Shown: positions 1 through 64,000 of the stretch, piece after piece
Layout of the letters: each line of letters starts with the position of its first letter
How positions within the stretch are numbered: the first letter of the stretch is position 1
From: an uncultured Acidobacteriota bacterium
GTDB taxonomy: Bacteria > Acidobacteriota > Terriglobia > Terriglobales > Acidobacteriaceae
Reading direction: 5' to 3'
DNA length: 64,000 bases
NCBI GenBank assembly: GCA_963696635.1
Contig: CAVOKX010000014.1
Coordinates: 256,234 to 320,233, forward strand
The notes under the pieces: model-generated
The model's database searches: none
What the model was told of the DNA's origin: nothing
Seen by the model: the letters and a program-made list of their open reading frames with translations, nothing else
Program-made: the position numbers and the translations under genes

Positions 1-243
1 GCCTCAGCGCTGCAAAGACTGCAAGAGGCTCTGAAAGACCCGAACGGAAGCATTGTCGTAGCTCCCTTGGACGCGGCAGTGTCCGAGGCTGTGCAGAGGA
101 TCCCCAGGGACACGGTACCGGATATGCCGGATCGCATCATTGCGGCAACTGCTGCTCACTTGGACGCCGAACTCGTTACGCGCGACCGTCGGCTGCATTT
201 CGCTGGGGCTCTCAAGACGATGGGAATTCGAATCGTGTGGTAA
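1..243 (+). CDS. PIN-domain (VapC-like) toxin, C-terminal part; 5' end outside window
   Basis: Frame +1 is open from base 1 to TAA at 241-243. The translation ...VPDMPDRIIAATAAHLDAELVTRDRRL... resembles the C-terminal 'D.iIaAtA...LvT.D' signature of PIN nucleases. It is absent from the ORF track because no start codon lies in the window. Confidence 0.5.
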   Translation, partial: ASALQRLQEALKDPNGSIVVAPLDAAVSEAVQRIPRDTVPDMPDRIIAATAAHLDAELVTRDRRLHFAGALKTMGIRIVW

Positions 244-610
244 TGGAGAGGTGGCAATTCATTCGCTGCGCAGGTTTTGATGGCAGCTGTGTCCCGCTGA
301 TTAATTCGTGCGGAGCAGTCTTTCTCCAGACCCACCCTGCGTCCGCTGCGATGGAAAAAGCTGAAGGGTTCCGATCTGGGGTTTAGAGGAGACGCAACGG
401 TAATCATAAGAGCGGGAAAAAACAATTCGGAGAAAGAACTGTTGGGAATGATCGTTATGTAAAATGCTCCTGCAGTCGCGAGCTGAGCGCCTCTGTTCCC
501 TTGCGTCGCGATGCGCTTCCGATCAGCCCAAGCACTACCGGCTTTGGGGCGGTGAGGCGCGAGCGTATTCTTGATGGCTTCTTTCCCATGCCCCGACACA
601 CCACAACGCA

Positions 611-641
611 AAAGCCCCGAGATTGACTCGGGGCTTTGAAT
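611..641 (-). terminator. Intrinsic terminator-like hairpin downstream of rpoD
   Basis: AAAGCCCCGAG-ATTGA-CTCGGGGCTTT is a perfect 11-bp stem. On the minus strand it runs into TTTT(G), about 100 nt after the rpoD stop at 739. Confidence 0.5.
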
Positions 642-738
642 CGTACTGGACGACGCCTGCCAACTTCAATCTTAGTCTCCTCTGGCGAGGCGTCAAGTAA
701 CCAAAGGCGAGCAGGAGTGTCCGCGCTACACGAGTCTG

Positions 739-2430
739 CTAGTCCCGCACTCCGTCCATGAACGCGCGCAGCTTTCGTGAGCGCGAGGGATGACGGAGCT
801 TGCGTAGTGCTTTGGCTTCGATCTGGCGGATGCGTTCGCGAGTCACGGCGAAGGACTGGCCTACTTCTTCGAGCGTGTGCTCGCTGCCGTCTTCCAGGCC
901 GAAGCGCATCTTGATGACTTTTTCTTCGCGCGGCGTTAGCGTACGCAGCACCTGCGAGGTTTGGTCTTTCAAGTTGACGTTGATCACGGCCTCGGCGGGT
1001 GAGACTACGGCGCGGTCTTCGATGAAGTCGCCCAGGTGCGAATCTTCCTCTTCGCCAATTGGGGTTTCGAGGGAGATCGGTTCCTGCGCGATCTTCAGCA
1101 CCTTACGCACCTTGGCCACCGGGATGTCCATGCGCTTGGCAATTTCTTCCGAGGTGGGCTCGCGTCCCAGCTCCTGCACCAGCTGCCGCGAGGTGCGGAT
1201 CAACTTATTGATCGTCTCGATCATGTGCACGGGGATGCGAATCGTACGCGCTTGATCAGCAATTGCACGAGTAATTGCCTGCCGAATCCACCACGTGGCG
1301 TAAGTGGAGAACTTGTAGCCGCGCCGATATTCGAATTTGTCCACGGCTTTCATCAGGCCGATGTTGCCTTCCTGAATCAGATCGAGGAACTGCAAGCCGC
1401 GGTTGGTGTACTTCTTGGCAATAGAAACCACGAGGCGGAGGTTGGCTTCGATCAGCTCGCGCTTGGCCTGCTCCGCGTCCATGTCGCCCTGGATGATCTC
1501 GCGCTGGGTGCGCTTGAGCTCCTGGAACGACACTCCAGCTTCGATTTCGAGCTTTTCCAGTTCAGTGCGGATGGCGCGTGATTGGCGCCGGTATTCCTTG
1601 CGCTGCTCTTCACTGCGCGTCGCGTCGGCTTTTTTTTCCAGGTTCGTGGACTGGCGGTCGAGCGAGCGCATCATGTCGACGGTTTTGTTGGCCCGGTCGA
1701 TGAGGCGCTTGCGTTCCGTATTAGTGAAACCCAACCTGCGGACACACAGAGAGACATCAACAATGGCGCGAGCCAGCGCGATGCGGTATCGACGATAGTC
1801 CTTAGGGCGCTTCTTCTGCGAGACCGCGGCAAACTTTTCCAGAAGCTGATTGGCCTTTTTGTACGCCTTGGCCAGATCGTCGATCTTGCCGGTGAATTCT
1901 TTCAGGCGATTCTGCAGAATTTCGTCGGTGATCTCTTCTTCATCGAAGGTGACCACTTCCTTGATGGAGCGGACGCCTTTCTTGAGGTCTTCGCCCATCG
2001 CCAACAATTCGTTGATAACGATTGGAGAGCGCGAGAGAGCCTTCAGAACGCGCAGTTGTCCACGCTCGATGCGCTTGGCGATTTCAACTTCACCTTCGCG
2101 AGTGAGCAGCGGAACCGTGCCCATCTCACGCAAATACATGCGGACGGGGTCGTTAGTTTTTTCCAGAGCGCCGGGGGTTAGGTCGAGTTCGACGTCCTCG
2201 CCGACTTCGTCTTCGTCGAACTTTTTATCGAGCGCGGAGGAGGGCAGCTTCGGTCCCTCCAGCACATCGATTCCTTGCGTACCAATAGTGGTGAGCAGAT
2301 CGTCGAGGTCTTCGGGAGAGTGCACGTCGTGCGGGATCAGGTCATTGACCTGGTCGTAAGTGAGATATCCCTTCTCTTTCCCCGTATCGATCAGCTTTTT
2401 AATGTCGTCGTACTTGTCGTCAAGAGCCAA
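739..2430 (-). CDS. rpoD: RNA polymerase primary sigma factor (sigma-70)
   Basis: 563 aa. Region 2 '[29 protein letters not shown]'; region 4.2 '[30 protein letters not shown]'. Sits downstream of dnaG, as in the classical operon. Confidence 0.95.
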
Positions 2431-2641
2431 TGCGGATTACCCTCAAGTCGTCCCATGGAAGGACGTTGAAACGTCGTTGGTAGCGGTGGGAACGTGAAGT
2501 GGCGGGATTAGCGCCGACACAAACCTTCAAAGTATAGCACAGAAAGCGCTTCTCGCCGATCGCAATTTTTCAACCAGAAAATTTCCGCCGCCTATGTTGC
2601 CCGCCGTTAATAACTTAGATGGCAAAAGAGCTCATTTAGTT

Positions 2642-4621
2642 TCAGGGTTCCAGGGGTATTTGAGAGGGCCTCTGGCCGGAGGCCTGGTCCGCCAAGCTGG
2701 GATCCATCAGAGCCCGCTTGAGCCGGTCCTTTTCCCGTAGCAAGAAGCGCAGCCGGTCGGGTTCGTGCTTTTTCGCCGCCTGCAGTTCCCGCTGAACCTC
2801 TTCCATTTGGCGCCTGAACTGGATGCGCCGCAAGGCTCGCACCGCACCCTCCAGGCGCTCGGCTGTAAGATCCTCGTTTTCTTTCAGCAGAATTGCCGCC
2901 AGCAGATTACGGTCCGCATCCGGCAGCGGCAATTCCATAAGATCGGGTGATTCCGGCGCGGAGTTAAGCAGGGTTTCGATCAGTGACTCGGTAGCTAATC
3001 CAATGTGCAGGAGTTCGCTTTTAAGAACAAAATGGGCTTGGCGGGCAGGATCGAACTCTTCTTCAGCGCCATCGCGGGCTGAGAAGTGTTCCTGAGAAGT
3101 CTGCATTTCGCTGCCCGAAGTTAACGCCCGAATCAAGAGCTTCTCCGCATCGGTGACTTGAGCCTCGACCGCGGCTTTCAGGGTGGCGGTCGAGCGGTTG
3201 GCGGCCGCATGTTTGAGTTCTTGCCGGAGAACGGCAGAATCGATGCCGAGTTTTTGCGCGATCTCGCGGGTTAGTTCGTCGCGCACGATGCGGCTGGGCA
3301 CTCGCTGGATATGGGGCAGGAGATAATTCAGCGCCTTCACTTTTCCCTCAGCCCTGCGAATGGGAAACTGGCTCTGGGCGCGCTCGATCAGGTAATCAAA
3401 ATAGCGTTGCGAGTGCTTGAGCGCCTCGCCATAGGCATCCTTGCCTTTTCGCCGGATGAAGAGATCGGGGTCAAAGCCGGCTTCGAGCGTCAACACTTTG
3501 ATCTGGAAGTCATCTTCGACCAGAAGACCCAAGGTGCGTTCTGTGGCCTTGGCACCGGCGGTGTCGGGATCGAAATTCACGACTACGTTCTTGCTGAAGC
3601 GGCCGAGCAACCTGGCCTGAAGTTCAGTGAAGGCGGTGCCGGAACTGGCAATCACATTGTGAAAGCCGGCCGCGTAAACCGAAATACAATCCATTTGGCC
3701 CTCGACCAGGATGGCGTAATCCAGCTTGCGAATGGCTTCTTTGGCCTGATCGAGATTGAACAGGACACGAGACTTGGAGTAGATCGCGGTCTCCGGGGAG
3801 TTGAGATATTTCGGTCCGGCTTTCTCATCGGTAGCAAGCGTGCGCCCGGTGAAGGCGATCACTCGGCCGGTCTCGTTGGTAATGGGAAATACGATGCGGT
3901 TGCGGAATTTGGAGTAAATCGTCGTTGGCGGTTGGTCGTTGGTCGTTGGTTTTTCATCCTGGTCGGAATCGGACAAACTGATTGCGGGCTGTGCAGTGGG
4001 GGCAAGGGAGTTGCTTTGCTGAGAGCTTACAGCTGAGGGTTGAGAGTTTTCTTTCCACGAGAACAGGCCGCTTGCCCGCAAGACCTCCTCGTCGAACTCT
4101 CCCTTCAGACGATCTTTGAGCAAAAACCCTGAATCCGGTGCGTAGCCGATGCGAAAGGCTCGAATGACTTCCTGGCTCAATCCGCGCCCTGCAAGATAGT
4201 CGCGGGCACGGGCGCCCTCGGCGCGTCGCAGACATTCCTGGAAAAATGCAACCGCACGCTCGTGGATTTCGAGCAGCACGGTGCGCAGTTTGGCGTCGTG
4301 GGCTTCGGCAGGACTGCTGTAGCTGAGCTTAGGGAGCGCAATTCCCAGCTTTTGCGCCACTGCCCTCACGGCTTCCGGGAAGGTAATGTTCTCGATTTTC
4401 TGCACGAAGGCGAATACATCCCCTGACTCGCCGCAGCCGAAGCAGTGATAGAACTGCCGGGTTGCATGAACCGAAAACGACGGTGTCTTCTCGTTGTGGA
4501 ATGGGCAAAGCCCGGAATAGTTTTGGGCTCCCGCTTTCTTTAACTTGACGTAGTCGCCGACGACACGGACGATGTCGGCCTGCTGCTTGACGATTTCTTT
4601 GAAATCGGTGGCGTCGGTCAT
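2642..4621 (-). CDS. dnaG: DNA primase
   Basis: Zinc ribbon 'CPFHNEKTPSFSVH..YHCFGCGESGD'; TOPRIM 'ILVEGQMDCISV' and 'VVNFDPDTAG'. The ATG at 4621 (MTDATDFKEI...) is preferred over the TTG at 4657. Carries a low-complexity insert ('SQQSNSLAPTAQPAISLSDSDQDEKPTTNDQPPTT'). Confidence 0.9.
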   Translation of the reverse strand: MTDATDFKEIVKQQADIVRVVGDYVKLKKAGAQNYSGLCPFHNEKTPSFSVHATRQFYHCFGCGESGDVFAFVQKIENITFPEAVRAVAQKLGIALPKLSYSSPAEAHDAKLRTVLLEIHERAVAFFQECLRRAEGARARDYLAGRGLSQEVIRAFRIGYAPDSGFLLKDRLKGEFDEEVLRASGLFSWKENSQPSAVSSQQSNSLAPTAQPAISLSDSDQDEKPTTNDQPPTTIYSKFRNRIVFPITNETGRVIAFTGRTLATDEKAGPKYLNSPETAIYSKSRVLFNLDQAKEAIRKLDYAILVEGQMDCISVYAAGFHNVIASSGTAFTELQARLLGRFSKNVVVNFDPDTAGAKATERTLGLLVEDDFQIKVLTLEAGFDPDLFIRRKGKDAYGEALKHSQRYFDYLIERAQSQFPIRRAEGKVKALNYLLPHIQRVPSRIVRDELTREIAQKLGIDSAVLRQELKHAAANRSTATLKAAVEAQVTDAEKLLIRALTSGSEMQTSQEHFSARDGAEEEFDPARQAHFVLKSELLHIGLATESLIETLLNSAPESPDLMELPLPDADRNLLAAILLKENEDLTAERLEGAVRALRRIQFRRQMEEVQRELQAAKKHEPDRLRFLLREKDRLKRALMDPSLADQASGQRPSQIPLEP

Positions 4622-4783
4622 GAGTGGCGACAATTCTCCGCAGGAATTCTCAGGCAAAAAGGAACAGCAAGGAATATAGCAGTGGACTTGCGTGGCGGAA
4701 AACCTGTGAATTTTTATAGTTATCGGTTGAGGCGAGAGGAAAACCGGGATTTATTCTGCTCTTTGGTTCCTCTGAATGAGTTC

Positions 4784-5608
4784 TTACGCCTTCAGGTCCT
4801 GCCTTGCCTTCTCTGCAATCAACGGCATTTGTGCTGCGGTGGCGAGATGGACGGCATTCTCATTGAAAGCGTCCAATGCAAACTCAATGTCAGGGCGCTG
4901 GCGGTCCAGGTCATCGGCGACAACAGCAGTTAGCTGTGCATTCTGGGCTTTTTCAGAGAAGCACTTTGCAATGCGGGGGAAGCGGCTCGCAAGAACAATC
5001 GCCTGGTTAATGCTCGCCTTCAGCGGAACCGACTGAAAGAATCGGACCTCGGTCCCGACTTCATATCCGAAATCGAAGACGAGTGGGTCTCCCTTCTTCG
5101 CCGTATATTTGGATGCTGGGATTTGTGTTCCGATCAACCCCCAGATGCCGGCTCGGGTAAAGGCGTCTTTTATCTGAGCAAGGATCACGGCGCGCTCGCC
5201 CTTTGGGCGGTTTGCGGCTGGCAGTGCTTCCAGTTGGGGCTCTTCCAAATAGAGTGAGCACAAGGTTTCGAGCTCTCGAACTGGCTCCGCGGCCAGGCAC
5301 ACTTTTCGGGGGGAGATCTGGATCACATTCGCGAACGAGTCCTCCAACTTATGCAGCAGCGAGCCTACATCCTGCGGGTGCTGCAATCGCGTGCGAACGT
5401 CGGCTTCGAGAGCCTGCAAGACCTCTATATCAACCCCTCTATCGAGGCAAGTCGCTCGCCGCCAATCGCTGGTCATGCGCACGTCCGCGAAACCGAAACC
5501 GTCAGGCTGCGGCTCGAACAACAACAATCCGATATTTACAAACTCCCCTCTCACAACGTTGGGAACATATCGCAACAAGCAGAACTCGAGTTGCTTCAGA
5601 TCAGCCAT
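4784..5608 (-). CDS. DUF3037-like protein (function unknown)
   Basis: 274 aa. The N-terminus 'LEFCLLRYVPNVVRGEFVNIGLLLFEP' resembles, from memory, the DUF3037 signature (..lRyvPd.vrgEfvNiGvvl.). Lies 73 nt downstream of the kinase-like gene on the same strand. Confidence 0.55.
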   Translation of the reverse strand: MADLKQLEFCLLRYVPNVVRGEFVNIGLLLFEPQPDGFGFADVRMTSDWRRATCLDRGVDIEVLQALEADVRTRLQHPQDVGSLLHKLEDSFANVIQISPRKVCLAAEPVRELETLCSLYLEEPQLEALPAANRPKGERAVILAQIKDAFTRAGIWGLIGTQIPASKYTAKKGDPLVFDFGYEVGTEVRFFQSVPLKASINQAIVLASRFPRIAKCFSEKAQNAQLTAVVADDLDRQRPDIEFALDAFNENAVHLATAAQMPLIAEKARQDLKA

Positions 5609-5681
5609 CGATTTTCGAACCTGGACTCAGGGTCTTGATTTCCAAATACGTGGTCCATCGTGCATGGATCAAGGGGGCAAC

Positions 5682-6488
5682 TCATGCGTCTTCTTTCCAG
5701 TTGGGAAACGGCTGTCTCGGGCACGTCCGAAATGCCATAATTAGCTCGCGTATTCTTGCCCGCCGATCGAGCAGGCAGCGGACGAGTTCTTCGAGCGCGC
5801 CCCAGTCGCTGGCATACCATTCTGGCGGAATTCCGGCGGCACATTCCCAGACAACGTTTTCGTTCATGCCTTCTATCGTCGACAGCCAGGGCTGAAATGA
5901 TTCCCAGCCGCGCACGCTCAAATACACTTCATTCTGGGCATACACGCCACGCAGCGGATAATCGGGGAATGTCCACTCGCCGGCGTTGAAGCAATATCCC
6001 TGATCAATGAACGTGACTGTGTACTTTTTCTCTCGCGTTTTTCGCCAGAACGCTGCCTGTCGTCCGTTGGAATTTGCAGTCCACTTGTCGAGCGCCAGCA
6101 TCCCGGCAAATGTCCCAAGGTTTCGCACTCGTTCCAGCATGGCCGCGGGAAAGTAATCGAAGATCTGTCCTTGCAACGGGTCGACTACGTACCGGGAACC
6201 GAACTGTAGTCCTGGCTGGCACGGGATCACACTGCCGGCAAGCTGAATGTTAAGTTCGGCTGAGTTCTGCACCAGCCAGTCGCCCACTTCCACGACCTCT
6301 GTGGACGGAACCGGCAATCCGGCCGCCTCGGCGAGTCGCGTGGCCAGCAATTCATTCGCCAGCACGCGCAAATGTTGAGGATTGTTGACGAACTTCACCA
6401 CGTAGAAATTTCCATCGGAGCAGCGCATCATGTGCCCCTGTGCGCCGCCCCGCATTCTTCGCACGTGTTGCACAGCAAGCACCGCCAA
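5682..6488 (-). CDS. HipA-family-like (PI3/4-kinase fold) protein kinase homolog, possibly catalytically divergent
   Basis: 268 aa with a TTG start. 'RRMRGGAQGHMMRCSDGNFYVVKFVNNPQHLRVLANELLATRLAEAAGLPVP' looks like an ATP-binding lobe. It also has the catalytic-loop-like 'LDKWTANSNGRQ' and the DxG-like 'FIDQGYCF'. The assignment rests on motif resemblance only. Confidence 0.5.
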   Translation of the reverse strand: MAVLAVQHVRRMRGGAQGHMMRCSDGNFYVVKFVNNPQHLRVLANELLATRLAEAAGLPVPSTEVVEVGDWLVQNSAELNIQLAGSVIPCQPGLQFGSRYVVDPLQGQIFDYFPAAMLERVRNLGTFAGMLALDKWTANSNGRQAAFWRKTREKKYTVTFIDQGYCFNAGEWTFPDYPLRGVYAQNEVYLSVRGWESFQPWLSTIEGMNENVVWECAAGIPPEWYASDWGALEELVRCLLDRRARIRELIMAFRTCPRQPFPNWKEDA

Positions 6489-6493
6489 ATGGC

Positions 6494-6546
6494 AAGTCCT
6501 CGAAGGTACCCAAAAGGCTTCATCGTACCCCTACTTTCGAGGACTT
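6494..6546 (-). promoter_or_regulatory. Leader hairpin sequestering the kinase-gene Shine-Dalgarno
   Basis: AAGTCCTCGAA (6494-6504) and TTCGAGGACTT (6536-6546) form a perfect 11-bp inverted repeat. On the mRNA strand the 3' arm contains GAGGA, 8 nt upstream of the TTG start at 6488. Confidence 0.4.
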
Positions 6547-6679
6547 GATGTGACGTGTGGACATTGAAGCGGTGTGGATTTCTTGGGAGACCATCCTGAC
6601 GACTTCCCAGTGTCCGGAGTCAGAAGCTCATTGATCTGATTTGGCTGACTTCGACGAGGGAAGAGTCGCGTCCCCTCAG

Positions 6680-6732
6680 GGGCTGAAGCCCTTTGTCTAG
6701 AAGGGAGCTTGCGGCGCGTCTGAAGACGCGCC
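6680..6732. repeat. REP-like palindromic repeats (two hairpins with TGAA/TTCA loop)
   Basis: GGGC-TGAA-GCCC (6680-6691) and GGCGCGTC-TGAA-GACGCGCC (6713-6732). Same architecture as the copies at 23978-24029, 46002-46021 and 50494-50513. Confidence 0.55.
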
Positions 6733-6793
6733 CTTTCAAAGCTGTTCGGCCTATTTAACGAATTCGTGAGTCAGCCTCGAACGCCGCGGGGCA

Positions 6794-9271
6794 TTACACT
6801 CGTAACTCTATGACAGTCGCCCCCCCGCCGCCTTCATTTTGCGGAGGCTCGGTAACGGATTCTACATGGGGATGCTTCTGCAAATACTGACGGAGCGCCT
6901 TTCGCAGAATGCCCATACCGCTGCCATGAACGACCCGGACGCGCGGGAGCCCGGCCAGGAAAGCACGGTCTACGAATTTCTCAACCTCCCGGGTGGCGTC
7001 GTCGACCGTGCGACCGATTACGTTGATCTCGGACGGGGTGCTCTGGTTCTCGCTTTCGAGCGAAACCGAAATTCCTCGGGCGCGGGCAGCTTTCAGCGGA
7101 GAGTCCGAGGAGCGCAGCAGCACGTCGGCAATATCCTCGCGCGCGATTTTCATCTTCATGGCGCCGATCTCGACTTCGAAGTGGTTGTCGTCGATTCGAC
7201 GGGCTATTACGGCGGGACGGCCGACAGACTTCAGCTTGACCGTATCGCCCTCGGAGACGTGTTTCACGAGCTGTGGCTGGGCCTGAGGGTCACCCTGGTC
7301 GGCGCCGGTTGAGTGGGCTACAACGGCCGAATCAAACTGCTCGCGAAATTCGCGGCGTAACTTCGAGACGCGGCGTTCGGCGTCTTTAGACAGCTTTTGT
7401 GCTGCCACGCGATCCTCGATGGCGTTGACCATCTCGCGCGCGTGATATTCGAAGTCGCGTAGCAGGGTGTCGAGTTTCTTTTCCATTTCTTTGACTTTGG
7501 CTTGCTGTTCTTTTTTGCCCTCCGCGGCAAGACTAGCCTTTTCTCGTTGAATTTCTTCTTCGCGGGCGCGCAAGCCCAACCGCTCGGCTTCTACCTCACG
7601 CAATTCGGCGTGGAGGCGGTCCAGGAATTGGCCGACATCCCGCGCCTGCGACCCCAAGCGGGCACGGGCCGCGTCAATGATCGTCGGATTGAGCCCAAGT
7701 CGCTGGGCGATGTTGATGCCGGCAGAGGCGCCGGGAACGCCGATCTTTAGCTCATAGGTGGGCTGCAGCGTGGCTTCGTCGAACCCAACGGAAGCGTTTA
7801 TCACTCCCGCGGTGTTCGCGCCGAAAACCTTCAGCGAGGTGTGATGCGTGGAGATAATGGTGCTGCATCCGATGAGGCGGAAATGTTCAGCAATGGCGAC
7901 CGCCAGAGCCGCGCCTTCTTCGGGATCGGTGGCGGAGCCAAGTTCGTCGAGCAGCACCAATGACTGTGGCGTCGCAGTGCGTGAAATGAAATCAATGTTG
8001 GTGACGTGGGCGGAGAAGGTGGAAAGATTCTGTTCGATGGACTGGTAGTCGCCAATGTCGGCGAGCACCGCGTCAAATACAGGCAGTTCGGCGCGATCGG
8101 CGGGAACTGGAATCCCGGACTGCGCCATCAGCGCCAGCAAACCAACCGTTTTCAGGACGACCGTCTTGCCTCCCGTATTCGGGCCGGTGATGACGAGTTC
8201 ATGGCCATCGCCTTCGAGTTCAATGGTGGTAGGAACGACGCGGCCACCCTTGGCCTTGAGATTGCGTTCGAGCAGAGGATGGCGAGCTTTGCCGAGAGCG
8301 AGTCGAGCTTTGGTCGACATGGACGGCTGGGGGTGGCCGTCCTCACGTGAGTCTTGCACAGACAAAACCACCGGTACGCAGTTGTATTCCTCCGCAAATC
8401 GCGCCTTGGCAAACTGCAACTCCAGTTCGTTTAATACCGCCCCAGCGGCGAGAATTGGGGCTGCCTGCTCGCCGATGCGCCGAGTCATCTCGACCAGGAT
8501 ACGATGTATTTCCGCTTGCTCCTCATCCAGCAATCGCACCAACTCATTGTTCTGTTCGATGGTTTCGAGGGGTTCGACAAAGACGGTCTGGCCGCTGGAA
8601 CTGGCGCCGTGCACAACACCCTGCACTCGTCGTTTCTGTTCGACCTTGACCGGGATTACGAAGCGCTCGCCGCGGATCGTGACCAACTCGTCCTGCACCG
8701 CGCCACCTTCGGATAAGCGCCGCAGATAGCCCCGCAGAGAATCCTGGATCGAGCGTCGCTGCTTGTCTATGTCGCGGCGAATGCGGGCAAGTTCCGGCGA
8801 GGCCTTATCGTCGAGTGTGCCATCGGGCAGGATCTTGTTGCGAAACGCGCGCAGGAATTCGGTGAAGTCCGCGATCACCGACGAGAGCTCCACTACGGCT
8901 TTCCACTCGAACTTCATGGCGGCAGGGGGACTCAGGGCGATTTCGCGCCACTCGGCGGCACGATCCACCACAAGCACCACGTCCCGAATATCCGTGGTTT
9001 CGAGTGCTGTACCCGCAATTCGAGATTTCTCCACCAGTGGAGTGATGTCGAGAAGGCCCGAAAAATCGAAACATCCGCCTACGCGCCGGAACTCGCGGAT
9101 CTCGCTGGTGAGCAGTTGCTGATTCTCGATCCAGGCGCGGTCGGTGGAAGGCGCGAGGTGAGCAATCAGATCCCGCCCCAGGGGCGAAGAGGTGTATGCA
9201 CTCAGCAAGTCGCGGAGAGAATCGAATTCCAGCACTCGCGCGCCGGTGTGGGAAAGTGGCTGAGGAGGCAT
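6794..9271 (-). CDS. mutS2: Endonuclease MutS2 (MutS-family ATPase with C-terminal Smr domain)
   Basis: 825 aa. Walker A '[17 protein letters not shown]', '[13 protein letters not shown]', and a C-terminal Smr '[16 protein letters not shown]'. Confidence 0.9.
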
Positions 9272-9361
9272 CAGAATTCAATGTTACAAGAAGCAGCGGG
9301 CTGCTCTGCTAGAATCATTTTTTGCAGGAAAGGGCATCTTGCCCGCCCAGAAAATACTGCC

Positions 9362-10390
9362 ATGGCCTTTCCAATCACTCGTCTTCGCCGCCTTCGCCAA
9401 AGTGAACAGTTGCGATCCATGGTCCGCGAAACCCGGCTTTCCCCGACCGCATTGGTTTATCCGATGTTCGTTTGTCCGGGTGAAGGCGTGCGCAAAGAAG
9501 TACGATCCATGCCGGGCGTCTTCAACCTCTCGGTGGATGAGGCAGTGAAAGAGGCGCAGCAGGTGAACTCTCTGGGCGTGCCTTCGATCATCTTGTTTGG
9601 GCTACCGGAAAAGAAAGATGAACTGGCGACGGGCGCGTGGGCGGAAGATGGGATCGTGCAGCAGGCGGCCCGGGCTATCAAGCGCGAAATTCCCAAGCTG
9701 GTCATCATGGGCGATGTGTGTCTTTGCGAATACATGTCGCACGGTCATTGCGGAATTGTCCGCGCCGCGCATCCGCAGTCGCTCGGGGCCGCGGTTGCAA
9801 CTCCTCCCGCCGTCGGCACAGATTACGAAATTGTCAATGATGCCACCCTCGAACTGCTGGCCCGCACCAGTGTTTCCCTGGCCCGCGCTGGCGTGGACAT
9901 TATCGCGCCTTCGGACATGATGGATGGCCGCGTGGGCGCCATCCGCAACGCGCTCGACCATGCGGGCTTGGCCAATACGCCTATCCTTTCTTATGCGGCA
10001 AAGTTCGCCTCGGCGTTTTACGGACCTTTTCGCGAAGCGGCGGACTCGACTCCGCAATTCGGCGACCGCCGGTCTTACCAAATGGATGGAGCAAACTTGC
10101 GCGAGGCCATGCGCGAGATTGAACTCGACATCGAGGAAGGCGCGGACATGATTATGGTGAAACCTGCGATGCCTTACCTGGATGTGATTGCCGCCGCCCG
10201 CGAACGTTTCGACCTGCCTCTGGCGGCGTACCAGGTTTCAGGTGAATACGCCATGATCGAGGCCGCCGCCCGCAACAACTGGATCGATCACGATCGAGTC
10301 ATGATGGAGTCGTTGCTGTCGATCCGGCGTGCCGGGGCCAGCATTATTCTCACTTATTACGCCAAGGATGCGGCCAAACTGCTGGCTTAA
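9362..10390 (+). CDS. hemB: Porphobilinogen synthase (delta-aminolevulinate dehydratase), Zn-type
   Basis: Starts at ATG 9362 ([13 protein letters not shown]...). Cys-rich metal site '[14 protein letters not shown]'; Schiff-base region '[12 protein letters not shown]'. The ORF-track N-terminal extension (9116-9361) overlaps mutS2 and is discounted. Confidence 0.9.
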
Positions 10391-10443
10391 GCGCGGCTCT
10401 ATTTTGCCCGGTCTTTCCTCGGGGCAAACTATGAGACAGCAAT

Positions 10444-11031
10444 ATGCCTGGCGAAGTCACTTTTCCAGAGTTGGTTGCTACCGAGCGGCTCACAATGCAT
10501 CGATACAGTGGTGTTGACGCTGCCGGGCTCTTGGAGTTAGTGCATAGGAACAGAGCTGGTCTCATCCAAAATTTCTCGCAAATGGCAAAGGGCTTGTTAC
10601 AGGACGAGCATGTGAAATCGTTTATAGAAGAAAAGGCCGAGCAATGGGAAACTAGGCGGGCTTTTTGTTACGGTATTTGGCTCAAAGTTTCAAAGCAACA
10701 AATAGGACAGCTTCAAGTAAAAAATCTTGTATGGGATGTGCCGTCCGCTGAACTCTCATATTTCATAGGCAGTTCATCAAAGAGACAGGGCTTCGCTACC
10801 GAGGCAATCTCAGCGATGTTGCGCGCAGCGTTCGAGCAATTAGGATTTAAGAGAATATTTGTCCGGATTATTCCATCAAACCAGGAAAGCATTTCGCTCG
10901 CGAACAAACTCGGCTTCAAACATGAGGGGCTGCATAGGAACGAGTTCAGGTGCGGGTACGGGGAGCTTCACGACGTCCATTATTTCTCTTTGACCCTCGA
11001 TGACTTTAGGACTGGTCTGGCAAGTGTCTGA
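10444..11031 (+). CDS. GNAT-family N-acetyltransferase (RimJ/RimL-like)
   Basis: 195 aa. The core 'SYFIGSSSKRQGFATEAISAMLRAAFEQLGFKRIFVRIIPSNQESISLANKLGFKHEG' is typical of the GNAT acetyl-CoA-binding fold. Confidence 0.75.
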   Translation: MPGEVTFPELVATERLTMHRYSGVDAAGLLELVHRNRAGLIQNFSQMAKGLLQDEHVKSFIEEKAEQWETRRAFCYGIWLKVSKQQIGQLQVKNLVWDVPSAELSYFIGSSSKRQGFATEAISAMLRAAFEQLGFKRIFVRIIPSNQESISLANKLGFKHEGLHRNEFRCGYGELHDVHYFSLTLDDFRTGLASV

Positions 11032-11206
11032 ACCGGATTTGCTTGATTCCAAGATCAACGCGCGTCTGGTGGGCGTCGAACTGTACTTCGATGATTTACC
11101 GGCTGCGAAACATTTCTATCAAGATACCCTGGGTCTAAGCCTCTCCGGTGGGTCAAAGCTCTCAGCGGACTACCATCGGGGCGTCCACCTTGAGGGCCCA
11201 GACTAA
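11000..11206 (+). pseudogene. Truncated VOC/glyoxalase-family fragment
   Basis: 'LVGVELYFDDLPAAKHFYQDTLGLSL' is the first beta-alpha-beta module of a VOC domain. The frame stops after about 68 codons, whereas a full domain is about 120 aa. Its 3' end overlaps the convergent gene at 11162-11368. Confidence 0.4.
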
Positions 11207-11368
11207 GGCGATCACCCATCCGATTGCAGTCCAACCCAAAAGGAGATTCAGGACGAATATCGAAACCAAGTCCCGCTTGCTCCGTGCAGCGGCTATGATG
11301 GAAGGCAGAAAGTAGAAGAAAAACCCGAAGCCGAAAATCGGGAAAAAGAAGATAGCGAAGAGGTGCAT
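11162..11368 (-). CDS. Superinfection-immunity-family small membrane protein
   Basis: 68 aa with two TM segments. 'LPSIIAAARSKRDLVSIFVLNLLLGWTAIGWVIALVWAL' matches the 'LGWT.iGW..AL.WA' signature of the Imm_superinfect family. Confidence 0.55.
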   Translation of the reverse strand: MHLFAIFFFPIFGFGFFFYFLPSIIAAARSKRDLVSIFVLNLLLGWTAIGWVIALVWALKVDAPMVVR

Positions 11369-11519
11369 AGGGGTTACCTCCCGTGGGAATAGTCTACTAC
11401 TCCTCGAACTCTGTATTCAGATACGATTCTTTGTGATCGCCGGTTCCCGAATCCTAAAGCCCTGGCGTAGAATCACCTATTTGGACAGTGGTTATTTATT
11501 CTTCTAGGGGAGCACTGCT

Positions 11520-12935
11520 TTGCCTGAAACCATTTATGACATTGCCATCATCGGCAGCGGCCCGGCAGGATATACCGCGGCGATCCGCGCCGGGCAGTAC
11601 GGTCTGAAGACGGCGTTAATTGAGAAGGATGGATTTCTTGGGGGCACCTGCCTGCACGTAGGTTGCATTCCGACCAAGGCCCTCTTGTTCAATGCTGAAA
11701 TTTGGGATCATTTGAAAGACGCAAAGGAATTCGGGATTGAGGGTGTCGATTCGCGCAAACTGAATTGGGCGGCGATCCAGGAGCGCAAGTCGAAGATCGT
11801 GAACAAACACGCCAAGGGTCTTGAATTCCTGATGCGCAAGAACAAAGTGGAAACGATCAAGGGCTACGGCAAACTCACCGGGCCTGGGGAGAAGGGAGTT
11901 CTGACGGTCGAAGTTACCGACGCCGGCAAGAGTAGTCTGATCAAGACAAAAAATGTGATTCTGGCGACCGGTTCGGAAGCCCGCATGATTCCTGGCCTGG
12001 AGCCGGACGCGCGCGTGCTCACGAACATTGAGATTCTCAGTTTGAAGGAGATTCCGAAATCATTGGTGATCGTGGGCGCTGGGGCGGTGGGCGTAGAGTT
12101 CGCATCCATTTTCCGTTCCTTCGATGCAGAAGTCACGATTCTCGAGATGCTGCCGCGCCTGGTTCCGGTGGAGGATGAAGATGTTTCCAAGGAACTGGCG
12201 CGCGTGTACCGGAAGCGCGCCATCAATTTTCATACTGGAGCCAAGGTTGAGAAGGTCGAAAAGACAAAATCTGGAATTGCTGTGACTTTCACGGTGAACG
12301 GCAAGCAGCAAAAGATTGAAGCCGAGAAGATTCTTATCGCGGTTGGCCGCAAGCCGCGCACCGAAAACGTCGGACTGGAAAAGACGCACATTAAACCTGA
12401 CCGAGGTTTTATCAAAACGGATAGCTGGATGCAGACCTGCGAACCCGGCATCTATGCGATTGGAGACATCGTACTCGGAACGCCGCAACTGGCGCACGTT
12501 GGGGCAATGGAAGGTATTGTGGCCGTCGCGAAAATCGCGGGCAAGCCCGGTAAACCGATCAACCCGGAACACATTCCGAACGCGACCTACTGCCATCCGG
12601 AAATCGGCAGCGTAGGCCTGACCGAAGAAAAGGCCCACGAGGCAGGCTACAACGTAAAGATCGGAAAATTTCCATTTACCGCGAACTCGCGAGCCTCGAT
12701 CGTGGGCCAGCACGAAGGTTTCATCAAAATCGTTTCGGATGCCGACTACGGAGAGATTCTGGGCGTACACATCATCGGGCCGCAGGCGACGGAACTGATC
12801 GCAGAAGCCGTGGCTGCAATGGAACTTGAGGCCACCGTGGAAGATCTGATGTGGACCATCCACGCCCATCCAACGCTGGCCGAGGCTATGCTGGATGCAT
12901 CGAACAGCGTGTATGGAATGGCTATCAACGCGTGA
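11520..12935 (+). CDS. lpdA: Dihydrolipoyl dehydrogenase (E3)
   Basis: 471 aa. TTG start preceded by AGGGGAG. FAD motif 'IIGSGPAGY'; redox disulfide 'GGTCLHVGCIPTK'; C-terminal 'HAHPTLAE'. Confidence 0.9.
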   Translation: MPETIYDIAIIGSGPAGYTAAIRAGQYGLKTALIEKDGFLGGTCLHVGCIPTKALLFNAEIWDHLKDAKEFGIEGVDSRKLNWAAIQERKSKIVNKHAKGLEFLMRKNKVETIKGYGKLTGPGEKGVLTVEVTDAGKSSLIKTKNVILATGSEARMIPGLEPDARVLTNIEILSLKEIPKSLVIVGAGAVGVEFASIFRSFDAEVTILEMLPRLVPVEDEDVSKELARVYRKRAINFHTGAKVEKVEKTKSGIAVTFTVNGKQQKIEAEKILIAVGRKPRTENVGLEKTHIKPDRGFIKTDSWMQTCEPGIYAIGDIVLGTPQLAHVGAMEGIVAVAKIAGKPGKPINPEHIPNATYCHPEIGSVGLTEEKAHEAGYNVKIGKFPFTANSRASIVGQHEGFIKIVSDADYGEILGVHIIGPQATELIAEAVAAMELEATVEDLMWTIHAHPTLAEAMLDASNSVYGMAINA

Positions 12936-12947
12936 GGCCTTGGATGT

Positions 12948-13136
12948 ATGAAGGTACGGGAAGTTCTAAAGATGCTTAACGAGGACGGCTGGTACCTAGA
13001 TCGCACGCGTGGCAGCCATCGCCAGTTCAAACATCCCAGCAAATTAGGCTTAGTCACGGTGCCTGGCAAACCCAATGATGATTTGGGGCCAGGCACGTTC
13101 AATAGTATTCTGAAACAGGCAGGATTGAAGAAATGA
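12948..13136 (+). CDS. hicA: HicA-family mRNA interferase toxin
   Basis: 62 aa. 'VLKMLNEDGWYLDRTRGSHRQFKHPSKLGLVTVPGKPNDDLGPGTFNSILKQAGL' is a typical HicA/YcfA sequence. Confidence 0.85.
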   Translation: MKVREVLKMLNEDGWYLDRTRGSHRQFKHPSKLGLVTVPGKPNDDLGPGTFNSILKQAGLKK

Positions 13137-13357
13137 AAAAGTACTTGATTGTCGTTGAGGAAACACGCAGCGGCTATTCAGCCTACTCGCCCGACCTAGA
13201 TGGCTGCGTAGCAACAGGATCGACTCGTGAGGAGGTGGAGAGCCAGATGCGGGAGGCCATCGAATTCCACTTGGAAGGCATGGCGCGCAGCGGTCAGCCC
13301 GTGCCTGAACCACACACGTATTCCGCCTATGTCGAGGTTCCTGCACAGGCTCATTGA
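13133..13357 (+). CDS. hicB: HicB-family antitoxin
   Basis: 74 aa. ATGA overlap with hicA. 'YSAYSPDLDGCVATGSTREEVESQMREAIEFHLEGM' is the HicB/UPF0150 fold signature. Confidence 0.8.
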   Translation: MKKYLIVVEETRSGYSAYSPDLDGCVATGSTREEVESQMREAIEFHLEGMARSGQPVPEPHTYSAYVEVPAQAH

Positions 13358-13376
13358 AAAATGTGCGGGGGAAACC

Positions 13377-14261
13377 TTGATCTCCGTTCTCCAACTCGGT
13401 CCTCTCGATTACGCCACCGGGCTGCGTCTGCAGCAGAAGTTAGTCCAGCTTCGCAAGGACGGTCGCGTCGGAGATGTGCTCTTGTTGCTTGAGCACACTC
13501 CGGTCATCACCTTAGGACGGAATGCGAAAGCTGGAAACGTGATTGCTTCGCGCGAAAAGCTCGCGGAACGTGGCGTGGAGATGTTCGAATGCGATCGCGG
13601 CGGTGACGTAACCTTCCACGGTCCGGGACAACTGGTCGGATATCCTATCTTTGACCTGCGCGGTTTTGAATCAATGAGTGGTAATCGGAAAACATTGGGG
13701 GCGGTGGAGTATGTGCGCCGTTTGGAAGAAGTTCTGATCCGCACGTGCGCTGACTTTCGCATCTCGGCTGAACGCGTAGCGGGGTTGACGGGAGTGTGGA
13801 CGACCTCAAACTGTGTGGGCACGGGTCTTCGACCCGTGCGGGGCGGGTCAGCGGGCCGACCCGAGACAGAAGTTGTCGTCGCTCCAACCGGGTCAGAGAC
13901 CCGGTTCTACACAAACCATGACGAAGCCAAGATTGCTGCGATTGGGGTTCACATCTCTCGGGGCGTGACTTCGCATGGGTTCGCTCTGAATGTGAATACC
14001 GATCTCGAATACTTCAGCTTGATCATTCCCTGCGGCCTAAGTTCGAAACCGGTAACTTCCATGGCGAAGCAATTAGGCCAACCGCTTTCGTTGGCCGAAG
14101 TCGCGCATTCGGTATCGCGCAATTTCGGGGTCGTGTTTCAGAGCCAGATGCTTGGGCTGGAAACTTTGGATTCGCTGCTCGGTCATGCGGTCGGTGTGCC
14201 CATGAAGCCTCCTGCCGAGTTACGAAAACTGCATAATGAAGAGGACACATTCTGGGTCTGA
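13377..14261 (+). CDS. lipB: Octanoyltransferase (lipoyl(octanoyl) transferase)
   Basis: 'DRGGDVTFHGPGQLVGYP', 'KIAAIGVHISRGVTSHGFALNV', 'IIPCGL'. The TTG at 13377 preceded by GGGGGA is preferred; the alternative ATG at 13329 overlaps hicB. Contains an insert of about 35 aa between 'GVW' and 'KIAAIG'. Confidence 0.85.
   Translation: MISVLQLGPLDYATGLRLQQKLVQLRKDGRVGDVLLLLEHTPVITLGRNAKAGNVIASREKLAERGVEMFECDRGGDVTFHGPGQLVGYPIFDLRGFESMSGNRKTLGAVEYVRRLEEVLIRTCADFRISAERVAGLTGVWTTSNCVGTGLRPVRGGSAGRPETEVVVAPTGSETRFYTNHDEAKIAAIGVHISRGVTSHGFALNVNTDLEYFSLIIPCGLSSKPVTSMAKQLGQPLSLAEVAHSVSRNFGVVFQSQMLGLETLDSLLGHAVGVPMKPPAELRKLHNEEDTFWV
13819..13906. repeat. Cluster of three GGGTC/GACCC palindromes inside the lipB reading frame
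   Basis: GCACGGGTC-TTC-GACCCGTGC (13819-13839), CGGGTC-N8-GACCCG (13844-13863), AACCGGGTC-AGA-GACCCGGTT (13886-13906). Together they encode the extra LipB segment. Confidence 0.6.
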
Positions 14262-14359
14262 CGGCTGGCTTGCGGCGGGCTCGCGCGCCGCGGTTGGTCA
14301 ATTCCGCTGAGCGGGGTTAGGATTCTTCCGAGAGCCAGTCGCCGGCACTCATCAAACTC

Positions 14360-15655
14360 ATGGCAAAGAAGAAAAAGGTTGCTCCGAACGCAGTCGTCCG
14401 ACATAGTTCAAACAGTCGGGGCAAGCGCGTACCGCAATCCACAATAACAAATACGCGGACTTACACCATCGCCGACTATCGGCTGGAGAAGCCAAGCTTC
14501 AACATTCGTCAAATTCTCAAGGGCGATGAAGTTCGCTACGAAGTAACCGGTGAGCTGAACACACCTGCTCCGCCGATTCGTGAATCGAAGTATCTCGACA
14601 AGAAACAATGCCTCGAGATTTATCGATGGATGCTTTTGAATCGCAAGATGGAAACCGCGCTAGAGAATCTATACAAACAGGGCAAAGTCGTGGGCGGCGT
14701 TTATTTCGGCCTGGGCCAGGAGGCTTGCTCCTGCGCTTCCGCCTACGCTCTTCACAAGGAAGACTGGCTCGGCCCCATGATCCGCAACCAGGGATCGCTG
14801 CTGGTGCGCGGCTTTTCCGCGCGGGACATTATGATGCAGTACATGGCCAAAGCGGGTTCGCCGACTAAGGGACGCGATGCATCGTCGCACTTCGGCGACA
14901 TCGAAAAGCGCAATGTAGTCGCCCCTATCTCGACCCTCGGCGACTTGATACCCGTGCTCGCTGGGGTCGCTCTGGGCGCGCGTTTGCAGGGCCTTAACAT
15001 TGCCGTCATGACTTACATCGGGGATGGCGGCCAATCGACGGGCGTTACTTACGAGGGATTGAACTTCGCTGCGGTGCAAGATCTTGGTCTGGTGCTGTTC
15101 GTCGAAAATAATCTTTGGGGATACTCAACCCCCGCCAACATGCAGTTCCGCGTGAAGGACCTTGCCGAGCGCGCGATCGCCTATAGAATTCCTGGAGTGA
15201 TTGTCGATGGCACCGACGCATGCCAGGTCTACGATGCGGCTCACGAAGCCTGCGAGCGCGCGCGATGCGGCGAGGGTCCCACGCTCATCGAAGCCAAGAT
15301 GATGCGCATGAAAGGCCACGCCATCCATGACGCGGCTGAGTATGTCCCGAAATCGCTGTTCGAGTACTGGCGGAAGCGCGATCCCATAGCTCGTTTTGAA
15401 AACTACTTGGTGAGCGTAAAGAATTGGCTGACTTCGCAGGAAAACGAAAAACTGATCGCTGATGTGGACCGCCAACTTGAAGCTGACCGAGACTTCGCCG
15501 TGGCGTCGCCGATGCCGCAGCCGGAATCGGCGGCGGGAGGCGTGTACTGCGATTCGAACTGCCATCAGATTCGGCCAAAATATGGAGTGCCGAAAGTTTG
15601 TGTGACGAGGTCCGGTATCGCAACTCCAAGAGAGACGACAGTGCATCTGAAATAG
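14360..15655 (+). CDS. 2-oxoacid dehydrogenase E1 component, alpha subunit (TPP-dependent; substrate not assignable)
   Basis: 431 aa. TPP motif 'GDGGQSTGVTYEGLNFAAVQDLGLVLFVENNLWG'. Has a Lys/Arg-rich N-terminal extension of about 70 aa. Confidence 0.85.
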   Translation: MAKKKKVAPNAVVRHSSNSRGKRVPQSTITNTRTYTIADYRLEKPSFNIRQILKGDEVRYEVTGELNTPAPPIRESKYLDKKQCLEIYRWMLLNRKMETALENLYKQGKVVGGVYFGLGQEACSCASAYALHKEDWLGPMIRNQGSLLVRGFSARDIMMQYMAKAGSPTKGRDASSHFGDIEKRNVVAPISTLGDLIPVLAGVALGARLQGLNIAVMTYIGDGGQSTGVTYEGLNFAAVQDLGLVLFVENNLWGYSTPANMQFRVKDLAERAIAYRIPGVIVDGTDACQVYDAAHEACERARCGEGPTLIEAKMMRMKGHAIHDAAEYVPKSLFEYWRKRDPIARFENYLVSVKNWLTSQENEKLIADVDRQLEADRDFAVASPMPQPESAAGGVYCDSNCHQIRPKYGVPKVCVTRSGIATPRETTVHLK

Positions 15656-15692
15656 GATTCAGCTGCGTCGGGTCGGCGGCGAAAACAACGTT

Positions 15693-16667
15693 ATGCCTCA
15701 ACTCACTTATCTCGAAGCCATTCGCCAGGGAATCTGGGAGGAAATGGAGCGCGACCCTTCCGTGTTCTGCATTGGTGAGGACATTGGCATATACGGAGGG
15801 GCTTTCAAGGTGACCGATGGCTTCATCGATCGCTTCGGACCCGAGCGCGTGATTGATACTCCCATCGCTGAATCCGCCATCGTCGGCGCGGCCTTTGGCG
15901 CTTCGCTTACCGGAATGCGTCCCGTCGCCGAGTTTCAGTTCATGGATTTCGTCGGCTGTGCGTTCAACCAAATTGTCAACATGGTGGCGAAAGCCCACTA
16001 CCGCTGGGGTGCGCCTGCCCCGCTCGTGATTCGCGGACCGAGTGGCGGCAATGTCCACGGAGGTCCATTTCATTCGCAGAACCCGGAGATGTGGTTTGTG
16101 CATGCGCCGGGATTGAAAGTGGTTTGTCCTGCGAGCGCCTATGATGCGAAGGGTCTCATCAAGGCCGCCATTCGCGACAACAATCCGGTGATCTTCTTCG
16201 AGCACAAGTATCTTTATCGACGGATCAAAGACGATGTTCCGGCGGAAGACTACCTCGTGCCTCTGGGCAAGGCACGAGTTGCCCGGGAGGGTCGCGACCT
16301 GAGCGTAATCACGTACGCTGCAATGGTACATGTCGCGCTCGAAGCCGCCGAGATTCTGGCGAAAGAAGGAACCGAACTGGAAGTAGTCGACCTGCGCACG
16401 CTTTTGCCGCTCGACAGAGAAGCAATTGCTGAGACCGTGCGCAAAACCAATAAGGTAATCCTGCTACATGAAGACGTGCGCACCGGTGGCATAGCCGGCG
16501 AAATCGCGGCGATCATTAACGAAGAGGCTTTCGACGATCTTGATGGTCCTATTGTCCGCATCACCGCGCAGGATTCGCCGGTGCCATTCTCCCCGCCTCA
16601 GGAAGAATATTTCCTACCCAAGGTCAGTGACATTGTGCGGGAAGCGCACCGGCTGAAGGCGTATTAA
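15693..16667 (+). CDS. 2-oxoacid dehydrogenase E1 component, beta subunit
   Basis: 324 aa. 'FCIGEDIGIYGGAFKVTDGFIDRFGPERVIDTPIAE' and a transketolase-like C-terminal domain. Confidence 0.9.
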   Translation: MPQLTYLEAIRQGIWEEMERDPSVFCIGEDIGIYGGAFKVTDGFIDRFGPERVIDTPIAESAIVGAAFGASLTGMRPVAEFQFMDFVGCAFNQIVNMVAKAHYRWGAPAPLVIRGPSGGNVHGGPFHSQNPEMWFVHAPGLKVVCPASAYDAKGLIKAAIRDNNPVIFFEHKYLYRRIKDDVPAEDYLVPLGKARVAREGRDLSVITYAAMVHVALEAAEILAKEGTELEVVDLRTLLPLDREAIAETVRKTNKVILLHEDVRTGGIAGEIAAIINEEAFDDLDGPIVRITAQDSPVPFSPPQEEYFLPKVSDIVREAHRLKAY

Positions 16668-16790
16668 TTTGATAATTATTGCCATCTGCACCCGCCTGAT
16701 GGTGGCCACATTTACTCTGCATTCTGTGGTGGTAGCGCCGGGTATAAGCTGACTGGCCAGCATTCCAGGGTTTCGAAGCGAGGAGGATAA

Positions 16791-17345
16791 ATGCGCAACT
16801 TCATATTAGGAATCATTGTTACGCTGCTGGTGCTTTTTCTAGGAGGGCTGGCGGTGGCAACTTTGGGCTTGATGCCAACCAACGCGGATGCAACTCCTCC
16901 TCGGCTCGAACGCCGTGTTGCCACGAGCGCGCTGGACGCCTCCATGGAGCGTCACGCTCCCCGAGTGACTAGTCCTATTCCTCCTACCGACGAGAATTTG
17001 ATCGACGGCATGAAAGTCTTCACTATGAATTGTTCTGTATGCCATGGGACGCTCGACAATAAGCCGAGCCCGCTGGAGAAGTCGTTCTATCCACCCGTCC
17101 CGCAACTGATTCTTGATCCCCTGGACGACCCCGAGTGGCACATCTACTATGCCGTCCGCACGGGCGTTCGCTACACCGGGATGCCGGCTTGGAGTAAAGC
17201 TCTGAGCGACCAGGATATCTGGAAAGTGACGGCATTTCTTTCCCGCATACAAAAGCTGCCGCCGGGGGTGCAGGACTACTGGAAGAAATCATTTGGAGTT
17301 GGTCCGCCGCCTGCCGGTTCGGAAAAGGATGAGAATAAGCACTGA
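16791..17345 (+). CDS. Membrane-anchored mono-heme c-type cytochrome
   Basis: 184 aa. N-terminal TM 'ILGIIVTLLVLFLGGLAVATLGL'; heme site 'CSVCHG'; likely Met ligand in 'YTGMPAW'. Confidence 0.75.
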   Translation: MRNFILGIIVTLLVLFLGGLAVATLGLMPTNADATPPRLERRVATSALDASMERHAPRVTSPIPPTDENLIDGMKVFTMNCSVCHGTLDNKPSPLEKSFYPPVPQLILDPLDDPEWHIYYAVRTGVRYTGMPAWSKALSDQDIWKVTAFLSRIQKLPPGVQDYWKKSFGVGPPPAGSEKDENKH

Positions 17346-17429
17346 CCGCAGGCCAACCACAAACCTTGGATATAATCAAAAGTTACGTTCGGCCCAAGAT
17401 TTACCACTGGGACCGCGTGGAAGGGAATT

Positions 17430-18767
17430 ATGCCTACCGATATCGTCATGCCGCAGATGGGCGAGTCTATTTTTGAGGGAACCATCACCAAGTGGCTGAA
17501 GAAGCCTGGCGACAAGGTACAGCGCGACGAGCCGCTATTTGAGATCTCTACCGACAAGGTAGATGCCGAGATCCCAGCGCCCGCCTCAGGGATCCTGCAG
17601 GACATTAAGGTAGTCGAAGGGAACACCGTCCAGGTGAACACTGTGGTGGGCACAATTGCCAGCGATGGCGAAGCTGCGGCGCCGTCTCCCACTCCTTCGA
17701 AGGCCACGGCCTCTGCACCGGCCGCTCCAACGAAGACACAAACGGCGCCCCTGAGCCCGGCGGTTTCGGCCGAAAGGCAGGCGACTGCCGAGACCGCACA
17801 CGAAGGACTGGTGCATGAAGACGAGGGTGATCACGCCAGGTCTTCGCCCCTGGTTCGCAAGATTGCTCGCGAACATAACGTTAATTTGTCGCAGGTGCCG
17901 GGTACCGGCATGGGTGGCCGCATTACTAAGCAAGACATCATGACGTTTCTGGATAGGGCAGAAACCGCAACTGCTCCGGCCGTATCCCCCCGCGCGGACA
18001 CGCGAGTTGCTTCATCAACTGTGCCTTCGCCCAGGCCAACTGCGGCTACTCCGCCGGCAATCCCCGGAGATATGGTACCGATGACGCAGATGCGCAAGAT
18101 CATTGCCCAGCGGATGATCGAATCCCGCCGCACCAGCGCTCACGTTCATTGCATGTTTGAAGTGGACATTACCCGCATCGTACAGCTGCGCAACAAAACC
18201 AAGTCCGCTTTCGAGCAGCGTCACGGGGCGCGGCTTACCTTCATGCCGTTCTTCGTCCGCGCCGCGATCATCGCACTGCAGCAGTTCCCGATTGTTAACG
18301 CCTCAATCGAAGGCGAAAACCTTCGCTATCACCGCCACGTGAACGTCGGTATCGCCGTGGCACTCGATTGGGGACTCATCGTTCCCGTACTGAAGAATGC
18401 TGACGAGTTGAATTTCCTCGGGCTGCAACGCGGCATCTCCGACCTGGGCGAGCGCGCACGCTCGAAGAAACTGAAGCCGGAAGAAGTGGAAGGTTCCACC
18501 TTCACAGTCACGAACCCCGGACAGTTTGGCGCAGTCTTTGGATTGCCCATCATCAATCAGCCAAATTCGGCGATTCTGGGTGTGGGTGGCATCACCAAAA
18601 TGCCCCTCGTAGTCACCGATAATGACGGCAATGACTCCATCGCGATCCGCTCCGTGGTTCACCTAACCCTCGGCTACGACCACCGGATCATCGACGGCGC
18701 GGTCGCGGATCAGTTTATGGCTTTTGTGAAGAAGACGCTGGAGAACTGGAGCGAAGAGGTCGGATAG
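17430..18767 (+). CDS. 2-oxoacid dehydrogenase E2 dihydrolipoamide acyltransferase
   Basis: 445 aa. Lipoyl domain 'EISTDKVDAEIPAP'; Ala/Pro linkers; E3-binding 'SPLVRKIAREHNVNLSQVPGTGMGGRITKQDI'; catalytic 'LGYDHRIIDGAVADQF'. Confidence 0.9.
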   Translation: MPTDIVMPQMGESIFEGTITKWLKKPGDKVQRDEPLFEISTDKVDAEIPAPASGILQDIKVVEGNTVQVNTVVGTIASDGEAAAPSPTPSKATASAPAAPTKTQTAPLSPAVSAERQATAETAHEGLVHEDEGDHARSSPLVRKIAREHNVNLSQVPGTGMGGRITKQDIMTFLDRAETATAPAVSPRADTRVASSTVPSPRPTAATPPAIPGDMVPMTQMRKIIAQRMIESRRTSAHVHCMFEVDITRIVQLRNKTKSAFEQRHGARLTFMPFFVRAAIIALQQFPIVNASIEGENLRYHRHVNVGIAVALDWGLIVPVLKNADELNFLGLQRGISDLGERARSKKLKPEEVEGSTFTVTNPGQFGAVFGLPIINQPNSAILGVGGITKMPLVVTDNDGNDSIAIRSVVHLTLGYDHRIIDGAVADQFMAFVKKTLENWSEEVG

Positions 18768-18821
18768 CAATGATATTCAGAGTATGGTTACGATAAAATG
18801 TCCTCAGGCGATGATCGCACC

Positions 18822-19082
18822 CTACTTCGCCTTCGCCCAGACCGAGGCATTGAAACACTCCACGACGCCATCGATCGCTTTCGCCAGCCCGGCCTTAAAT
18901 TTCTCCTCATCCACGATCTCTCGACTGGCAACCGCGCTACTCACGGACAGCGCCGCCTCCAGGAATGACAATGCGGCGTCTTTTTTTTCCGTTCCCGTTC
19001 GGTGGCTGAACAGTCCTTCGATACCGTTCACCACCGCGGGCACAAAGGAAATCGTCTGTAGAAGTGTGGCTAGAAAGTTCAT
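18822..19082 (-). CDS. Holin-like small membrane protein (LL-H-holin-like pattern)
   Basis: 86 aa. N-terminal hydrophobic segment 'FLATLLQTISFVPAVVNGI', then 'GTEKKDAALSFLEAAL...IVDEEKFKAGLAKAIDGVVECFN'. This resembles the Holin_LLH layout, recalled from memory. It is the last gene of the phage-like block. Confidence 0.35.
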   Translation of the reverse strand: MNFLATLLQTISFVPAVVNGIEGLFSHRTGTEKKDAALSFLEAALSVSSAVASREIVDEEKFKAGLAKAIDGVVECFNASVWAKAK

Positions 19083-19178
19083 TGCTGTTTCTCCTGAAGT
19101 CTTCGGAAGACTTCGGATGTGTCGGAATAAGAAGTGGGAGTGGCTTAGACAGGCGACAAACCTGATAGAGGAGTTAAT

Positions 19179-19610
19179 CTACTTCGGAAAGCCGTTCAAC
19201 ACGAACTTGGTGAGATACATGATCAACCCGAAGAGCGCGCTAAGGGCTAGGCCTCCAACCGCGCCTGCCACCCCAGAGGTCACTGATGATCTGCCTTGCC
19301 GAGCGGAGAGTGCCGCGTTTACTTCGTCTCGCCATTTGTTGTGTTCCTTCTCTTGGCTCTCGTAGACTTCACGGCCAACAAAACTCGCTTCCTTCCGACG
19401 AGCCTCTTCGTGAGCATGATTTAGAATCTCAAGGCGTCGAAGCATTTCAATGTGGTTTAGCTGCACTGCTCGGTCGGCAAGCTCGAAGCGCAGCTCGACG
19501 TGAGCTTTATGTTCATCGACCCTTTCGCGCTCGGCCGCTAGGATGGCGAGCATATGCTCCTTCAGGGACACCGAATCGCATTCATCATTCAGATTCACAG
19601 GCAGATTCAC
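19179..19610 (-). CDS. Coiled-coil protein with C-terminal membrane anchor (lysis- or spanin-like position)
   Basis: 143 aa. Heptad-rich centre and C-terminal TM 'GVAGAVGGLALSALFGLIMYL'. Start is uncertain (GTG at 19610). Confidence 0.35.
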   Translation of the reverse strand: MNLPVNLNDECDSVSLKEHMLAILAAERERVDEHKAHVELRFELADRAVQLNHIEMLRRLEILNHAHEEARRKEASFVGREVYESQEKEHNKWRDEVNAALSARQGRSSVTSGVAGAVGGLALSALFGLIMYLTKFVLNGFPK

Positions 19611-19715
19611 AGGACACCTCTACAGGGAACGCTTTGGTCGCGAGTCGTACCGTTAACGACACTCCTCATGCTGCCGAGAAGTGGGGTATTGGTGGAACAT
19701 TTTTTCAAATACCGC

Positions 19716-22052
19716 TCATAGTGGATAGTCCAGGTGCAGAGCTGCGCTGTATCTTGAATACTTTGGCGGGACGGAATTGTCGTACTGTTGCAAGTAACAG
19801 TTCTGCACCCGAGATAGACGAGGTATGGTGAAGGCCTGTGTCGCGAATCGTCCTACCAAGTTGCGGTCATTGCCGGGGCCCCAGCCTGCGTTACTCCAGC
19901 GGACCTCGATTCCACCACCGCTGATCGGGGCTATACCGGCATCTACACTAACCGTAGTCGACGTTACCTGAGTGATTTCTGCTGCCGTCAAATCAGCCAA
20001 ATATGTTGTTCCCACCTGTGCATTAGTTAACTGATCCACAAACAGCGAAGTTGTAGCTTTTGTCGCTTCGAATTCAAATGCCAAGGTCTTTGCGGCATCG
20101 TTCGCAAATTTGATCTTGTAACTGAGGTGCTCGCCTTCCAGATTTTTTGTCGTTATCTCGACCTCGGTCACGATGGCAGGAAATGTTGCACTTCGTGACG
20201 GAACGTTTATGTTCAATGCGTCGCCAGGAAAGATGTCGCCGGCGCTTCCCGGTAAATAATCGCTCCAGACATCATATTCGCCCGTCCATGCCGGACCCGT
20301 AGCGTCGTCCAGCAGCGCCAAAGCCGCCATTTCGCAATCCGCGGCGGTGCGCGCCAGCGGTTCCTTCGGGTGGCGTACCGCGCCATGTAAACCGTCATCG
20401 ATTCCGCGTTGTTGGGCAGCGATGCTTGCCGGATTTGTCACCCGTGCCAGAGCGTGGCCAAGGCTCCGATAGTGAACCTCGATATATTGGTTGGCTGCGG
20501 GCGCGTATTGCGGATAAAACTCCAGCGCGTTGCTCGACGTGATCTCGCACTCCGCCCCTTCTTCCAACGACCCGACGAGCTGCGTAATGTAACCCTGTCC
20601 CGGAAGAGCGCTGCGTACCTCTGCATCTACCGCTTGAATCAGTCGCGTGAAGGCAATCGCACACTGCAAGTTGGCAGAGTTTGCCAGAGCGCAAGTGCAA
20701 AAATCCGGCGCGCTGGAGATGACTCCGTCGTACAGTACAGCGGGCGGTGCAACCAGCGTCGCCGGATTCGCCGGATCAATGTCCTGTAACTCCAATACGA
20801 CGCGCACGTCCGCGGCAATCTCGGCCCCTCCAATTCCGCTGCCGGAGGGATGGACGGACGAATGAAATATCTGCTGCCTCCTATAGATTTCCTCGGAATA
20901 TAAACGGGTGTTCAGAAGATAATGATGCCCCGCGACCGTGGTAATTAGCACACCGCTGGCCGCCCCATTCACCAAAGCCTGGATATTCGATTGGGTTCCG
21001 TTTGGTGTGATCTGAAACCCCGCGAGGCAGCCCGCGATAGAGACTGCGCCAGGATAAAGTCCACCCAGCACCCCGGTGGATGCGGCGCTGAACATGACGT
21101 CGCCGTGCTGGATCACTAACGGGGCCCCAAGTTCGACTTTCTCAGCGAATTGCACCAGCGTGGTGCCATCCGCTCCCGTGCCACCCGCAATCTGCAGTTG
21201 ACCCCCACTCACCGAGATCACATTCAAGGGATCGATCACGCTCCACAGCGTGGGCTCCAGCGGCGAAATCGTGAATTCTTCGTCGAAAAGGGTTTTGCTC
21301 GCCTTTGTGAACGGCGTCTGGGAAAGATAAAATTTAAGGGTCAATCCGTCGCCCACGAAGTAATCCTTTACATAAGCTTGTGGTTCGCTTTGTCCTATCA
21401 CCGTCACATCGTTTATCAACCCATTCACCGGTTGTAATTTCAGGCCGTCCGGGCAGAATGTAGTGTCTGTTTCAGACAGGGAGTAGGATGTTGCTCCCAG
21501 CGGTGCGAAAATCAATGCCCCATTCATAATGCGGTAGCTGGCCCGCGCCTGAATAGCGATTTCTGCCGCTTGTTGCGACCACGTCTTTCGCGGATCAGAC
21601 GCATACCACGCCAGCGTGTCCAAATCTTGGACAGCGCTGGTATCGAAAACTCCAGGCAGCAAGTCCTGGGTCAACTGCCGGAGCGCATCGCCCGCGCTCC
21701 GGTTAAGGAAAGGGCAACGATCAGGGAGCCGTTTCTCGTCGAGTAGGCCCTCGTCGCTCTGTGCCACCAAGTCGTAACGGTAAACGGGACCTCTTTCTCC
21801 CCATCCCAAATACTCAAAAACAGGAGATTGCATCAGATATCCGGTGAACACGTCCTGGCCATTGGTGAGCCCCAACGTAAGCCGCGCTCCGGTTGTGGGC
21901 ACTACAAAATCAGGCGAGTCCGCCACGAGGCTGAGCTTGAGTTCGGAAGGCTGGTTCAGTTTGCGGACTACCTGTGGAGATCGCGACCCGTCAATCGAAG
22001 AAGTGTAGTCGGTGGGTCCGAGACCATCGAGATTATCGATTTGTAATTTCAT
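19716..22052 (-). CDS. Phage tail hub / baseplate-hub-like protein (gpD/gp27-like N-terminus)
   Basis: 778 aa. The N-terminal pattern 'DVFTGYLMQSPVFEYLGWGERGPVYRYDLVAQSDEGLLDEKRLP..FLNRSAGDALRQLTQDLL' resembles the 'F.G.v....Y.Y.l.a.s....L' core of gpD/VgrG-type hubs. Confidence 0.45.
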   Translation of the reverse strand: MKLQIDNLDGLGPTDYTSSIDGSRSPQVVRKLNQPSELKLSLVADSPDFVVPTTGARLTLGLTNGQDVFTGYLMQSPVFEYLGWGERGPVYRYDLVAQSDEGLLDEKRLPDRCPFLNRSAGDALRQLTQDLLPGVFDTSAVQDLDTLAWYASDPRKTWSQQAAEIAIQARASYRIMNGALIFAPLGATSYSLSETDTTFCPDGLKLQPVNGLINDVTVIGQSEPQAYVKDYFVGDGLTLKFYLSQTPFTKASKTLFDEEFTISPLEPTLWSVIDPLNVISVSGGQLQIAGGTGADGTTLVQFAEKVELGAPLVIQHGDVMFSAASTGVLGGLYPGAVSIAGCLAGFQITPNGTQSNIQALVNGAASGVLITTVAGHHYLLNTRLYSEEIYRRQQIFHSSVHPSGSGIGGAEIAADVRVVLELQDIDPANPATLVAPPAVLYDGVISSAPDFCTCALANSANLQCAIAFTRLIQAVDAEVRSALPGQGYITQLVGSLEEGAECEITSSNALEFYPQYAPAANQYIEVHYRSLGHALARVTNPASIAAQQRGIDDGLHGAVRHPKEPLARTAADCEMAALALLDDATGPAWTGEYDVWSDYLPGSAGDIFPGDALNINVPSRSATFPAIVTEVEITTKNLEGEHLSYKIKFANDAAKTLAFEFEATKATTSLFVDQLTNAQVGTTYLADLTAAEITQVTSTTVSVDAGIAPISGGGIEVRWSNAGWGPGNDRNLVGRFATQAFTIPRLSRVQNCYLQQYDNSVPPKYSRYSAALHLDYPL

Positions 22053-22343
22053 TTTGGATTTGAATGAGAATGACTGTTCGACTTCAACTGCACCGGCGTG
22101 AATTCGGTTTGTTGTTGTGCTGGCGTGACGGAAAAAACGCGGAGAGCCCGCAAACTTCCCGCGCGCGCACCCGAAACCGGCGAGTATCTTCTTTTGCCCG
22201 AGAAGGAGCGAGCTCCAAAAAGCAGAGTGGTCGTGGGTTGTTTTTGGCCACAGCCGGCCGTGGAGTCCTAACGCATATTAGGCATGACTGAAGTCCCGAC
22301 GCAAGGATACCGGCGTGGGTATTGTCAACCTGGTTGTAGATCC

Positions 22344-23378
22344 CTAGTAAACCGCGGCCATGGCGGCGGGAAAGTAGCTGCGATAGCACACCACAGTCTG
22401 CCCGTCATTCTCATCTAAATGCGGCATCGCTTGAAAGGCGGCATGCAAAGCGAGGGAAGCAACTGGCTTTGTGATCTCCATCCGTTCCTCTCTCTGAAAT
22501 GCTTTGACCGCTCTAGGCTGAGCTGTGGGAGTCAAAGGCATGGACAGTTCGATCGCGGTAGTCGGGCTGAGCCTGGGATAGTGAAAGCACACTCGGCCTC
22601 CCGACTCTTCCTCCGCCACGAATAGTGCCGACCATTCCTGAAAAAATGATCCTCCTTCGCGATCCACGAACGCGACTACTTTTTGCACGGAAGCTCCCGT
22701 GGACGGTGCTCCGCCCAGTAAGGGCTGAGCCAGCAGTAATGAAGTCACCGTTTCTTGGGCTACGCGGCCAACGTTAAACGTCACACGACGAACGTAATTG
22801 GCATCCCGGTTCACATCTGCGGGGTCGCTAACGTACGCAGCCGAGATTCCCGTTCCCACATATCCGGTCTGCTGCTGGTAGTCGGTGTCTACGGCAACAA
22901 CGTCGCCCACCGCAAACGCATTCACCGCTCCCACTCCCAGAACGATCTGGCTGGCCGTCGATCCTGGAAGTACGGCTACCGCCGGCAGGGGTGTTCCGCC
23001 GGAGGGTTGTGCGTTGGCATTTGGATCGGACGCCAGTACGTTCATGTGCTCGGATCCGCACGCCAGAGCCATTTGGAGCTTGCCCCACTCGCGAAAATCG
23101 AATTCAATCCGCGCATCAATTGGACCACGAAACTGTGCAGTAGGTGCTGCCGCTGTGCCCGCCCGCAATGGTTCGGTAAGGGTCGTGCACCAACGTTGGA
23201 AGTTGTCCACCCAGCCAAGATCGAGCCATGGCGCGGGCGGTGCATCCAGCAGGAATGCACCGTACTTGCCCGGATCGAAGATCGATGGTGTTCCTGCAGT
23301 GCGGTTCATCGGCGCAAAGTATGCGCGAATTTGCCGCGTGACCGGAACCATTGGCGCGCGAAGCGGCGAGGTACTCAT
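22344..23378 (-). CDS. Phage structural protein (possible tail tube / major tail protein)
   Basis: 344 aa. ATGA overlap with the upstream gene. Called on position alone, between the connector-like genes and the hub; no diagnostic motif was recognised. Confidence 0.3.
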   Translation of the reverse strand: MSTSPLRAPMVPVTRQIRAYFAPMNRTAGTPSIFDPGKYGAFLLDAPPAPWLDLGWVDNFQRWCTTLTEPLRAGTAAAPTAQFRGPIDARIEFDFREWGKLQMALACGSEHMNVLASDPNANAQPSGGTPLPAVAVLPGSTASQIVLGVGAVNAFAVGDVVAVDTDYQQQTGYVGTGISAAYVSDPADVNRDANYVRRVTFNVGRVAQETVTSLLLAQPLLGGAPSTGASVQKVVAFVDREGGSFFQEWSALFVAEEESGGRVCFHYPRLSPTTAIELSMPLTPTAQPRAVKAFQREERMEITKPVASLALHAAFQAMPHLDENDGQTVVCYRSYFPAAMAAVY

Positions 23379-23908
23379 AGAAAGTTCACCTCGGGAAAGA
23401 AGAAAACCTTTAAGCTGGCACTGCGCTCCAGTCGCACTCCTTCGTTTCCTCTGGGAAGACCCTCGTTCTTCGCCGCTTCACTGCCAGAAACCTTGCCCAG
23501 GTTCGGTGTCGTCCATAGAATACTTGTCCCCAAATCAGCGCTGGGCGTCTGTGTGTAATCTCGCTTTGAAGTTCGGGGCGGTTCACAAATATTCAGTAGT
23601 TCCATATCGAGAGCCGCCAGCGCCCGGCCTCGATCCACGCCGCTCTGCACCGTTCCGAAGGTGTGGTAAGAAATTATGCATTCCATTTCCATCAGACCCC
23701 TATCGCCCACTTGGTCTTGCACCATCTGTGCCGTGCCCCATTCGATGTAAAACGCGTCGGACACGGGCTGGGCAGAAATCACTAATTCGTTTTCCGCCAC
23801 GATGATCGCGGGCCGAGTCGTCCCGTCGAGAGTAACCGTTTGAAGCGGGTTCAACGAGACCAACCGTTGCAGCAGTGCCATATAAAAACTATCTTTGGTG
23901 AATTGCAT
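23375..23908 (-). CDS. Phage head-tail joining / tail-terminator-like protein
   Basis: 177 aa. Called on position and size only; translationally coupled to 22344-23378. Confidence 0.3.
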   Translation of the reverse strand: MQFTKDSFYMALLQRLVSLNPLQTVTLDGTTRPAIIVAENELVISAQPVSDAFYIEWGTAQMVQDQVGDRGLMEMECIISYHTFGTVQSGVDRGRALAALDMELLNICEPPRTSKRDYTQTPSADLGTSILWTTPNLGKVSGSEAAKNEGLPRGNEGVRLERSASLKVFFFPEVNFL

Positions 23909-23977
23909 AAAGGCAGCGTAAGCTCCTGAGTCCTAGCTTTTGGCTCGACCTGGTTTTGTGAATGCTAAGCCAGGGGA

Positions 23978-24029
23978 GGCACGGCTTCAGCCGTGCCGGT
24001 CGAGCCATGAAAAATGTAGGCTTCAGCCT
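23978..24029. repeat. REP-like hairpins inside the phage-like structural operon
   Basis: GGCACGGC-TTCA-GCCGTGCC (23978-23997) and AGGC-TTCA-GCCT (24018-24029), in the 184-bp gap between two structural genes. Confidence 0.6.
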
Positions 24030-24092
24030 CTGGGGTTAAGATTTTCCCTAGTCCAAGCCAAGAGCTAGGAGCCAGAAGCTAGGACCATCCTT

Positions 24093-24503
24093 TCATTCCA
24101 CCGCCAGTACTCGGTAGAGATAAGCAGTTCCATCGAAGTACTCCGTGGTCACGTTCTCGATATGAAAAAGATCGTTGTCGTACAACAGTCCGAGCGCGCC
24201 ATCGAACAGGACTTCAGCCGATGCCACGTTCCGTGAACTTAACTCCGCCGCCACCGCGGCGCCCGACAACAGGAACTCCAAACGTCTTCGAGGGCCCGTC
24301 GCCGGAGTAATCAAAGTCCGCACTACCACGGGAGAAAAGATCACTTCTTCCACCCCTGGATCGGCTAAGCCAAGTTGAGCGCTGGGATCATTAGGCATCG
24401 TGACCAACGGGAATAGCATGCTGACCTCGGCGCCACCTAGCGCCTGCAGCATTGCATCTGCCGCCCGCACCACCGCCGATGAACTCATCCCGGTTTCAGT
24501 CAT
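24093..24503 (-). CDS. Phage head-completion/adaptor-like protein
   Basis: 136 aa. Packed 3 nt behind the upstream gene. Called on position only. Confidence 0.3.
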   Translation of the reverse strand: MTETGMSSSAVVRAADAMLQALGGAEVSMLFPLVTMPNDPSAQLGLADPGVEEVIFSPVVVRTLITPATGPRRRLEFLLSGAAVAAELSSRNVASAEVLFDGALGLLYDNDLFHIENVTTEYFDGTAYLYRVLAVE

Positions 24504-24506
24504 GCT

Positions 24507-25133
24507 TCAGCCCACCTTCTGTGCTACGTACGGCGCCAGCATGGCCTGTACACCCTGATCTATCAGTGAGTCGGAAAAATAATCCATACTCATGACATCG
24601 ACCTTCCCGCTGCGCACATTCAATGCGGGGGTCGCTTGCGCGTTGCGGACAATTTGCGCGCATGCAAACTTTACCGGGTCGGAAATAACTGCCAGCCCCG
24701 CCGTGTATACGATGTCCGCCTCGCTGAACCACAAACCCACGATGTTCAGTGGCAGTGTCAACTCACCTGTATTGGCGAAAAAATCGATTGCGGCGGCGTT
24801 GATGCCCGTCCAGATTCCAGGCAATCCGAACATGAGAGCAGCATCCAGTCGAAGATCATCGAATGGCCAATCGCCTCGGCGCGGGATCGTGTAGCGTCCC
24901 TGTGCTGAGACAATGGGCGTGACCGCCGGTGGCACAACCGCCAGTGGAATGTAGGTCAGACGCACCGTATTGCGATCTGCAGCGATTCGCAATCGTTCCT
25001 CATACTGCGCCACCGCCAGGCTGGCTCGTCGACAATGTGCATCGATGAGCGACGATGCTGCAGCTACGAATGCGGCGGGCGTTGTTGCGTCCAACCCGTA
25101 AAGCTCGTATTCCGAAGGAGCGAGATAAATCAT
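24507..25133 (-). CDS. Phage head-tail connector-like protein
   Basis: 208 aa. The N-terminus 'MIYLAPSEYELYGLDATTPAAFVAAASSLIDAHC' resembles gp6-type connector N-termini. Lies directly after the capsid gene. Confidence 0.35.
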   Translation of the reverse strand: MIYLAPSEYELYGLDATTPAAFVAAASSLIDAHCRRASLAVAQYEERLRIAADRNTVRLTYIPLAVVPPAVTPIVSAQGRYTIPRRGDWPFDDLRLDAALMFGLPGIWTGINAAAIDFFANTGELTLPLNIVGLWFSEADIVYTAGLAVISDPVKFACAQIVRNAQATPALNVRSGKVDVMSMDYFSDSLIDQGVQAMLAPYVAQKVG

Positions 25134-25221
25134 AAGAGTTCCAAGTTTCCCGATTGCCAGTCGTCAGTGGACTCGCCGCCTTATCGAACTCGCAACGAAT
25201 CACTGACGACCGGCAACTGCC

Positions 25222-26193
25222 TTACCGGTTTACCTTCACTTCGTAGTGCGCATAGGCTGCGCCTTTGACCACCACCGCACCGAACTTCACCACTACCATT
25301 TGCGAAGCCAATGCGCCGAGCAGTCCCAACTGGAAGACCCGCGGATTCGGGTCCGTTAACCAGTGGTACTCGATCAGGTCTTCGGTCACGATGTAAGCGG
25401 GAAGCACCGCCGTGCCCGTGCCGGGTGTTCCCGTGTAGGGCACCGCCCACTCCGGAATCAGTGGCAACTCTCCCGCTTGCGTTGAAAGAGTCTTGACCGT
25501 TAGCCCGCCCGTAATCTGGGCGGTAGAAAGCACGACATTGAACTCGGCTTTCATTTCACGATCGATCAGGTCGAGCAGCACCGGATTGGCATAGATCGCT
25601 GTGGGACGAACTTCGTAGGAGGAACTCGCCACCATTCCGGCGATCACTCCCTTGATTCCGTCCACGATGCTCTCGGTAGTCGTGATGGTGGTGGTGTTGC
25701 CCCCCGCCTCGATCTGGCCGATCGCTCCCATGTATTGGAACGTGGTCGGCGTTGTCAGCGAAGTGTCGTTGCCATTCCAAAGCGCAACGTCGTGAGTTCG
25801 CAGCAGCCCTTCCACCGAGTCGGTCAGGTCTTTCGCTTGCAAGTAAGCAAACTGGCTTTGCTGAGCGCCGACTTCCAGGTCAAACAGGTTGTAGTTGATC
25901 TGCGAGACCAGAGCCTTCAGCGGCACCGTACGCTCAATGCGGGTTGGTGCACCGACGGTGGCCACGATATTTCGCGGGTCGACGAATGCCTGCACCGCCG
26001 TCGGGGAATTGATTAGAGTCTCTTCGAAGTATCGTGAAGGATGCCCCGTTGCAGGTACCTGCCGGACTCGTTGCCCGAACACTCCCCGCCGGCGCACGAT
26101 GTCGAAAATCTCCGTTTGATAACGGTTGATCTCAATCGCGCCTGGCCCCAGAAAATCCGCCGCCGCGTTCAGATCAATAAATTGTGTGTGCAT
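25222..26193 (-). CDS. Phage major capsid protein (HK97-fold expected)
   Basis: About 323 aa from ATG 26193, preceded by AGGAG with a 5-nt spacer. Size and position after the protease and scaffold-like genes fit a capsid protein. The ORF-track TTG at 26271 is less likely. Confidence 0.55.
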   Translation of the reverse strand: MHTQFIDLNAAADFLGPGAIEINRYQTEIFDIVRRRGVFGQRVRQVPATGHPSRYFEETLINSPTAVQAFVDPRNIVATVGAPTRIERTVPLKALVSQINYNLFDLEVGAQQSQFAYLQAKDLTDSVEGLLRTHDVALWNGNDTSLTTPTTFQYMGAIGQIEAGGNTTTITTTESIVDGIKGVIAGMVASSSYEVRPTAIYANPVLLDLIDREMKAEFNVVLSTAQITGGLTVKTLSTQAGELPLIPEWAVPYTGTPGTGTAVLPAYIVTEDLIEYHWLTDPNPRVFQLGLLGALASQMVVVKFGAVVVKGAAYAHYEVKVNR

Positions 26194-26334
26194 GTGTTCT
26201 CCTGAGAATGAATTTTGTTGCGTGCATTGAAATTGTGGCGACGGTTTGCTCGTCACGGAAATTCCCGCCAAATGGAAAAGGCACGACCGTTGTCGCGCCC
26301 TTTGTGAACTGAGAAATACGAGATCGGAACTCAG

Positions 26335-26769
26335 CTATTCGATCATCCCCGCCCGCGCCATTTCTGCCTTCACTGCGATACGCTGCTCCACGCTGAGCGA
26401 TTGCAGAGTTTTGTCCAGCATCGCAGGGTCCAGTTTGTCCCCGACCTCCACGCTGCCCTTGCTCAGCAATGCCGTGACCAGCGGAGACAGAGTTTTCCGC
26501 GTCAAACGTGCGGCCTGTCCCTTAAGGTCGTTATTTGCCTTTTCCAGTTCAGCGATGCGTTCCGTCAGCTTTCGTGGCCAGTTAGTTCCGTCCGCGGTTT
26601 CAGAAGTCTCTGACACCCGCTCTTCAACCGCCGCCGCAATACGGTCTACCTTGGCATTCAGGGCTGCCTGTTGTGCATCGATCTTCTCGAGAACCCGATC
26701 CAGAGTCTCGGCCGCACTTGCCAGCCGTTCCGCCGTGGCGAGTAGTTGTTGCGCAGTTTCTGTGTCCAT
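26335..26769 (-). CDS. Scaffold-like coiled-coil protein
   Basis: 144 aa, Ala/Glu/Leu-rich helical sequence ('AERLASAAETLDRVLEKIDAQQAALNAKVDRIAAAVEE'), lying between the protease and capsid genes. Confidence 0.4.
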   Translation of the reverse strand: MDTETAQQLLATAERLASAAETLDRVLEKIDAQQAALNAKVDRIAAAVEERVSETSETADGTNWPRKLTERIAELEKANNDLKGQAARLTRKTLSPLVTALLSKGSVEVGDKLDPAMLDKTLQSLSVEQRIAVKAEMARAGMIE

Positions 26770-26848
26770 CTTTTCTCCTTTTTGGTATTGTTCCGCTTAC
26801 CCGACGCTGCTATTCTCGCCAGCGCGGTTTTACAGTTTTGCTTCTGGC

Positions 26849-27394
26849 TTATTCCAATTCGATCCAAGTGTCCCGATATGCCGCTTTGTCTCGTCGTAAG
26901 ATTGCGGCTCCGGTGAAAGTAACTTGTGTCAGTGTCCAGATCTTCGCCTTAACATCCGCCACGCGCGCATCTGCAATTTCGTAGGACATTGCTAGGCACG
27001 CGCGATGATGCGAACTCGCAGCGTCGACGCCGCTTTGACAATCACGCCCCCGCCCAATCTGCTTCACAATTTCCGGAAAATCCTTGGCGAAAAGGTATCC
27101 GCCCAGCTCAAGTCTCTTTCCCACGATCTCCGCGCGAGTAATAACTCCAACTTTGCGGCGCGTATCGTGACGGTCGAGTGACAAAGAGTAATCCAATGCC
27201 ATGCCCAACAACGACGCCAGCGCGGTCTCAGCGGCGGCCCGTGTCAGTACGACTCTATGACCCCGGGCTCCCGCCGGTGCCTTGTCGGAAGCCACATCGA
27301 CGAGCGTCAACACGCCACGGAATGGTTCCCGGTTCGGATGTCCGACGACTGCCGGCATCGCTATTGCCATCGATTCCAGTTCAATACTCATCAT
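26849..27394 (-). CDS. Prohead maturation protease-like protein
   Basis: 181 aa. 'LDRHDTRRKVGVITRAEIVGKRLELGGYL' resembles the 'HD....iG' His region of HK97-type (S78) prohead proteases. Lies after the portal gene. Confidence 0.45.
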   Translation of the reverse strand: MMSIELESMAIAMPAVVGHPNREPFRGVLTLVDVASDKAPAGARGHRVVLTRAAAETALASLLGMALDYSLSLDRHDTRRKVGVITRAEIVGKRLELGGYLFAKDFPEIVKQIGRGRDCQSGVDAASSHHRACLAMSYEIADARVADVKAKIWTLTQVTFTGAAILRRDKAAYRDTWIELE

Positions 27395-27480
27395 TTGCAG
27401 TCATCCTCAGCGAGTTAATTCGCTCGTGAAAGGCCAGTGAAGGGAACTTGTAAAACCTGATGCCTGATGCCTGAGACGCT

Positions 27481-28695
27481 TTACAGCGGCGGCAACCCTC
27501 GCATCCGCCGAACCTCCCCAACCGTGAGCACGCCGTTCTGCAGCAGCAGCGCCTGGATTTGTGCTTCTTCCATCACATCTCCACCCGAATCCACATCCGT
27601 GAAAACAAATTCCAGGTCACTCCACCCCAGTTTCTTGCAGATCCCATCCCGCGTCAGATATTCGGCGAGCAATCGCGCAGTGGGCACAATTGCTTGCAGA
27701 AACGCTTCATCCGCCATTTCCGTCGCGGTCGAGCGGTTCAGGTCGCGCTCCACCCCCAGGCACTGCGGAGGAAGATCAAACGCGTCCGCGATAATCCGCA
27801 GCAGGAATTCCTGCCACTGCAGCCGCAAGTCCGCATCGGTGCCGCCGCCGAAGCGCAACACTTCCGGCTTGTTCTCCGCCGACAGGATCGGCACCCGCCC
27901 GGTGCCCTCGATCTCGTCTTGCCACCATCGAATCAATCGCTCGTGATGCTCCGGAGTCAAACCTTGCAGCCAAAGCGCGTACTCCACCACAGAGTTCGAA
28001 GCCAGTTTGGTCGCATACCGATGCGCACCCAGAAACGCGTTCACCGCCTCAAACGCAACTTCCAGCCGCCCCAGTCCAAACGGTGTGTGCGTTCGCGGGT
28101 TGAGCCGGATGTAAATCAACTCATCATCATTGAGAAGAATATTTCCCTCCGGCCCCGACTTCCCCGTGACCTGCACATAGCGAACCGATCCCGGCAATCC
28201 GTCCCAGTCCGTCTTCATGCGGATCGTCGCTCCATCCACCGGCCACATCACCAGAGGACGCTGCGCATCACCCGTGCCTTCCACTTCAATCGCTCCGAAG
28301 CCGCCCACAATCACATCCTCAAGCACTTGCTCCGACAGAGAGCGAAAGGAATCGTCCGGATTCGGAGCATCAAAATTGTCAGTCAGGACTTGAATCCGCA
28401 AATCGCTGTCCGGAGCCGCCACAGGCCCACGTCCTGGACGCGCTTGGATTCGCCAGCGCATTCCGGCGATCCGGTCCTTGATTGTGTTGATCGCTTTGCG
28501 TGCTACCGGTGTCTCAGAAAATCGCCGTAGGTTGATGGGCGTAGGTTTCGGAAAAGCATCCGCCCTCGGCCCGTAGACGTTAAGAATGGACGGCAGTGCC
28601 ACCGTTCGCCGCTTGCCCTCCGCTTTCCCCGCGGCGGCCGAAGACACTCCCGCAATCCGGCGCATAGCGCCGCGCAACTTCTCTGTAATGTTCAT
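27481..28695 (-). CDS. Phage portal protein
   Basis: 404 aa. Lies downstream of the terminase gene. The conserved core 'NPRTHTPFGLGRLEVAFEAVNAFLGAHRYATKLASNSVV...RVPILSAENKPEVLRFGG' is typical of the Phage_portal family. Confidence 0.75.
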   Translation of the reverse strand: MNITEKLRGAMRRIAGVSSAAAGKAEGKRRTVALPSILNVYGPRADAFPKPTPINLRRFSETPVARKAINTIKDRIAGMRWRIQARPGRGPVAAPDSDLRIQVLTDNFDAPNPDDSFRSLSEQVLEDVIVGGFGAIEVEGTGDAQRPLVMWPVDGATIRMKTDWDGLPGSVRYVQVTGKSGPEGNILLNDDELIYIRLNPRTHTPFGLGRLEVAFEAVNAFLGAHRYATKLASNSVVEYALWLQGLTPEHHERLIRWWQDEIEGTGRVPILSAENKPEVLRFGGGTDADLRLQWQEFLLRIIADAFDLPPQCLGVERDLNRSTATEMADEAFLQAIVPTARLLAEYLTRDGICKKLGWSDLEFVFTDVDSGGDVMEEAQIQALLLQNGVLTVGEVRRMRGLPPL

Positions 28696-28774
28696 GATTT
28701 TTTCTGTGGTATAGCGCGGGCGCCCACCCGCGAAGTTTCGATGAACTAGAAGATCTCTTGTTCCTCGTAGCCCG

Positions 28775-30451
28775 TCACGCTCTCAAATCTCTCGTGGCAT
28801 CCTCGGCTGGCGCCTGTGCTTGCAACGGCAAACTGGCCAGCGTAACCGCTCGCGGTCGCCAAACCTGTCCAGCCAACTTCTGTCGCGCTGCCAGCGCAAT
28901 CGCCATCGCCATGACGCAATCATCATGCGAGCCCCCCGCCGCCGAGGAGTTACCATCGGCATGACGGATAAAAGTCCGGCACTCATTCAGCAACCGTGAA
29001 CTGTGGAAGATCGTCTGCTCCACTGCCAGCACTGCGGCTAAGTTTTCAATCATCGCTGGTCTGCTCACCGCCGAGGTCAACCATCCATCATGCCCGCCAT
29101 CGCGAAAGACGTTCGTACATCCCGCCATACGCAAGTGCGCTAGCACCGCATGGCCATGATTATTCTGCTCCACCACCAGCAACCCCTGGTTATAGGAATT
29201 CCCCAGCTCAATCAGCCTGGCCGCCAGTTCGCGAGGCGGAAAATGCCCGTGTAATTCAGCGCATTGCAGCCCCGTACTTCGCTCGATTACCACGGCACAG
29301 GAATAGTCGCCGTCCGAGCCGCCCCCCGCCGGATCTACTCCAATGATGTACTGTTTCCCCGTCTGCTCCGGCAGCCAGATCAGCAAACGCTGATTGTCCC
29401 GCGCCTCCACCGGTTCTCCGCAGGTTTGCAGAGCCCGCTCGATCGCCTCCAGATCAAACACGCATTCCCCCGAAGCTCGGAAGCACGAGACCGGATCCTC
29501 AGCATATTCTTGCGCCGCCAATCCTCTCAGTTGCGCCCGCTTCGTGCGCCGCCATGCGATCTGCTCCTCGGTCAAGCCGGCCTGCTGTATCAGGTGCTCT
29601 TCTTCGACTGTGAGTGTTTCGAATGTCACCATTCTTCTCTGCACCCGGTACTCTTCGCCATACCACCACGGAAAGAAGTGACGCGAGTACCTGGTTTCGT
29701 CGGCTCGCTGCCATTCCTCATAGAAGATCCCACCCGCTCCATTAGGGGTCGACTCCAGCACAATCTCCCCGTTTTCCGGCACTGCGTTCCGTAGGGATGC
29801 CAGCGTTTCCTCTACATCCCGGGGCCAGCGGGCGACCTCCGAGCAATGAAGATTGTGAATGGTCATCCCGCGGCCCGCATTCGCATCCGCCGCCGTCGCC
29901 ACGCGATACTCGCTGTCCAGTCGCGGAAAAACGATCTGGCGAATGTTGGCGCGTGAGGTCACGAGCGCGCCCTCCTGCATCCCTTTGGGCAGGTTCTCCC
30001 AGAAGCGATGCACGATTTTGAAAATCTCCTCCGCTGATTCCTGGTCGTGAGCCACCTGCACCGACATAGTGCCCGGCTGAGTGATGGTCTGAATGAAAAA
30101 TCGCGCGGCCACATAAGTCGTGATCCCCAATTGCCGCGCCTTCAGCACTATGCTTCGCTTGGTATGCTTCCGCGAAAACTCCAACTGCGCCCGGTTCGGC
30201 CTCAGCGAAATCAACCCGCGAGTCTTGCTCCGCACCTTCAGTAGTGCTTCAATGATCAGATCTCTCACCGGAAAATCTGAGACCACATTCCCCCCGGCTG
30301 TCAACGTCTTCGTTACCCCGTGCCCTCCCAGCGGACGCAGATCCAAAGATCTGCCCAACCTCCTGAGCAGCAAAAGATCATTCATCCCTGCCAGCCCTTC
30401 ATTCCAGTTCGTTTGTGCACAGCACCTCCAGTCGCCACTGAAGGTCCTCAC
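28775..30451 (-). CDS. Phage terminase large subunit
   Basis: ATPase 'VLKARQLGITTYVAARFF'; nuclease 'IIGVDPAGGGSDGDYSCAVVIE' and 'GGSHDDCVMAMAIAL'. The GTG at 30451 overlaps the upstream stop (GTGA); an alternative ATG lies at 30385. Confidence 0.8.
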   Translation of the reverse strand: MRTFSGDWRCCAQTNWNEGLAGMNDLLLLRRLGRSLDLRPLGGHGVTKTLTAGGNVVSDFPVRDLIIEALLKVRSKTRGLISLRPNRAQLEFSRKHTKRSIVLKARQLGITTYVAARFFIQTITQPGTMSVQVAHDQESAEEIFKIVHRFWENLPKGMQEGALVTSRANIRQIVFPRLDSEYRVATAADANAGRGMTIHNLHCSEVARWPRDVEETLASLRNAVPENGEIVLESTPNGAGGIFYEEWQRADETRYSRHFFPWWYGEEYRVQRRMVTFETLTVEEEHLIQQAGLTEEQIAWRRTKRAQLRGLAAQEYAEDPVSCFRASGECVFDLEAIERALQTCGEPVEARDNQRLLIWLPEQTGKQYIIGVDPAGGGSDGDYSCAVVIERSTGLQCAELHGHFPPRELAARLIELGNSYNQGLLVVEQNNHGHAVLAHLRMAGCTNVFRDGGHDGWLTSAVSRPAMIENLAAVLAVEQTIFHSSRLLNECRTFIRHADGNSSAAGGSHDDCVMAMAIALAARQKLAGQVWRPRAVTLASLPLQAQAPAEDATRDLRA

Positions 30452-32691
30452 GGACCACCTTCCGCATGTCCCAAATTCTCAGGTACAAAAACCAGCGACC
30501 CAATCTCCCAACCAGTTCCAAACCGAGTCTGATCGATTCCCATCAGATCGTACTTGTATTCGTCCGCCAGCGTCGCGCCCTGATCCACGACCGGCGATGC
30601 CTGAGTCGGTCTCGGATCTACGGGCGGCCCTGTGGTCACATCCGCGTAATAGGTTGTCCCCGAGTTTTGCTGCGTACTGAGCAAATAATTTACTAGCTGG
30701 GTAGTGCTCATCAACGTCGCTCCCGAGGCCTTCAGCGTATCCAGCATCACGCCTACCTGGTGCGGCGCCAGTTCATTTACATGCCAGAAGATCCCGAAAG
30801 GAACGCCCCAGACCGCCGATTTGAACACCAGCGCTCGCAGCTTGCTCGCCAGTTGGCTATCCGTTAGGTTCTGGAAATTAGGAACCACCCCCTGGCTCAA
30901 AATGTTCTGCACATCGATTCCGCTAGCCGCAACCGTCGCCGCATTCGGAGCCGGGTCCATCGAACCCGAACCGCGCGAACCCGAAAATCCCGCTGCGACC
31001 GTCATTGCCTCCGTGGAGCCGTCTTCGTAGCTCCCCGGGTACACGTACACCCGGTTCGCCGGCAACCCGGTTAAGTTTGCATCCATCCAAGCTTTCGACC
31101 ATTCAATCTCATCCGTCATCAGGCGCGTCTTGTCCATCAACAGCACATAAGGCGAGTTCTTGATGTCCTGTGCGGGCACATCTGCCAAGTCCTCGCTCTT
31201 TACCGCCGATTTCATATTCGGGTCCTCTGTGACCCAAAAAACCCCGCGCTGGTTTAGCGTGAAGATCAAGCCGCCCAACGTATCCAAGCCACCAGGCACC
31301 ATGTCCGTGCCTGACGAACTAAAATTCCAACTCACTTGCGCATTCGGATCTCCCGGCGCTGTAATCGTGAACTGCCCATTGGAAATCGAAAGCGTTACGC
31401 TCGTGGCCGCCGCCCCCGTGTACTGAAGCGTGAACGCGTTCGGGAAAACAAAGTACTGATGTGATACCGAGTGGCAATTAACATCCCATCCCGCGTTGAT
31501 CCAGGACTGGAAAGTCGGAATCAACTGCTGTGACAGGTCATACCCGGTAACCACGGCAATGCTCAGCGGTATACCTTTTGACTGGATCATCGGCAGCAGC
31601 GATTCAATGTACTGATGCGACCCATCGACCAATCCAGGGTCGTCGTAAGTGACAGTAATCCGCGCCGGATACTGCATGAACCCCCGCACATTTGGCGGCG
31701 TATCCGCCGCCAGGTTGTGGCCGCCGTCAATGGGACCGGGCGTGCCAGTCACGTCAGTGGAAATCCCAGTCGCAAGATTGTTTGCATAGAAGTGACAGTA
31801 CGAATAAGTCACCGCTCCTGTGTTGTCCATCAGTCCGTATGTACGATTTGCGTAAGCGCGACAGTTCTTCAATTCAATGGCAGTCGCTGGTAGATCAAAC
31901 CGATACCCGACATAGTTCCGGTGCGCATCGGTGTTGTAAAGATGTATGTCTCCAGGTGTGCCGCTAGCATGCACGTAAAACCCAATGGGCACGGTAGCAT
32001 TCGGCACCTGACTGTCCGCCATCATGTTGGCCAACCACACATGGTCACTTGCATGCTGTACTTGAACCCCGTAGCCGTCGTACCAGTCGAGCTTGATATG
32101 CTGAATTTCAACATAGCTCACATTATCAATGTTGATCAGTGCCTGCCCGCTCAGAAGGATCGGTGACACCGAGCCGTAATGCGTCACCGGATTGCCCCCC
32201 GCCGACCACACATACAGATTCTGCGCGACCGGGTCGTAGTACCAATCCCGATCATGAGCCAGTAGACCCTGCGTGCTCTGCGAATTTCCCCACATCGTGC
32301 CGAACTGCACAAACTTGAGCTGCGAGATCGGCTGGGTCGCAGTTAGCGAAATCTGCCAAACATTGCCGCCAACGTTCATCCATTGTGAAGCGGTCGTCGC
32401 ATAGTGGCCCGTGAACTCAGGTGGACGCCCGTTGCCGTAGGCATCGAACTTGATCACATTCCCCGCCGCTCCGCTCGATGGCGGGGTGAGCCACTCATTC
32501 CACACCGCGTCCCGCTTGAACAAGATCACATCCCCGGGCTGAAACGTGGAAATCCCGACCTTCAGCAGCGTGCGCCACGGAGTCTGCGGAGACAGCCCGC
32601 TGTTCCCGTTGCTCCCCGTCGGATCTACGTAGTACGTAGTCGCTGAAGCCCCCGCCGTCAGTACGACCGCAAGTATGATCTGCTTCCACAT
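30448..32691 (-). CDS. Secreted right-handed beta-helix protein fused to a NodB/CE4 polysaccharide deacetylase domain (tailspike/depolymerase-like)
   Basis: ATG at 32691 preceded by GAGAGGA. Signal peptide 'MWKQIILAVVLTAGASA'. 'TTYYVDPTGSNGNSGLSPQTPWRTL' is a beta-helix N-cap. NodB motifs 'VTYDDPG' and 'HSVSH'. Confidence 0.6.
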   Translation of the reverse strand: MWKQIILAVVLTAGASATTYYVDPTGSNGNSGLSPQTPWRTLLKVGISTFQPGDVILFKRDAVWNEWLTPPSSGAAGNVIKFDAYGNGRPPEFTGHYATTASQWMNVGGNVWQISLTATQPISQLKFVQFGTMWGNSQSTQGLLAHDRDWYYDPVAQNLYVWSAGGNPVTHYGSVSPILLSGQALINIDNVSYVEIQHIKLDWYDGYGVQVQHASDHVWLANMMADSQVPNATVPIGFYVHASGTPGDIHLYNTDAHRNYVGYRFDLPATAIELKNCRAYANRTYGLMDNTGAVTYSYCHFYANNLATGISTDVTGTPGPIDGGHNLAADTPPNVRGFMQYPARITVTYDDPGLVDGSHQYIESLLPMIQSKGIPLSIAVVTGYDLSQQLIPTFQSWINAGWDVNCHSVSHQYFVFPNAFTLQYTGAAATSVTLSISNGQFTITAPGDPNAQVSWNFSSSGTDMVPGGLDTLGGLIFTLNQRGVFWVTEDPNMKSAVKSEDLADVPAQDIKNSPYVLLMDKTRLMTDEIEWSKAWMDANLTGLPANRVYVYPGSYEDGSTEAMTVAAGFSGSRGSGSMDPAPNAATVAASGIDVQNILSQGVVPNFQNLTDSQLASKLRALVFKSAVWGVPFGIFWHVNELAPHQVGVMLDTLKASGATLMSTTQLVNYLLSTQQNSGTTYYADVTTGPPVDPRPTQASPVVDQGATLADEYKYDLMGIDQTRFGTGWEIGSLVFVPENLGHAEGGP

Positions 32692-32758
32692 TCCTAAGTC
32701 CTCTCTAATGTTGTTTTGAAAAAAGAAGCGAGTGGACACTTCAGCTAGAGAACCTTCG

Positions 32759-35700
32759 TCAGTGAATCCAGATAGCGGGTAGGCACGCGCTCCAGGAGTA
32801 GCTGTTTGCTGGAGGCGTGATGCTTGTCGGCAAAGCCCCTCCGCTCAGTGTCGTGATGCCGAAACCTCCAGATCCCTGCGTCGTCCCGCAAGTTCCGCTT
32901 CCTCCAGCCTCGCCTTTATAGAACGTGAAAGCAGTCGCGCTGGGGCTGATCAGAGTGGGCGGCGTGGAAGTGATGTTGCTGGTGTAGTACATCAAATAGT
33001 AGTCGCCTGGCTGCAACGTCTTGGTTCCCTGCGCCCATGAGAGCGTGACTGCCCCCGTGGCTGGCGCGAAGGAGCTGCCATGCAGCGTCCCGGAGTTCAG
33101 ATTGAGCACCAGCGTGCCACTGCTGTTAAATAACCCAAGATCATAGTTATTGGTGGCGGTATTGTCGGCATTCGATCCGATGTCATAGGTCACCTGCGAG
33201 GTGCTGAGGGGGTAGGTCAAAGTCACGCCCCACATCATTGCCTTGTTTGCCGACGACGATGGCAGATAGCCGCTATTGCCACCAGTCAGTTCAGTCATCC
33301 AGCCGATCCCATATGGTCCCGCCACTACGGTGCTATCCCCAACCGCCCCCGCGCCAGTGGCGCTCGTATAGTCGCCGCTGATTAGTGTCCCCGTCTTGGC
33401 GTACCCGGGCACCGTGGGAGTTCCGGTGAAAGTGGGCGAAGCCAGCGGGGCCCGCAGGTTCAGCGCAGTTTGCAAGTCTGTCTGCGCCGAAAGCGTGCCA
33501 GTAATGCTGCCCCAACCGGCCGAGACCGTGCTGTTGATTCCATTGCAGGTGGTCATCACCGAAGGACTCCCACCGTTCCCGAGGAAATACGCTGCTAGAG
33601 TCAGATCGGTGCAAGTGTTGCCAGTTACGTTATCTTTTAAGAGGTGGCTTCCGCCAAAGCGGGTCATGCTGCCAACACTGATGTCTCCCGCGTTCGCGCT
33701 GATATCCACCTGCCAAGCGTTCGAACTGCCGCTGCTGGTCGCTCCGTTGCTGATCCGCACTCCATTGGTGGTGACCGGGGATTGCGAGGCTTGCCCGACC
33801 GTGGTGCCAGGGTAGGCCGCATTCAACGCCGAATTGCCGCCAATTTGGATTTCTGCCGGGTAGTCTTCGATGTGGAAGTTTTCTATATCCGCCATTACGC
33901 CCCAGGTCTCGATTCCAATCGGAGTGGTGTGGCTGGTATAGGGTGTCCCGCAAGTAGCATCGTTCATCGCTACTGGCGTGTTTGGATTGTTTGTGTTTCC
34001 TGGATCGGGGTCGCTCGCGGAAATCGTGAAGCTGGAAATTTTATCAATGTGATTTACGGTTGTGGTTCCACCTGAACTACGAGGTCCATCGACCACAATC
34101 GCAGACGTAAAACATCCCAGTGGGTTCTGCGATTGGGCATTGGTTCCGGCGCCGGAAGTCTCGTAGACGTTAGCATTGTGCGCCACCGCTCCGCAACCCG
34201 CTACTTTCTCGCAAGTCTCAGGCAGGAAGTTGATGGAGAAATCCGTGTAGGGTCCGGATTGCGATGCGCCTCCGCCGGTCGATCCACCGCCGCCGACACC
34301 TGCCGTCGTGAACTCACTCAGTCGGACAGCTTCTCCTCCATAGTTGAAGAAGTTGACATTGCGGAACCAGCTATTTTCCTCTGCGCCGTCGTTCAGTAGG
34401 TTAATACAACCCAAGACCCAGGCACAGTCAACGCTCACACCTTCAAGCTGGGTGCGGTACTGCGCTGCGCCGGACGAATTTACGCCAAAATTTATCAGCG
34501 GCGTTCCTTCATAGACCGTGCCGCAACTGCTCGTGCAATTCGAGGTTCCCGATGGCACCGTGATCGTGAAACTCGATGCCGTCCCCCCCGAACATCCCGT
34601 GATCCCTGTAGCGAATCCGTGGTAGGCTGCGAAGATTCCCGGACCACCGTAGATAAATACATCTTGCCCAGAATTCGGGGCACTCCCAACACACATGGTG
34701 TTGCTGACGTTCACTGTAGCCGTGGTTCCGCTAACACTGATCGATGGACTCGCGTTCGGAATGGCTTCTGACGGCACCGCGAAGTTTGATGCTGGATTCA
34801 TAAACGCGGCGTTGCCGGCGCGGATGATCGTGTTTGCGGCCGCCGATAAACCCGATCCTGCGCTAGCCGTTCCCATCCCCCTGACTCTCACGCTAAGCGG
34901 AATTTTCCATGACACGGAAGTACGGATGTCGAGAAACTTTGAGCCGCCCAAGTCGAGTTCTCCGCCACCCGTCCACCCAGAAAACGGACTAGAGTTGCAC
35001 ACTTGCAAGCCGGAAAAAGGAGCGGTAATGAAGCAACCCTGTGCCGCGGATGAGCAAGAGGAACTGGCGCGGGCCGTGGCAATCTTCGCGCACATGTCGC
35101 CGCCGGAGAATTGACTGGCATCCACCCAGACTGGACTGGTCGCATATGTAGCAGCGCCAGTGGTATTAACCGCCGGATTACCCTGCGTACCCGAGGGGAG
35201 ACCTCCGCCGCTCGGCCATGTAGTAATGCAATTTATCCCCAGACAATACTGCGGCGAAGTGACAGTGCCGGTGAAACTTGGGGAAGCGAGCGGCGCCGCA
35301 CCGGTTACCTGGCTTACCGAATAATCCCCCGCTTGCGCCACAATCACGCCCGCGCGGCCAAATACCGAGCCCACCGAACCTGATGTGCATCCCTGGTCCG
35401 TAACATTTCCCTGACCATCGTTACATAGCCCCGCACCCACCGTGGTGCTTAGCGTTCCCGCTTCAGCCGCCACACCCGTACTGCCATGTGCTCCGGTTAG
35501 CGTTCCACTGCCGAAAACCAACCCCGTCCCAAGGAACAGATTATGAACTCGCAACGTGGTTGAACCAATGTCCTTGAGGTTGTCAGACCAGGGCTTGAGG
35601 TTGAAGCTTGTGTCGATTACCCAGCGCAGAGAACCCTGCAGCCAAAAACCCAGTCCCTGTTGTGGCATCAACGTTCCTAACGCGTCGGAGGCTAGAACAA

Positions 35701-38700
35701 AGTAATTGTCAGTCGTGTCATAGGCCAACCGCAGGCGCTCATAGTCCGAGGCATCCGTGCGCGTCCCATAGATGTTGAGAGTCTGCGGATTTGCCCCGTC
35801 GTACTCTTCCAACGTATTCGCGTCCAGGTTGAAAACGTTCAGCAGCCCCAACTGCACCGCTTGGCCGTTGTTGCTGATCACCTTGGGACAGTGACAGGTC
35901 GAGTCAAACCAGAAAATTCCGTAGTTCGGAATCCCCGTCGGCGGGCCCGTTTCAGCCAGTTGAATCACATCCGCCACACTGCAATTCGCGTTTCCGTTGG
36001 CCTGAACACCCGTGGCGAAACTACCGTTGCACTGTGTCGGCGTCAGCGCCAGTTGCGTCGCCGTATTCGCATTCTCGGACACATCGCCATTGCTATCGAG
36101 CACTGGCGACCCCAACCACTGCGCCGCCATTCTGTGAAACCTGAAGCTGTCCCGCCCGCACCGAACCCAATCGCCGATTTTCCTGCCAGCGCCGGACTCA
36201 GACTCCCATAGCTGCCTTGCACTGCCCACGACCCCGCTCCGGTCGTCAGCAACGCAGCTCGCCTGCGCCGTTCCAGCAACCGTCAGCGTGTTATCCAGTT
36301 GCACGCTCGTCTTGACTTCCTTCAGCCCCGTTGTCAGCCTCTCCAACCAGTTCGTCCCGTCTCCCACGTTTCCGATGTAGCTGGAGAGCGATACCGGCGC
36401 CCCTAGACTTATGCCCACATGCGCCGGATTCCCATCTCCTTGGTCGTATCCAATGAACGCATCGTTCGCGTCATTTGACGGTCGGTTGTTGGCCGTAGCA
36501 ATCGTCTTCTGAAAATTCGAATCAGAAAGCGTGATAATGTGCCCAGGCCCCGAGCCAAGAGTCGGAAAGTTCAGCCGCCCTTTCAGATTAGTGAACAGCC
36601 CGCTGTCTTGATTGGGCTTCACCGCCAGCAAGAACGCGCCCTGATCGTAAAATGTCCCCGGAGCCATGGACGTGTAGCAACTCAGCCAAAGCGGCGTCCA
36701 TCCATCAACCGACTGGCACTCGGTAGAGATCACCGCCGGCGCCCCGGTACCTTGCACCGCAACGATGTCGCTCGGTGCACTTTGCACCCAAGCCTTTGCC
36801 CCATCCAGAACACTCCCCGAATCTTGGTTTGCCGCCAGCACCAGGTTCCCCGGCCAGTAGTCCAGCAACGGAAAATAAGCGGGAGTCGCGACCGTATAAG
36901 ACTGCAACGCTGCCTGTGTATCCGTAAAACTGCAAACTCCGTTCGCGCAAGCCGAAGCCCGGCTCACACTCGTTGCCACGGCGTAATCGCCAATCCCATA
37001 AGGCGCTTGCTCCCGGGGATTATTAAGGTCCAAGTAACTCACGCGCAGCAAATCAAACGTGCTGGCTCCGGCAACATCCGGCGTCGTCACGATTATGTTT
37101 CCCGATCCATTGGTCAACGCACGGCCGGCGTAAAGCGGATTCGACGCCCCAAAGGTCGCGCTGTGTGCAACGATGTAGTACCGATAGTCTGTACTCCCCG
37201 TATTGGCAAATTGCGGGACCGATCCCGCCGGAAGCATCGCTCCCTCCACCTTTACCGTCGCCCCTTGTGCGATGACTCCCGCTTCCCCAATCGCCCCCGC
37301 CGGGTTCGTGCAACTCCCCACCTCTTCATAAACATTGTCCAGCTCAAACCCGTTGTAGCCCCCGCGTTTCACTCCCGCCCGCACTCCATATTGCGCAAAT
37401 CCCTGGATCACACTGTCGGAAATCTTTACCGTATTGCCACTTTGCCAGTCGATCCCATTCCCCGTGCATTGCATCGATATATTCAGATTCTTCAGCCACC
37501 CCACCGCCGCATTGCTGCTGAATGGCCCCGGCGCGTAAATCACGGGATTGCACACGCTCGCGTTGCACAGCACCCCATAGTCGCTCGATCCCGTAGCCAG
37601 CGACGTGTCCAACCCGTCGAGAAGGAACGCCTGGTCGTTGTCCACTTGCACGTAGCTGTTGAAGGTGCCGCCCGTCGGCGGAATTCTCGTGGTCACGTTC
37701 AGCAGCCTCGTCTTCTGTGCGTTCACTTCGATGAACGGACTCTGCCCACTGACCACCATGGGACGGCCGCGCGGATTCATCAGCGTAATGTCGAGAAAGG
37801 CATTCGAGTTTGAAGGGTCCCCCGCAAAAATGCACGTGTCCTGCATGTAGCAGTCCACGATCGATCCCGAAAAGTCCACCGTCACATTGGAAGCCCGCAC
37901 CGATATCCGTGCGTACGCCTGCAACTCCCCAGGCGGCACAATCACTTTTCCCGACTGCGAGGGCCCCGACGGGTTTGTGGCATTAAAGCGCGCTGCAATC
38001 AGCGCTTCTTGCAGGCCGCCTGATGCACTTGTGATCGTGTACCCGGCTGCATGTGCATTGAGAGTCGTGAACTGCAGTGTGCCGGCTTGGCCGCTTCCGG
38101 CGCAGGTCCCGCCCGTAACCAGCGCTGCTTCTGCCGTACCCGTCCCCGAAATGTAGATGTAGTACCAGGGCTCCGTCCCGGTTACACCCGCCGCACACGA
38201 AGCCAGGTTCACCGTCTTAGCTCCGGCAATGCTCAAGTCGGTGGCTGGCGATTGCGTCCAGTTAAAGTCCGTCGCATATTTCACCGCTTGCATTCCCGTC
38301 GTCACTCCGCCACCCGCTTTTGGTTCGTATTCCCCGAGCGACGCAACATATGTCATGACTTGGTTGTCCGTGGGCGTGGTCGTGGCCACCGGAACATTTT
38401 GAATCGAGACCGCATTGCTACTGCTGCCGCATCCTCCCCAAGTCGAATCCCCATGCAAGCACAGCGTGTTGTTCGCGGTGCCTGTCCCTAACTCACCGCC
38501 CGGGACCAGACCCGCAACCAAGTCTGCCTTGCTTGCCACTCCTAGGTCGGCATAGCGTTTGGTCGCGGCCTGCCCCGGCGCAACCGGGTCCCCGCTCAGC
38601 GTCAGCGGCCCTGTCATCGTTCCTCCCGCCGTGCTCACGTATGACCCGTTTCCAACGTTCTGCGTCGAATTGTCCACGTACTCTTTGTTGGCTGCGTCGC

Positions 38701-39244
38701 TAGGATTCACCGGTGTTGGCAGGGCAGGCGCCACCGTAAATTGCTTGGCGCCAACGATCGTCTCGTCCCCGCTTAGGTGCACCACCGCAGCATCGTTCGC
38801 CTTACCCGCCAGCGCCGTATTCACGTACTGCTGCGTCGCCATCTGCGAAGCCGAGCTGCTCGCCCCCAATGTCGTCCGCACCGCTGATATAGTCGTCGGA
38901 GAACTCGTCGGAACCACCCAATACTCGGTTTTGACGGTGTCATCGTCCAGTTGGTAGACGACCGTATAAACCGTATTCGCGGGCGTTGCGTTTGCGTTTG
39001 AAACCAAGCCGACAGACAACGCACCCCCCGCCCCGAGCGTGACGCTCGTATTCCCTGCCGCCACCGCCCCCAACGCCGCGGTAGTAAACTCCGGCCATGA
39101 AATCAGCAGCGTCCCTCCGGCTGGCGTCCCATCGGCGCGATACACGGTATCCACGATCATCGTGGTGGGAAGCGTTTGCGCTGAAACCATCAACGCCACC
39201 AGCAAAAGAAAAAGCCACCCAACTGGGCGGCGCGCGTCGAACAT
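32759..39244 (-). CDS. Giant (about 2161 aa) tail-fibre-like beta-helix protein with N-terminal signal/anchor
   Basis: ATG at 39244 preceded by GGAGGA. N-terminus 'MFDARRPVGWLFLLLVALMVSAQT'. Tail-fibre repeat signatures 'AANKEYVDNS...GGTMTGPLTLSGDP', 'PLASPSFTGTVTSP' and 'PLASPTFTGTPTVP'. The long Gly/Thr/Ser/Asn-rich beta-rich sequence is one uninterrupted 6.5-kb ORF. Confidence 0.6.
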   Translation of the reverse strand: MFDARRPVGWLFLLLVALMVSAQTLPTTMIVDTVYRADGTPAGGTLLISWPEFTTAALGAVAAGNTSVTLGAGGALSVGLVSNANATPANTVYTVVYQLDDDTVKTEYWVVPTSSPTTISAVRTTLGASSSASQMATQQYVNTALAGKANDAAVVHLSGDETIVGAKQFTVAPALPTPVNPSDAANKEYVDNSTQNVGNGSYVSTAGGTMTGPLTLSGDPVAPGQAATKRYADLGVASKADLVAGLVPGGELGTGTANNTLCLHGDSTWGGCGSSSNAVSIQNVPVATTTPTDNQVMTYVASLGEYEPKAGGGVTTGMQAVKYATDFNWTQSPATDLSIAGAKTVNLASCAAGVTGTEPWYYIYISGTGTAEAALVTGGTCAGSGQAGTLQFTTLNAHAAGYTITSASGGLQEALIAARFNATNPSGPSQSGKVIVPPGELQAYARISVRASNVTVDFSGSIVDCYMQDTCIFAGDPSNSNAFLDITLMNPRGRPMVVSGQSPFIEVNAQKTRLLNVTTRIPPTGGTFNSYVQVDNDQAFLLDGLDTSLATGSSDYGVLCNASVCNPVIYAPGPFSSNAAVGWLKNLNISMQCTGNGIDWQSGNTVKISDSVIQGFAQYGVRAGVKRGGYNGFELDNVYEEVGSCTNPAGAIGEAGVIAQGATVKVEGAMLPAGSVPQFANTGSTDYRYYIVAHSATFGASNPLYAGRALTNGSGNIIVTTPDVAGASTFDLLRVSYLDLNNPREQAPYGIGDYAVATSVSRASACANGVCSFTDTQAALQSYTVATPAYFPLLDYWPGNLVLAANQDSGSVLDGAKAWVQSAPSDIVAVQGTGAPAVISTECQSVDGWTPLWLSCYTSMAPGTFYDQGAFLLAVKPNQDSGLFTNLKGRLNFPTLGSGPGHIITLSDSNFQKTIATANNRPSNDANDAFIGYDQGDGNPAHVGISLGAPVSLSSYIGNVGDGTNWLERLTTGLKEVKTSVQLDNTLTVAGTAQASCVADDRSGVVGSARQLWESESGAGRKIGDWVRCGRDSFRFHRMAAQWLGSPVLDSNGDVSENANTATQLALTPTQCNGSFATGVQANGNANCSVADVIQLAETGPPTGIPNYGIFWFDSTCHCPKVISNNGQAVQLGLLNVFNLDANTLEEYDGANPQTLNIYGTRTDASDYERLRLAYDTTDNYFVLASDALGTLMPQQGLGFWLQGSLRWVIDTSFNLKPWSDNLKDIGSTTLRVHNLFLGTGLVFGSGTLTGAHGSTGVAAEAGTLSTTVGAGLCNDGQGNVTDQGCTSGSVGSVFGRAGVIVAQAGDYSVSQVTGAAPLASPSFTGTVTSPQYCLGINCITTWPSGGGLPSGTQGNPAVNTTGAATYATSPVWVDASQFSGGDMCAKIATARASSSCSSAAQGCFITAPFSGLQVCNSSPFSGWTGGGELDLGGSKFLDIRTSVSWKIPLSVRVRGMGTASAGSGLSAAANTIIRAGNAAFMNPASNFAVPSEAIPNASPSISVSGTTATVNVSNTMCVGSAPNSGQDVFIYGGPGIFAAYHGFATGITGCSGGTASSFTITVPSGTSNCTSSCGTVYEGTPLINFGVNSSGAAQYRTQLEGVSVDCAWVLGCINLLNDGAEENSWFRNVNFFNYGGEAVRLSEFTTAGVGGGGSTGGGASQSGPYTDFSINFLPETCEKVAGCGAVAHNANVYETSGAGTNAQSQNPLGCFTSAIVVDGPRSSGGTTTVNHIDKISSFTISASDPDPGNTNNPNTPVAMNDATCGTPYTSHTTPIGIETWGVMADIENFHIEDYPAEIQIGGNSALNAAYPGTTVGQASQSPVTTNGVRISNGATSSGSSNAWQVDISANAGDISVGSMTRFGGSHLLKDNVTGNTCTDLTLAAYFLGNGGSPSVMTTCNGINSTVSAGWGSITGTLSAQTDLQTALNLRAPLASPTFTGTPTVPGYAKTGTLISGDYTSATGAGAVGDSTVVAGPYGIGWMTELTGGNSGYLPSSSANKAMMWGVTLTYPLSTSQVTYDIGSNADNTATNNYDLGLFNSSGTLVLNLNSGTLHGSSFAPATGAVTLSWAQGTKTLQPGDYYLMYYTSNITSTPPTLISPSATAFTFYKGEAGGSGTCGTTQGSGGFGITTLSGGALPTSITPPANSYSWSACLPAIWIH

Positions 39245-39405
39245 AACTCCTCCGTTGCTTGCTACTGTTTCAAGATTCCGCGACAACTCACACCTCAGCA
39301 TCCGCCTGGCGTACCGCAAGGCCAAATACTCTGAGTTGTCAATGGACTAAAGCGCGATAATCGAATTGCTTCTCGAACTCAGGACTCAAGCGCGAAGCCT
39401 GAAGC

Positions 39406-39996
39406 CTACTTCCCAGCCCTCACCTGCTGCTGCAAATACCCTTTCACACTATTCACATACACATCCGCGAAGTCTACCACCGGACGTCGGGCTTCTATCA
39501 AGTGCAGTGCGTCCCCCAGCTTCCAACTCAGAGAGCACAAGATCGCAAGCGTCATCATCGGTGCCCGGTGCACACCAGCGGCGCAATGAACGAAAAGTTT
39601 AGTTCCCTCCTCGTCCAGAGCCTCTAGCGCAAAATCCACTCCCCGTTGGAAAACGTCGGGCGATTTCGGTTGGAAGTCGTCATCAATCGGATTCCACAGC
39701 ACCGAAATGCCATGCGGCTCCGCCAGCGGCGTGTCGTCGAATTCAATCTGCATGTCGAGGATGTGAGTGACCCCTGCCCTCGCCACCTCTGCCATGTTGC
39801 CCCTTGTCCAAATTCCTCCACCAACCGCAATTCGACCGGTTACCCAAGTCATATCCATTATGAAAGTCCCGTGTGGCAGCCTTTTGTGCACCCCCGAGCA
39901 GGCTTGCAAATCCCCCCGGTTTCGCAGCGCCATCGACCAACGGCCAGCGGCCAACGACCAGTTCTGAGCAACTTTCGACCACTCATTAACTTTCAT
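39406..39996 (-). CDS. Dual-specificity (Cys-based) protein phosphatase
   Basis: Active-site loop 'VHCAAGVHRAP' (HCx5R). The ATG at 39996 forms an ATGA overlap with the upstream gene. A shorter form from ATG 39858 would cover only the catalytic domain. Confidence 0.7.
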   Translation of the reverse strand: MKVNEWSKVAQNWSLAAGRWSMALRNRGDLQACSGVHKRLPHGTFIMDMTWVTGRIAVGGGIWTRGNMAEVARAGVTHILDMQIEFDDTPLAEPHGISVLWNPIDDDFQPKSPDVFQRGVDFALEALDEEGTKLFVHCAAGVHRAPMMTLAILCSLSWKLGDALHLIEARRPVVDFADVYVNSVKGYLQQQVRAGK

Positions 39997-40367
39997 TCTA
40001 CGGCATCACCCTTAGGCTGCACCGCGTCCCCCGCACACTCTTTTGTAACTTCAGTACCTGGATTCGTCTCTTCAGGAAGCTTCAACCGCCGCAACAGAAT
40101 TTTCGCCAACGAATCTTCTTCAATCGGTTCTTCGGAAGCCGCCGCCGAACACAATCCCACCATCTCAAATAAGTATTTCATCGCCGGGTAGTGACCTTTT
40201 TCGGCATCGGCAATCGCGCTCTCCACAATTTCCACCGCGCGACTCCCCACCAGCTTTGCGATCTGCTCGCGCACCACGTTGAGATCAACCTGTTTCAGCT
40301 CTTTTTCATGCGCTGACCCAACTTTCTTCGACTCTTTGCCGGCCTCGCGTGTCAGAACTCTCTTCAT
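39993..40367 (-). CDS. Hypothetical protein, first gene after the second terminator
   Basis: 124 aa, helical and charged; no family recognised. A small terminase role can be neither supported nor excluded. Confidence 0.35.
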   Translation of the reverse strand: MKRVLTREAGKESKKVGSAHEKELKQVDLNVVREQIAKLVGSRAVEIVESAIADAEKGHYPAMKYLFEMVGLCSAAASEEPIEEDSLAKILLRRLKLPEETNPGTEVTKECAGDAVQPKGDAVE

Positions 40368-40400
40368 TGATCCCCTAAGCCGCCCTCAACCCATCCCCCA

Positions 40401-40434
40401 AAAAATCAGGGCGCACGGTTATCCGCGCGCCCTT
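40401..40434 (-). terminator. Strong intrinsic terminator between the regulator pair and the late genes
   Basis: Minus strand reads AGGGCGCGCGG-ATAA-CCGTGCGCCCT (11-bp stem with one G-U pair), followed by GA and TTTTTT. Confidence 0.65.
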
Positions 40435-40500
40435 GGCAAATCTTTATGATCTAAATCCAGACTACCAGATTCAACCGGGTAAACCCGCCAAATTTCCGAA

Positions 40501-40506
40501 ATTATA
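40501..40506 (-). promoter_or_regulatory. Consensus -10 hexamer (TATAAT) without a recognisable -35, about 70 nt upstream of the terminator
   Basis: Plus-strand ATTATA at 40501-40506 reads TATAAT on the minus strand. No TTGACA-like element lies 16-18 nt upstream. Confidence 0.3.
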
Positions 40507-40518
40507 TTTGGATTGTAT

Positions 40519-41211
40519 TCAATCCCTTGCGAGAAATGGCCCGCTTTTACCCCCTTGACAACTTTTCCGCACCTCCTGTTTTGTTTTGAGCAGACCGGTC
40601 AATATCTCCCTTCTGAGCAGAATCTCGCTGATTCGATCCAGCGCTTCCGGAAAAAGACGCTCCACCGTGCGGTAGCCGCATCCCAGGAGTCGTCCTGCCT
40701 CCTCCTTCGAATATTGCTGCAGCACAATCTTTGCAATCATTTTCTTCTCGAATTCATTCAGTTCTTCCAGGCTACGTTCCACGTCGTGTACAAAAATCAC
40801 CGAATCCTCGAACGTCGAAGCCCCGTACGATGTAACCCGGCTCCGAAAAAACTCCCGCCCCAGTAGCGACGGCAATCGGCCCACCTCAATCGAAAGCCGC
40901 ATATACCGGCGCAGGAGGGCAACCGTACGATCCCGGTACAGCCACAGATCAGGATTGCTTCCGGCGTCGGTGCTGTCCGCCGAAATCGCCGTCTGGTCCG
41001 CGGCTCGCTTTGAAACTTCTGCCGCCTTCCCCCCAGAAGCCTCGGCCAGATCGGTCTTTCGGGCTTCAGCCTCCGATGAATTGGTTGGCCTGAAATTACC
41101 TTCTACACGCCTGCTGCCTTCCCCTTTCAATGCTTTCTCGAAACCAACGCACGGTGGCATACCCGGCGTCTCCGCGGATGCATTAAGCAGGCCGATCATC
41201 CCGCCGCTCAT
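40519..41211 (-). CDS. Sigma-70 region-4-like HTH regulator (candidate late-gene activator/antiterminator)
   Basis: 230 aa from the ATG at 41211. The C-terminus 'LNEFEKKMIAKIVLQQYSKEEAGRLLGCGYRTVERLFPEALDRISEIL' fits the sigma70_r4/ECF region-4 pattern. No region 2 was recognised. ATGA overlap with the zinc-ribbon gene. Confidence 0.5.
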   Translation of the reverse strand: MSGGMIGLLNASAETPGMPPCVGFEKALKGEGSRRVEGNFRPTNSSEAEARKTDLAEASGGKAAEVSKRAADQTAISADSTDAGSNPDLWLYRDRTVALLRRYMRLSIEVGRLPSLLGREFFRSRVTSYGASTFEDSVIFVHDVERSLEELNEFEKKMIAKIVLQQYSKEEAGRLLGCGYRTVERLFPEALDRISEILLRREILTGLLKTKQEVRKSCQGGKSGPFLARD

Positions 41212-41450
41212 GCGTTCCCCCCCTCGCCGCAAAACCCTGACAACTCTTCGCATTGGCTCTTGATCTCCACTCGATCGTTTACCAGTAAATTCGGCTTTCT
41301 CCTTCGGCGGACCGCAGGAAGATCCGACATTTGCACCGCACACGCAGGGCAATACACTTCTTCCGCTCCCCACGTGCGCATCCACAACCCACCGCATCTT
41401 TCGCAATACTTCAATTCCAACCGCACAATTTCCAGACCCTCTATTTCCAC
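41208..41450 (-). CDS. Zinc-ribbon protein
   Basis: 80 aa. GTG start preceded by GGAGG (5-nt spacer). 'CERCGG...(15)...CPAC' is a four-Cys ribbon, followed by the basic stretch 'RRRRKP'. Confidence 0.5.
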   Translation of the reverse strand: MEIEGLEIVRLELKYCERCGGLWMRTWGAEEVYCPACAVQMSDLPAVRRRRKPNLLVNDRVEIKSQCEELSGFCGEGGNA

Positions 41451-41520
41451 AATTGCCTCCAGATGATGAATTCGTTATTAGCTTCACGCTCGGACCGAAC
41501 CCTGATTGCCTGACGCCCAA

Positions 41521-41559
41521 AATGAAAAAAGCCCTGCGCCGATTGCTCGGTCACAGGGC
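41521..41559 (-). terminator. Intrinsic terminator after the first small gene of the early transcript
   Basis: Minus strand reads GCCCTG-TGA-CCGA-GCAA-TCGG-CG-CAGGGC followed by TTTTTT. Confidence 0.55.
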
Positions 41560-41644
41560 CCGTTTCTCTTACGGAGAACCTGTTAAATTTATTTAGCTAT
41601 GAGTATAGCGATACAACTAGTTATTCACCCCGCCAGCGCGACCA

Positions 41645-41854
41645 TCAGGGCAGCCGGGGCTTGCGAAAATAACCCTCCTCGTATCCAGATTTCAACACCC
41701 GGCCATTCTGCACCACCACACTGACCTTACCCGTAAACTCCAGCATACGCAGCAGTTGTTCCATCGCAGCAGAAAGTACTTCGGCGGAGCGCACCTTGCG
41801 GCGGAACTCCACGAAGCCTCCTGCCTCATTTTCAGATTGTTGATTGCAATTCAT
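41645..41854 (-). CDS. Small protein in the cro position (YezD/DUF2292-like pattern, not an HTH)
   Basis: 69 aa. 'GKVSVVVQNGRVLKSGYEEGY' resembles the 'G.v.i.vqdGrvv' motif of YezD-type proteins, recalled from memory. It is the first gene of the leftward transcript. Confidence 0.3.
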   Translation of the reverse strand: MNCNQQSENEAGGFVEFRRKVRSAEVLSAAMEQLLRMLEFTGKVSVVVQNGRVLKSGYEEGYFRKPRLP

Positions 41855-41879
41855 CGCTTTTTCCCGACTACCAGATTAG

Positions 41880-41926
41880 TTATAACAGAGTAGTTATGAT
41901 ATAACTTCCGGTACCTAATAAGTCAA
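41880..41926 (-). promoter_or_regulatory. Leftward (lytic-type) promoter with overlapping palindromic operators
   Basis: Minus strand: TTGACT (41921-41926), 17-nt spacer, TATATC (41898-41903). The palindrome GTTAT-GAT-ATAAC (41893-41905) covers the -10, and GTTATAAC (41880-41887) lies just downstream. Confidence 0.45.
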
Positions 41927-41962
41927 GAACTATTTTCTGCTAGATGTTTGTGATATGCGTCA

Positions 41963-41981
41963 CAATAGCGATCTGCTATTG
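41963..41981. promoter_or_regulatory. Operator-like palindrome CAATAGC-N5-GCTATTG
   Basis: Perfect 7-5-7 inverted repeat. A near copy, CAATAGC-GGTCT-GCTATA, lies at 42078-42095. Confidence 0.45.
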
Positions 41982-42077
41982 CCGCCCGGGGTACTTCCGG
42001 CTGTGGAAAACTCGGTCGTAAGCGATTCTGGCCCTCATCGCCCCATTGTTTCCTCTGAGATGTTGAACTAACATGAT

Positions 42078-42109
42078 CAATAGCGGTCTGCTATAAATCG
42101 TGCTATACT
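42078..42109 (+). promoter_or_regulatory. Second CAATAGC operator copy plus extended -10 (TGCTATACT) for the repressor gene; probably a leaderless mRNA
   Basis: TGnTATACT at 42101-42109 ends 7 nt before the ATG at 42117. There is no room for a Shine-Dalgarno sequence. Confidence 0.4.
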
Positions 42110-42116
42110 CTGCTTC

Positions 42117-42833
42117 ATGAAATTCAAAGTCTTGCAGGAAAACCTTCGCAAAACCTTGTGGCACCGTATCGAAGAAGAGGGGTTGACGGGTTTGCGCTTG
42201 GCGCAACAGACCGGCTTCAAACAAGCCCATATCTCCAACTTCCTCAATCGCAAGCGGGGCTTGAGTTTGGAGGGCATGGACAAAGTCTTGCGCGTGCAAC
42301 ACCTCTCTGTGCTCGATCTTCTCGATCCGGACGAAGTCAACAAACGTGCCAGCATCCTGCCGCCGAGCGAGGACGAGTTCCAGAATGTCTTGCTCGTCGA
42401 CGGCGCCGTCGCCGCCACCGAACCTCTCGTCATGAGCATGAATGTCAAGGAAATTCTCAAGTTCAAAAAGAGTTTCCTGCAGGGCCTGCGGGCCGAGACC
42501 GAGGGTCGCCGCGACGACTGGGAGCGCTTCGTTGTAATTCAAGTCGATGCTCGCGATGGCATGAGCATGTATCCCCGCCTTTTGCCCGGAGCCACCGTCC
42601 TCATCGACCGCCACTACAACTCGCTCAAGCCCTATCGCAAGGGTGAGACCAACATGTACGCAGTGAACAAAGACGGCACATGCACCATCAAGTACGTGGA
42701 ACTGGCCGGGAACAACCTGGTCTTGCGTCCACACAACCAGGCCTACCCGGTAGAGGTAATGCCTTTGGAAGCCGACAAGAACGCCAGCAGTTACTTGATC
42801 GGCCGAGTCTGCTACGTGGGAATTGAAACCTAA
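42117..42833 (+). CDS. CI/LexA-like repressor (XRE HTH plus S24 self-cleaving peptidase domain)
   Basis: 238 aa. HTH 'LRLAQQTGFKQAHISNFLNRKRG'; S24 Ser region 'DGMSMYPRLLPGATVLID'; Lys region 'GTCTIKYVE'. Confidence 0.8.
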   Translation: MKFKVLQENLRKTLWHRIEEEGLTGLRLAQQTGFKQAHISNFLNRKRGLSLEGMDKVLRVQHLSVLDLLDPDEVNKRASILPPSEDEFQNVLLVDGAVAATEPLVMSMNVKEILKFKKSFLQGLRAETEGRRDDWERFVVIQVDARDGMSMYPRLLPGATVLIDRHYNSLKPYRKGETNMYAVNKDGTCTIKYVELAGNNLVLRPHNQAYPVEVMPLEADKNASSYLIGRVCYVGIET

Positions 42834-43034
42834 GAGAATCGCTGTCTGTTGATTTTTCACTTGCACCACAAAGGACGCCAGGTCTCGTCGAAATCTGTTG
42901 ATACAAGATCCTTCGTCATACTTCGCATCCTTTGTGGTTCATTGATCCGTACTCGCTCAGTCCTGAAACTGATCCTACCCGTCGGATTCCCCACTTCTGC
43001 TATCATTTTTTCTGCCGCATTTATTTCGTGAAGT

Positions 43035-43298
43035 ATGGACGACGAGATCCCCAGCATTCGCGTTTCCTCGGAGGAATTCATGGACGAAGCACCCGCCATT
43101 TCAACCGTATCCCGCCGTGATGAAGACATCGCCCTCGACTTGATGAAATTTGTTGCCATGACTACCGGCTACGGCCGCACCAGTTCCTCGGGCGTCGGCT
43201 TTCAGGGCTCAGGCGCCGCCTCTAAGCCCGAAGACTATGCCAATCATCTGCTCGAGCTTTACGGCCGCTGTTTGGAGGCAGTGCAGAAGAAAAAGTAA
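43035..43298 (+). CDS. Hypothetical small acidic protein
   Basis: 87-aa ORF; no motif recognised. Coding status is uncertain. Confidence 0.25.
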   Translation: MDDEIPSIRVSSEEFMDEAPAISTVSRRDEDIALDLMKFVAMTTGYGRTSSSGVGFQGSGAASKPEDYANHLLELYGRCLEAVQKKK

Positions 43299-43355
43299 TG
43301 ACCACATAAGGCTGCCGCGCCACGCGCGGGCTATCCACTATGCTTGCGAACGGCT

Positions 43356-45830
43356 TCAAACCGGCGGCCCCGCCGGCGCCCCCGACGATTTGATTTTCGG
43401 CGTATTCTGACCGGGATTCCGCAAAAACAACGTGATCTCCTGATCGATCCGCTCCAGCGTCGGATTCTTCACCGCGCTCTTCCTCACCGCACTCTGCACC
43501 TCATGAACCCCAGCCAACGCAACTGCCTGCACCTCCGGCGTCGCATCGGGATTAGCAGCGAGAATCATCAACCGTTCAGCGATCTGGCTTTGCACCACCG
43601 CTGCTAAATCTTTTTCGCCCGCAGTCTTCGTCTCCGCGCCAAATCCTGCACTGACCAGGGCAGAAATAACAAATTGCGGCGAGAGTGCCTTGCTGTCTTG
43701 TCGCGAAATCACCGCCAGCCTTTCCACCCGTTGCGGATCCAGCAATCCCCCCACAACGATTTCTGCCACTGCCCGCGCCCCATCCTGCGGACTAAAAAGA
43801 TACCCCGCCGACGAGATGAACCGTTCCGGATCTGCTTCCCGATTCTCCACCGGCGCAAGCGCGCCCCAAAGTCCCGCCGGAATCGTCAACTCCGCAGGAT
43901 CCAGCGCCCGCAGCACCAGCCGCAAAGCTTCTCTCTGACTATCCGCAGGCCACACACTCACAGGCTGCTGTCCGTCCCCAACCAGCGAAAGTGGAACCTT
44001 CGCGCTTCCCACCACATTAATTGCCGCAGCCAAACCATAGCGATGAAACAAATAAATCAGCGGAAACCGCGACGCCAGCAGCGAAGTCGGTTCGCCCGCC
44101 CGCAGCATCCCCTCTCCATAGTGGGCCAGCAACGCGTCGCGCACCGGAAAAACTTCCCTAAGCCAACTGACCGGATCAGATCCGTCGTCGTAAGCATTCC
44201 AACGCGGATCCTCGTAATTCCCCCACACAATCCCTTTGGCGATCGCTCCCTTAACGATATCGTCGAGTCGCCCCCGCTCGTCTTTCGCCGAAATTCCCAC
44301 CGCGCCTTCGCTGTATCCCCACTCGATTGCGAAGCGATCGTAGCTGCCCGCCCCTTGCATATACGCATCGGAAAGATCAGCCGTCCCATCTCCCCGGATG
44401 CGCACCCGGGGCGCGAAATAATCCATCACCGATCCCCGCGCATACGTGCTGGCCAAGAAGTTGTGATCCAGGCCCAGCACGTGTCCCATCTCGTGGCAAG
44501 TAAGCAAAGCCAGGCGATTCAACATCGCCTCTTCTTCGCTGGTCTGCGGATCCAGGTTGTCGAGCGCCGCGAACGTATCCAGCGCAGGCTCCTCGGCTCC
44601 GCGCCCAGACGGGATCGTCGATTCCCAGTAGTTATTCACCGTCCGCATGCGATGCGAATCGAGTTGCACCACGCCATGAATAATCTCCCCGGTGCGCGGA
44701 TCGACGTGAACCATGCCCACCGACCACCCCCGGCCCGCCCGGTTCGTCCATTGAATCGTGGGATATCGAATGTCAAGCGGGTCCGCCCCCGCGGGAAGGT
44801 CGTCAATCCGCAACGCATCTTTGAACCCAGCCTGCTCAAACGCCGCATTCCACCACAACGCCCCACGCCGCGCCGCCGAGCGGATAGGCTCCGGAATCGC
44901 CCGATCCAAGTAGAAAACGATGGGCTTCACCGGCTCGCTCAGCGCAGCCTTCGGATCTTTTTTTTGCAACCGCCAGCGGTCCACAAAAATACGCGTGAGC
45001 GGACGATCATAGGCCTGAGAAAAATCCTGAAAGCTAGTTCCGAAAAATCCCACCCGCGGATCCTGCTCCCGCGGCTCATACCCCGGCTCCGGCAACGCCA
45101 CAAACGAGTGATGCTCCCGCACGCTCAACGTATGCGCGTCCGGCTGGTTCAACCGGCTCTCCGCCTCCGTGACGAAAGTCAGCAGTACTTCGAATTCGGT
45201 ATTCAAGGGAAAACTGCCGCTATGATCCGGATCAACCAGGCTACGCTCACGATCCAGCCGCCAATCCGCCCCAACCGACTTTTCATCCCGTACAGTCGCC
45301 CCTCCAACCACCCGGGTCGGTCGCCGCAACTGTGACAGCAAATCTGAAGCATCTCTCACGATTAGCGAACTGCCATCCACCAACACAGTGCCATCCTGCT
45401 CGGCTTCGACTGGAAGCGCCGCCAATACAGAGGTAGGAAAGCTCGACTCCACCGAATGCTTCAGCTCCGCGCTCCCCTTCTCGGCGCGAAAGCCAGTATT
45501 CTCTTGCACCACCAGCACGCGCCCACCAACCCGCCGGAAGCGGCACAACCCCGAACTCCCAAACGAACTCCGATCCGCGAACACTTGCGTCGACCCAATC
45601 CCCGTACCCATGCCCGTGAAGTACAGAAACTCCCGATCAAGCGAAGTCGGCGACAGCTCGAACAAAATGCCACCCTTCTTTTCATCCCAGTAGTAAGGAA
45701 GGAATCCCGCATGCCTCTGCAACCCGGCGGTGCGCGCCGCCACCGTCACCGCTCCCGCAGGCGCCGCAGAAGTCTGTGCGCCCGCGAAGGCGGCAGCGAA
45801 AACAACCGCAACAATCCCGACAATCTTCAT
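43356..45830 (-). CDS. Secreted zinc-dependent metalloprotease (DUF5117/DUF4953-type architecture)
   Basis: ATG at 45830 gives the signal peptide 'MKIVGIVAVVFAAAFAGAQT'. Zincin motif 'HEMGHVLGLDHNF'. Confidence 0.8.
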   Translation of the reverse strand: MKIVGIVAVVFAAAFAGAQTSAAPAGAVTVAARTAGLQRHAGFLPYYWDEKKGGILFELSPTSLDREFLYFTGMGTGIGSTQVFADRSSFGSSGLCRFRRVGGRVLVVQENTGFRAEKGSAELKHSVESSFPTSVLAALPVEAEQDGTVLVDGSSLIVRDASDLLSQLRRPTRVVGGATVRDEKSVGADWRLDRERSLVDPDHSGSFPLNTEFEVLLTFVTEAESRLNQPDAHTLSVREHHSFVALPEPGYEPREQDPRVGFFGTSFQDFSQAYDRPLTRIFVDRWRLQKKDPKAALSEPVKPIVFYLDRAIPEPIRSAARRGALWWNAAFEQAGFKDALRIDDLPAGADPLDIRYPTIQWTNRAGRGWSVGMVHVDPRTGEIIHGVVQLDSHRMRTVNNYWESTIPSGRGAEEPALDTFAALDNLDPQTSEEEAMLNRLALLTCHEMGHVLGLDHNFLASTYARGSVMDYFAPRVRIRGDGTADLSDAYMQGAGSYDRFAIEWGYSEGAVGISAKDERGRLDDIVKGAIAKGIVWGNYEDPRWNAYDDGSDPVSWLREVFPVRDALLAHYGEGMLRAGEPTSLLASRFPLIYLFHRYGLAAAINVVGSAKVPLSLVGDGQQPVSVWPADSQREALRLVLRALDPAELTIPAGLWGALAPVENREADPERFISSAGYLFSPQDGARAVAEIVVGGLLDPQRVERLAVISRQDSKALSPQFVISALVSAGFGAETKTAGEKDLAAVVQSQIAERLMILAANPDATPEVQAVALAGVHEVQSAVRKSAVKNPTLERIDQEITLFLRNPGQNTPKIKSSGAPAGPPV

Positions 45831-46001
45831 AGGCCTTGTCTTATACACCATGCATCGCCGTACGCTCAATAACTCGACAAGCGCGCTAGTGTTTCGAGTG
45901 AGAGGCTCATGCATGAAGTGGACGGTTTTAATTGAAAAGCAGACGCCTGGGATTGATAAAGTAGATCTGCCTATGACTAAGGGTGCGGGACGATTTGAAG
46001 A

Positions 46002-46021
46002 GGCACGGCTTCAGCCGCGCC
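46002..46021. repeat. REP-like hairpin copy
   Basis: GGCACGGC-TTCA-GCCGCGCC (one mismatch), in the divergent spacer between the protease and yjbQ. Confidence 0.5.
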
Positions 46022-46055
46022 GGAAGTCGTTCAAAAGGTAGTGACGGCACGGACC

Positions 46056-46457
46056 ATGCAAAAAATCACAATCAAAACCCACAAGAAGCGCGAAATCCTC
46101 GACATCACTGAAACGGTCGAATCTCTTCTCCGCAAAAATCACTCCCAAACAACGGGAATCGTCAATCTATTCATCCTCCACACCACGGCCGCCCTGGCCA
46201 CCGCTGACCTCGATCCCGGAACCGATCTCGACATGCTCGACGCCTTCGAAGCCATGATCCCCAAGCTCCGCTACCGCCATCCTCACAATCCAGCGCACGT
46301 GCCCGATCACATCCTCTCCTCGCTTATAGGAACATCCGTCGCGTTGCCCTTCGAGCATGGGCAACTCCTCCTCGGTACCTGGCAGCGAATCGTCCTGATC
46401 GAACTCGACGGCCCCCGCGAGCGCCATTTAGCATTCACCGTGACCCCGGAGAGCTAG
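46056..46457 (+). CDS. yjbQ: YjbQ/UPF0047-family protein (secondary thiamine-phosphate synthase family)
   Basis: 'ITETVESLL...GIVNLFILHTTAALATADLDPGTDLDMLDAFEAMIP...HNPAHVPDHILSSLIGTSVALPFEHGQLLLGTWQRIVLIELDGP' is characteristic of the family. Confidence 0.8.
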   Translation: MQKITIKTHKKREILDITETVESLLRKNHSQTTGIVNLFILHTTAALATADLDPGTDLDMLDAFEAMIPKLRYRHPHNPAHVPDHILSSLIGTSVALPFEHGQLLLGTWQRIVLIELDGPRERHLAFTVTPES

Positions 46458-46579
46458 CACGCATAACCTCCGGCGATTCCCGCTGAAAAATGTTTCACAC
46501 TTCCTATGTTCCGCTATCATTGCTGCTGACCGTAGCTAAAGCTTGCCGTAATCTCGCAAACTTTTAGGCGGTCAAAAAT

Positions 46580-47308
46580 ATGGCCATGTTCGCCTACGAC
46601 CCGACCCTTCTCATCGCTGTTCAATCAGCTCCTCAATCTATTCCCGACGTTGTTCAAATTCTTGCGGCTATCGACGCCACTTGTGACGACGCCGATGGCC
46701 TGAAATGGTTCAACCACCTTTATCTGCAGGTGACGCAGGCGGTAGAGGCGCGGGTCGTATCTGGTGGATTCAACGATCCCCTATGGCTCGTGCAACTCGA
46801 CCTGCAATTCGCGAGTCTCTATTTTTCTGCGCTCAAATCAGCGCTCTCTGGAGAGGCAGCGCCCAGTTGTTGGCAAGTCTTGTTTAATAGCCGCAACCAG
46901 GGCGCTATTGCGCGAATCCAGTTTGCCATGGCTGGTATTAATGCTCATATAAATCATGATCTCGCCGAAGCCATTGTCAGCACTTGTCAGACAACCGGCA
47001 CAACTCCCGATCACGGCGGAACCCACTACAACGACTACACTGCGCTAAATTCCACCCTTGATGCCCTGATTGAATCCTCTAAGGCGGAACTGAATCTCCG
47101 TCTTCTCGGCGGTGAGCTCCCGCCGATCTCTCGTCTGGAAGATACTATCGCTGCCTGGAACGTGAGCGCCGCTCGCGAAAAGGCGTGGCAAAACGCCCAA
47201 CATCTTTGGCAGTTCCGCGCGAGTGCGCTCCTTACTTCAAGCTTCATGGATATGTTGGATGGCTTCACCACTGTGATTGGCAAGACGCTCTTGGTGCCCG
47301 TGCCTTGA
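46580..47308 (+). CDS. DUF5995-like hypothetical protein
   Basis: 242 aa. 'FNHLYLQVTQAVE...WLVQLDLQFASLYFSAL...FAMAGINAHINHDLAEAI'. The family was recalled from memory. Confidence 0.45.
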   Translation: MAMFAYDPTLLIAVQSAPQSIPDVVQILAAIDATCDDADGLKWFNHLYLQVTQAVEARVVSGGFNDPLWLVQLDLQFASLYFSALKSALSGEAAPSCWQVLFNSRNQGAIARIQFAMAGINAHINHDLAEAIVSTCQTTGTTPDHGGTHYNDYTALNSTLDALIESSKAELNLRLLGGELPPISRLEDTIAAWNVSAAREKAWQNAQHLWQFRASALLTSSFMDMLDGFTTVIGKTLLVPVP

Positions 47309-47340
47309 ATTCCCGACTTCACCGGAGAACAAACTGTAAC

Positions 47341-47541
47341 TTACCCGCCCCCGACAAAATGAACAACCTCCAGGCGATCGCCGTCAGCTAGAACGGTTTT
47401 AGGCCATTGATCGCGGGCCACAATGCTGTGGTTGAGTTCCACGGCGACGCGGTCCGCTTTCATTCCCAACTGGTCCACCAGGCCGGCGAGCGTGAGCGGA
47501 GGATTGAACTCCCGAGCTTCTCCATTGATCTGCAATTTCAT
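47341..47541 (-). CDS. thiS: ThiS/MoaD-like ubiquitin-fold sulfur carrier
   Basis: 66 aa from the ATG at 47541. 'MKLQINGEAREF...LEVVHFVGGG' has the diagnostic C-terminal Gly-Gly. Confidence 0.75.
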   Translation of the reverse strand: MKLQINGEAREFNPPLTLAGLVDQLGMKADRVAVELNHSIVARDQWPKTVLADGDRLEVVHFVGGG

Positions 47542-47595
47542 TGTGTATGAATTTTCGCAGCCCACACGCGCTGGAGGCAAATAAGGTGTCGCGCC

Positions 47596-48186
47596 TTACG
47601 CTTCGACTTTGCGCAGATGAAATTTGCGGGTTGCAGTCCGTCCGGAGTAGTTCGCTTGCACGAGCACGGCCGAATCCGGCAGCGAGGATTCGTCGGCGTC
47701 GATCTTGAGCTCGGCCTCGCCCTCTGCATTCGTGACCACCTGGGTGTAAAACGGCGCAGCATCGGGACGGGCAAAGCGAACCGTCAACCGCGCTCCTTCG
47801 ACTGCCGCGCCTCCTTCGGTAACGCGCAGCCGCAGGGTCAGATTGCGATCTGAATGCACGGAGCCGGCATTCAGCCACAGCACATCGAGCTCCTTGATGG
47901 CGGCCAGCGCCTCGGGTGTGAAGCGTTTGTCGAGCACCCCGTCCAAGCGCCCGTCGCGAATGGAGTCGAGGACCAGACGATGCTGTTCGCGCAGGATTTG
48001 CTCTTTTTGCTGGTCGGTGAAGCCGGACTCGGCAGCCTTATCCGCGTACGAAACGGCGCGCTTCCCGATGCAGCGTCCGCGCACGAAGACCTGGGTCTGC
48101 AGAAGCAGTTCGTTCTCCCGGGCTTCGCTTTGCACGTGGTAAACCGTGTCCTCATGCTTCACGTCGGTATTGAAGCCAAAAATCAT
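47596..48186 (-). CDS. Conserved hypothetical protein
   Basis: 196 aa with good coding character ('MIFGFNTDVKHEDTVYHVQSE...'). The C-terminal half looks like an Ig/beta-sandwich. Lies 54 nt upstream of thiS. Confidence 0.5.
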   Translation of the reverse strand: MIFGFNTDVKHEDTVYHVQSEARENELLLQTQVFVRGRCIGKRAVSYADKAAESGFTDQQKEQILREQHRLVLDSIRDGRLDGVLDKRFTPEALAAIKELDVLWLNAGSVHSDRNLTLRLRVTEGGAAVEGARLTVRFARPDAAPFYTQVVTNAEGEAELKIDADESSLPDSAVLVQANYSGRTATRKFHLRKVEA

Positions 48187-48360
48187 GTGATCGTATTGAA
48201 CCCAATCCCAATTTAACGAATCCTACTTAATCATCGGCAAATACTGTGCGCACGTTAAAAGTTCGTCACAAAGTGGCTCGGTCGCTTGACACTGCCATCC
48301 GCGAAATCTAGTCTAGAATGTTTAGTTTCATGCTGGCTGCGAATTATATATAGCTCTCCT

Positions 48361-48756
48361 ATGCCGGACAATTACTTCGCTCGCTACCTGCCCTTATTAA
48401 TTCACCTCATCGTAGCAGGTGCGCTGGCTTCTGCCATCGTGTTGCTATCCTGGTTTATTGGCTACCGTCGGCCGACCCGGGCCAAGCTCTCTCCCTATGA
48501 ATGCGGCATGACGCCGGTAGGAGACGCCCGCGAGCGCTTCTCGGTGAAGTTTTACCTGGTGGCCATGCTCTTCATTCTGTTCGATGTGGAAGCCGTCTTC
48601 CTGTATCCCTGGGCGGTGATCCTGCGCGAACTCAAGATGTTCGGTTTTTGGGAGATGCTGGTTTATATCGGCATCGTGCTGGTGGGATTCTTCTATATCT
48701 GGAAAAAGGGCGTGCTGGACTGGGGCACCGTGGCGACAACCAGAGGCGAGGTTTAA
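48361..48756 (+). CDS. nuoA: NADH-quinone oxidoreductase subunit A
   Basis: 131 aa with three TM segments. 'LSPYECGMTPVGDARERFSVKFYLVAMLFILFDVEAVFLYPW'. Confidence 0.9.
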   Translation: MPDNYFARYLPLLIHLIVAGALASAIVLLSWFIGYRRPTRAKLSPYECGMTPVGDARERFSVKFYLVAMLFILFDVEAVFLYPWAVILRELKMFGFWEMLVYIGIVLVGFFYIWKKGVLDWGTVATTRGEV

Positions 48757-49253
48757 TGCCGCTGACTCCCCCCATCACCGACCTTGAGGCGCTGAAGGAG
48801 CATCCCGCCATTGCGAGGTTGCGATCCTGGAACTCGGCTTCGGTCGAGGGGGCGAAGTTTGATCGCGATGAGATGACCATCTTTATCGAGCGGGCTTGCA
48901 TCCGCGAGGCTTGCGTGATATTGCGGGACGATCCGGACTGTCCCTTCAATTATCTTTCCGATGTCACTTGCGTGGATTGGTATCCTTCACAGCCGCGCTT
49001 CGAGGTGGTGTACGCATTGCTGTCGATTCCCAACAAAGAACGCGTGCGGCTGAAAGTGCGATTAGGGGCCGATAGTCCGGTCGTCGAATCAGTGACCTCG
49101 GTTTGGCCGTCGGCGAATTATTTCGAGCGAGAGGTTTTCGATTTGTTCGGTATCCGGTTTACCGGGCATCCGTATTTGCGCCGTATTCAAATGCCCGAAG
49201 ACTGGGAAGGCCATCCGCTGCGCAAGGACTATCCGGTGGAGGGCTATCGCTAG
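48756..49253 (+). CDS. nuoC: NADH-quinone oxidoreductase subunit C
   Basis: 165 aa. TAATG overlap with nuoA. 'SVWPSANYFEREVFDLFGIRFTGHPYLRRI..PEDWEGHPLRKDYP'. Confidence 0.9.
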   Translation: MPLTPPITDLEALKEHPAIARLRSWNSASVEGAKFDRDEMTIFIERACIREACVILRDDPDCPFNYLSDVTCVDWYPSQPRFEVVYALLSIPNKERVRLKVRLGADSPVVESVTSVWPSANYFEREVFDLFGIRFTGHPYLRRIQMPEDWEGHPLRKDYPVEGYR

Positions 49254-49255
49254 TT

Positions 49256-50461
49256 ATGGCCCACATGACCTCCACGCCCGTGCTCGACCCCGGCCAGGAT
49301 CGGACGATGATCCTGAACATGGGCCCGCAACACCCGTCGACGCACGGAGTGTTGCGGCTGATTCTCGAAATCGATGGCGAGACCGTGGTGCGGCTTATGC
49401 CCGACATCGGGTATTTGCACACCGGTATCGAGAAGACTTGCGAAGCCAAGTTCTACCAGCAGGTGGTGCCGCTGACCGACCGCATCGACTACTTGTGCCC
49501 GATGACCAACAACCTTTGCTATGCGCTGGCGGTCGAGAAGTTGCTGGGGCTGGAGATCCCTCCCAAGGCGCAATGGCTGCGCGTCCTGATGAACGAGTTG
49601 ACGCGGATCAATTCTCACCTGGTGTGGCTGGGGACGCATGCCATGGACATTGGCGCGCTCACGGTTTTTCTTTACTGCTTCCGCGAGCGTGAGGATGTCC
49701 TGCGGTTGTTCGAGGCGATCAGTGGCCAACGCATGATGACTTCGTATTTCCGCATCGGCGGAGTAGCGCTGGAACCGCCGCTTGGGTTCTTTGACCGTGT
49801 CCGCGACTTCGCTAATCGTTTTCCTGCCAAAGTGGATGAGTACGAGAACCTGCTGACCGGGAATCCGATTTGGGTGATGCGGACAAAAGGTGTGGCGCGG
49901 ATTACCGCGGAGGATGCGATTGCACTAGGCGCGAGCGGGCCTACGCTGCGAGGAAGCGGCGTCGATTTCGATCTCCGGCGAGATATGCCTTACTCGGGCT
50001 ACGAGAATTTCAAGTTCAAAGTGCCGGTGTCGCATGAAGGCGACGTGTTCGCGCGGTACATCTGCCGGGTGCAGGAGCTTCGCGAATCAATCGCGATCGT
50101 TCAGCAAGCACTCGATGGAATGCCGGAGGGTGCGATCAAAGCGGACGCCCCGAAAGTTGTGTTGCCCGACCGGGAAAAGATGAAGACGCAAATGGAAGCG
50201 CTCATCTATCACTTCAAAATTATTACCGAGGGCTTTGCGGTTCCGGCGGGCGAGGTTTATCAGGCGGTGGAGTCGCCGCGCGGCGAAATGGGATATTACG
50301 TTGTGAGCGACGGAACCGCTAAGCCGTATCGCGTGCATATGCGTGCCGCGTGCCTGGCGAATCTGCAATTGCTTCCGAAAATGTGTGAGGGACGGTTGCT
50401 AGCGGACGTTGTAGCGGCGATCGGATCAATCGATATTGTGCTCGGCGAGATTGATCGATAG
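49256..50461 (+). CDS. nuoD: NADH-quinone oxidoreductase subunit D
   Basis: 401 aa. 'MILNMGPQHPSTHGVLRL', 'GYLHTGIEK', and the C-terminal 'GSIDIVLGEIDR'. Confidence 0.95.
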   Translation: MAHMTSTPVLDPGQDRTMILNMGPQHPSTHGVLRLILEIDGETVVRLMPDIGYLHTGIEKTCEAKFYQQVVPLTDRIDYLCPMTNNLCYALAVEKLLGLEIPPKAQWLRVLMNELTRINSHLVWLGTHAMDIGALTVFLYCFREREDVLRLFEAISGQRMMTSYFRIGGVALEPPLGFFDRVRDFANRFPAKVDEYENLLTGNPIWVMRTKGVARITAEDAIALGASGPTLRGSGVDFDLRRDMPYSGYENFKFKVPVSHEGDVFARYICRVQELRESIAIVQQALDGMPEGAIKADAPKVVLPDREKMKTQMEALIYHFKIITEGFAVPAGEVYQAVESPRGEMGYYVVSDGTAKPYRVHMRAACLANLQLLPKMCEGRLLADVVAAIGSIDIVLGEIDR

Positions 50462-50493
50462 GAATTGAGTAGTTTGGGAGCCAGCTTTGAAAG

Positions 50494-50513
50494 GGCGTGG
50501 CTTAAGCCACGCC
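50494..50513. repeat. REP-like hairpin copy in the nuoD-nuoE spacer
   Basis: GGCGTGGC-TTAA-GCCACGCC. Confidence 0.5.
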
Positions 50514-50664
50514 GAAAGTGAGTTCTTTGAAATGCGGGCTTTGGCCCCTGAGGCTACGGATTATTATTACCATCCGTGTGCCACGGTTCATCAACGAATT
50601 TTGACTGAGGACACTAGCGTTTCAATTGCACAATTACCCCATTGCTCAATTACTCGATGGCAAC

Positions 50665-51138
50665 ATGAAATTCTCGGACCAATTCGAGCAACGCTTCTCG
50701 GAGATGCTGACGCATTATCCGACGAAGCGGTCTGTACTGGTGCCTACGTTACTTTATGCGCAGGATGAGGTCGGATACTTGAACCATGACGTCATTCATG
50801 AGATCGCGCAGCGACTGGATTTGACCGACCTCGAGGTGAGCAATGTCATCAGCTACTACTCCATGCTGACTACCAAGCCTCGAGGCAAATTCAATGTCCA
50901 GGTTTGCACCAACATTGCGTGTATGCTGCGCGGCGGTGAAGACATTCTTGATCACTGCAAGAAGAAGCTGGGCATTGGGCACAAGGGCACAACGCCGGAC
51001 GGGATGTTTTCGCTCGAGGAAGTGGAGTGCATCGGAGCTTGCAGTTGGGCACCGGCGGTGCAAGTGAATTATGACTTCCACGAAAACTTGACGGCGGAGG
51101 AAATGGATAAGTTACTCGACGGATACAAGAAAAATTGA
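50665..51138 (+). CDS. nuoE: NADH-quinone oxidoreductase subunit E
   Basis: 157 aa from the ATG at 50665. 2Fe-2S ligands in 'VCTNIACMLRG' and 'ECIGACSWAP'. Confidence 0.9.
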   Translation: MKFSDQFEQRFSEMLTHYPTKRSVLVPTLLYAQDEVGYLNHDVIHEIAQRLDLTDLEVSNVISYYSMLTTKPRGKFNVQVCTNIACMLRGGEDILDHCKKKLGIGHKGTTPDGMFSLEEVECIGACSWAPAVQVNYDFHENLTAEEMDKLLDGYKKN

Positions 51139-51197
51139 GCGATTGAGCAACCGGGTAATGTTGCAATTGCCCGATTACTCAATTACCCAACTACAAA

Positions 51198-52511
51198 ATG
51201 GCATCTCTGGTTTCCCATCCCGACGAAGTAAAAGTCGTCTCCAAACGCTTTGGCAAAGGTGCGACCAGTCTTGATCGCTACCTGGAGCTCGACGGTTACA
51301 AAGCCGTGCAAAAAGCGCTAGGCATGCAGCCGGATGCAATTGTCAATCTGGTGAAGGACTCCGGGTTGCGCGGGCGCGGCGGCGCTGGATTCAACACCGG
51401 AATGAAGTGGTCGTTCGTTCCCAAACAATCCCCGAAGCCCAAGTACATTTTATGTAATGGCGATGAGAGCGAACCGGGCACTTGCAAAGATCGCCTGATT
51501 TTCGAGCACGACCCACACGCAGTGATTGAAGGCGTCGTGATCGCAGGAATTGCCACCGGATCGCACGCCGGATACATCTACATTCGGGGCGAGTACCGCT
51601 ATCTTTTGGAAATCATGCAGAAGGCGATCAAGGACGCCTACGCGCGCGGATTTCTGGGCAAGAACATTTTCAGCAGCGGCTACGACTTCGAGGTTTATTG
51701 GCATGGCGGCGCCGGAGCGTATGAAGTGGGCGAAGAATCGGCCCTGATGGAATCTCTCGAAGGCAAGCGCGGGATTCCGCGAATCCGGCCTCCGTTCCCG
51801 GCTGTGGTCGGTCTGTGGGGCGGACCGACGGTCATCAATAATGCGGAGACCCTGGCCAGTGTGCCGCATATTATCCTCGGCGGAGCCGAGTGGTTTGCCA
51901 AGCTGGGACCACCCAAGAATGGCGGGACGCGACTGTTCTGTTTGAGCGGACACTTGAATCGCCCGGGGGTTTACGAGCTGCCCATGGGCTACAACCTCAA
52001 AAAGATGATTTACGAGGTGGGCGGCGGCATTGCCAACGGGCGCGCGCTGAAGGCAGTGGTTCCAGGCGGTTCGAGTTGTCCGGTTTTGACGGCTGGCGAA
52101 ATCGATGTCTCGATGGATTTTGATTCGATGATGAAAGCCGGAACCATGCTTGGCTCCGGTGGCGTGGTGGTAGTGGATGACACCACTTGCATGGTGAAAT
52201 TTGCCTTGCGCATCATGAAGTTTTATCAGCATGAGAGTTGCGGATGGTGCATCCCTTGCCGCGAAGGCACGGACTGGCTGAAGAAAACGCTGACTCGATT
52301 TCATGCGGGTGGCGGGGTGCAGAAGGATATCGATAATATTCGCTACCTCGCGGAAAACATGCTGGGACGGACGTTTTGTCCGCTGGGCGACGCCGCGGCC
52401 ATGCCGACGATTTCCCTCGTGAAGAAATTCCGCAAGGAATTTGAAGATCATTTGGAAGGCAGGCCGTGTCCGTTTGAGAAGGCTGGCGTAGCGGACTTGG
52501 TCGTAGCTTAG
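51198..52511 (+). CDS. nuoF: NADH-quinone oxidoreductase subunit F
   Basis: 437 aa. 'GLRGRGGAGFNTGMKW', 'CNGDESEPGTCKDR', and 4Fe-4S 'ESCGWCIPCREG...CPLGD'. Confidence 0.95.
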   Translation: MASLVSHPDEVKVVSKRFGKGATSLDRYLELDGYKAVQKALGMQPDAIVNLVKDSGLRGRGGAGFNTGMKWSFVPKQSPKPKYILCNGDESEPGTCKDRLIFEHDPHAVIEGVVIAGIATGSHAGYIYIRGEYRYLLEIMQKAIKDAYARGFLGKNIFSSGYDFEVYWHGGAGAYEVGEESALMESLEGKRGIPRIRPPFPAVVGLWGGPTVINNAETLASVPHIILGGAEWFAKLGPPKNGGTRLFCLSGHLNRPGVYELPMGYNLKKMIYEVGGGIANGRALKAVVPGGSSCPVLTAGEIDVSMDFDSMMKAGTMLGSGGVVVVDDTTCMVKFALRIMKFYQHESCGWCIPCREGTDWLKKTLTRFHAGGGVQKDIDNIRYLAENMLGRTFCPLGDAAAMPTISLVKKFRKEFEDHLEGRPCPFEKAGVADLVVA

Positions 52512-52595
52512 ACATTTGTCGACGGTCGTTGGCTAAAACAATCGACGATGAAAGTTTTGCCAGCGACCAACGACCAATGACGAACGACGATTTTT

Positions 52596-54959
52596 ATGGC
52601 TGACGTAAACATTACCGTGGATGGCAAGAAAGTCATCGCTCCGGCTGGGACGCTGCTGATCGAGGCTTGCAAGCGCGTGGGCATCGAGGTGCCCTCCTTC
52701 TGTTACTACCCCAATCTGTCGCTGCAGGGCGCTTGCCGCATGTGTTTGGTCAAAGTGGAGAAGATGCCCAAGCTGCAGACCGCGTGCACCACGGTGATCA
52801 GCGAAGGCATGGCGGTCACGACCGAGAGTGACGAAATCCGGCAGGCCCGCAAGAGCATGGTGGAGATGCTGCTCGGCAATCACCCGCTCGACTGTCCGGT
52901 GTGCGACGCGGGTGGCGAATGCGAATTGCAGGACATGACTTTTTCCTACGGCGCCGCTGAGTCCAAGTACATAGACGCCAAGAATCATAAGGAAGAGCAG
53001 CAGTGGTCGCCCGTGGTCTTCTTTGACCGGCCGCGTTGCATCTTGTGTTATCGCTGCGTTCGCGTATGCGGCGAGGGCATGGATGTTTGGGCTCTGGGCG
53101 TACAGAACCGCGGCGTCAGCTCGATCATTGCCCCCAATCAGGACGACCATCTCGAATGCGAAGAGTGCGGCATGTGTATCGATATATGTCCAGTCGGCGC
53201 GCTGACTTCCGGCGCGTACCGATACAAAACTCGTCCGTGGGAAATGAAGCATGTAGGCACGACCTGCACGCACTGTGCCGACGGCTGCAAAACCACGCTG
53301 GGCGTGCGCCGATCTGATACCGGCATGGAGATTGTGCGTGGGGACAATCGCGACAAGAGCGGGATCAACGGCGATTTTCTTTGTATCAAGGGCCGATACG
53401 CCTTTGATTTCGCGCATCACCAAGACCGGTTGACACAGCCATTGATCCGCAAGAATGGGCGCTTGACCCCATCCACTTGGGAAGAAGCGTTTGAGTTGAT
53501 CGGGAAACGGTTCCGCGAAATTTGCGATCAGGTTGGTGGACAGGCGATTGGAGTGATCGGTTCCGCTCGCACTACCAATGAAGAGAACTACTTGCTGCAG
53601 AAGTTCGCTCGCGTGGTGCTCGGAACTAACAACATCGATCACCATCGCACGGCCGATTTCCCTGCTTTCGCGGCAGCGCTCGCGGGCAAGCCGGAAGCCA
53701 CTGCCAGCATGCGGGACGTTTTCAATGCGCCTGCAACCTTGCTGATCGGCAACGATCCCACGGAGCAGCATCCGTTGCTGGCCTGGCAGATTCGGAATAA
53801 TGTCCGGCTGCACCGGGCGCGGTTATACGTGATCAATTCGCAGCCCATTAAGCTGCGCCGGCAAGCGGCCAGCTTCTTTCAGATTCCCGCGGATTCAGAA
53901 GGGAAAGTGATTGCGTTTTTAGCGGGTGATGATGCCCACGTCAACGCAATCGCCGGGGCACAGACCACCCGCGATGCCTGGATCGCCCTACGCGACAAAC
54001 TGCGTAGCGAATCCAACCTCGTCATTATTTTTGGCTCGGAGGTCCGGGCCAACGACATCGCTTCGGCAGTGAAATTCGGTTCGGGTATTCCGGGCGCAAA
54101 ACTTGTCTGCCTGGGAGATTACGCCAACTCGCGCGGCGCCGCTGACATGGGACTCTACCCGGACTTGCTTCCCGGCTATCATCCGGTTTCGGATACGGGC
54201 AAGTTTCACGAAGAGTGGGGCGGCGTGCCACAAGCGCCAGGCTTGACCCTGCTTGAGATGGTGGAAAGCGCGAAAGCCGGCAAGCTGAAGGCGTTTTATG
54301 TGGTAGGCGCGAATCCCGTGGAGCAGGCCAGCATTGATCCTTATGCCTTCTCAAATAGCTTTGTGGTGGTGCAAGACATGTTCCTGACCGAAACCGCCGT
54401 GATCGCGGACGTTGTTTTACCGGCCGCGAATGCGTACGAGAAATCGGGAACATTCACTAACACCTGCGGTGATCTGCAACTGCTGAAAAAGGCGGGCGAG
54501 GTGACGGGAACGAAGTCGGATTTCGAAATGATTGTTCGGATCGCCGGGGCGATGGGTTTCGACGTTCGCCGGTTAGTACCGTTTGGGCGGGGAACTGGCG
54601 CCGACATGGGGCAATCGCGGGGCGCGCAATCCGGCGAGGCGGACCGGCACGCAGTGTGGCTCGAGGCCCATGGACTCGAACCGAAGATGAGCCCGTTCGA
54701 TCCCATGGCGATTCTGGATGAGATCCAACGGTTGGTCCCGGGATACGATGTTTCACGCGTGAATCTCGTGTCGGGCAACGATCAGCGTACAACTTTGTCC
54801 CGCAGCGGGCCCGGGGCTTTGCACAATCCGGAGTTGATCGTGCCCGCTCAGGATAATCTTTTCAGTTCGGGTACCTTGGGCCGTTATTCCCGCACCTTGA
54901 ATTCGGTAATTGAGAATCGTCATAAACAGCCAGCGGAGACGGAAGTCGCCGCCGACTAG
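52596..54959 (+). CDS. nuoG: NADH-quinone oxidoreductase subunit G
   Basis: 787 aa. 'CYYPNLSLQGACRMCLV', 'HPLDCPVCDAGGECELQ', 'CILCYRCVRVC', and a molybdopterin-oxidoreductase-like C-terminal part. Confidence 0.9.
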   Translation: MADVNITVDGKKVIAPAGTLLIEACKRVGIEVPSFCYYPNLSLQGACRMCLVKVEKMPKLQTACTTVISEGMAVTTESDEIRQARKSMVEMLLGNHPLDCPVCDAGGECELQDMTFSYGAAESKYIDAKNHKEEQQWSPVVFFDRPRCILCYRCVRVCGEGMDVWALGVQNRGVSSIIAPNQDDHLECEECGMCIDICPVGALTSGAYRYKTRPWEMKHVGTTCTHCADGCKTTLGVRRSDTGMEIVRGDNRDKSGINGDFLCIKGRYAFDFAHHQDRLTQPLIRKNGRLTPSTWEEAFELIGKRFREICDQVGGQAIGVIGSARTTNEENYLLQKFARVVLGTNNIDHHRTADFPAFAAALAGKPEATASMRDVFNAPATLLIGNDPTEQHPLLAWQIRNNVRLHRARLYVINSQPIKLRRQAASFFQIPADSEGKVIAFLAGDDAHVNAIAGAQTTRDAWIALRDKLRSESNLVIIFGSEVRANDIASAVKFGSGIPGAKLVCLGDYANSRGAADMGLYPDLLPGYHPVSDTGKFHEEWGGVPQAPGLTLLEMVESAKAGKLKAFYVVGANPVEQASIDPYAFSNSFVVVQDMFLTETAVIADVVLPAANAYEKSGTFTNTCGDLQLLKKAGEVTGTKSDFEMIVRIAGAMGFDVRRLVPFGRGTGADMGQSRGAQSGEADRHAVWLEAHGLEPKMSPFDPMAILDEIQRLVPGYDVSRVNLVSGNDQRTTLSRSGPGALHNPELIVPAQDNLFSSGTLGRYSRTLNSVIENRHKQPAETEVAAD

Positions 54960-55071
54960 GCCCTGGTTAAAGCATTCTCTTAGTGGATTAGTGCGCGGGC
55001 GAGACGCCTCCGCGACAGCCGGCGGGACGCCGGAGTTGCAGTCTTACACATAGGTCAGGAAAGCAACCGCG

Positions 55072-56112
55072 TTGAGCCTTGGCGAATTCATTCTCGTTTC
55101 CATCATCAAGATCGTGATCGCACTCGCCGTGCTGCTCACGGGGGTCGCCTACACGGTGTGGCTGGAGCGCAAGGTCGTGGGTCACATTCAGAACCGCTGG
55201 GGACCCACGCGCGTCGGGCCCTTCGGCCTGCTGCAACCGCTGGCGGACGGAGTGAAGTTTATCTTCAAAGAAGATCTGATACCGCCGCACGTGTTCAAAC
55301 CGCTATACATCGCGGCGCCGATGATTGCGTTAGTTTTTGCCCTGACCTCAATCTCGGTCATTCCCATCGGCAACTGGATTACGGTTTTCGGAATCCACAC
55401 GCCGCTCGAGATAACTGATGTCAACATTGGGCTGCTCATTGTCCTGGGCATCACTTCGTTAGGCGTGTACGGGGTGGCGCTGGCTGGGTGGTCTTCGAAC
55501 AGCAAGTATTCGCTGCTGGGTGGATTGCGGGCCAGCGCCCAAATGGTGAGCTACGAAATCTCGCTGGGTCTCTCGCTGGTGGGCGTTCTCATCCTGGCCG
55601 GCAGTTTCAGTCTGCGGGATATCGTCGATGCGCAAGGGGGGACATTTTGGGGATTCATCCCGCGCTGGAATATTTTTCAGGGACAAATCGTGGCGTTTTT
55701 TATTTATCTGATGGCGGCGTATGCGGAAACCAATCGGGTTCCGTTTGATTTGCCGGAAGCGGAAACTGAACTGGTAGCCGGATACCACACTGAATACAGC
55801 GCCATGAAGTTTGCCATGTTTTTCATGGCGGAATACGCCAACATGATTACGGTGGCATGTTTGGCGACGTTGCTGTTTCTAGGAGGCTGGCATGGGCCTC
55901 ACCGGTTCGGGCCACCCTTTGTGCAGGCAATCTTGCCCGTGTTCTGGTTTGTGGTTAAGGTATTCGCGTTTTTGTTCCTTTATATATGGGTGCGCGGCAC
56001 ATTGCCGCGTTTTCGTTATGACCAGTTGATGGCATTCGGATGGAAATTTCTGTTACCGCTGGCCATTGCGAATCTGGTCATCACAGCTTTAATTGTGGCG
56101 TTGAGGGCGTAG
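55072..56112 (+). CDS. nuoH: NADH-quinone oxidoreductase subunit H
   Basis: 346 aa, TTG start. 'WLERKVVGHIQNRWGPTRVGPFGLLQPLADGVK', 'GWSSNSKYSLLGGLRA', 'PFDLPEAETELVAGYHTEYS'. Confidence 0.95.
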   Translation: MSLGEFILVSIIKIVIALAVLLTGVAYTVWLERKVVGHIQNRWGPTRVGPFGLLQPLADGVKFIFKEDLIPPHVFKPLYIAAPMIALVFALTSISVIPIGNWITVFGIHTPLEITDVNIGLLIVLGITSLGVYGVALAGWSSNSKYSLLGGLRASAQMVSYEISLGLSLVGVLILAGSFSLRDIVDAQGGTFWGFIPRWNIFQGQIVAFFIYLMAAYAETNRVPFDLPEAETELVAGYHTEYSAMKFAMFFMAEYANMITVACLATLLFLGGWHGPHRFGPPFVQAILPVFWFVVKVFAFLFLYIWVRGTLPRFRYDQLMAFGWKFLLPLAIANLVITALIVALRA

Positions 56113-56124
56113 TCCAATAACAAC

Positions 56125-56661
56125 ATGCTTCATCTGATCGTATTTTCGGCGTTTGGGTTGGTCTGCGTTGCCGGCGCAGTCAATTTGCTGGTGCAGCGGC
56201 ATCCGATCAACAGCGCGCTCTCGCTGGTAGTCGTGATGGGTTCGCTCGCCGTCGAATATCTACTCTTGGGCGCAGAGTTTGTAGCTGCGGTGCAGGTGAT
56301 TGTCTATGCCGGGGCCATCATGGTGCTGTTCGTCTTCGTCATTATGCTCTTGAACGCCGGTGAAGAAGATCGCACCAAAGGCAGCCGGGTGGCCATGCTG
56401 TTTGGAATTCCTGGCATGCTGATTGGCAGTGTGCTGGTGGCATGGGTTCTGCTGGAAAAATCAGGGTCCGGAAACGTAGCGGTGGGGGCGCTTCCTGGAC
56501 CTCCGAAAGTGATTGGATGGTTGCTTTTCCACGATTTCCTGCTGCCCTTTGAAGTGACATCGGTGCTGGTGTTAATCGCGATCATGGGCGCGGTAGTTCT
56601 CGCCAGCCATCCGGGATCTGTGCAACAAGAATCGGCGCAACCCGACAAGAGGGAGGTCTGA
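56125..56661 (+). CDS. nuoJ: NADH-quinone oxidoreductase subunit J
   Basis: 178 aa, polytopic. 'GAEFVAAVQVIVYAGAIMVLFVFVIMLL'. Follows nuoH after 12 nt. Confidence 0.85.
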   Translation: MLHLIVFSAFGLVCVAGAVNLLVQRHPINSALSLVVVMGSLAVEYLLLGAEFVAAVQVIVYAGAIMVLFVFVIMLLNAGEEDRTKGSRVAMLFGIPGMLIGSVLVAWVLLEKSGSGNVAVGALPGPPKVIGWLLFHDFLLPFEVTSVLVLIAIMGAVVLASHPGSVQQESAQPDKREV

Positions 56662-56963
56662 TGGTACCGCTCTCGTATTATCTGGTCCTGAGCGGCATTC
56701 TGTTTGCCTGCGGCGTGACTGGGTTTCTGATAAAGCGAAACATCATCACCGTCTTCATGTCGATTGAACTGATGCTCAATGGCGTGAATTTGTCATTCGT
56801 GGCCTTCGCGGCGCAGTGGCATGCGCTCAGCGGACAAGTTTTCGTGTTCTTCGTAATGGTGGTGGCGGCTGCGGAATCGGCCGTGGGTCTGGCAATCATT
56901 ATCGCGCTATACCGCACGCGAGGAACATTGAACGTAGATCGGGTGGACCTGCTCAAACTATGA
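56661..56963 (+). CDS. nuoK: NADH-quinone oxidoreductase subunit K
   Basis: 100 aa. 'MSIELMLNGVNLSFVAF...VVAAAESAVGLAIII'. Confidence 0.9.
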   Translation: MVPLSYYLVLSGILFACGVTGFLIKRNIITVFMSIELMLNGVNLSFVAFAAQWHALSGQVFVFFVMVVAAAESAVGLAIIIALYRTRGTLNVDRVDLLKL

Positions 56964-58966
56964 CGCCAAACCTGCATCTGTGGCTGATTCCGGTGCTTCC
57001 CCTGATTGGCGCTGCAATCAATGGACTGTTGGGGAAGCGCTTTTCCCGGCAGACCGTGTCGGCGATCGCTCTTGGGTTTTGCGGCGCTGCGTTCGTGATG
57101 GCGCTTTGGATCGCATCCCAGTTTTCTGCTTTGCCTCTGCTGGAGAACCTGGCCCCATGGATTCGCGCCGGCGACTTCCAGGTCGACTTCGCGTTTTACC
57201 TCGATCAACTTTCATTGGTGATGCTGCTGGTCGTGACTGGTGTTGGCTTCTTGATTCACATTTATTCCGTCGGCTACATGTGGGAAGAAGGTGGGTTCTA
57301 CCGGGTTTTCAGCTACTTGAATCTGTTTATGTTTTTTATGTTGACGCTGGTGCTGGCCAGTAACTATCTGCTGATGTTTATTGGTTGGGAAGGCGTGGGG
57401 CTGGCGTCCTATCTGCTCATCGGATTCTGGTTTACCAAGGATTCAGCAGCGTCTGCCGGCAAAAAAGCATTCATCGTTAATCGCATTGGCGACTTCGGTT
57501 TTTTGATCGCGCTGTTCTTGATGATCAAACATTTCGGCTCGCTGAACTTTGTGCAGGTGTTTCGAATCGTATCCGGTATGCCGGTCGAGGTCGCGGGCGC
57601 GGGGTTGCTGACCGCGATCGGTCTGCTGCTGATGGTAGGGGCTGCTGGAAAATCCGCTCAGCTTCCTCTTTATGTTTGGCTGCCGGACGCGATGGAAGGC
57701 CCAACGCCGGTTTCCGCCCTAATCCATGCGGCGACGATGGTCACGGCAGGGGTGTACATGGTGGCGCGGTCGCATGTGATTTTCGACCGGGCGCCGCAAG
57801 CTTTAATGGTGGTCGCGATCGTCGGCACGCTAACGGCTTTGTTCGCTGCGACTATTGGGGTCTGCCAGACGGACATCAAGAAAGTTCTTGCCTACTCCAC
57901 GATTTCGCAGCTGGGTTACATGTTTATGGCCTGTGGCGTTGCTGCGTATTCTGCCGGAATTTTTCACCTGATGACCCATGCGTTTTTCAAGGGACTGCTG
58001 TTTCTAGCCGCGGGCTCAGTGATTCACGCGGTAGGTGGCGAGCAGGACATGCGCCGTATGGGCGGTTTGCGACAGCACATTCCGTGGACCTTTTGGACCA
58101 TGACGGCGGCGACTTTTGCCATCGCCGGATTTCCGCCGTTCGCGGGATTCTTCAGCAAAGACGCGATTCTTTGGCGGGCTTACGCTAGCCCTTATGGAAG
58201 CTGGGTCTATTGGCTCATCGGCGTGTTCACGGCTTTTTTGACCTCGTTTTATATGTTCCGGCTTTGGTTCCTCACTTTCTTTGGCGAGTATCGTGGTGAA
58301 GCGCCGCCAGGTCATGGCGATGAGCATATTCAAATGATCGACTCGCGGGCGGAGGCGCCCGCGCCACATGGCCACGGAGGCATTCACGAGAGTCCCACGA
58401 TCATGCTGGTTCCGCTGGTAATTCTGGCGGTGCTATCGATTTGTGGTGGTTGGGTGGGAAGTGAGCGCTTCGACAAGTTCCTCTCGCCAGCGCTTCACTC
58501 CGGCGTGACCGCGTATTCGGCTGAGGAAGCAACCCCTGCAACTCCCGCGCCGGAACCGAAAGAGCAAGGTGGTTCGGAATCCCTGCTTACCGCGATTTCC
58601 GTGCTTGCTGCGGCTTCGGGATTATTTCTTGCCTGGCTGCTGTATCAGCGCCAGCCGCAGTTGCCGCAGGAGATTGCGCACGCGTTGGGCCGCTTTTATG
58701 AAGCGGTCGTCCACAAATATTACGTAGATGAGATCTACGCGGCTGTTTTTGTGAAGCCGCTTATCGATGGCTCGACTCGCATTTTGTGGCATGGCATCGA
58801 TCGTGACGTAATTGATGCGACGCTGGATAACAGCGCCGAGGGCGCCCGCGAAGTTTCAGACGCCGTACGCCACATGCAGTCTGGCAATCTTCGCTCCTAT
58901 GCTGGATGGATCGCGGCGGGCGCGGCTGTGGTGATCGCTTACATGATCTGGATGGGAATGCAATGA
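56960..58966 (+). CDS. nuoL: NADH-quinone oxidoreductase subunit L
   Basis: 668 aa from the ATG at 56960 (ATGA overlap with nuoK). 'GWEGVGLASYLLIGFW', 'KSAQLPLYVWLPDAMEGPTPVSALIHAATMVTAG'. Confidence 0.9.
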   Translation: MTPNLHLWLIPVLPLIGAAINGLLGKRFSRQTVSAIALGFCGAAFVMALWIASQFSALPLLENLAPWIRAGDFQVDFAFYLDQLSLVMLLVVTGVGFLIHIYSVGYMWEEGGFYRVFSYLNLFMFFMLTLVLASNYLLMFIGWEGVGLASYLLIGFWFTKDSAASAGKKAFIVNRIGDFGFLIALFLMIKHFGSLNFVQVFRIVSGMPVEVAGAGLLTAIGLLLMVGAAGKSAQLPLYVWLPDAMEGPTPVSALIHAATMVTAGVYMVARSHVIFDRAPQALMVVAIVGTLTALFAATIGVCQTDIKKVLAYSTISQLGYMFMACGVAAYSAGIFHLMTHAFFKGLLFLAAGSVIHAVGGEQDMRRMGGLRQHIPWTFWTMTAATFAIAGFPPFAGFFSKDAILWRAYASPYGSWVYWLIGVFTAFLTSFYMFRLWFLTFFGEYRGEAPPGHGDEHIQMIDSRAEAPAPHGHGGIHESPTIMLVPLVILAVLSICGGWVGSERFDKFLSPALHSGVTAYSAEEATPATPAPEPKEQGGSESLLTAISVLAAASGLFLAWLLYQRQPQLPQEIAHALGRFYEAVVHKYYVDEIYAAVFVKPLIDGSTRILWHGIDRDVIDATLDNSAEGAREVSDAVRHMQSGNLRSYAGWIAAGAAVVIAYMIWMGMQ

Positions 58967-60477
58967 GCAACGCGCTGGACAACTCGATGCTCACGCTAGT
59001 CACGTTTATTCCTTTGGCGGGCGCACTCTTGCTCCTGCTGTTTCCCCGGCGCGACCGTGATATTCGTCTGTTTGCTCTTGTGGTTTCGCTGCTCGATTTT
59101 GTTCTGTCTCTGCACCTGCCAGTCCATTTTCAGCGTGGGCAAACCGCATTTCAGTACGAGGTGAATAACCTTTGGATTTCGAATCCCAATATCCACTACC
59201 ACATGGGCGTTGACGGTGTATCGATGTGGCTGGTGGTGCTGACCACGTTTCTCACTCCGCTGTGCGTTCTGATTTCCTGGAAGTCGATTCATGAGCGGGT
59301 AAAAGAGTTCTTCATTTTGTTGTTGGTTCTGCAGACCGCGCTGATCGGCGTCTTCGTGGCGCTCGATTTATTCCTGTTTTATTTTTTCTGGGAAGCCACG
59401 TTGATCCCGATGGCTTTGCTGATCGGCATTTATGGGCACGAACGGCGCGTGTATGCGGCGGTGAAATTCTTTCTGTACACCATGGTCGCGTCGATGTTCA
59501 TGCTCGCCGCGATCTTGTGGCTGTACGCAAAGACCGGCACCTTTGATTTCGTCAGCATTCAGACCGCGATCAGCAATGGCCAAGTCGGGAATTTTACTGC
59601 CGCCGCGCCCTGGCTTTTTCTCGGATTCTTTGTCGCGTTTGCCGTGAAAGTTCCCGTTTTTCCGTTTCATACCTGGCTCCCCGACGCGCACGTGGAAGCG
59701 CCTACGGCAGGCTCGGTTCTGCTGGCCGGCGTTCTGCTCAAGATGGGCACGTACGGCATGTTTCGCTTCAATCTCGGCCTTTTCCCCGAGCAGTCGCGGA
59801 GCAATGCCTGGTGGATTATGGTGCTGGCGCTGATCGGCATCGTTTACGGCGCACTGGTCGCAATGGTGCAGCCGAACATGAAAAAGTTGATCGCGTATTC
59901 TTCGATCAGCCACCTGGGTTTCGTAGTTTTAGGCATTTTCAGTTTCACGCAAATGGGCCTGGACGGCGCCACCTTCGTCATGCTGGCACATGGAGTTTCC
60001 ACAGGTGCCCTGTTCATGCTAGCGGGAATTCTTTACGAGCGGCGGCATACTTATGAAATCGCCGAATTCGGCGGCCTTGCTACCCCGCTGCCGGTCTACG
60101 CGACGTTTTTTCTGTTCATCGTGCTTGCGTCCGTAGGATTGCCCTTGCTCAATGGCTTTATAGGCGAGTTCCTGGTGCTGAGCGGGGCTTTCCGCGATCG
60201 CGCGGTTTACGGTGTCCTGGGCGCAACCGGCGTGATCTGGAGCGCCTGCTATTTGCTCTGGATGTATCAGCGCGTCTTTTTCGGCAAAGTCACCCACGAC
60301 ATTAATCTGTCACTGCGCGATCTTAGCGGACGGGAACAGGCTGCGCTATGGCCCACAGCAATCGTTGCTTTGGTGATGGGCGTGGCGCCGGTGCTTTGGC
60401 TGAATGCGATTGATCCTGCCGTACAAACTGCATTGACGCCGTTCGCGCAGCTTGCCAGCAAGATGGTGGGCCGGTGA
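58963..60477 (+). CDS. nuoM: NADH-quinone oxidoreductase subunit M
   Basis: 504 aa from the ATG at 58963 (ATGA overlap). 'FFWEATLIPMALLIG', 'PFHTWLPDAHVEAPTAGSVLLAGVLLKMG'. Confidence 0.9.
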   Translation: MSNALDNSMLTLVTFIPLAGALLLLLFPRRDRDIRLFALVVSLLDFVLSLHLPVHFQRGQTAFQYEVNNLWISNPNIHYHMGVDGVSMWLVVLTTFLTPLCVLISWKSIHERVKEFFILLLVLQTALIGVFVALDLFLFYFFWEATLIPMALLIGIYGHERRVYAAVKFFLYTMVASMFMLAAILWLYAKTGTFDFVSIQTAISNGQVGNFTAAAPWLFLGFFVAFAVKVPVFPFHTWLPDAHVEAPTAGSVLLAGVLLKMGTYGMFRFNLGLFPEQSRSNAWWIMVLALIGIVYGALVAMVQPNMKKLIAYSSISHLGFVVLGIFSFTQMGLDGATFVMLAHGVSTGALFMLAGILYERRHTYEIAEFGGLATPLPVYATFFLFIVLASVGLPLLNGFIGEFLVLSGAFRDRAVYGVLGATGVIWSACYLLWMYQRVFFGKVTHDINLSLRDLSGREQAALWPTAIVALVMGVAPVLWLNAIDPAVQTALTPFAQLASKMVGR

Positions 60478-61940
60478 ACAACGCCACCGATTTAACGCAA
60501 GTAATTCCCCAGGCGGCTGACTACGTCCGCATCTTGCCGGAAATTGTGTTGGCCATTTTCGGCATGATTGTAATGGTGCTCGATCCCCTGATGGACGAGC
60601 GTCGCAGCCAAAAGACACTCGGAGCTCTTGCGCTGGTCGGATCCCTGGCTGCATTGATCGCAACCTTGTTCCAATCGCAATATCCGGGCCTGGGATTCTG
60701 GAACATGGTGCGGGTTGACAGCTTCAGCGTGTTCTTCCATTTTCTGGTCGAGGCGGTAACAGCTGTCGTAATCCTGACTTCTTACGAATACATGGCGGTG
60801 CAGGGAATTCGCGCCGGCGAATATTACGCGTTGGTTTTGTTTGGCGCACTCGGCATGAGCTTGATGTCCTCCGCGGTGGAACTGGTCCTCATCTTTATCG
60901 CGCTGGAAATTTCTTCGATTTCCACTTACATCCTCGCGGGATTTCGCCGGCGCGCCGCCATCAGTAGCGAGTCGTCGGTCAAGTATTTCCTGCTGGGTTC
61001 GTTTGCAACGGCGTTTTTTCTCTATGGCGTCGCGCTGATGTTCGGGGCCACAGGCTCGACCAGCATTACCGTAATTGGCGATGCTCTTCGCTCCGGGCAT
61101 ATCCCAATCCTGGCCTACGTTGGAGTTGCGCTCATGTTTGTGGGTCTGGGTTTCAAAGTGGCGGCGGCTCCGTTCCACGTCTGGACGCCCGACGTCTATG
61201 AAGGCGCACCCGCGCCGGTTGTTGGATTCATGTCCACGGCTCCGAAGGCAGCGGTGTTCGCGGTGCTGCTGCGAATCATGTTTGAGGCTGACGCTCCCGG
61301 ACGTGTCTGGTTGATCTGGATTGTGGCCGCACTTTCGATGACTTTAGGCAATCTTGGCGCGCTGGTGCAGGACAATGTGAAGCGGCTCCTGGCGTACTCT
61401 TCCATCGCTCACGCAGGGTACCTGTTGGTTGCGTTTGCATCGCTGCCCAACAATGGCATTCCGGCAGCAATGTTTTACACTGCCTCATACGCCGCAATGA
61501 ACGTCGGAGCGTTCGCTGTGATCAGCCACATCGGCGGCGAGGGTGAACGGTACGTGACGCTGGAAGACTACGAGGGACTGGGACGCCGCAGTCCGTTGCT
61601 GGCGGCGACGCTCACAATTTTTCTTTTGTCCTTGATCGGCATTCCAATTACCGGCGGTTTTTTCGCCAAGTTCTACGTATTCAGTGCGGCGCTACAGGCT
61701 AATCTGGTCGGGCTGGTGATTATCGGCGTGCTCAATAGCGCGATAGCTTCTTACTATTACCTGCGGCTGATCGTCGTAATGTATATGCGGGAAGCGCGCG
61801 AAGATTTGCCCCTACCACGTATTCCATTGGGACTTGGAACAGCCCTGGCGATTAGTTTGGCGGCAACCATTTATCTCGGCGTCCTTCCCGGACGGGTGCT
61901 CGATTATGCCGCCCGCACCGCAGCCGAGTGGGCGCGCTAG
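60474..61940 (+). CDS. nuoN: NADH-quinone oxidoreductase subunit N
   Basis: 488 aa, GTGA overlap. 'KVAAAPFHVWTPDVYEGAPAPVVGFMS', 'AYSSIAHAGY'. Confidence 0.9.
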   Translation: MNNATDLTQVIPQAADYVRILPEIVLAIFGMIVMVLDPLMDERRSQKTLGALALVGSLAALIATLFQSQYPGLGFWNMVRVDSFSVFFHFLVEAVTAVVILTSYEYMAVQGIRAGEYYALVLFGALGMSLMSSAVELVLIFIALEISSISTYILAGFRRRAAISSESSVKYFLLGSFATAFFLYGVALMFGATGSTSITVIGDALRSGHIPILAYVGVALMFVGLGFKVAAAPFHVWTPDVYEGAPAPVVGFMSTAPKAAVFAVLLRIMFEADAPGRVWLIWIVAALSMTLGNLGALVQDNVKRLLAYSSIAHAGYLLVAFASLPNNGIPAAMFYTASYAAMNVGAFAVISHIGGEGERYVTLEDYEGLGRRSPLLAATLTIFLLSLIGIPITGGFFAKFYVFSAALQANLVGLVIIGVLNSAIASYYYLRLIVVMYMREAREDLPLPRIPLGLGTALAISLAATIYLGVLPGRVLDYAARTAAEWAR

Positions 61941-61953
61941 CCAACTCGTCCGC

Positions 61954-62664
61954 TCACTCCACCGCGACCGCAATGTCCACATACGCAAAAATCCGAGCCG
62001 AAAGCAACCAGAACGCCAGCGTCTCGGCTCCCGCCAATAAAACCGGGAGCCAGGCAGCAGTTCCCGGGGAACTGAAAGAAGAATTGATCACCGTAGCTCC
62101 GAGTTCCCACACCGGTATTACGTACCCCCATTGTGGCGCAATGATCTGACCCGCGAGAGCCGGAAGGCCTAAAACGATTGCTGTGGCCCCAGCGGCGAAG
62201 AAAGGGTTCAGGAACGTGGAAAACATTAGAGCCACTGTCCCAGCCAATGCGCACGCGGCAACCAGGCAAACCATAAGAAACCAGACCTGCGCGATGGGAA
62301 ACCCTGCCCCACCCAATGTCCAACTCCCGGTCATGCCGAGAGCGAAGCAATAGACCGCGCAAGCAATAGTTACGCCCAGTACCAGCCCCGAAAGATACTG
62401 CTGGCGTCCCACGGCCTTGGAAAGTACGCCCAAAATTCGGCGGGATCGGCGCTCGTTGTAGATGGCTGAACCGCCGAAGAAGACGCTGAACGCCAGCACG
62501 TATACGGCATCCTGTTTGAACACAAAAAGCAGGTCTTCCCGTTGCCGTTGAATATCGGTAACCAGCCCGAGAAACGCGAGCAGCAGGACCCAGAGCAGCA
62601 GAGTGAGAATGGGCCAGCGCTGCTCCCGCGCAAAGTTGATCGCAATCAGTAGAACGGCCTTCAC
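61954..62664 (-). CDS. ABC-2-type transporter permease
   Basis: 236 aa with about six TM segments. Overlaps the upstream ATPase gene by 4 nt. Confidence 0.6.
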   Translation of the reverse strand: MKAVLLIAINFAREQRWPILTLLLWVLLLAFLGLVTDIQRQREDLLFVFKQDAVYVLAFSVFFGGSAIYNERRSRRILGVLSKAVGRQQYLSGLVLGVTIACAVYCFALGMTGSWTLGGAGFPIAQVWFLMVCLVAACALAGTVALMFSTFLNPFFAAGATAIVLGLPALAGQIIAPQWGYVIPVWELGATVINSSFSSPGTAAWLPVLLAGAETLAFWLLSARIFAYVDIAVAVE

Positions 62665-63584
62665 TGAACGCCTTCCGAAGATGCGGATTGCGGATCGGCA
62701 GTCACTTCCAGGAAAATCTCCTCCAGCGAACGCCGTAGCGGATTGACGCTCACCACTTCGCCCCCCAAATTCCAGACCTTCTCTAACGCCGCGCGCTGGC
62801 TATGCGTAGGCACACAGAAGGAAACAACTCCGTCGCGGGCCACGGCCCCTTCGAAGTTTTTTACGGCGATAGCGCGAACTACAATTTCAGTCTGGTCGCC
62901 CGCTCGCAGGAGATCGGCAGTCCTGCCCAAACGGACCAACTTGCCCCGATGCAGCACCGCCACGCGATCACACACCAATTCCACTTCAGAAAGCAAATGG
63001 GAACTCAAGAAGATCGTTTTGCCCGCATTGCGCGCGTTGAGGAGCAGTTCACGAACCATGACTCGCGCCAACGGATCGAGGGCTGAGGTAGGTTCGTCTA
63101 GAATCAGCAATTCGGGATCGTTGACCATGGCCTGGGCCAGTCCTACGCGCTGCAGCATGCCCCGAGAAAACTTGCCCGCATTACGGTTCGCATGATCCTG
63201 CAGTCCCACGATTTTGAGAACTTCTCGTGCCCGGTTCGCAAGATGAGTTCCTCTCATCCCATTGAGCGCCCCGTAAAAGCGGACCAGTCGTTCGGCACGG
63301 CGGTGGTAAAGAGCCACACTTTCGGCGAGAAAACCCACACGGCGTCGCGTGCCGGGATGACCAAAACGCTCTCCGAGCAGACGCCCCGCGCCGCTGGTTG
63401 GCCGCATAAAGCCCATCGCCAAGTGAATCGCGGTGCTTTTGCCGGCCCCATTTGGTCCTAGGAAGCCGAAAATTTCCCCCGCCTCCACGCTCAAGCTGAA
63501 TCCGTCAAGGGCGCGCAGCAGACGCTTACTGGCAAAGCTGCGATACTCTTTGGTAACATTGTCGAACTCGAGCACGAAGCGCAT
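62661..63584 (-). CDS. ABC transporter ATP-binding protein
   Basis: 307 aa. Walker A 'GPNGAGKST', signature 'FSRGMLQRV', Walker B 'LLILDEPTSALD'. Confidence 0.85.
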   Translation of the reverse strand: MRFVLEFDNVTKEYRSFASKRLLRALDGFSLSVEAGEIFGFLGPNGAGKSTAIHLAMGFMRPTSGAGRLLGERFGHPGTRRRVGFLAESVALYHRRAERLVRFYGALNGMRGTHLANRAREVLKIVGLQDHANRNAGKFSRGMLQRVGLAQAMVNDPELLILDEPTSALDPLARVMVRELLLNARNAGKTIFLSSHLLSEVELVCDRVAVLHRGKLVRLGRTADLLRAGDQTEIVVRAIAVKNFEGAVARDGVVSFCVPTHSQRAALEKVWNLGGEVVSVNPLRRSLEEIFLEVTADPQSASSEGVQ

Positions 63585-63724
63585 TGCCGTTTATTCTAAA
63601 CGGCTTGCCCGACAAACGCTGGCCCATCGCACAAATCCGCAGTATCCAATGCAACTTCGATTTGACAACTGCACTGGCTCCCGGCATGATAGTCGCGCGT
63701 TAACACTAAACAGTGGAGGGCAGT

Positions 63725-63892
63725 ATGGTTAAGTTGATGGAAAGGCTTTTCCGCGAGGAACAGGGGCAGGATATCGCGGAATATGCGGTGATGCTGGCAG
63801 TGATTTTGGTCCTCGTGGTCGGAACCGTACGGTTGATCGGCGGCAGCTCGAACAACGTTTTCTCGTCGGTCGCGAGTTCGATCGGACAATAA
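63725..63892 (+). CDS. flp: Flp/Fap-family type IVb pilin
   Basis: 55 codons, below the ORF-track cutoff. GGAGGG lies 4 nt before the ATG. 'MVKLMERLFREEQGQDIAEYAVMLAVILVLVVGT' has the Flp 'G-x-x-x-x-EY' processing motif plus a hydrophobic helix. Confidence 0.7.
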   Translation: MVKLMERLFREEQGQDIAEYAVMLAVILVLVVGTVRLIGGSSNNVFSSVASSIGQ

Positions 63893-64000
63893 TCGCACAC
63901 GGAAAGCTAGAAACTGATCGCTTCACCGAGGAAGAGTACCGAGGACGAGTAAGGATCAGAAGCGCACGTGTTCTTCAGATTTGAGGCGGGCGCCTCCCCG

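Follow-up and report, generated by a model that had tools for sequence, protein, structure and literature searches.

The gene pair lying between dnaG and mutS2 in the 64-kb window (the whole stretch of Acidobacteriota DNA that was analysed) is best read, at a probability of about 0.5, as a member of the HipA_2-kinase/DUF3037 (HipAD) family that has been inherited vertically, has degenerated catalytically and would serve as a sensor or switch rather than as a phosphotransfer toxin. Because Asn occupies the position of a residue that is essential in a defensive homologue, yet the gene is conserved at the level of a housekeeping gene, the kinase-fold protein is probably no longer a simple kinase toxin.

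Gene layout, protein families and upstream hairpins

The ORF list of the window contains a 268-aa kinase-fold gene with a TTG start (5682..6488, minus strand) and, downstream of it on the same strand, a 274-aa DUF3037 gene with an ATG start (4784..5608, minus strand). The two are separated by 73 nt and flanked by mutS2 (6794-9271) and dnaG (2642-4657), and the GC content of the pair is 0.54-0.57 compared with 0.55-0.60 in the flanks; the original prediction of two closely spaced same-strand genes of unremarkable composition between dnaG and mutS2 was confirmed on each of these points. The predicted unit had, however, been drawn to 6546, an overshoot of 58 nt: the start codon is at 6488, an in-frame stop lies at 6531-6533, and the surplus bases belong to a leader hairpin.

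The kinase-fold protein matched Pfam HipA_2 (PF20613; E = 6.3e-10, 39.2 bits against a cut-off of 27) over residues 10-101 only, PADLOC PDC-M66A (E = 8e-6) with partial coverage (residues 5-122 of 268) and phrog_3162 (E = 5e-14), and the three peptide motifs from which a HipA/PI3-4-kinase-like layout had been proposed were all present. Its conserved features comprise the P-loop GGAQGH, Lys32, Glu46, Asp134, Asn139, Gln144 and Asp162 (within FIDQG), and alignments showed the ATP-site residues to be invariant among homologues. The AF2 model (pLDDT 71, pTM 0.74), which is poor around residues 144-168, was matched by Foldseek to CtkA, Fam20C, HipA and PI4KII-alpha. The downstream protein matched Pfam DUF3037 (PF11236; E = 6e-19, 68.8 bits against a cut-off of 22.6) over residues 10-120 (5249..5581, minus strand), a domain with an LRYVP...NIG motif common to HipD, as well as PADLOC PDC-M66B (E = 2.7e-8; partial coverage, residues 5-60 of 274) and phrog_5137. 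The expected combination of a DUF3037-type N-terminus with an extra domain of about 150 aa, here residues 136-274, was thus recovered, and the HMM searches that the prediction had proposed placed both proteins above their Pfam cut-offs. NCBIfam yielded no family for either protein. Sequence searches of the PDB with the profile of the kinase, with DS-6A itself (the characterised homologue discussed below) or with the profile of the partner returned chance matches only, and in tblastn searches of 50,697 phage records the kinase found no match and the partner two weak ones, one of which led to an annotated HipD.

A canonical HipBA-type persistence toxin-antitoxin module is extremely improbable as an identity for this pair. 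A HipA-related kinase fold and a weak match to Pfam HipA_C (PF07804; E = 3.6e-4) are consistent with it, as are the kinase superfamily, the xGAQ-type P-loop and the alignable catalytic-loop position shared with E. coli HipA; the HipA_C match, however, covers residues 24-70 only and its 20.7 bits lie under the 30.5 cut-off, the protein has 268 aa where E. coli HipA has 440 and is without the HipA N-terminal domains, and the partner, a DUF3037 protein, is encoded downstream. The 305-nt spacer upstream of the kinase gene (6489-6793) holds neither an ORF of more than 58 aa nor an HTH or HipB-like candidate, which agrees with the predicted lack of a HipB-like partner.

This spacer contains two hairpins. 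An inverted repeat in the leader (6493..6547, minus strand; 16-nt arms, 23-nt loop, MFE -32.8 kcal/mol, z -2.2) carries a GAGGA Shine-Dalgarno sequence in its 3' arm, whose end lies 4 nt ahead of the TTG codon; relatives with the pair in the mutS2 context conserve both arms, and the 95 nt upstream of the kinase start are 76-85% identical among loci L001-L010. The repeat probably limits translation as a stem or serves as an operator, and expression of the kinase gene would be damped by the weak TTG start and by occlusion of the ribosome-binding site in the leader stem. The second, a 9-bp GC-rich hairpin 62 nt past the mutS2 stop (6713..6732, minus strand; the only other match, at 46002-46021, has 3 mismatches), is probably the mutS2 terminator, which would leave 6548-6712 to hold a separate promoter for the pair. 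Downstream of the DUF3037 gene the hairpin search found nothing. Since both hairpins are single-copy within the 64-kb window, their identification as REP elements flanking the pair was rejected: the hairpins lie upstream only and neither is repeated.

Relationship to HipAD and the catalytic-loop position

The pair had been described as uncharacterised, but it probably corresponds to PADLOC PDC-M66A/B, and it has a counterpart in a named system. DS-6, or HipAD, is a validated anti-phage defence in E. coli (PMC13092281), where Brenes & Laub 2025 is cited as a further source for HipAD. Its proteins DS-6A (WP_000389051.1) and DS-6B (WP_000210934.1) are sequence-identical to HipA and HipD of Escherichia phage PhiR5_1 (PV340545.1), where the annotation calls them HipA toxin and HipD antitoxin. 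The kinase of the window matched DS-6A by BLASTP (E = 8e-12) and by hhalign (probability 97%, E = 1.8e-11, residues 5-175), and the partner matched DS-6B by BLASTP (E = 1e-7) and by hhalign (probability 95.5%, E = 1.5e-8, residues 9-125). By these alignments, the pair of the window is distantly homologous to HipAD/DS-6/PDC-M66. The two systems share a HipA_2 kinase fold and an N-terminal DUF3037 domain in homologous proteins, an identical order and orientation of the two genes without HipB, similar dimensions (249 and 275 aa in DS-6, 268 and 274 aa in the window) and an association with phage or prophage. They differ in that identity is 26% to DS-6A and 21% to DS-6B, that the kinase C-lobe and the partner C-terminal domain cannot be aligned, and that the E. 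coli copy lies beside cI in a lambdoid phage, whereas the window pair is chromosomal, vertically inherited and ancestrally located between terminase and portal genes. In the HipA/DUF3037 module of the Retron-Sda1 operon, which follows a two-domain logic like that of the window pair, deletion of HipA abolishes defence and deletion of the DUF3037 gene is toxic (PMC12548924). Both PADLOC profiles match the corresponding window proteins, although only over their N-terminal parts, and unlike Retron-Sda1 the window has neither a retron RT nor an ncRNA beside the pair, with no Rfam match in 4300-7100. The proposed classification as a defence- or toxin-type module agrees with both homologous pairs (PMC12548924, PMC13092281).

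The decisive difference concerns Asn141 (codon AAC, 6066..6068, minus strand), which occupies the position of the catalytic-loop Asp. Three alignment methods placed it opposite DS-6A Asp139, in a catalytic loop 7 residues shorter than that of DS-6A, and it also aligned, weakly, with E. coli HipA Asp309 (hhalign probability 33%, E = 4.7e-4), so that the suspected Asp-to-Asn replacement is real at the aligned position. Of 120 close homologues, 118 have Asn at position 141 (~99% among close relatives in Terriglobales) and the other two Asp; among 150 distant representatives, by comparison, 124 have Asp. The motif DKWT[GAC]N[AST]NGRQ was found at 79 of 80 species loci, and the Asn clade spans 572 or more species-level genomes from abundant soil Acidobacteriota. 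Replacement of a kinase's catalytic base is normally inactivating, but a few kinases with Asn at this position retain weak activity; since Asn is not Ala, residual phosphotransfer is therefore possible. In E. coli, the D139A mutant of DS-6 loses defence (PMC13092281; the mutant is listed in supplementary file 6, and the D139 position was established by counting), and the suspicion that the protein is a divergent kinase or a pseudokinase thus gains weight from the fact that Asn141 aligns with exactly this essential residue. From the sequence comparisons, the window pair is probably a pseudokinase derivative of HipAD. Structural neighbours of the kinase model include Fam20A and Fam20C, and ATP-binding pseudokinases such as Fam20A, which stands beside Fam20C, likewise combine a kinase fold and an intact nucleotide pocket with a missing catalytic residue; there is no sequence relationship, so the comparison is by analogy, and ATP binding by the window protein is a prediction.

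An active HipAD-type toxin-antitoxin or abortive-infection system, in which the kinase would phosphorylate a host target despite Asn141 and be neutralised by the DUF3037 protein until a phage releases it, is unlikely but deserves serious weight. Both components are homologous to DS-6A/B, every other catalytic-site residue is invariant, the TTG start and sequestered Shine-Dalgarno sequence would provide the tight control typical of toxin genes, and the ancestry is phage-borne, as in the HipAD beside cI of PhiR5_1. Asp and Asn, moreover, toggle several times within the subfamily, and because of this and of the two close homologues with Asp both residues may suit one and the same activity. Against it stand the loss of defence on mutation of the aligned Asp in DS-6A and the normally inactivating effect of such replacements, to which the patterns of selection and gene content add further objections.

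Selection, inheritance and genomic context

Of 80 related genomes, 79 have a DUF3037 gene after the kinase gene, and DUF3037 is strongly associated with HipA-like genes across phyla (PMC12548924), which substantiates the stated recurrence of the pairing in other phyla. The dN/dS values were 0.047-0.066 (~0.05-0.07) for the kinase, 0.061-0.076 for mutS2, 0.069-0.100 for dnaG and 0.10-0.23 for the partner, which evolves ~4 times faster than the kinase. Purifying selection on the kinase therefore matches that on mutS2 in strength, and the pair is vertically inherited across Terriglobales and is not a recent, REP-flanked insertion. A kinase that evolves as slowly as a core gene, and order-wide vertical inheritance at fixed loci, are atypical for a defence toxin-antitoxin and argue against an active HipAD toxin. 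They also bear on whether the pair is a decaying defence or toxin-antitoxin remnant with no present function, as might be suggested by key substitutions in both proteins (Asp to Asn141 in the kinase, Lys to Arg189 in the nuclease-like motif of the partner); with both ORFs intact in ~80 species, dozens of invariant residues along the full length of each protein and dN/dS values that contradict it for kinase and partner alike, decay is very improbable.

At one locus, L016, an intact N-type kinase ORF is followed directly by the portal gene without a DUF3037 gene between them. Because L016 keeps the kinase without an adjacent partner, its gene content suggests that the kinase alone is probably not toxic, L016 being a metagenome-assembled genome in which the partner gene could sit elsewhere. 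This locus contrasts with Retron-Sda1, where loss of DUF3037 is toxic, and it too counts against an active kinase toxin.

In most relatives the pair resides in a phage-like cluster, with TerL upstream in 67 of 80 loci and portal downstream in 65 of 80; the order TerL-pair-portal was also present in 15 of 16 IMG/VR contigs, five of which keep Asp. Between TerL and portal the pair is same-strand with short spacers, in both Asp and Asn types. This usual home had been missed by the original prediction. The window contains the cluster (22344..39325, minus strand) without the pair, at a distance of 17-20 kb from it; its genes encode a 2188-aa protein, a beta-helix protein, TerL, portal, 181-aa, 144-aa and 323/349-aa proteins, a head-tail adaptor, and 136-aa, 177-aa and 344-aa proteins. 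The terminase-portal junction (28696..28789, minus strand), between TerL (28790-30328) and portal (27484-28695), is empty here, and the spacer there matches the one that separates the DUF3037 gene from portal in L025 and L035. Since the cluster is present without the pair while relatives carry the pair inside it, the pair was probably relocated in this lineage, as a unit and over ~20 kb, to the mutS2-dnaG site. In the kinase tree the mutS2-context loci form one clade that is sister to the TerL/portal-context clade, a topology that by itself leaves the direction ambiguous; movement from the cluster to the mutS2 site is indicated by the Asp-type relatives, which are already in the TerL/portal context.

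This context raises the question of whether the pair is an accessory or regulator of a phage-like, possibly gene-transfer-agent-like cluster, acting in packaging, head assembly or induction and not in immunity. The position between TerL and portal in so many genomes and IMG/VR contigs, for Asp and Asn types alike, fits such a role, as do the co-divergence of the cluster (which is collinear in L102) with the kinase, a constraint on the kinase like that on core genes, and the finding of no tRNA gene in the 64-kb window and no integrase domain among the scanned cluster and flanking ORFs. We know of no morphogenesis role for either protein, however, and particle production by the cluster is hypothetical. 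The pair also remains intact and constrained ~20 kb off the cluster throughout the relocated clade of at least 14 genomes, and characterised homologues defend alone, without structural genes (PMC12548924, PMC13092281). We thus regard a role confined to the cluster as distinctly unlikely.

The DUF3037 partner and the possible role of the pair

The C-terminal domain of the partner (residues 136-274; 4787..5203, minus strand) was modelled by AF2 with pLDDT ~70-93, and the N-terminal DUF3037 domain with pLDDT below 50. AF2 and Foldseek together pointed to a restriction-endonuclease-like (PD-(D/E)xK-type) alpha-beta fold, which is defined by an alpha-beta-beta-beta-alpha-beta core: the PDB matches were Cdn1, BstEII, VC1899, Can2, BsoBI, Mus81 and AF1548, at E-values of only 3.5e-3 to 0.1 and with TM-scores of 0.25-0.32 against nuclease structures, and the BFVD matches were endonuclease-like proteins. 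Pfam found no domain in the isolated C-terminal domains of either the window partner or DS-6B; the latter has been reported as DUF1829, whereas that of the window does not align with it and is endonuclease-like in Foldseek. The window domain carries Asp174, Asp179, Glu187 and Arg189 (Lys in most homologues), giving the motif Asp174...Glu187-Val-Arg189. Across 79 loci, however, only 57 have Glu at position 187, while position 189 is occupied by Lys in 65 and by Arg in 12; in the IMG/VR relatives, V/T/D/A/S/I occur at 187 and H/R/E at 189, so that a conserved catalytic D...(D/E)xK triad is absent from the 79 loci and the IMG/VR relatives. An active nuclease effector, to which the fold and the D...ExR motif of the window had pointed, was not retained as a property of the whole family, since variation at the ExK positions speaks against it.

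Under the favoured reading of a degenerate HipAD sensor or switch, the kinase-fold protein would still bind ATP yet be a pseudokinase, or at most a kinase of very low activity, and would not be a growth-arresting phosphotransfer toxin. It may form a complex with the DUF3037 protein via the latter's DUF3037 domain, an arrangement that AlphaFold3 predicts for DS-6A/B with a reported ipTM of 0.76-0.79, while the restriction-endonuclease-like C-terminal domain of the partner might bind nucleic acid; the complex could then act during conflicts between phage and host as a sensor or switch that depends on ATP, either in superinfection defence or in control of the phage-like element from which the pair came. 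A bolder version, which we put forward tentatively and consider rather unlikely, is that a phage-delivered HipAD toxin module was domesticated across Terriglobales, with repeated loss of the catalytic Asp, into an ATP-binding pseudokinase and a fast-evolving DUF3037/endonuclease-like partner that together act as a sensor or switch for an integrase-less, gene-transfer-agent-like cluster or for linked superinfection immunity.

HipAD has only just been validated as anti-phage, and its assumed mechanism is that DUF3037 restrains a kinase toxin. Here a large natural clade has replaced the essential residue and yet keeps the kinase under housekeeping-level constraint, which argues for a second, catalytic-Asp-free mode of action in the family. 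The D/N series found in nature, with Asp-type relatives in the same genomic context, would offer a way to dissect that second mode, and the terminase-portal link may provide a handle on a possibly domesticated phage-like element in a phylum for which genetics is scarce.

Relationship of the pair to HipAD

The kinase-fold ORF (268 aa, 5682-6488, minus strand) matched Pfam HipA_2 (PF20613; E = 6.3e-10) over residues 10-101 only and scored below the Pfam threshold for HipA_C, and its downstream partner (274 aa, 4784-5608, minus strand) matched DUF3037 (PF11236; E = 6e-19) over residues 10-120. Pfam thus bore out the two families named in the original prediction; NCBIfam returned no family for either protein. 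The PADLOC profiles PDC-M66A (E = 8e-6) and PDC-M66B (E = 2.7e-8) matched parts of the kinase and of the partner, respectively, and PHROGs returned phrog_3162 and phrog_5137, neither of which has an assigned function. The initial description of the pair as uncharacterised is out of date, since a strong association of DUF3037 with HipA-like genes has been reported and the pairing is named PDC-M66 in PADLOC (PMC12548924). In the Retron-Sda1 operon, deletion of the kinase abolished defence against phage Bas51 and deletion of the DUF3037 gene was toxic, the retron parts being dispensable (PMC12548924). The E. coli pair DS-6 was validated and renamed HipAD; its kinase (DS-6A) and DUF3037 protein (DS-6B) are predicted to form a complex (ipTM 0.76-0.79), and a catalytic mutant of DS-6A lost defence (PMC13092281), the mutant tested being D139A (PMC13092281 supplement).

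A weak tblastn match led to Escherichia phage PhiR5_1, in which a 'HipA toxin' and a 'HipD antitoxin', letter-for-letter identical to DS-6A and DS-6B (sequences in the PMC13092281 supplement), adjoin cI. Across 180 residues the window kinase was 26% identical to DS-6A (E = 8e-12; hhalign probability 97%, E = 1.8e-11), and the partner 21% with DS-6B over 176 residues (E = 1e-7; hhalign probability 95.5%, DUF3037 domain only). No alignment was obtained between the kinase C-lobe and DS-6A or between the partner C-terminal domain and DS-6B. The pair is therefore a distant homologue of both HipAD components, with gene order and sizes shared; homology to HipAD is secure.

In the AF2 model of the partner, the DUF3037 domain had a pLDDT below 50, and residues 136-274 were modelled well. 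With these residues Foldseek retrieved restriction-endonuclease-like nucleases (Cdn1, BstEII, VC1899, Can2, BsoBI, Mus81-Eme1 and AF1548; E = 3.5e-3 to 0.1), and the domain also resembles viral 'endonuclease-like' proteins. The window partner carries Asp174, Asp179, Glu187 and Arg189; across relatives the two Asp residues alone are invariant. Because the ExK positions vary, we regard the modelled part as a module that probably binds nucleic acid or a ligand, and not as a proven nuclease.

Organization of the mutS2-dnaG interval

The genes follow one another on the minus strand in the order mutS2 (6794-9271), kinase ORF, partner ORF, dnaG (2642-4657) and rpoD (739-2430), with 73 nt between the two ORFs of the pair and a GC content of 0.54-0.57 in the pair versus 0.55-0.60 in its flanks. 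An in-frame stop at 6531-6533 rules out a kinase start upstream of 6488; the sequence up to 6546, originally included in the module, is therefore leader and not coding. The TTG start at 6488 is supported by residues 1-11, which are conserved even among distant homologues and form a strand that was modelled with confidence.

Neither of the two hairpins previously read as REP elements is a repeat. The leader hairpin (6493-6547, 16-nt arms), upstream of the kinase gene, includes a GAGGA ribosome-binding site in its 3' arm, which stops 4 nt short of the TTG codon. Its sequence is conserved in relatives of the same mutS2 context, among which no compensatory changes were seen, and it therefore fits an RNA stem or a protein operator equally. 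The other hairpin (6713-6732), located after the stop codon of mutS2, is probably the terminator of that gene. No HipB-like ORF is present at the pair, as the original prediction had observed. The DUF3037-dnaG spacer (4658-4783) is 80-83% identical in relatives. Because no terminator-like site was found in it, the pair may be transcribed together with dnaG-rpoD, or else the dnaG promoter may lie within this spacer. Insertions seem to be tolerated at the locus, as the spacers flanking the pair contain additional DNA in close relatives: mutS2 and the kinase gene are ~1.4 kb apart in L001, and the DUF3037 gene is separated from dnaG by 0.8-1.6 kb in L006, L007 and L010. Two contigs of one metagenome-assembled genome (L008 and L009, MFD03399.bin.1.45) each carry the whole hemB-mutS2-pair-dnaG-rpoD stretch, which suggests a strain mixture or an assembly duplicate.

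Catalytic loop and selection

The suspected replacement of the catalytic Asp by Asn was upheld, as the window motif LDKWTANSN141GRQ fell on FDKWILNAD139R of DS-6A in all three alignments, placing Asn141 on the essential Asp139; the window loop is also 7 residues shorter than that of DS-6A. The same column corresponds to Asp309 of E. coli K-12 HipA in a weak profile alignment (E = 4.7e-4, probability 33%). HMMER, run against 1.84 billion representative proteins, yielded 2885 clusters (E up to 1e-3), the best 150 of which (37-87% identity) had Asp (124), Asn (19), Gly (2), Arg (2) or Glu (1) at position 141. Of the 120 homologues nearest to the window kinase (>=70% identity), 118 had Asn and 2 had Asp. 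A genome scan found a relative in at least 572 species genomes, all Terriglobales or Terriglobia, and DKWT[GAC]N[AST]NGRQ was present in 79 of the best 80 of these species-level loci. A rough NJ tree with parsimony placed Asp at the root, with at least four separate Asp-to-Asn clades. Within this HipA_2 subfamily (P0241-P0390 and P0001-P0120) the loop Asp has thus given way to another residue on several independent occasions, with Gly and Arg cases in addition to the Asn clades, and two close homologues of the window kinase (P0079 and P0116) again have Asp at 141.

Membership of HipAD in the mechanistic sense (active kinase toxin plus antitoxin) fails on the essential Asp, the only defining feature open to testing here. 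A canonical active toxin is nonetheless conceivable, given the interchange of Asp and Asn in related proteins, and we consider it unlikely. The other nucleotide-site residues (the GGAQGH loop, Lys32, Glu46, Asp134, Trp136, Asn139, Arg143, Gln144 and Asp162) are invariant or nearly so, and the AF2 model (pLDDT 71, pTM 0.74) has a protein-kinase-like fold whose nearest solved structures are CtkA, Fam20C, Fam20A, HipA and PI4KII-alpha.

Against eleven relatives of mutS2-dnaG context, dN/dS, approximate because dS was near saturation, was 0.047-0.066 for the kinase, 0.061-0.076 for mutS2, 0.069-0.100 for dnaG, 0.059 or less for rpoD and 0.10-0.23 for the partner. The partner had about four times the dN of the kinase, and in mutS2-dnaG-context loci the kinase retained 72-91% identity versus only 30-68% for the partner. 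Neither gene is decaying, and constraint on the kinase-fold protein resembles that on a core gene.

The terminase-portal cluster as genomic home

The predicted pairing is conserved, as evidenced by a DUF3037 gene directly downstream of the kinase in 79 of the best 80 loci. In the lone exception (L016, 6001-8226), an intact Asn-type kinase ORF is followed after 207 nt by a portal gene; the kinase is apparently tolerated there without an adjacent partner, which could sit elsewhere in this metagenome-assembled genome. The mutS2-pair-dnaG order occurs in only 13 of the 80, a single clade in the kinase tree. In the other 67, phage genes flank the pair on both sides: all 67 have a gene for the large terminase subunit upstream (phrog_2, E = 8e-35), and a downstream gene for a phage portal protein (PF04860, E = 1.5e-43) was detected in 65 of the 80 loci. 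Conserved 181-, 143- and 323-aa genes and a head-tail adaptor come next. The same order was found in 15 of 16 IMG/VR contigs, five of which still have Asp in the loop; the phage-cluster context is therefore older than the Asp-to-Asn change. Two Asp-type relatives (L083/L085) occupy other settings, one with a 120-aa C-terminal extension in an element with integrase, relaxase and resolvase, the other with PRTRC_E and Prok_Ub genes downstream in place of a DUF3037 gene.

The window has its own ~17-kb cluster (22344-39325, minus, the strand of the pair), in which terminase (TerL, 28790-30328, minus) and portal (27484-28695, minus) abut across a short spacer resembling the DUF3037-portal spacer of relatives. 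It encodes a 2188-aa protein, a beta-helix/polysaccharide-deacetylase-like protein, TerL, portal, 181-, 144- and 323-aa proteins, a head-tail adaptor and 136-, 177- and 344-aa proteins, most without a Pfam or PHROG match. Every gene keeps its place in the cluster of a 5.2-Mb contig, and the cluster is collinear at 50-87% protein identity across >80 Terriglobales loci (also L019, L086-L100 and L102). No tRNA genes were found within the 64-kb window and no integrase domain among the scanned cluster and flanking ORFs. The cluster looks less like an ordinary prophage than like a domesticated element, possibly of gene-transfer-agent type. Just upstream of its giant gene, on the same strand, lies a gene for a dual-specificity protein phosphatase (Pfam DSPc, E = 5.4e-11; 39406-39996, minus). 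On the most economical reading, the pair came as cargo of a phage-like element that by now is inherited vertically, and was moved ~20 kb as a unit in the window lineage. That the pair is an accessory to this cluster is a real alternative, if a rather improbable one.

We favour, at a probability of roughly 0.5, a kinase-fold protein that would still bind nucleotide but no longer act as a phosphotransfer toxin, forming with its DUF3037 partner a putative sensor or switch in phage-related conflict. Such a protein is argued for by intact ATP-site residues, housekeeping-level constraint, fixation of Asn and the one genome that has the kinase gene without an adjacent partner. The original finding is real and most of its observations were correct; what is new is the variant, a HipAD homologue that lacks the Asp, is inherited vertically throughout the order and has its ancestral home in a conserved terminase-portal cluster.

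What the first reader, a model, noticed from the sequence alone, without database searches (positions are those of the whole stretch)
18822..42833. Integrase-less, replication-less phage-like element with fully intact structural genes: domesticated (GTA-like) particle locus or decaying prophage?
Read on the minus strand, the block has this order.
- Promoter and operators
- 69-aa gene
- Terminator
- Zinc-ribbon plus sigma-region-4-like pair
- Terminator
- 124-aa gene
- Cys-phosphatase
- 2161-aa fibre-like protein
- 747-aa beta-helix/CE4 protein
- TerL, portal, protease, scaffold and capsid
- Three connector-like genes
- Tube-like gene, hub-like gene, membrane protein and holin-like gene

A divergent S24 (SOS-cleavable type) repressor sits at the right end. 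No ORF in the track shows recombinase, replication, small terminase, tape-measure, sheath or endolysin features.

Every remaining gene is intact, including one 6.5-kb ORF. Many gene junctions are ATGA/GTGA overlaps. Host-type REP hairpins (23978-24029) and the CCAACGACC motif (39933-39961) occur inside the element, which suggests long residence.

Intact head genes plus loss of the self-propagation modules is the pattern described for gene transfer agents. I know of none described for this kind of genome, though I have not checked.
Basis: partly seen in the sequence, partly recalled or inferred. Interest (0 to 1): 0.8.

Follow-up and report, generated by a model that had tools for sequence, protein, structure and literature searches.

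The report
Domesticated phage-particle locus of soil Acidobacteria
A 24-kb set of phage head, tail and fibre genes with no means of copying or moving itself has been inherited, intact and under strong selection, at the same chromosomal spot in hundreds of species of the abundant soil order Terriglobales, so it is a host-kept particle factory (most likely a gene-transfer-agent-like or PBSX-like element) and not a prophage.

Summary
Window 18822-42833 carries a CI-type S24 repressor with operators, a small early gene, a zinc-ribbon plus sigma-region-4 pair, two strong terminators and a late operon. The late operon encodes a phosphatase, a giant fibre, a beta-helix/CE4 spike, TerL, portal, capsid, adaptor, a tube-like protein, a hub and a holin-like protein. 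No integrase, att repeat, replication gene, TerS, tape measure, sheath or endolysin was found.

The decisive evidence is comparative.
- At least 572 species-representative genomes, nearly all labelled Terriglobales, encode the portal.
- 65 of 67 loci that span the core keep all ten core genes.
- The locus abuts the 2-oxoacid dehydrogenase E2 gene in 58 of 67 loci.
- dN/dS is 0.03-0.17 for the core genes, like E2, with matching dS.
- Element protein distances track E2 distances (Mantel p≤0.002).
- Composition is indistinguishable from the host's.

The repressor, operator and terminators are conserved too. The fibre is mosaic. Related phages have a tape measure between tube and hub; this element has none.

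The literature lists what are probably these loci as "proviruses"; I found no proposal that they are domesticated. Whether the particles carry host DNA, transfer it or kill remains untested. I rate it a new member of a known kind, with high interest.

The parts
42117..42833 (+). CI/LexA-type repressor (HTH_26 plus peptidase S24). It marks the right-hand boundary of the element.
   Evidence: Pfam PF00717 (E=7e-8) and PF13443; phrog_4, E=2.8e-15. Orthologues are 58-98% identical at the same divergent position in relatives. The GMSM(Y/F)P and TIKYVEL motifs are shared by the window and the L067 orthologue. Reading them as the S24 Ser/Lys catalytic dyad is from my memory of LexA.
41855..42116 (.). 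Divergent control region with two palindromic operators, CAATAGCG(A/G)TCTGCTAT(TG), at 41963-41981 and 42078-42094.
   Evidence: Repeat search. The ATAGC-N5-GCTAT half-sites are kept about 22 nt upstream of the repressor start in 18 of 24 relatives while the spacer varies.
41645..41854 (-). 69-aa early gene with weak DUF2292-like similarity.
   Evidence: ORF. Orthologues are 62-94% identical. Two orthologues give weak PF10055 hits.
41525..41561 (-). Intrinsic terminator T1, after the 69-aa gene.
   Evidence: Hairpin of dG -26 kcal/mol followed by a T-run. A strong hairpin is present in 30 of 30 relatives, with stem substitutions that keep the pairing.
41208..41450 (-). 80-aa four-Cys zinc-ribbon protein. 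It overlaps the next gene by 4 nt.
   Evidence: Weak PF13453 hit. The CERCG...C(P/A)xC motif is conserved in orthologues down to 36% identity.
40519..41211 (-). 230-aa sigma-factor-like regulator (region 4 HTH). Proposed activator of the late genes.
   Evidence: phrog_1740 and phrog_351 'RNA polymerase sigma factor', E=9e-5. The L067 orthologue scores 27.2 bits for PF08281 Sigma70_r4_2, above the gathering score.
40408..40433 (-). Intrinsic terminator T2, immediately upstream of the late operon.
   Evidence: 11-bp stem with 9 GC pairs plus a T-run. An equivalent GC-rich hairpin is present in 25 of 38 relatives.
39993..40367 (-). 124-aa first late gene of unknown function. The small-terminase candidacy rests only on position.
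   Evidence: Conserved KGHYxAMKYLFEMVGL motif; orthologues 26-82% identical. No Pfam or PHROG hit.
39406..39996 (-). Dual-specificity (Cys) protein phosphatase.
   Evidence: PF00782, E=5e-11. HCAAGVHR is invariant in alignment A5. At least 412 relatives were found in metagenomes.
32759..39325 (-). 2188-aa secreted fibre or receptor-binding protein with mosaic evolution.
   Evidence: Weak BppL_N hit. dN/dS about 0.2. The N-terminal 100-200 aa are shared by 57 of 91 loci; residues 1400-2000 are shared by only 2-5 loci.
30448..32739 (-). 763-aa right-handed beta-helix protein with a CE4 polysaccharide-deacetylase domain (spike or depolymerase).
   Evidence: PF13229 and PF01522. Same position in relatives. 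dN/dS 0.06-0.08.
28775..30451 (-). Large terminase.
   Evidence: phrog_2, E=3e-31; PF17289. ATPase and nuclease motifs are conserved in 67 sequences.
27481..28695 (-). Portal protein (HK97 type).
   Evidence: PF04860, E=3.5e-42. Homologues are 78-97% identical in the best 120 clusters. At least 572 species genomes encode a relative.
26849..27394 (-). 181-aa conserved head-module protein. A protease or scaffold role is not shown.
   Evidence: Conserved position and sequence. No hit in Pfam, PHROG, NCBIfam or PDB.
26335..26769 (-). 144-aa protein, probably coiled-coil (my reading of the sequence); scaffold-like by position.
   Evidence: Sequence. Conserved in 77 loci. Only chance-level coiled-coil hits.
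25222..26196 (-). Major capsid protein (323 aa from the conserved Met).
   Evidence: Most conserved protein of the element, 71-98% identical. The deep profile A8 matches PDB 9vel_C, the SPO1 major head protein, at E=8.8e-4 over 240 residues. Two members give weak 'major head protein' PHROG hits.
24507..25133 (-). Head-tail adaptor.
   Evidence: phrog_442, E=5e-8. Full length in 100% of loci.
24093..24503 (-). 136-aa neck or connector candidate.
   Evidence: Conserved position. No profile hit.
23975..24029 (.). Two host-type REP-like hairpins (GGCTTCAGCC core) in the gap between the 136-aa and 177-aa genes.
   Evidence: The motif occurs 5 times in the window against 0.16 expected. The copy at 23975-23998 matches the one at 45999-46022, outside the element.
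23375..23908 (-). 177-aa tail-terminator-like protein.
   Evidence: The family profile's best hit among Tunturi_4 virion proteins is gp8 'tail terminator', E=0.014. dN/dS about 0.03.
22344..23378 (-). 344-aa tail-tube-like protein.
   Evidence: Family profile against Tunturi_4 gp9 'major tail protein': E=1e-5 in a 21-protein set; hhalign E=0.026. A 29% relative precedes a tape measure in L203. The AlphaFold model failed.
19716..22052 (-). 778-aa tail hub or baseplate protein.
   Evidence: 29% identity over 89% of its length to Tunturi_4 gp15, the gene after the tape measure and gp14. Profile E=8e-103.
19179..19610 (-). 143-aa protein with a hydrophobic C-terminal stretch (coiled coil plus membrane anchor by my reading of the sequence). 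Present only in the closest relatives.
   Evidence: Sequence. Found in 5 loci.
18822..19082 (-). 86-aa holin-like protein with a hydrophobic N-terminal segment (membrane segment by my reading). It is the last gene before E2.
   Evidence: phrog_36560, E=6e-6. Sequence. Conserved in 57 loci.
4784..6488 (-). HipA_2 kinase-like (5682-6488) and DUF3037 (4784-5608) pair. In most relatives it lies between TerL and portal; here it lies 12 kb outside the element.
   Evidence: The pair is present inside the element in 73-76 of 82 loci. The window copies are 75% and 46% identical to those of L001.

Best explanation
This is an ancient, domesticated tailed-phage remnant. The order Terriglobales (Acidobacteriota) inherits it vertically and keeps it under selection as a particle-producing locus. 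It is a GTA-like or PBSX-like element, not a prophage.

**Proposed mechanism.** Each step is marked as shown or inferred.

1. A CI/LexA-type S24 repressor binds two conserved ATAGC-N5-GCTAT operators in the divergent control region and keeps the locus silent. The domains and the operator conservation are shown. Binding is inferred.
2. Self-cleavage of the repressor after DNA damage or a similar signal frees the early promoter. This is inferred from the S24 family.
3. Early transcription makes the 69-aa protein and must pass terminator T1 to reach the zinc-ribbon and sigma-like pair. These proteins then drive late transcription, which must pass terminator T2. The conserved terminators and the sigma region 4 domain are shown. 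The activation and anti-termination logic is inferred, by analogy with lambda Q, PBSX Xpf and CcGTA GafYZ.
4. The late operon builds an HK97-type head (portal, capsid, adaptor) and a short non-contractile tail. The tail has terminator-like, tube-like and hub proteins but no tape measure. The particle also carries a mosaic giant fibre and a beta-helix/CE4 spike that would recognise exopolysaccharide or capsule of related cells. Gene content is shown. Morphology is inferred.
5. TerL has intact ATPase and nuclease motifs and no recognisable sequence-specific small terminase, so it probably fills heads with host DNA. This is inferred.
6. Cells release particles by lysis, using the holin-like last gene plus lysis functions encoded elsewhere. 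This is inferred.

The benefit to the host is either DNA exchange between relatives or killing of competitors. I judge DNA packaging likely (about 0.6) and productive gene transfer about 0.4.
For: **Distribution.** At least 572 GTDB species-representative genomes encode a portal relative. The best 80 are nearly all labelled Terriglobales, Acidobacteriaceae or Sulfotelmatobacter, on contigs up to 5.2 Mb.

**Synteny and intactness.** The order TerL-portal-181-144-capsid-adaptor-136-177-344-778-86 is kept. All ten core genes are detected in 65 of 67 loci that span the core. Most core genes are full length in 84-100% of loci.

**Fixed junction.** E2 lies on the opposite strand just beyond the hub gene in 58 of 67 loci, and in 33 of 35 loci with at least 2 kb of flank.

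**Selection.** dN/dS is 0.03-0.17 for all core genes, against 0.06-0.09 for the adjacent E2. dS is similar for both (0.6-1.2 against 0.8-1.2) in the same genome pairs.

**Co-divergence.** Pairwise identities of ten element proteins correlate with those of E2 (Spearman 0.49-0.74, Mantel p≤0.002, 21 genomes).

**Amelioration.** GC, codon usage and tetranucleotide profile equal the flanks. Host REP-like hairpins lie inside the element.

**No mobility or replication genes.** None appears in the window or in relatives. Beyond the repressor lie unrelated host genes that differ between lineages. No att-like repeat was found.

**Regulatory module conserved.** The repressor, operator, T1, T2, zinc ribbon and sigma-like gene are all kept.

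**Rearrangement without loss.** One clade, which includes this window, moved the HipA_2/DUF3037 pair out of the element. Another clade reordered the head and tail blocks but kept every gene.

**Other points**
- TerL catalytic motifs are invariant or nearly so.
- The fibre is mosaic, with raised dN/dS, as expected for a receptor-binding protein still in use.
- IMG/VR holds only 24-32 short fragments and no complete genome of this type.
- A known GTA also uses an activator plus anti-termination past a terminator that follows the first gene of the cluster (PMC11150451).
Against: - No particle, packaged DNA, transfer or expression data exist. Everything functional is inferred.
- The host marker used for co-divergence (E2) is physically linked to the element, so regional co-transfer is not formally excluded.
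- The element keeps its own CI-type switch. Known GTAs have mostly handed control to host regulators.
- The lack of a tape measure, tail chaperones and an endolysin could mean the tail or the release step is defective, unless those genes lie elsewhere.
- The tube, terminator and scaffold assignments are weak. Both AlphaFold models failed (pLDDT 32 and 35), and PDB profile searches found nothing for five of six families.
- A few lineages show decay: L078 has lost five head and neck genes, and several loci have split genes.
- Many related genomes are long-read or short-read MAGs, so some apparent frameshifts, or their absence, may be assembly artefacts.
Confidence: 0.75

Rival explanations
1. 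The particles are killer particles, a PBSX-type phage-like bacteriocin. They adsorb to related strains through the variable fibre and spike and kill them. Any packaged DNA is a by-product and is not delivered productively.
For: The regulatory layout (HTH repressor plus sigma-like late activator) resembles what I recall of PBSX (Xre and Xpf); this comparison is from memory. The fibre is hypervariable and mosaic, which fits strain-level targeting. A tail without a tape measure might be unable to form a DNA conduit.
Against: A pure killing device would not need a terminase, a portal and a highly conserved capsid. Yet the capsid and portal are among the most constrained genes, and TerL is also under purifying selection (dN/dS 0.03-0.17; TerL motifs). 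No sheath or contractile machinery is present. PBSX itself still packages DNA, so this rival overlaps the main explanation and differs only in the selected benefit.
Confidence: 0.25
2. It is a cryptic prophage in slow decay. It happens to be old and has no function for the host.
For: It lacks integrase, replication, tape-measure and endolysin genes. A few relatives have lost or split genes.
Against: Neutral decay cannot keep about 20 kb of ORFs open, including a 6.5-kb one. It also cannot hold dN/dS at 0.03-0.17 over divergences where dS is about 1 or saturated, in hundreds of species. The operators and terminators are conserved as well, with stem substitutions that keep the pairing.
Confidence: 0.03
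3. It is an active temperate phage or a helper-dependent satellite. It integrates again and again at a hotspot next to the E2 gene, using an integrase and replication functions that are unrecognised or supplied in trans.
For: Published surveys call what are probably these regions proviruses, and virus-detection tools flag them (PMC5900883 and PMC11924767). The CI-type repressor with operators looks like a working lysogeny switch.
Against: - Element proteins co-diverge with the adjacent host gene and show the same dS.
- Composition is fully host-like.
- No att repeats were found.
- No integrase appears in any of more than 100 related loci, and the far flank consists of ordinary host genes.
- Gene relocation and block rearrangement occurred within clades.
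- IMG/VR holds only short fragments and no complete free genome.
Confidence: 0.03
4. The locus is kept for a function other than particle release. One example is anti-phage defence or stress-induced altruistic death, driven by the HipA-like kinase, the phosphatase and the repressor switch. In that case the structural genes would act as decoys or interference factors against related phages.
For: A HipA_2 kinase-like gene with its DUF3037 partner sits inside the element in 73-76 of 82 loci, and a Cys-phosphatase opens the late operon. Acidobacterial phages with a homologous hub protein exist (Tunturi_4).
Against: Interference would not require every head, neck, tail and fibre gene to stay intact and co-linear. 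It would also not require TerL catalytic residues to stay invariant. The kinase pair can leave the element without loss of the structural genes, as in this window.
Confidence: 0.06

Closest known systems
RcGTA-type gene transfer agents of Alphaproteobacteria (Rhodobacter capsulatus RcGTA, Caulobacter CcGTA)
   Same: - A chromosomal head-tail gene cluster with no integrase or replication genes.
- Vertical inheritance across an order-level clade, under purifying selection.
- Some genes can lie away from the main cluster.
- Late expression needs a dedicated activator. In CcGTA it also needs anti-termination past a terminator that follows the first gene (PMC11150451). This locus has two conserved terminators ahead of its late genes.
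   Different: - No sequence relationship was found. None of the ten core proteins scanned (TerL, portal and eight head-to-hub proteins) hits any NCBIfam family except a weak generic HK97-portal match, and none hits a Pfam family named for a GTA.
- This locus is larger (24 kb).
- It keeps a CI-type S24 repressor with operators.
- It has a sigma-like regulator.
- It has no tape measure.
- It carries a 2188-aa fibre and a CE4 spike inside the cluster.
- DNA packaging and transfer are shown for RcGTA and CcGTA and are untested here.
PBSX and related defective prophages of Bacillus subtilis (comparison from memory, not tested here)
   Same: - A species-group-wide, non-mobile, inducible phage-like element.
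- An HTH repressor and a sigma-factor-like positive regulator of the late genes.
- Production of particles that carry host DNA.
   Different: - PBSX has a contractile tail with a sheath. No sheath gene is present here.
- PBSX carries its own terminase small subunit, holin and amidase. No TerS or endolysin is recognisable here.
- The phyla differ, and no homology was detected.
Acidobacterial 'prophage Cluster 153' (Eichorst et al. 2018, PMC5900883) and 'group (ii) Terriglobales proviruses' (Demina et al. 2025, PMC11924767)
   Same: - These are probably the same loci.
[quoted passage not shown]
- They have no relatives among isolated phages.
   Different: - Those studies classed them as likely active prophages or widespread proviruses.
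- In the passages I read, neither study addresses a fixed chromosomal position, co-divergence with the host, purifying selection or the lack of mobility genes.
- I could not fetch the named isolate genomes, so identity with this locus is inferred from host range and description.
Tunturiibacter phage Tunturi_4 (PP885687), a siphovirus of Acidobacteriota
   Same: The hub protein is homologous (29% identity over 89% of the 778-aa protein; profile E=8e-103). The tube-like and terminator-like proteins are weakly related, and they lie in the same order.
   Different: Tunturi_4 is an 88-kb replicating phage. It has a 1435-aa tape measure, three small genes of unknown function and gp14 between tube and hub, and its own endolysin. 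Its head genes are unrelated to those of this element.

Membership tests
Gene transfer agent (functional class) | Chromosomal cluster of phage structural and packaging genes that cannot replicate, excise or integrate on its own. | tested here: met
   No integrase, replication or att feature was found in the window or in related loci.
Gene transfer agent (functional class) | Vertical inheritance with purifying selection across a host clade. | tested here: met
   At least 572 species carry it, with a fixed E2 junction. dN/dS is 0.03-0.17, dS equals that of E2, and Mantel p≤0.002.
Gene transfer agent (functional class) | Particles package essentially random host DNA in pieces too small to hold the whole locus. 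| not testable with these tools
   This needs sequencing and sizing of DNase-protected DNA from particles. The only indirect hints are an intact TerL and the absence of a recognisable TerS.
Gene transfer agent (functional class) | Delivery of packaged DNA to recipient cells, with recombination. | not testable with these tools
   This needs marker-transfer experiments.
Gene transfer agent (functional class) | Production controlled by host regulatory networks. | tested here: inconclusive
   The element keeps its own conserved repressor, operators, sigma-like gene and terminators. The S24 domain suggests coupling to the host SOS response, but no host regulator was identified.
RcGTA-like (alphaproteobacterial) GTA family | Homology to the RcGTA head and tail gene families. 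| tested here: not met
   NCBIfam and Pfam scans of the core proteins gave no hit to any family named for a GTA. NCBIfam gave only TIGR01537 (portal_HK97) at 45 bits, below its cut-off of 112, and Pfam gave the generic portal and terminase domains. I did not check independently that the libraries hold RcGTA-specific models.
PBSX-like defective prophage | HTH repressor plus sigma-like late activator controlling a structural operon. | tested here: met
   An S24/HTH repressor and a Sigma70_r4 protein sit upstream of the late operon. The comparison with Xre and Xpf is from memory.
PBSX-like defective prophage | Contractile tail (sheath, tube, baseplate). | tested here: not met
   No sheath or baseplate-wedge family was hit.
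Intact temperate prophage | Integrase or transposase, attachment-site repeats, and replication or lysogeny-exit functions. | tested here: not met
   None was found in the window. The longest shared boundary repeat is 10 nt. The flanks in relatives are host genes.
HK97-type head and packaging module | Portal (PF04860), large terminase and an HK97-fold major capsid protein. | tested here: met
   Portal E=3.5e-42 and TerL phrog_2 E=3e-31. The capsid profile matches the SPO1 major head protein structure 9vel at E=8.8e-4. The capsid link is modest, and the AlphaFold model failed.
Siphovirus-type long non-contractile tail | Tail terminator, tube, chaperones, tape measure and distal hub, in that order. 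| tested here: not met
   The hub is homologous to Tunturi_4 gp15. The tube and terminator matches are weak. No tape measure or chaperones lie between the tube-like and hub genes, here or in relatives. Tunturi_4 and the distant relative L203 do have a tape measure.

The most novel reading that the evidence does not exclude
The locus is a true gene transfer agent that arose by a domestication independent of all known GTA lineages. It would be the first in Acidobacteriota, fixed before the families of Terriglobales diverged. Its distinctive features would be:
- an SOS-type CI switch feeding a sigma-like and anti-termination cascade;
- a head joined to a tail with no tape measure;
- fibres that are swapped between lineages to set the range of recipients.

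If so, one of the most abundant soil bacterial orders exchanges chromosomal DNA through its own particles. Many 'acidobacterial proviruses' and vOTUs in soil viromics would then be host genes rather than viruses.
Probability: 0.35. Interest if true: 0.9.

Novelty: new member of a known kind. Interest (0 to 1): 0.8.

Why it matters
**A new lineage of domesticated particles.** To my knowledge only a handful of independent GTA or domesticated-particle lineages are known, none from Acidobacteriota. The paper library holds no such report. Terriglobales are among the most abundant and least tractable soil bacteria. A host-owned particle system conserved in at least 572 species would be a candidate route for gene flow, or for competition, in soil.

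**A correction for soil viromics.** Virus-detection tools flag loci of this kind, and published surveys count them as proviruses or vOTUs linked to Acidobacteriota. If they are host genes, estimates of lysogeny and of virus-host links in soils and peat are inflated.

**Open questions that become testable**
- The conserved chain of repressor, operator, terminator and sigma-like regulator.
- The tail with no tape measure.
- The kinase and phosphatase genes.

All three can be studied in strains that already grow in culture, such as Terriglobus, Granulicella and Tunturiibacter.

Tried and rejected
**Searches that found nothing**
- DNA similarity of 25000-31000 to 50,697 phage records: no match.
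- tRNA and Rfam scans of the window: nothing, so there is no tRNA integration site.
- Exact look-up of the window's portal protein: not on record.
- tblastn of the capsid against phage records: no match.
- PDB profile searches for the hub, tube-like, terminator-like, 136-aa and 181-aa families: only chance hits. The shallow capsid profile also failed. Only the deep profile reached SPO1 gp6.1.
- Pfam on diverse orthologues of the 124-aa gene: nothing, so its candidacy as a small terminase is unsupported.
- Literature search for PDB entry 9vel: irrelevant hit. I identified the chain instead by tblastn of its printed sequence.
- Literature search for expression of these genes in Granulicella: nothing usable.

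**Structure prediction**
- AlphaFold2 on the capsid (30-sequence alignment, 84-97% identical to the query) gave pLDDT 32. On the tube-like protein (35 sequences) it gave pLDDT 35.
- Both models are unusable, so I ran no fold search.
- The cause is that only near-identical homologues could be supplied.

**Weak comparisons**
- hhalign of the capsid family against the Tunturi_4 capsid: no relationship.
- PHROG scans of distant capsid relatives: only marginal 'major head protein' hits.

**Ideas rejected**
- A Myxococcota origin, suggested at first by the RomY-N hit. The homologues are all Terriglobales.
- A podovirus (T7-like adaptor and nozzle) reading of the 208-aa and 778-aa genes. The 778-aa protein is homologous to a siphovirus gene that lies just downstream of the tape measure.
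- The 101-aa ORF at 22084-22389 as a gene. It is not conserved.

Full report
**1. What is in the window**

Profile searches confirm the following.
- Portal, 27481-28695: PF04860, E=3.5e-42.
- Large terminase, 28775-30451: phrog_2, E=3e-31; Terminase_6C.
- Head-tail adaptor, 24507-25133: phrog_442, E=5e-8.
- A 763-aa beta-helix protein with a CE4 deacetylase domain.
- A dual-specificity Cys-phosphatase, 39406-39996: PF00782, E=5e-11.
- A divergently transcribed HTH plus S24 repressor, 42117-42833.

The ORF listed as 333 aa is really two genes that overlap by 4 nt. One is an 80-aa four-Cys zinc ribbon (41208-41450). The other is a 230-aa protein (40519-41211) whose C-terminus is sigma-factor region 4. 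An orthologue of it scores above the Pfam gathering threshold for Sigma70_r4_2.

The 262-bp control region holds two copies of a palindromic operator, CAATAGCG(A/G)TCTGCTAT. Strong intrinsic terminators follow the 69-aa gene (41525-41561, dG -26) and immediately precede the 124-aa gene (40408-40433, dG -24).

Nothing in Pfam, PHROGs or NCBIfam indicates an integrase, a replication protein, a small terminase, a tape measure, a sheath or an endolysin. The window has no tRNA gene and no Rfam match. The two boundaries share no direct repeat longer than 10 nt.

**2. Whose genome it is**

The flanks are housekeeping genes. On the left lie lipB, the E1 alpha and beta subunits of a 2-oxoacid dehydrogenase, a cytochrome c and the E2 subunit (17430-18767). 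On the right lie a met-zincin, DUF5995, a RomY-N protein and the nuo operon.

Portal homologues 78-97% identical fill the first 120 places of a search of 5.8 billion proteins. Where they are named, they come from Terriglobales or Acidobacteriota MAGs, on contigs up to 5.2 Mb. The host is therefore an acidobacterium of the order Terriglobales.

**3. The comparative evidence, which decides the question**

I analysed the best 80 with 10-kb flanks, together with two loci fetched by exact protein look-up.

- *Content and order.* A tblastn matrix shows the same genes in the same order: TerL, portal, 181, 144, capsid, adaptor, 136, 177, 344, 778 and 86.
- *Completeness.* All ten core genes are present in 65 of the 67 loci that span the core. 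Most are full length in 84-100% of loci.
- *Junction.* The E2 gene lies on the opposite strand just past the hub gene in 58 of 67 loci with at least 1.2 kb of flank, and in 33 of 35 loci with at least 2 kb.
- *Selection.* Against close relatives, dN/dS is 0.03-0.07 for the portal, 0.035-0.06 for the capsid, about 0.03 for the 177-aa gene, 0.04-0.09 for the hub and 0.11-0.17 for TerL. The adjacent E2 gene gives 0.06-0.09. dS is the same for element and host genes in the same genome pairs.
- *Co-divergence.* Across 21 genomes with complete E2, pairwise identities of ten element proteins correlate with those of E2 (Spearman 0.49-0.74, Mantel p≤0.002).
- *Composition.* GC content is 0.565 against 0.563 and 0.564 for the flanks. 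Codon usage (r=0.835, host-host control 0.797) and tetranucleotide profile (r=0.932, control 0.926) cannot be told apart from the flanks.
- *Host repeats.* A REP-like hairpin in the gap between the 136-aa and 177-aa genes matches one outside the element.

These results are what vertical inheritance under selection predicts. They are incompatible with neutral decay and with repeated integration of a mobile phage.

**4. The right-hand end**

A metagenome scan anchored on the phosphatase returned at least 412 relatives. In the long contigs the module is conserved: repressor (divergent), then the 69-aa gene, zinc ribbon, sigma-like gene, 124-aa gene, phosphatase and fibre. Repressor identities are 58-98%.

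Beyond the repressor lie ordinary host genes that differ between lineages. Examples are pyridoxamine-phosphate oxidase, an alcohol dehydrogenase, an SLT-LysM transglycosylase, pyruvate kinase, TonB, a Ser/Thr kinase and a WYL regulator. I never saw an integrase or replication genes there. The repressor is therefore the true boundary. The left junction is ancestral, and the right flank has been reshuffled by host genome rearrangement.

The regulatory DNA is conserved as well.
- The ATAGC-N5-GCTAT half-sites sit about 22 nt upstream of the repressor start in 18 of 24 relatives, while the spacer varies.
- Terminator T1 is a strong hairpin in 30 of 30 loci, with stem substitutions that keep the pairing.
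- Terminator T2 is present in 25 of 38 loci.

**5. Rearrangement without loss**

In 73-76 of 82 loci a HipA_2 kinase-like gene and a DUF3037 gene lie between TerL and portal. The window and its nearest relatives lack them there. However, the window holds an orthologous pair (75% and 46% identity) 12 kb away, between mutS2 and dnaG.

In another lineage the head-to-tube block has moved in front of the fibre and TerL, yet every gene is kept. Rare lineages show real decay: L078 lacks five head and neck genes. Genes that scatter while the set is retained are typical of host-owned, domesticated elements.

**6. What the particle is**

*Head.*
- The capsid protein is the most conserved protein of the element. 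Its family is small: only 327 clusters among 1.84 billion representatives.
- A profile of 31 diverse members matches one solved structure, 9vel chain C 'Gp6.1', at E=8.8e-4 over 240 residues. That chain is the major head protein of Bacillus phage SPO1.
- Together with an HK97-type portal and the adaptor, this supports an HK97-fold head.

*Tail.*
- The 778-aa protein is homologous to gp15 of Tunturiibacter phage Tunturi_4, a siphovirus of Acidobacteriota (tblastn E=3e-42; profile E=8e-103). There gp15 follows the tape measure and a small gene.
- The 344-aa and 177-aa families find their best, weak matches in that phage's major tail protein (E=1e-5 in a 21-protein set; hhalign E=0.026) and tail terminator (E=0.014). 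The order is the same.
- Tunturi_4 has three small genes, a 1435-aa tape measure and gp14 between tube and hub. The element has at most a few hundred non-coding bases there.
- A distant low-GC relative, L203, has a 235-aa ORF and an ORF of more than 917 aa after its tube gene. That long ORF is rich in Leu, Ala, Lys, Glu and Gln and carries glycine runs. I read it as a tape measure from this composition and its position; no profile hit supports it.
- The element therefore has a siphovirus-derived tail module from which the length-determining genes are missing. I cannot say what tail this produces.

*Fibre and spike.*
- The 2188-aa protein has what I read as a signal-peptide-like N-terminus.
- Its first 100-200 residues are conserved in 57 of 91 loci. 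An interior stretch (residues 1400-2000) is shared by only 2-5 loci. Its dN/dS is about 0.2. This is the pattern of a receptor-binding protein still under pressure to change targets.
- With the beta-helix/CE4 protein it probably recognises and modifies the exopolysaccharide or capsule of related cells.

*Release.* The last gene (86 aa, phrog_36560) has a hydrophobic N-terminal segment and resembles LL-H-type holins. That resemblance is from memory. The 143-aa gene before it looks like a coiled-coil protein with a hydrophobic C-terminal anchor and is found only in close relatives. No endolysin is present in the locus.

**7. How it most likely works**

I propose a repressor-controlled cascade. 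The conserved parts are shown; the logic that links them is inferred.

1. The S24 repressor holds the early promoter through the two operators.
2. Its self-cleavage after DNA damage releases the 69-aa gene.
3. Passage of T1 gives the zinc-ribbon and sigma-like proteins.
4. These activate late transcription and allow it to pass T2.
5. The late operon builds heads, tails and fibres.
6. TerL has invariant or near-invariant Walker A, Walker B, coupling and nuclease motifs in 67 orthologues. With no recognisable specificity subunit, it would fill heads with host DNA.
7. The cells lyse.

Activator-plus-anti-termination control past a terminator that follows the first gene of the cluster is documented for the Caulobacter GTA (PMC11150451). 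As I recall, a repressor plus a sigma-like late activator is the layout of Bacillus PBSX.

The kinase-like and phosphatase genes suggest an added phosphorylation layer. I could not examine it.

**8. Comparison with what is known**

The locus works like a GTA or a PBSX-type defective prophage. It is not a member of any described family. No core protein hits a family named for a GTA, and NCBIfam returned only a sub-threshold generic portal match. There is no sheath. DNA-level and capsid-level searches of 50,697 phage genomes found nothing.

The paper library contains no report of a GTA in Acidobacteria or Acidobacteriota. Three papers touch on what are probably the same loci.
- Eichorst et al. 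2018 grouped prophage regions of Terriglobus, Terracidiphilus, strain KBS 89 and Koribacter as 'Cluster 153' and counted them as likely active.
- Demina et al. 2025 described related 'group (ii)' proviruses across Terriglobales families and called them widespread.
- A Sphagnum virome study remarked in passing that phage-like contigs found in all its samples, which align to Acidobacteriaceae and Acetobacteraceae genomes, might be vertically inherited cryptic elements.

In the passages I read, none of them reports the fixed position, the co-divergence with the host, the strength of selection or the missing mobility genes. I could not fetch those isolate genomes, so the identity of their loci with this one is an inference.

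**9. Verdict**

- That this is a domesticated, vertically inherited, selected particle locus: about 0.9.
- That it packages host DNA: about 0.6.
- That it is a true GTA: about 0.35-0.4. A PBSX-like killing role is the main alternative.

I class it as a new member of a known kind, namely an independent domestication in a phylum where none is described. Its unusual traits are the retained CI switch, the sigma-like and terminator cascade, the tail with no tape measure, and the kinase and phosphatase genes.

It matters for gene flow in a dominant soil order. It also matters for soil viromics, where these host loci are being counted as viruses.

**10. Limits**

- All functional steps are inferred from sequence.
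- The host marker used for co-divergence is linked to the element.
- Most relatives are MAGs.
- Both structure predictions failed for lack of diverse input.
- The scaffold or protease, neck, terminator and tube assignments are therefore provisional.

Noticed in passing
window 4784-6488 (minus strand); L001 8123-9795 and most of L001-L082: A HipA_2 kinase-like gene plus a DUF3037 gene sit between TerL and portal in 73-76 of 82 related loci. In this window the pair lies instead between mutS2 and dnaG, 12 kb outside the element. Its function and its link to the element's phosphatase are unknown.
   Followed up: partly
L179/L193, L178/L194 and L180/L197 (IMG/VR contigs): One lineage has a rearranged but complete element. 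The order is repressor, zinc ribbon, sigma-like gene, then the head-to-tube block, then fibre, TerL, HipA_2, portal, hub and the 86-aa gene.
   Followed up: partly
L078 and L077: L078 has lost the five genes from the 181-aa gene to the 136-aa gene but keeps portal, tail genes and the E2 junction. L077 lacks the 144-aa gene and part of the capsid gene. These are examples of lineage-specific decay.
   Followed up: no
L203 (IMGVR_UViG_3300035113_000077, GC 36%): A distant, low-GC phage-like relative (portal 39%, capsid 50%, tube-like 29%). After the tube gene it has a 235-aa ORF and an ORF of more than 917 aa that looks like a tape measure. It shows what the element's ancestor probably looked like.
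   Followed up: partly
L200-L202 (IMG/VR contigs of 74-214 kb): Capsid homologues at 63-64% identity, with no other element gene detectable by tblastn within 10 kb. The neighbours may be too diverged to detect, or the arrangement may be dispersed.
   Followed up: no
L089 3527-6003: A 2.5-kb insertion lies between the repressor gene and the 69-aa gene, inside the control region, in one metagenomic relative.
   Followed up: no
L001 16409-16801: A 130-aa gene with a weak Sigma70_r2 hit lies on the opposite strand between the tube-like and hub genes of a relative on a 5.2-Mb chromosome. In the same locus the hub gene is split into 410-aa and 360-aa parts.
   Followed up: no
window 23975-23998 and 45999-46022; also 6681, 24019 and 41062: A REP-like hairpin family, GAGGCACGGCTTCAGCCG(T/C)GCCGG. 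The GGCTTCAGCC core occurs 5 times against 0.16 expected. One copy sits next to the relocated HipA_2 gene.
   Followed up: partly
window 3934, 3941, 20564, 39951, 52524, 52567: The 9-mer CCAACGACC occurs 6 times against 0.66 expected, both inside and outside the element. Its meaning is unknown.
   Followed up: no
window 47596-48186 (minus strand): A protein matches the N-terminal domain of RomY above the curated cut-off. As I recall, RomY is a regulator of Myxococcus motility and polarity, yet this genome is acidobacterial.
   Followed up: no
L068 and L080: Two loci with the typical element and E2 junction come from MAGs labelled Dormibacterota and Aquilonibacter (an Eremiobacterota candidate genus, by my recollection). 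This is probably mis-binning, but transfer across phyla was not excluded.
   Followed up: no
window 16791-17345: A cytochrome c gene lies between the E1 beta and E2 genes of the 2-oxoacid dehydrogenase operon. It is conserved in the relatives whose flank reaches that far.
   Followed up: no
L087 3016-4932: In one relative, an SLT-domain lytic transglycosylase with three LysM repeats lies about 2 kb beyond the repressor. It could be a host gene or a displaced lysis function of the element.
   Followed up: no
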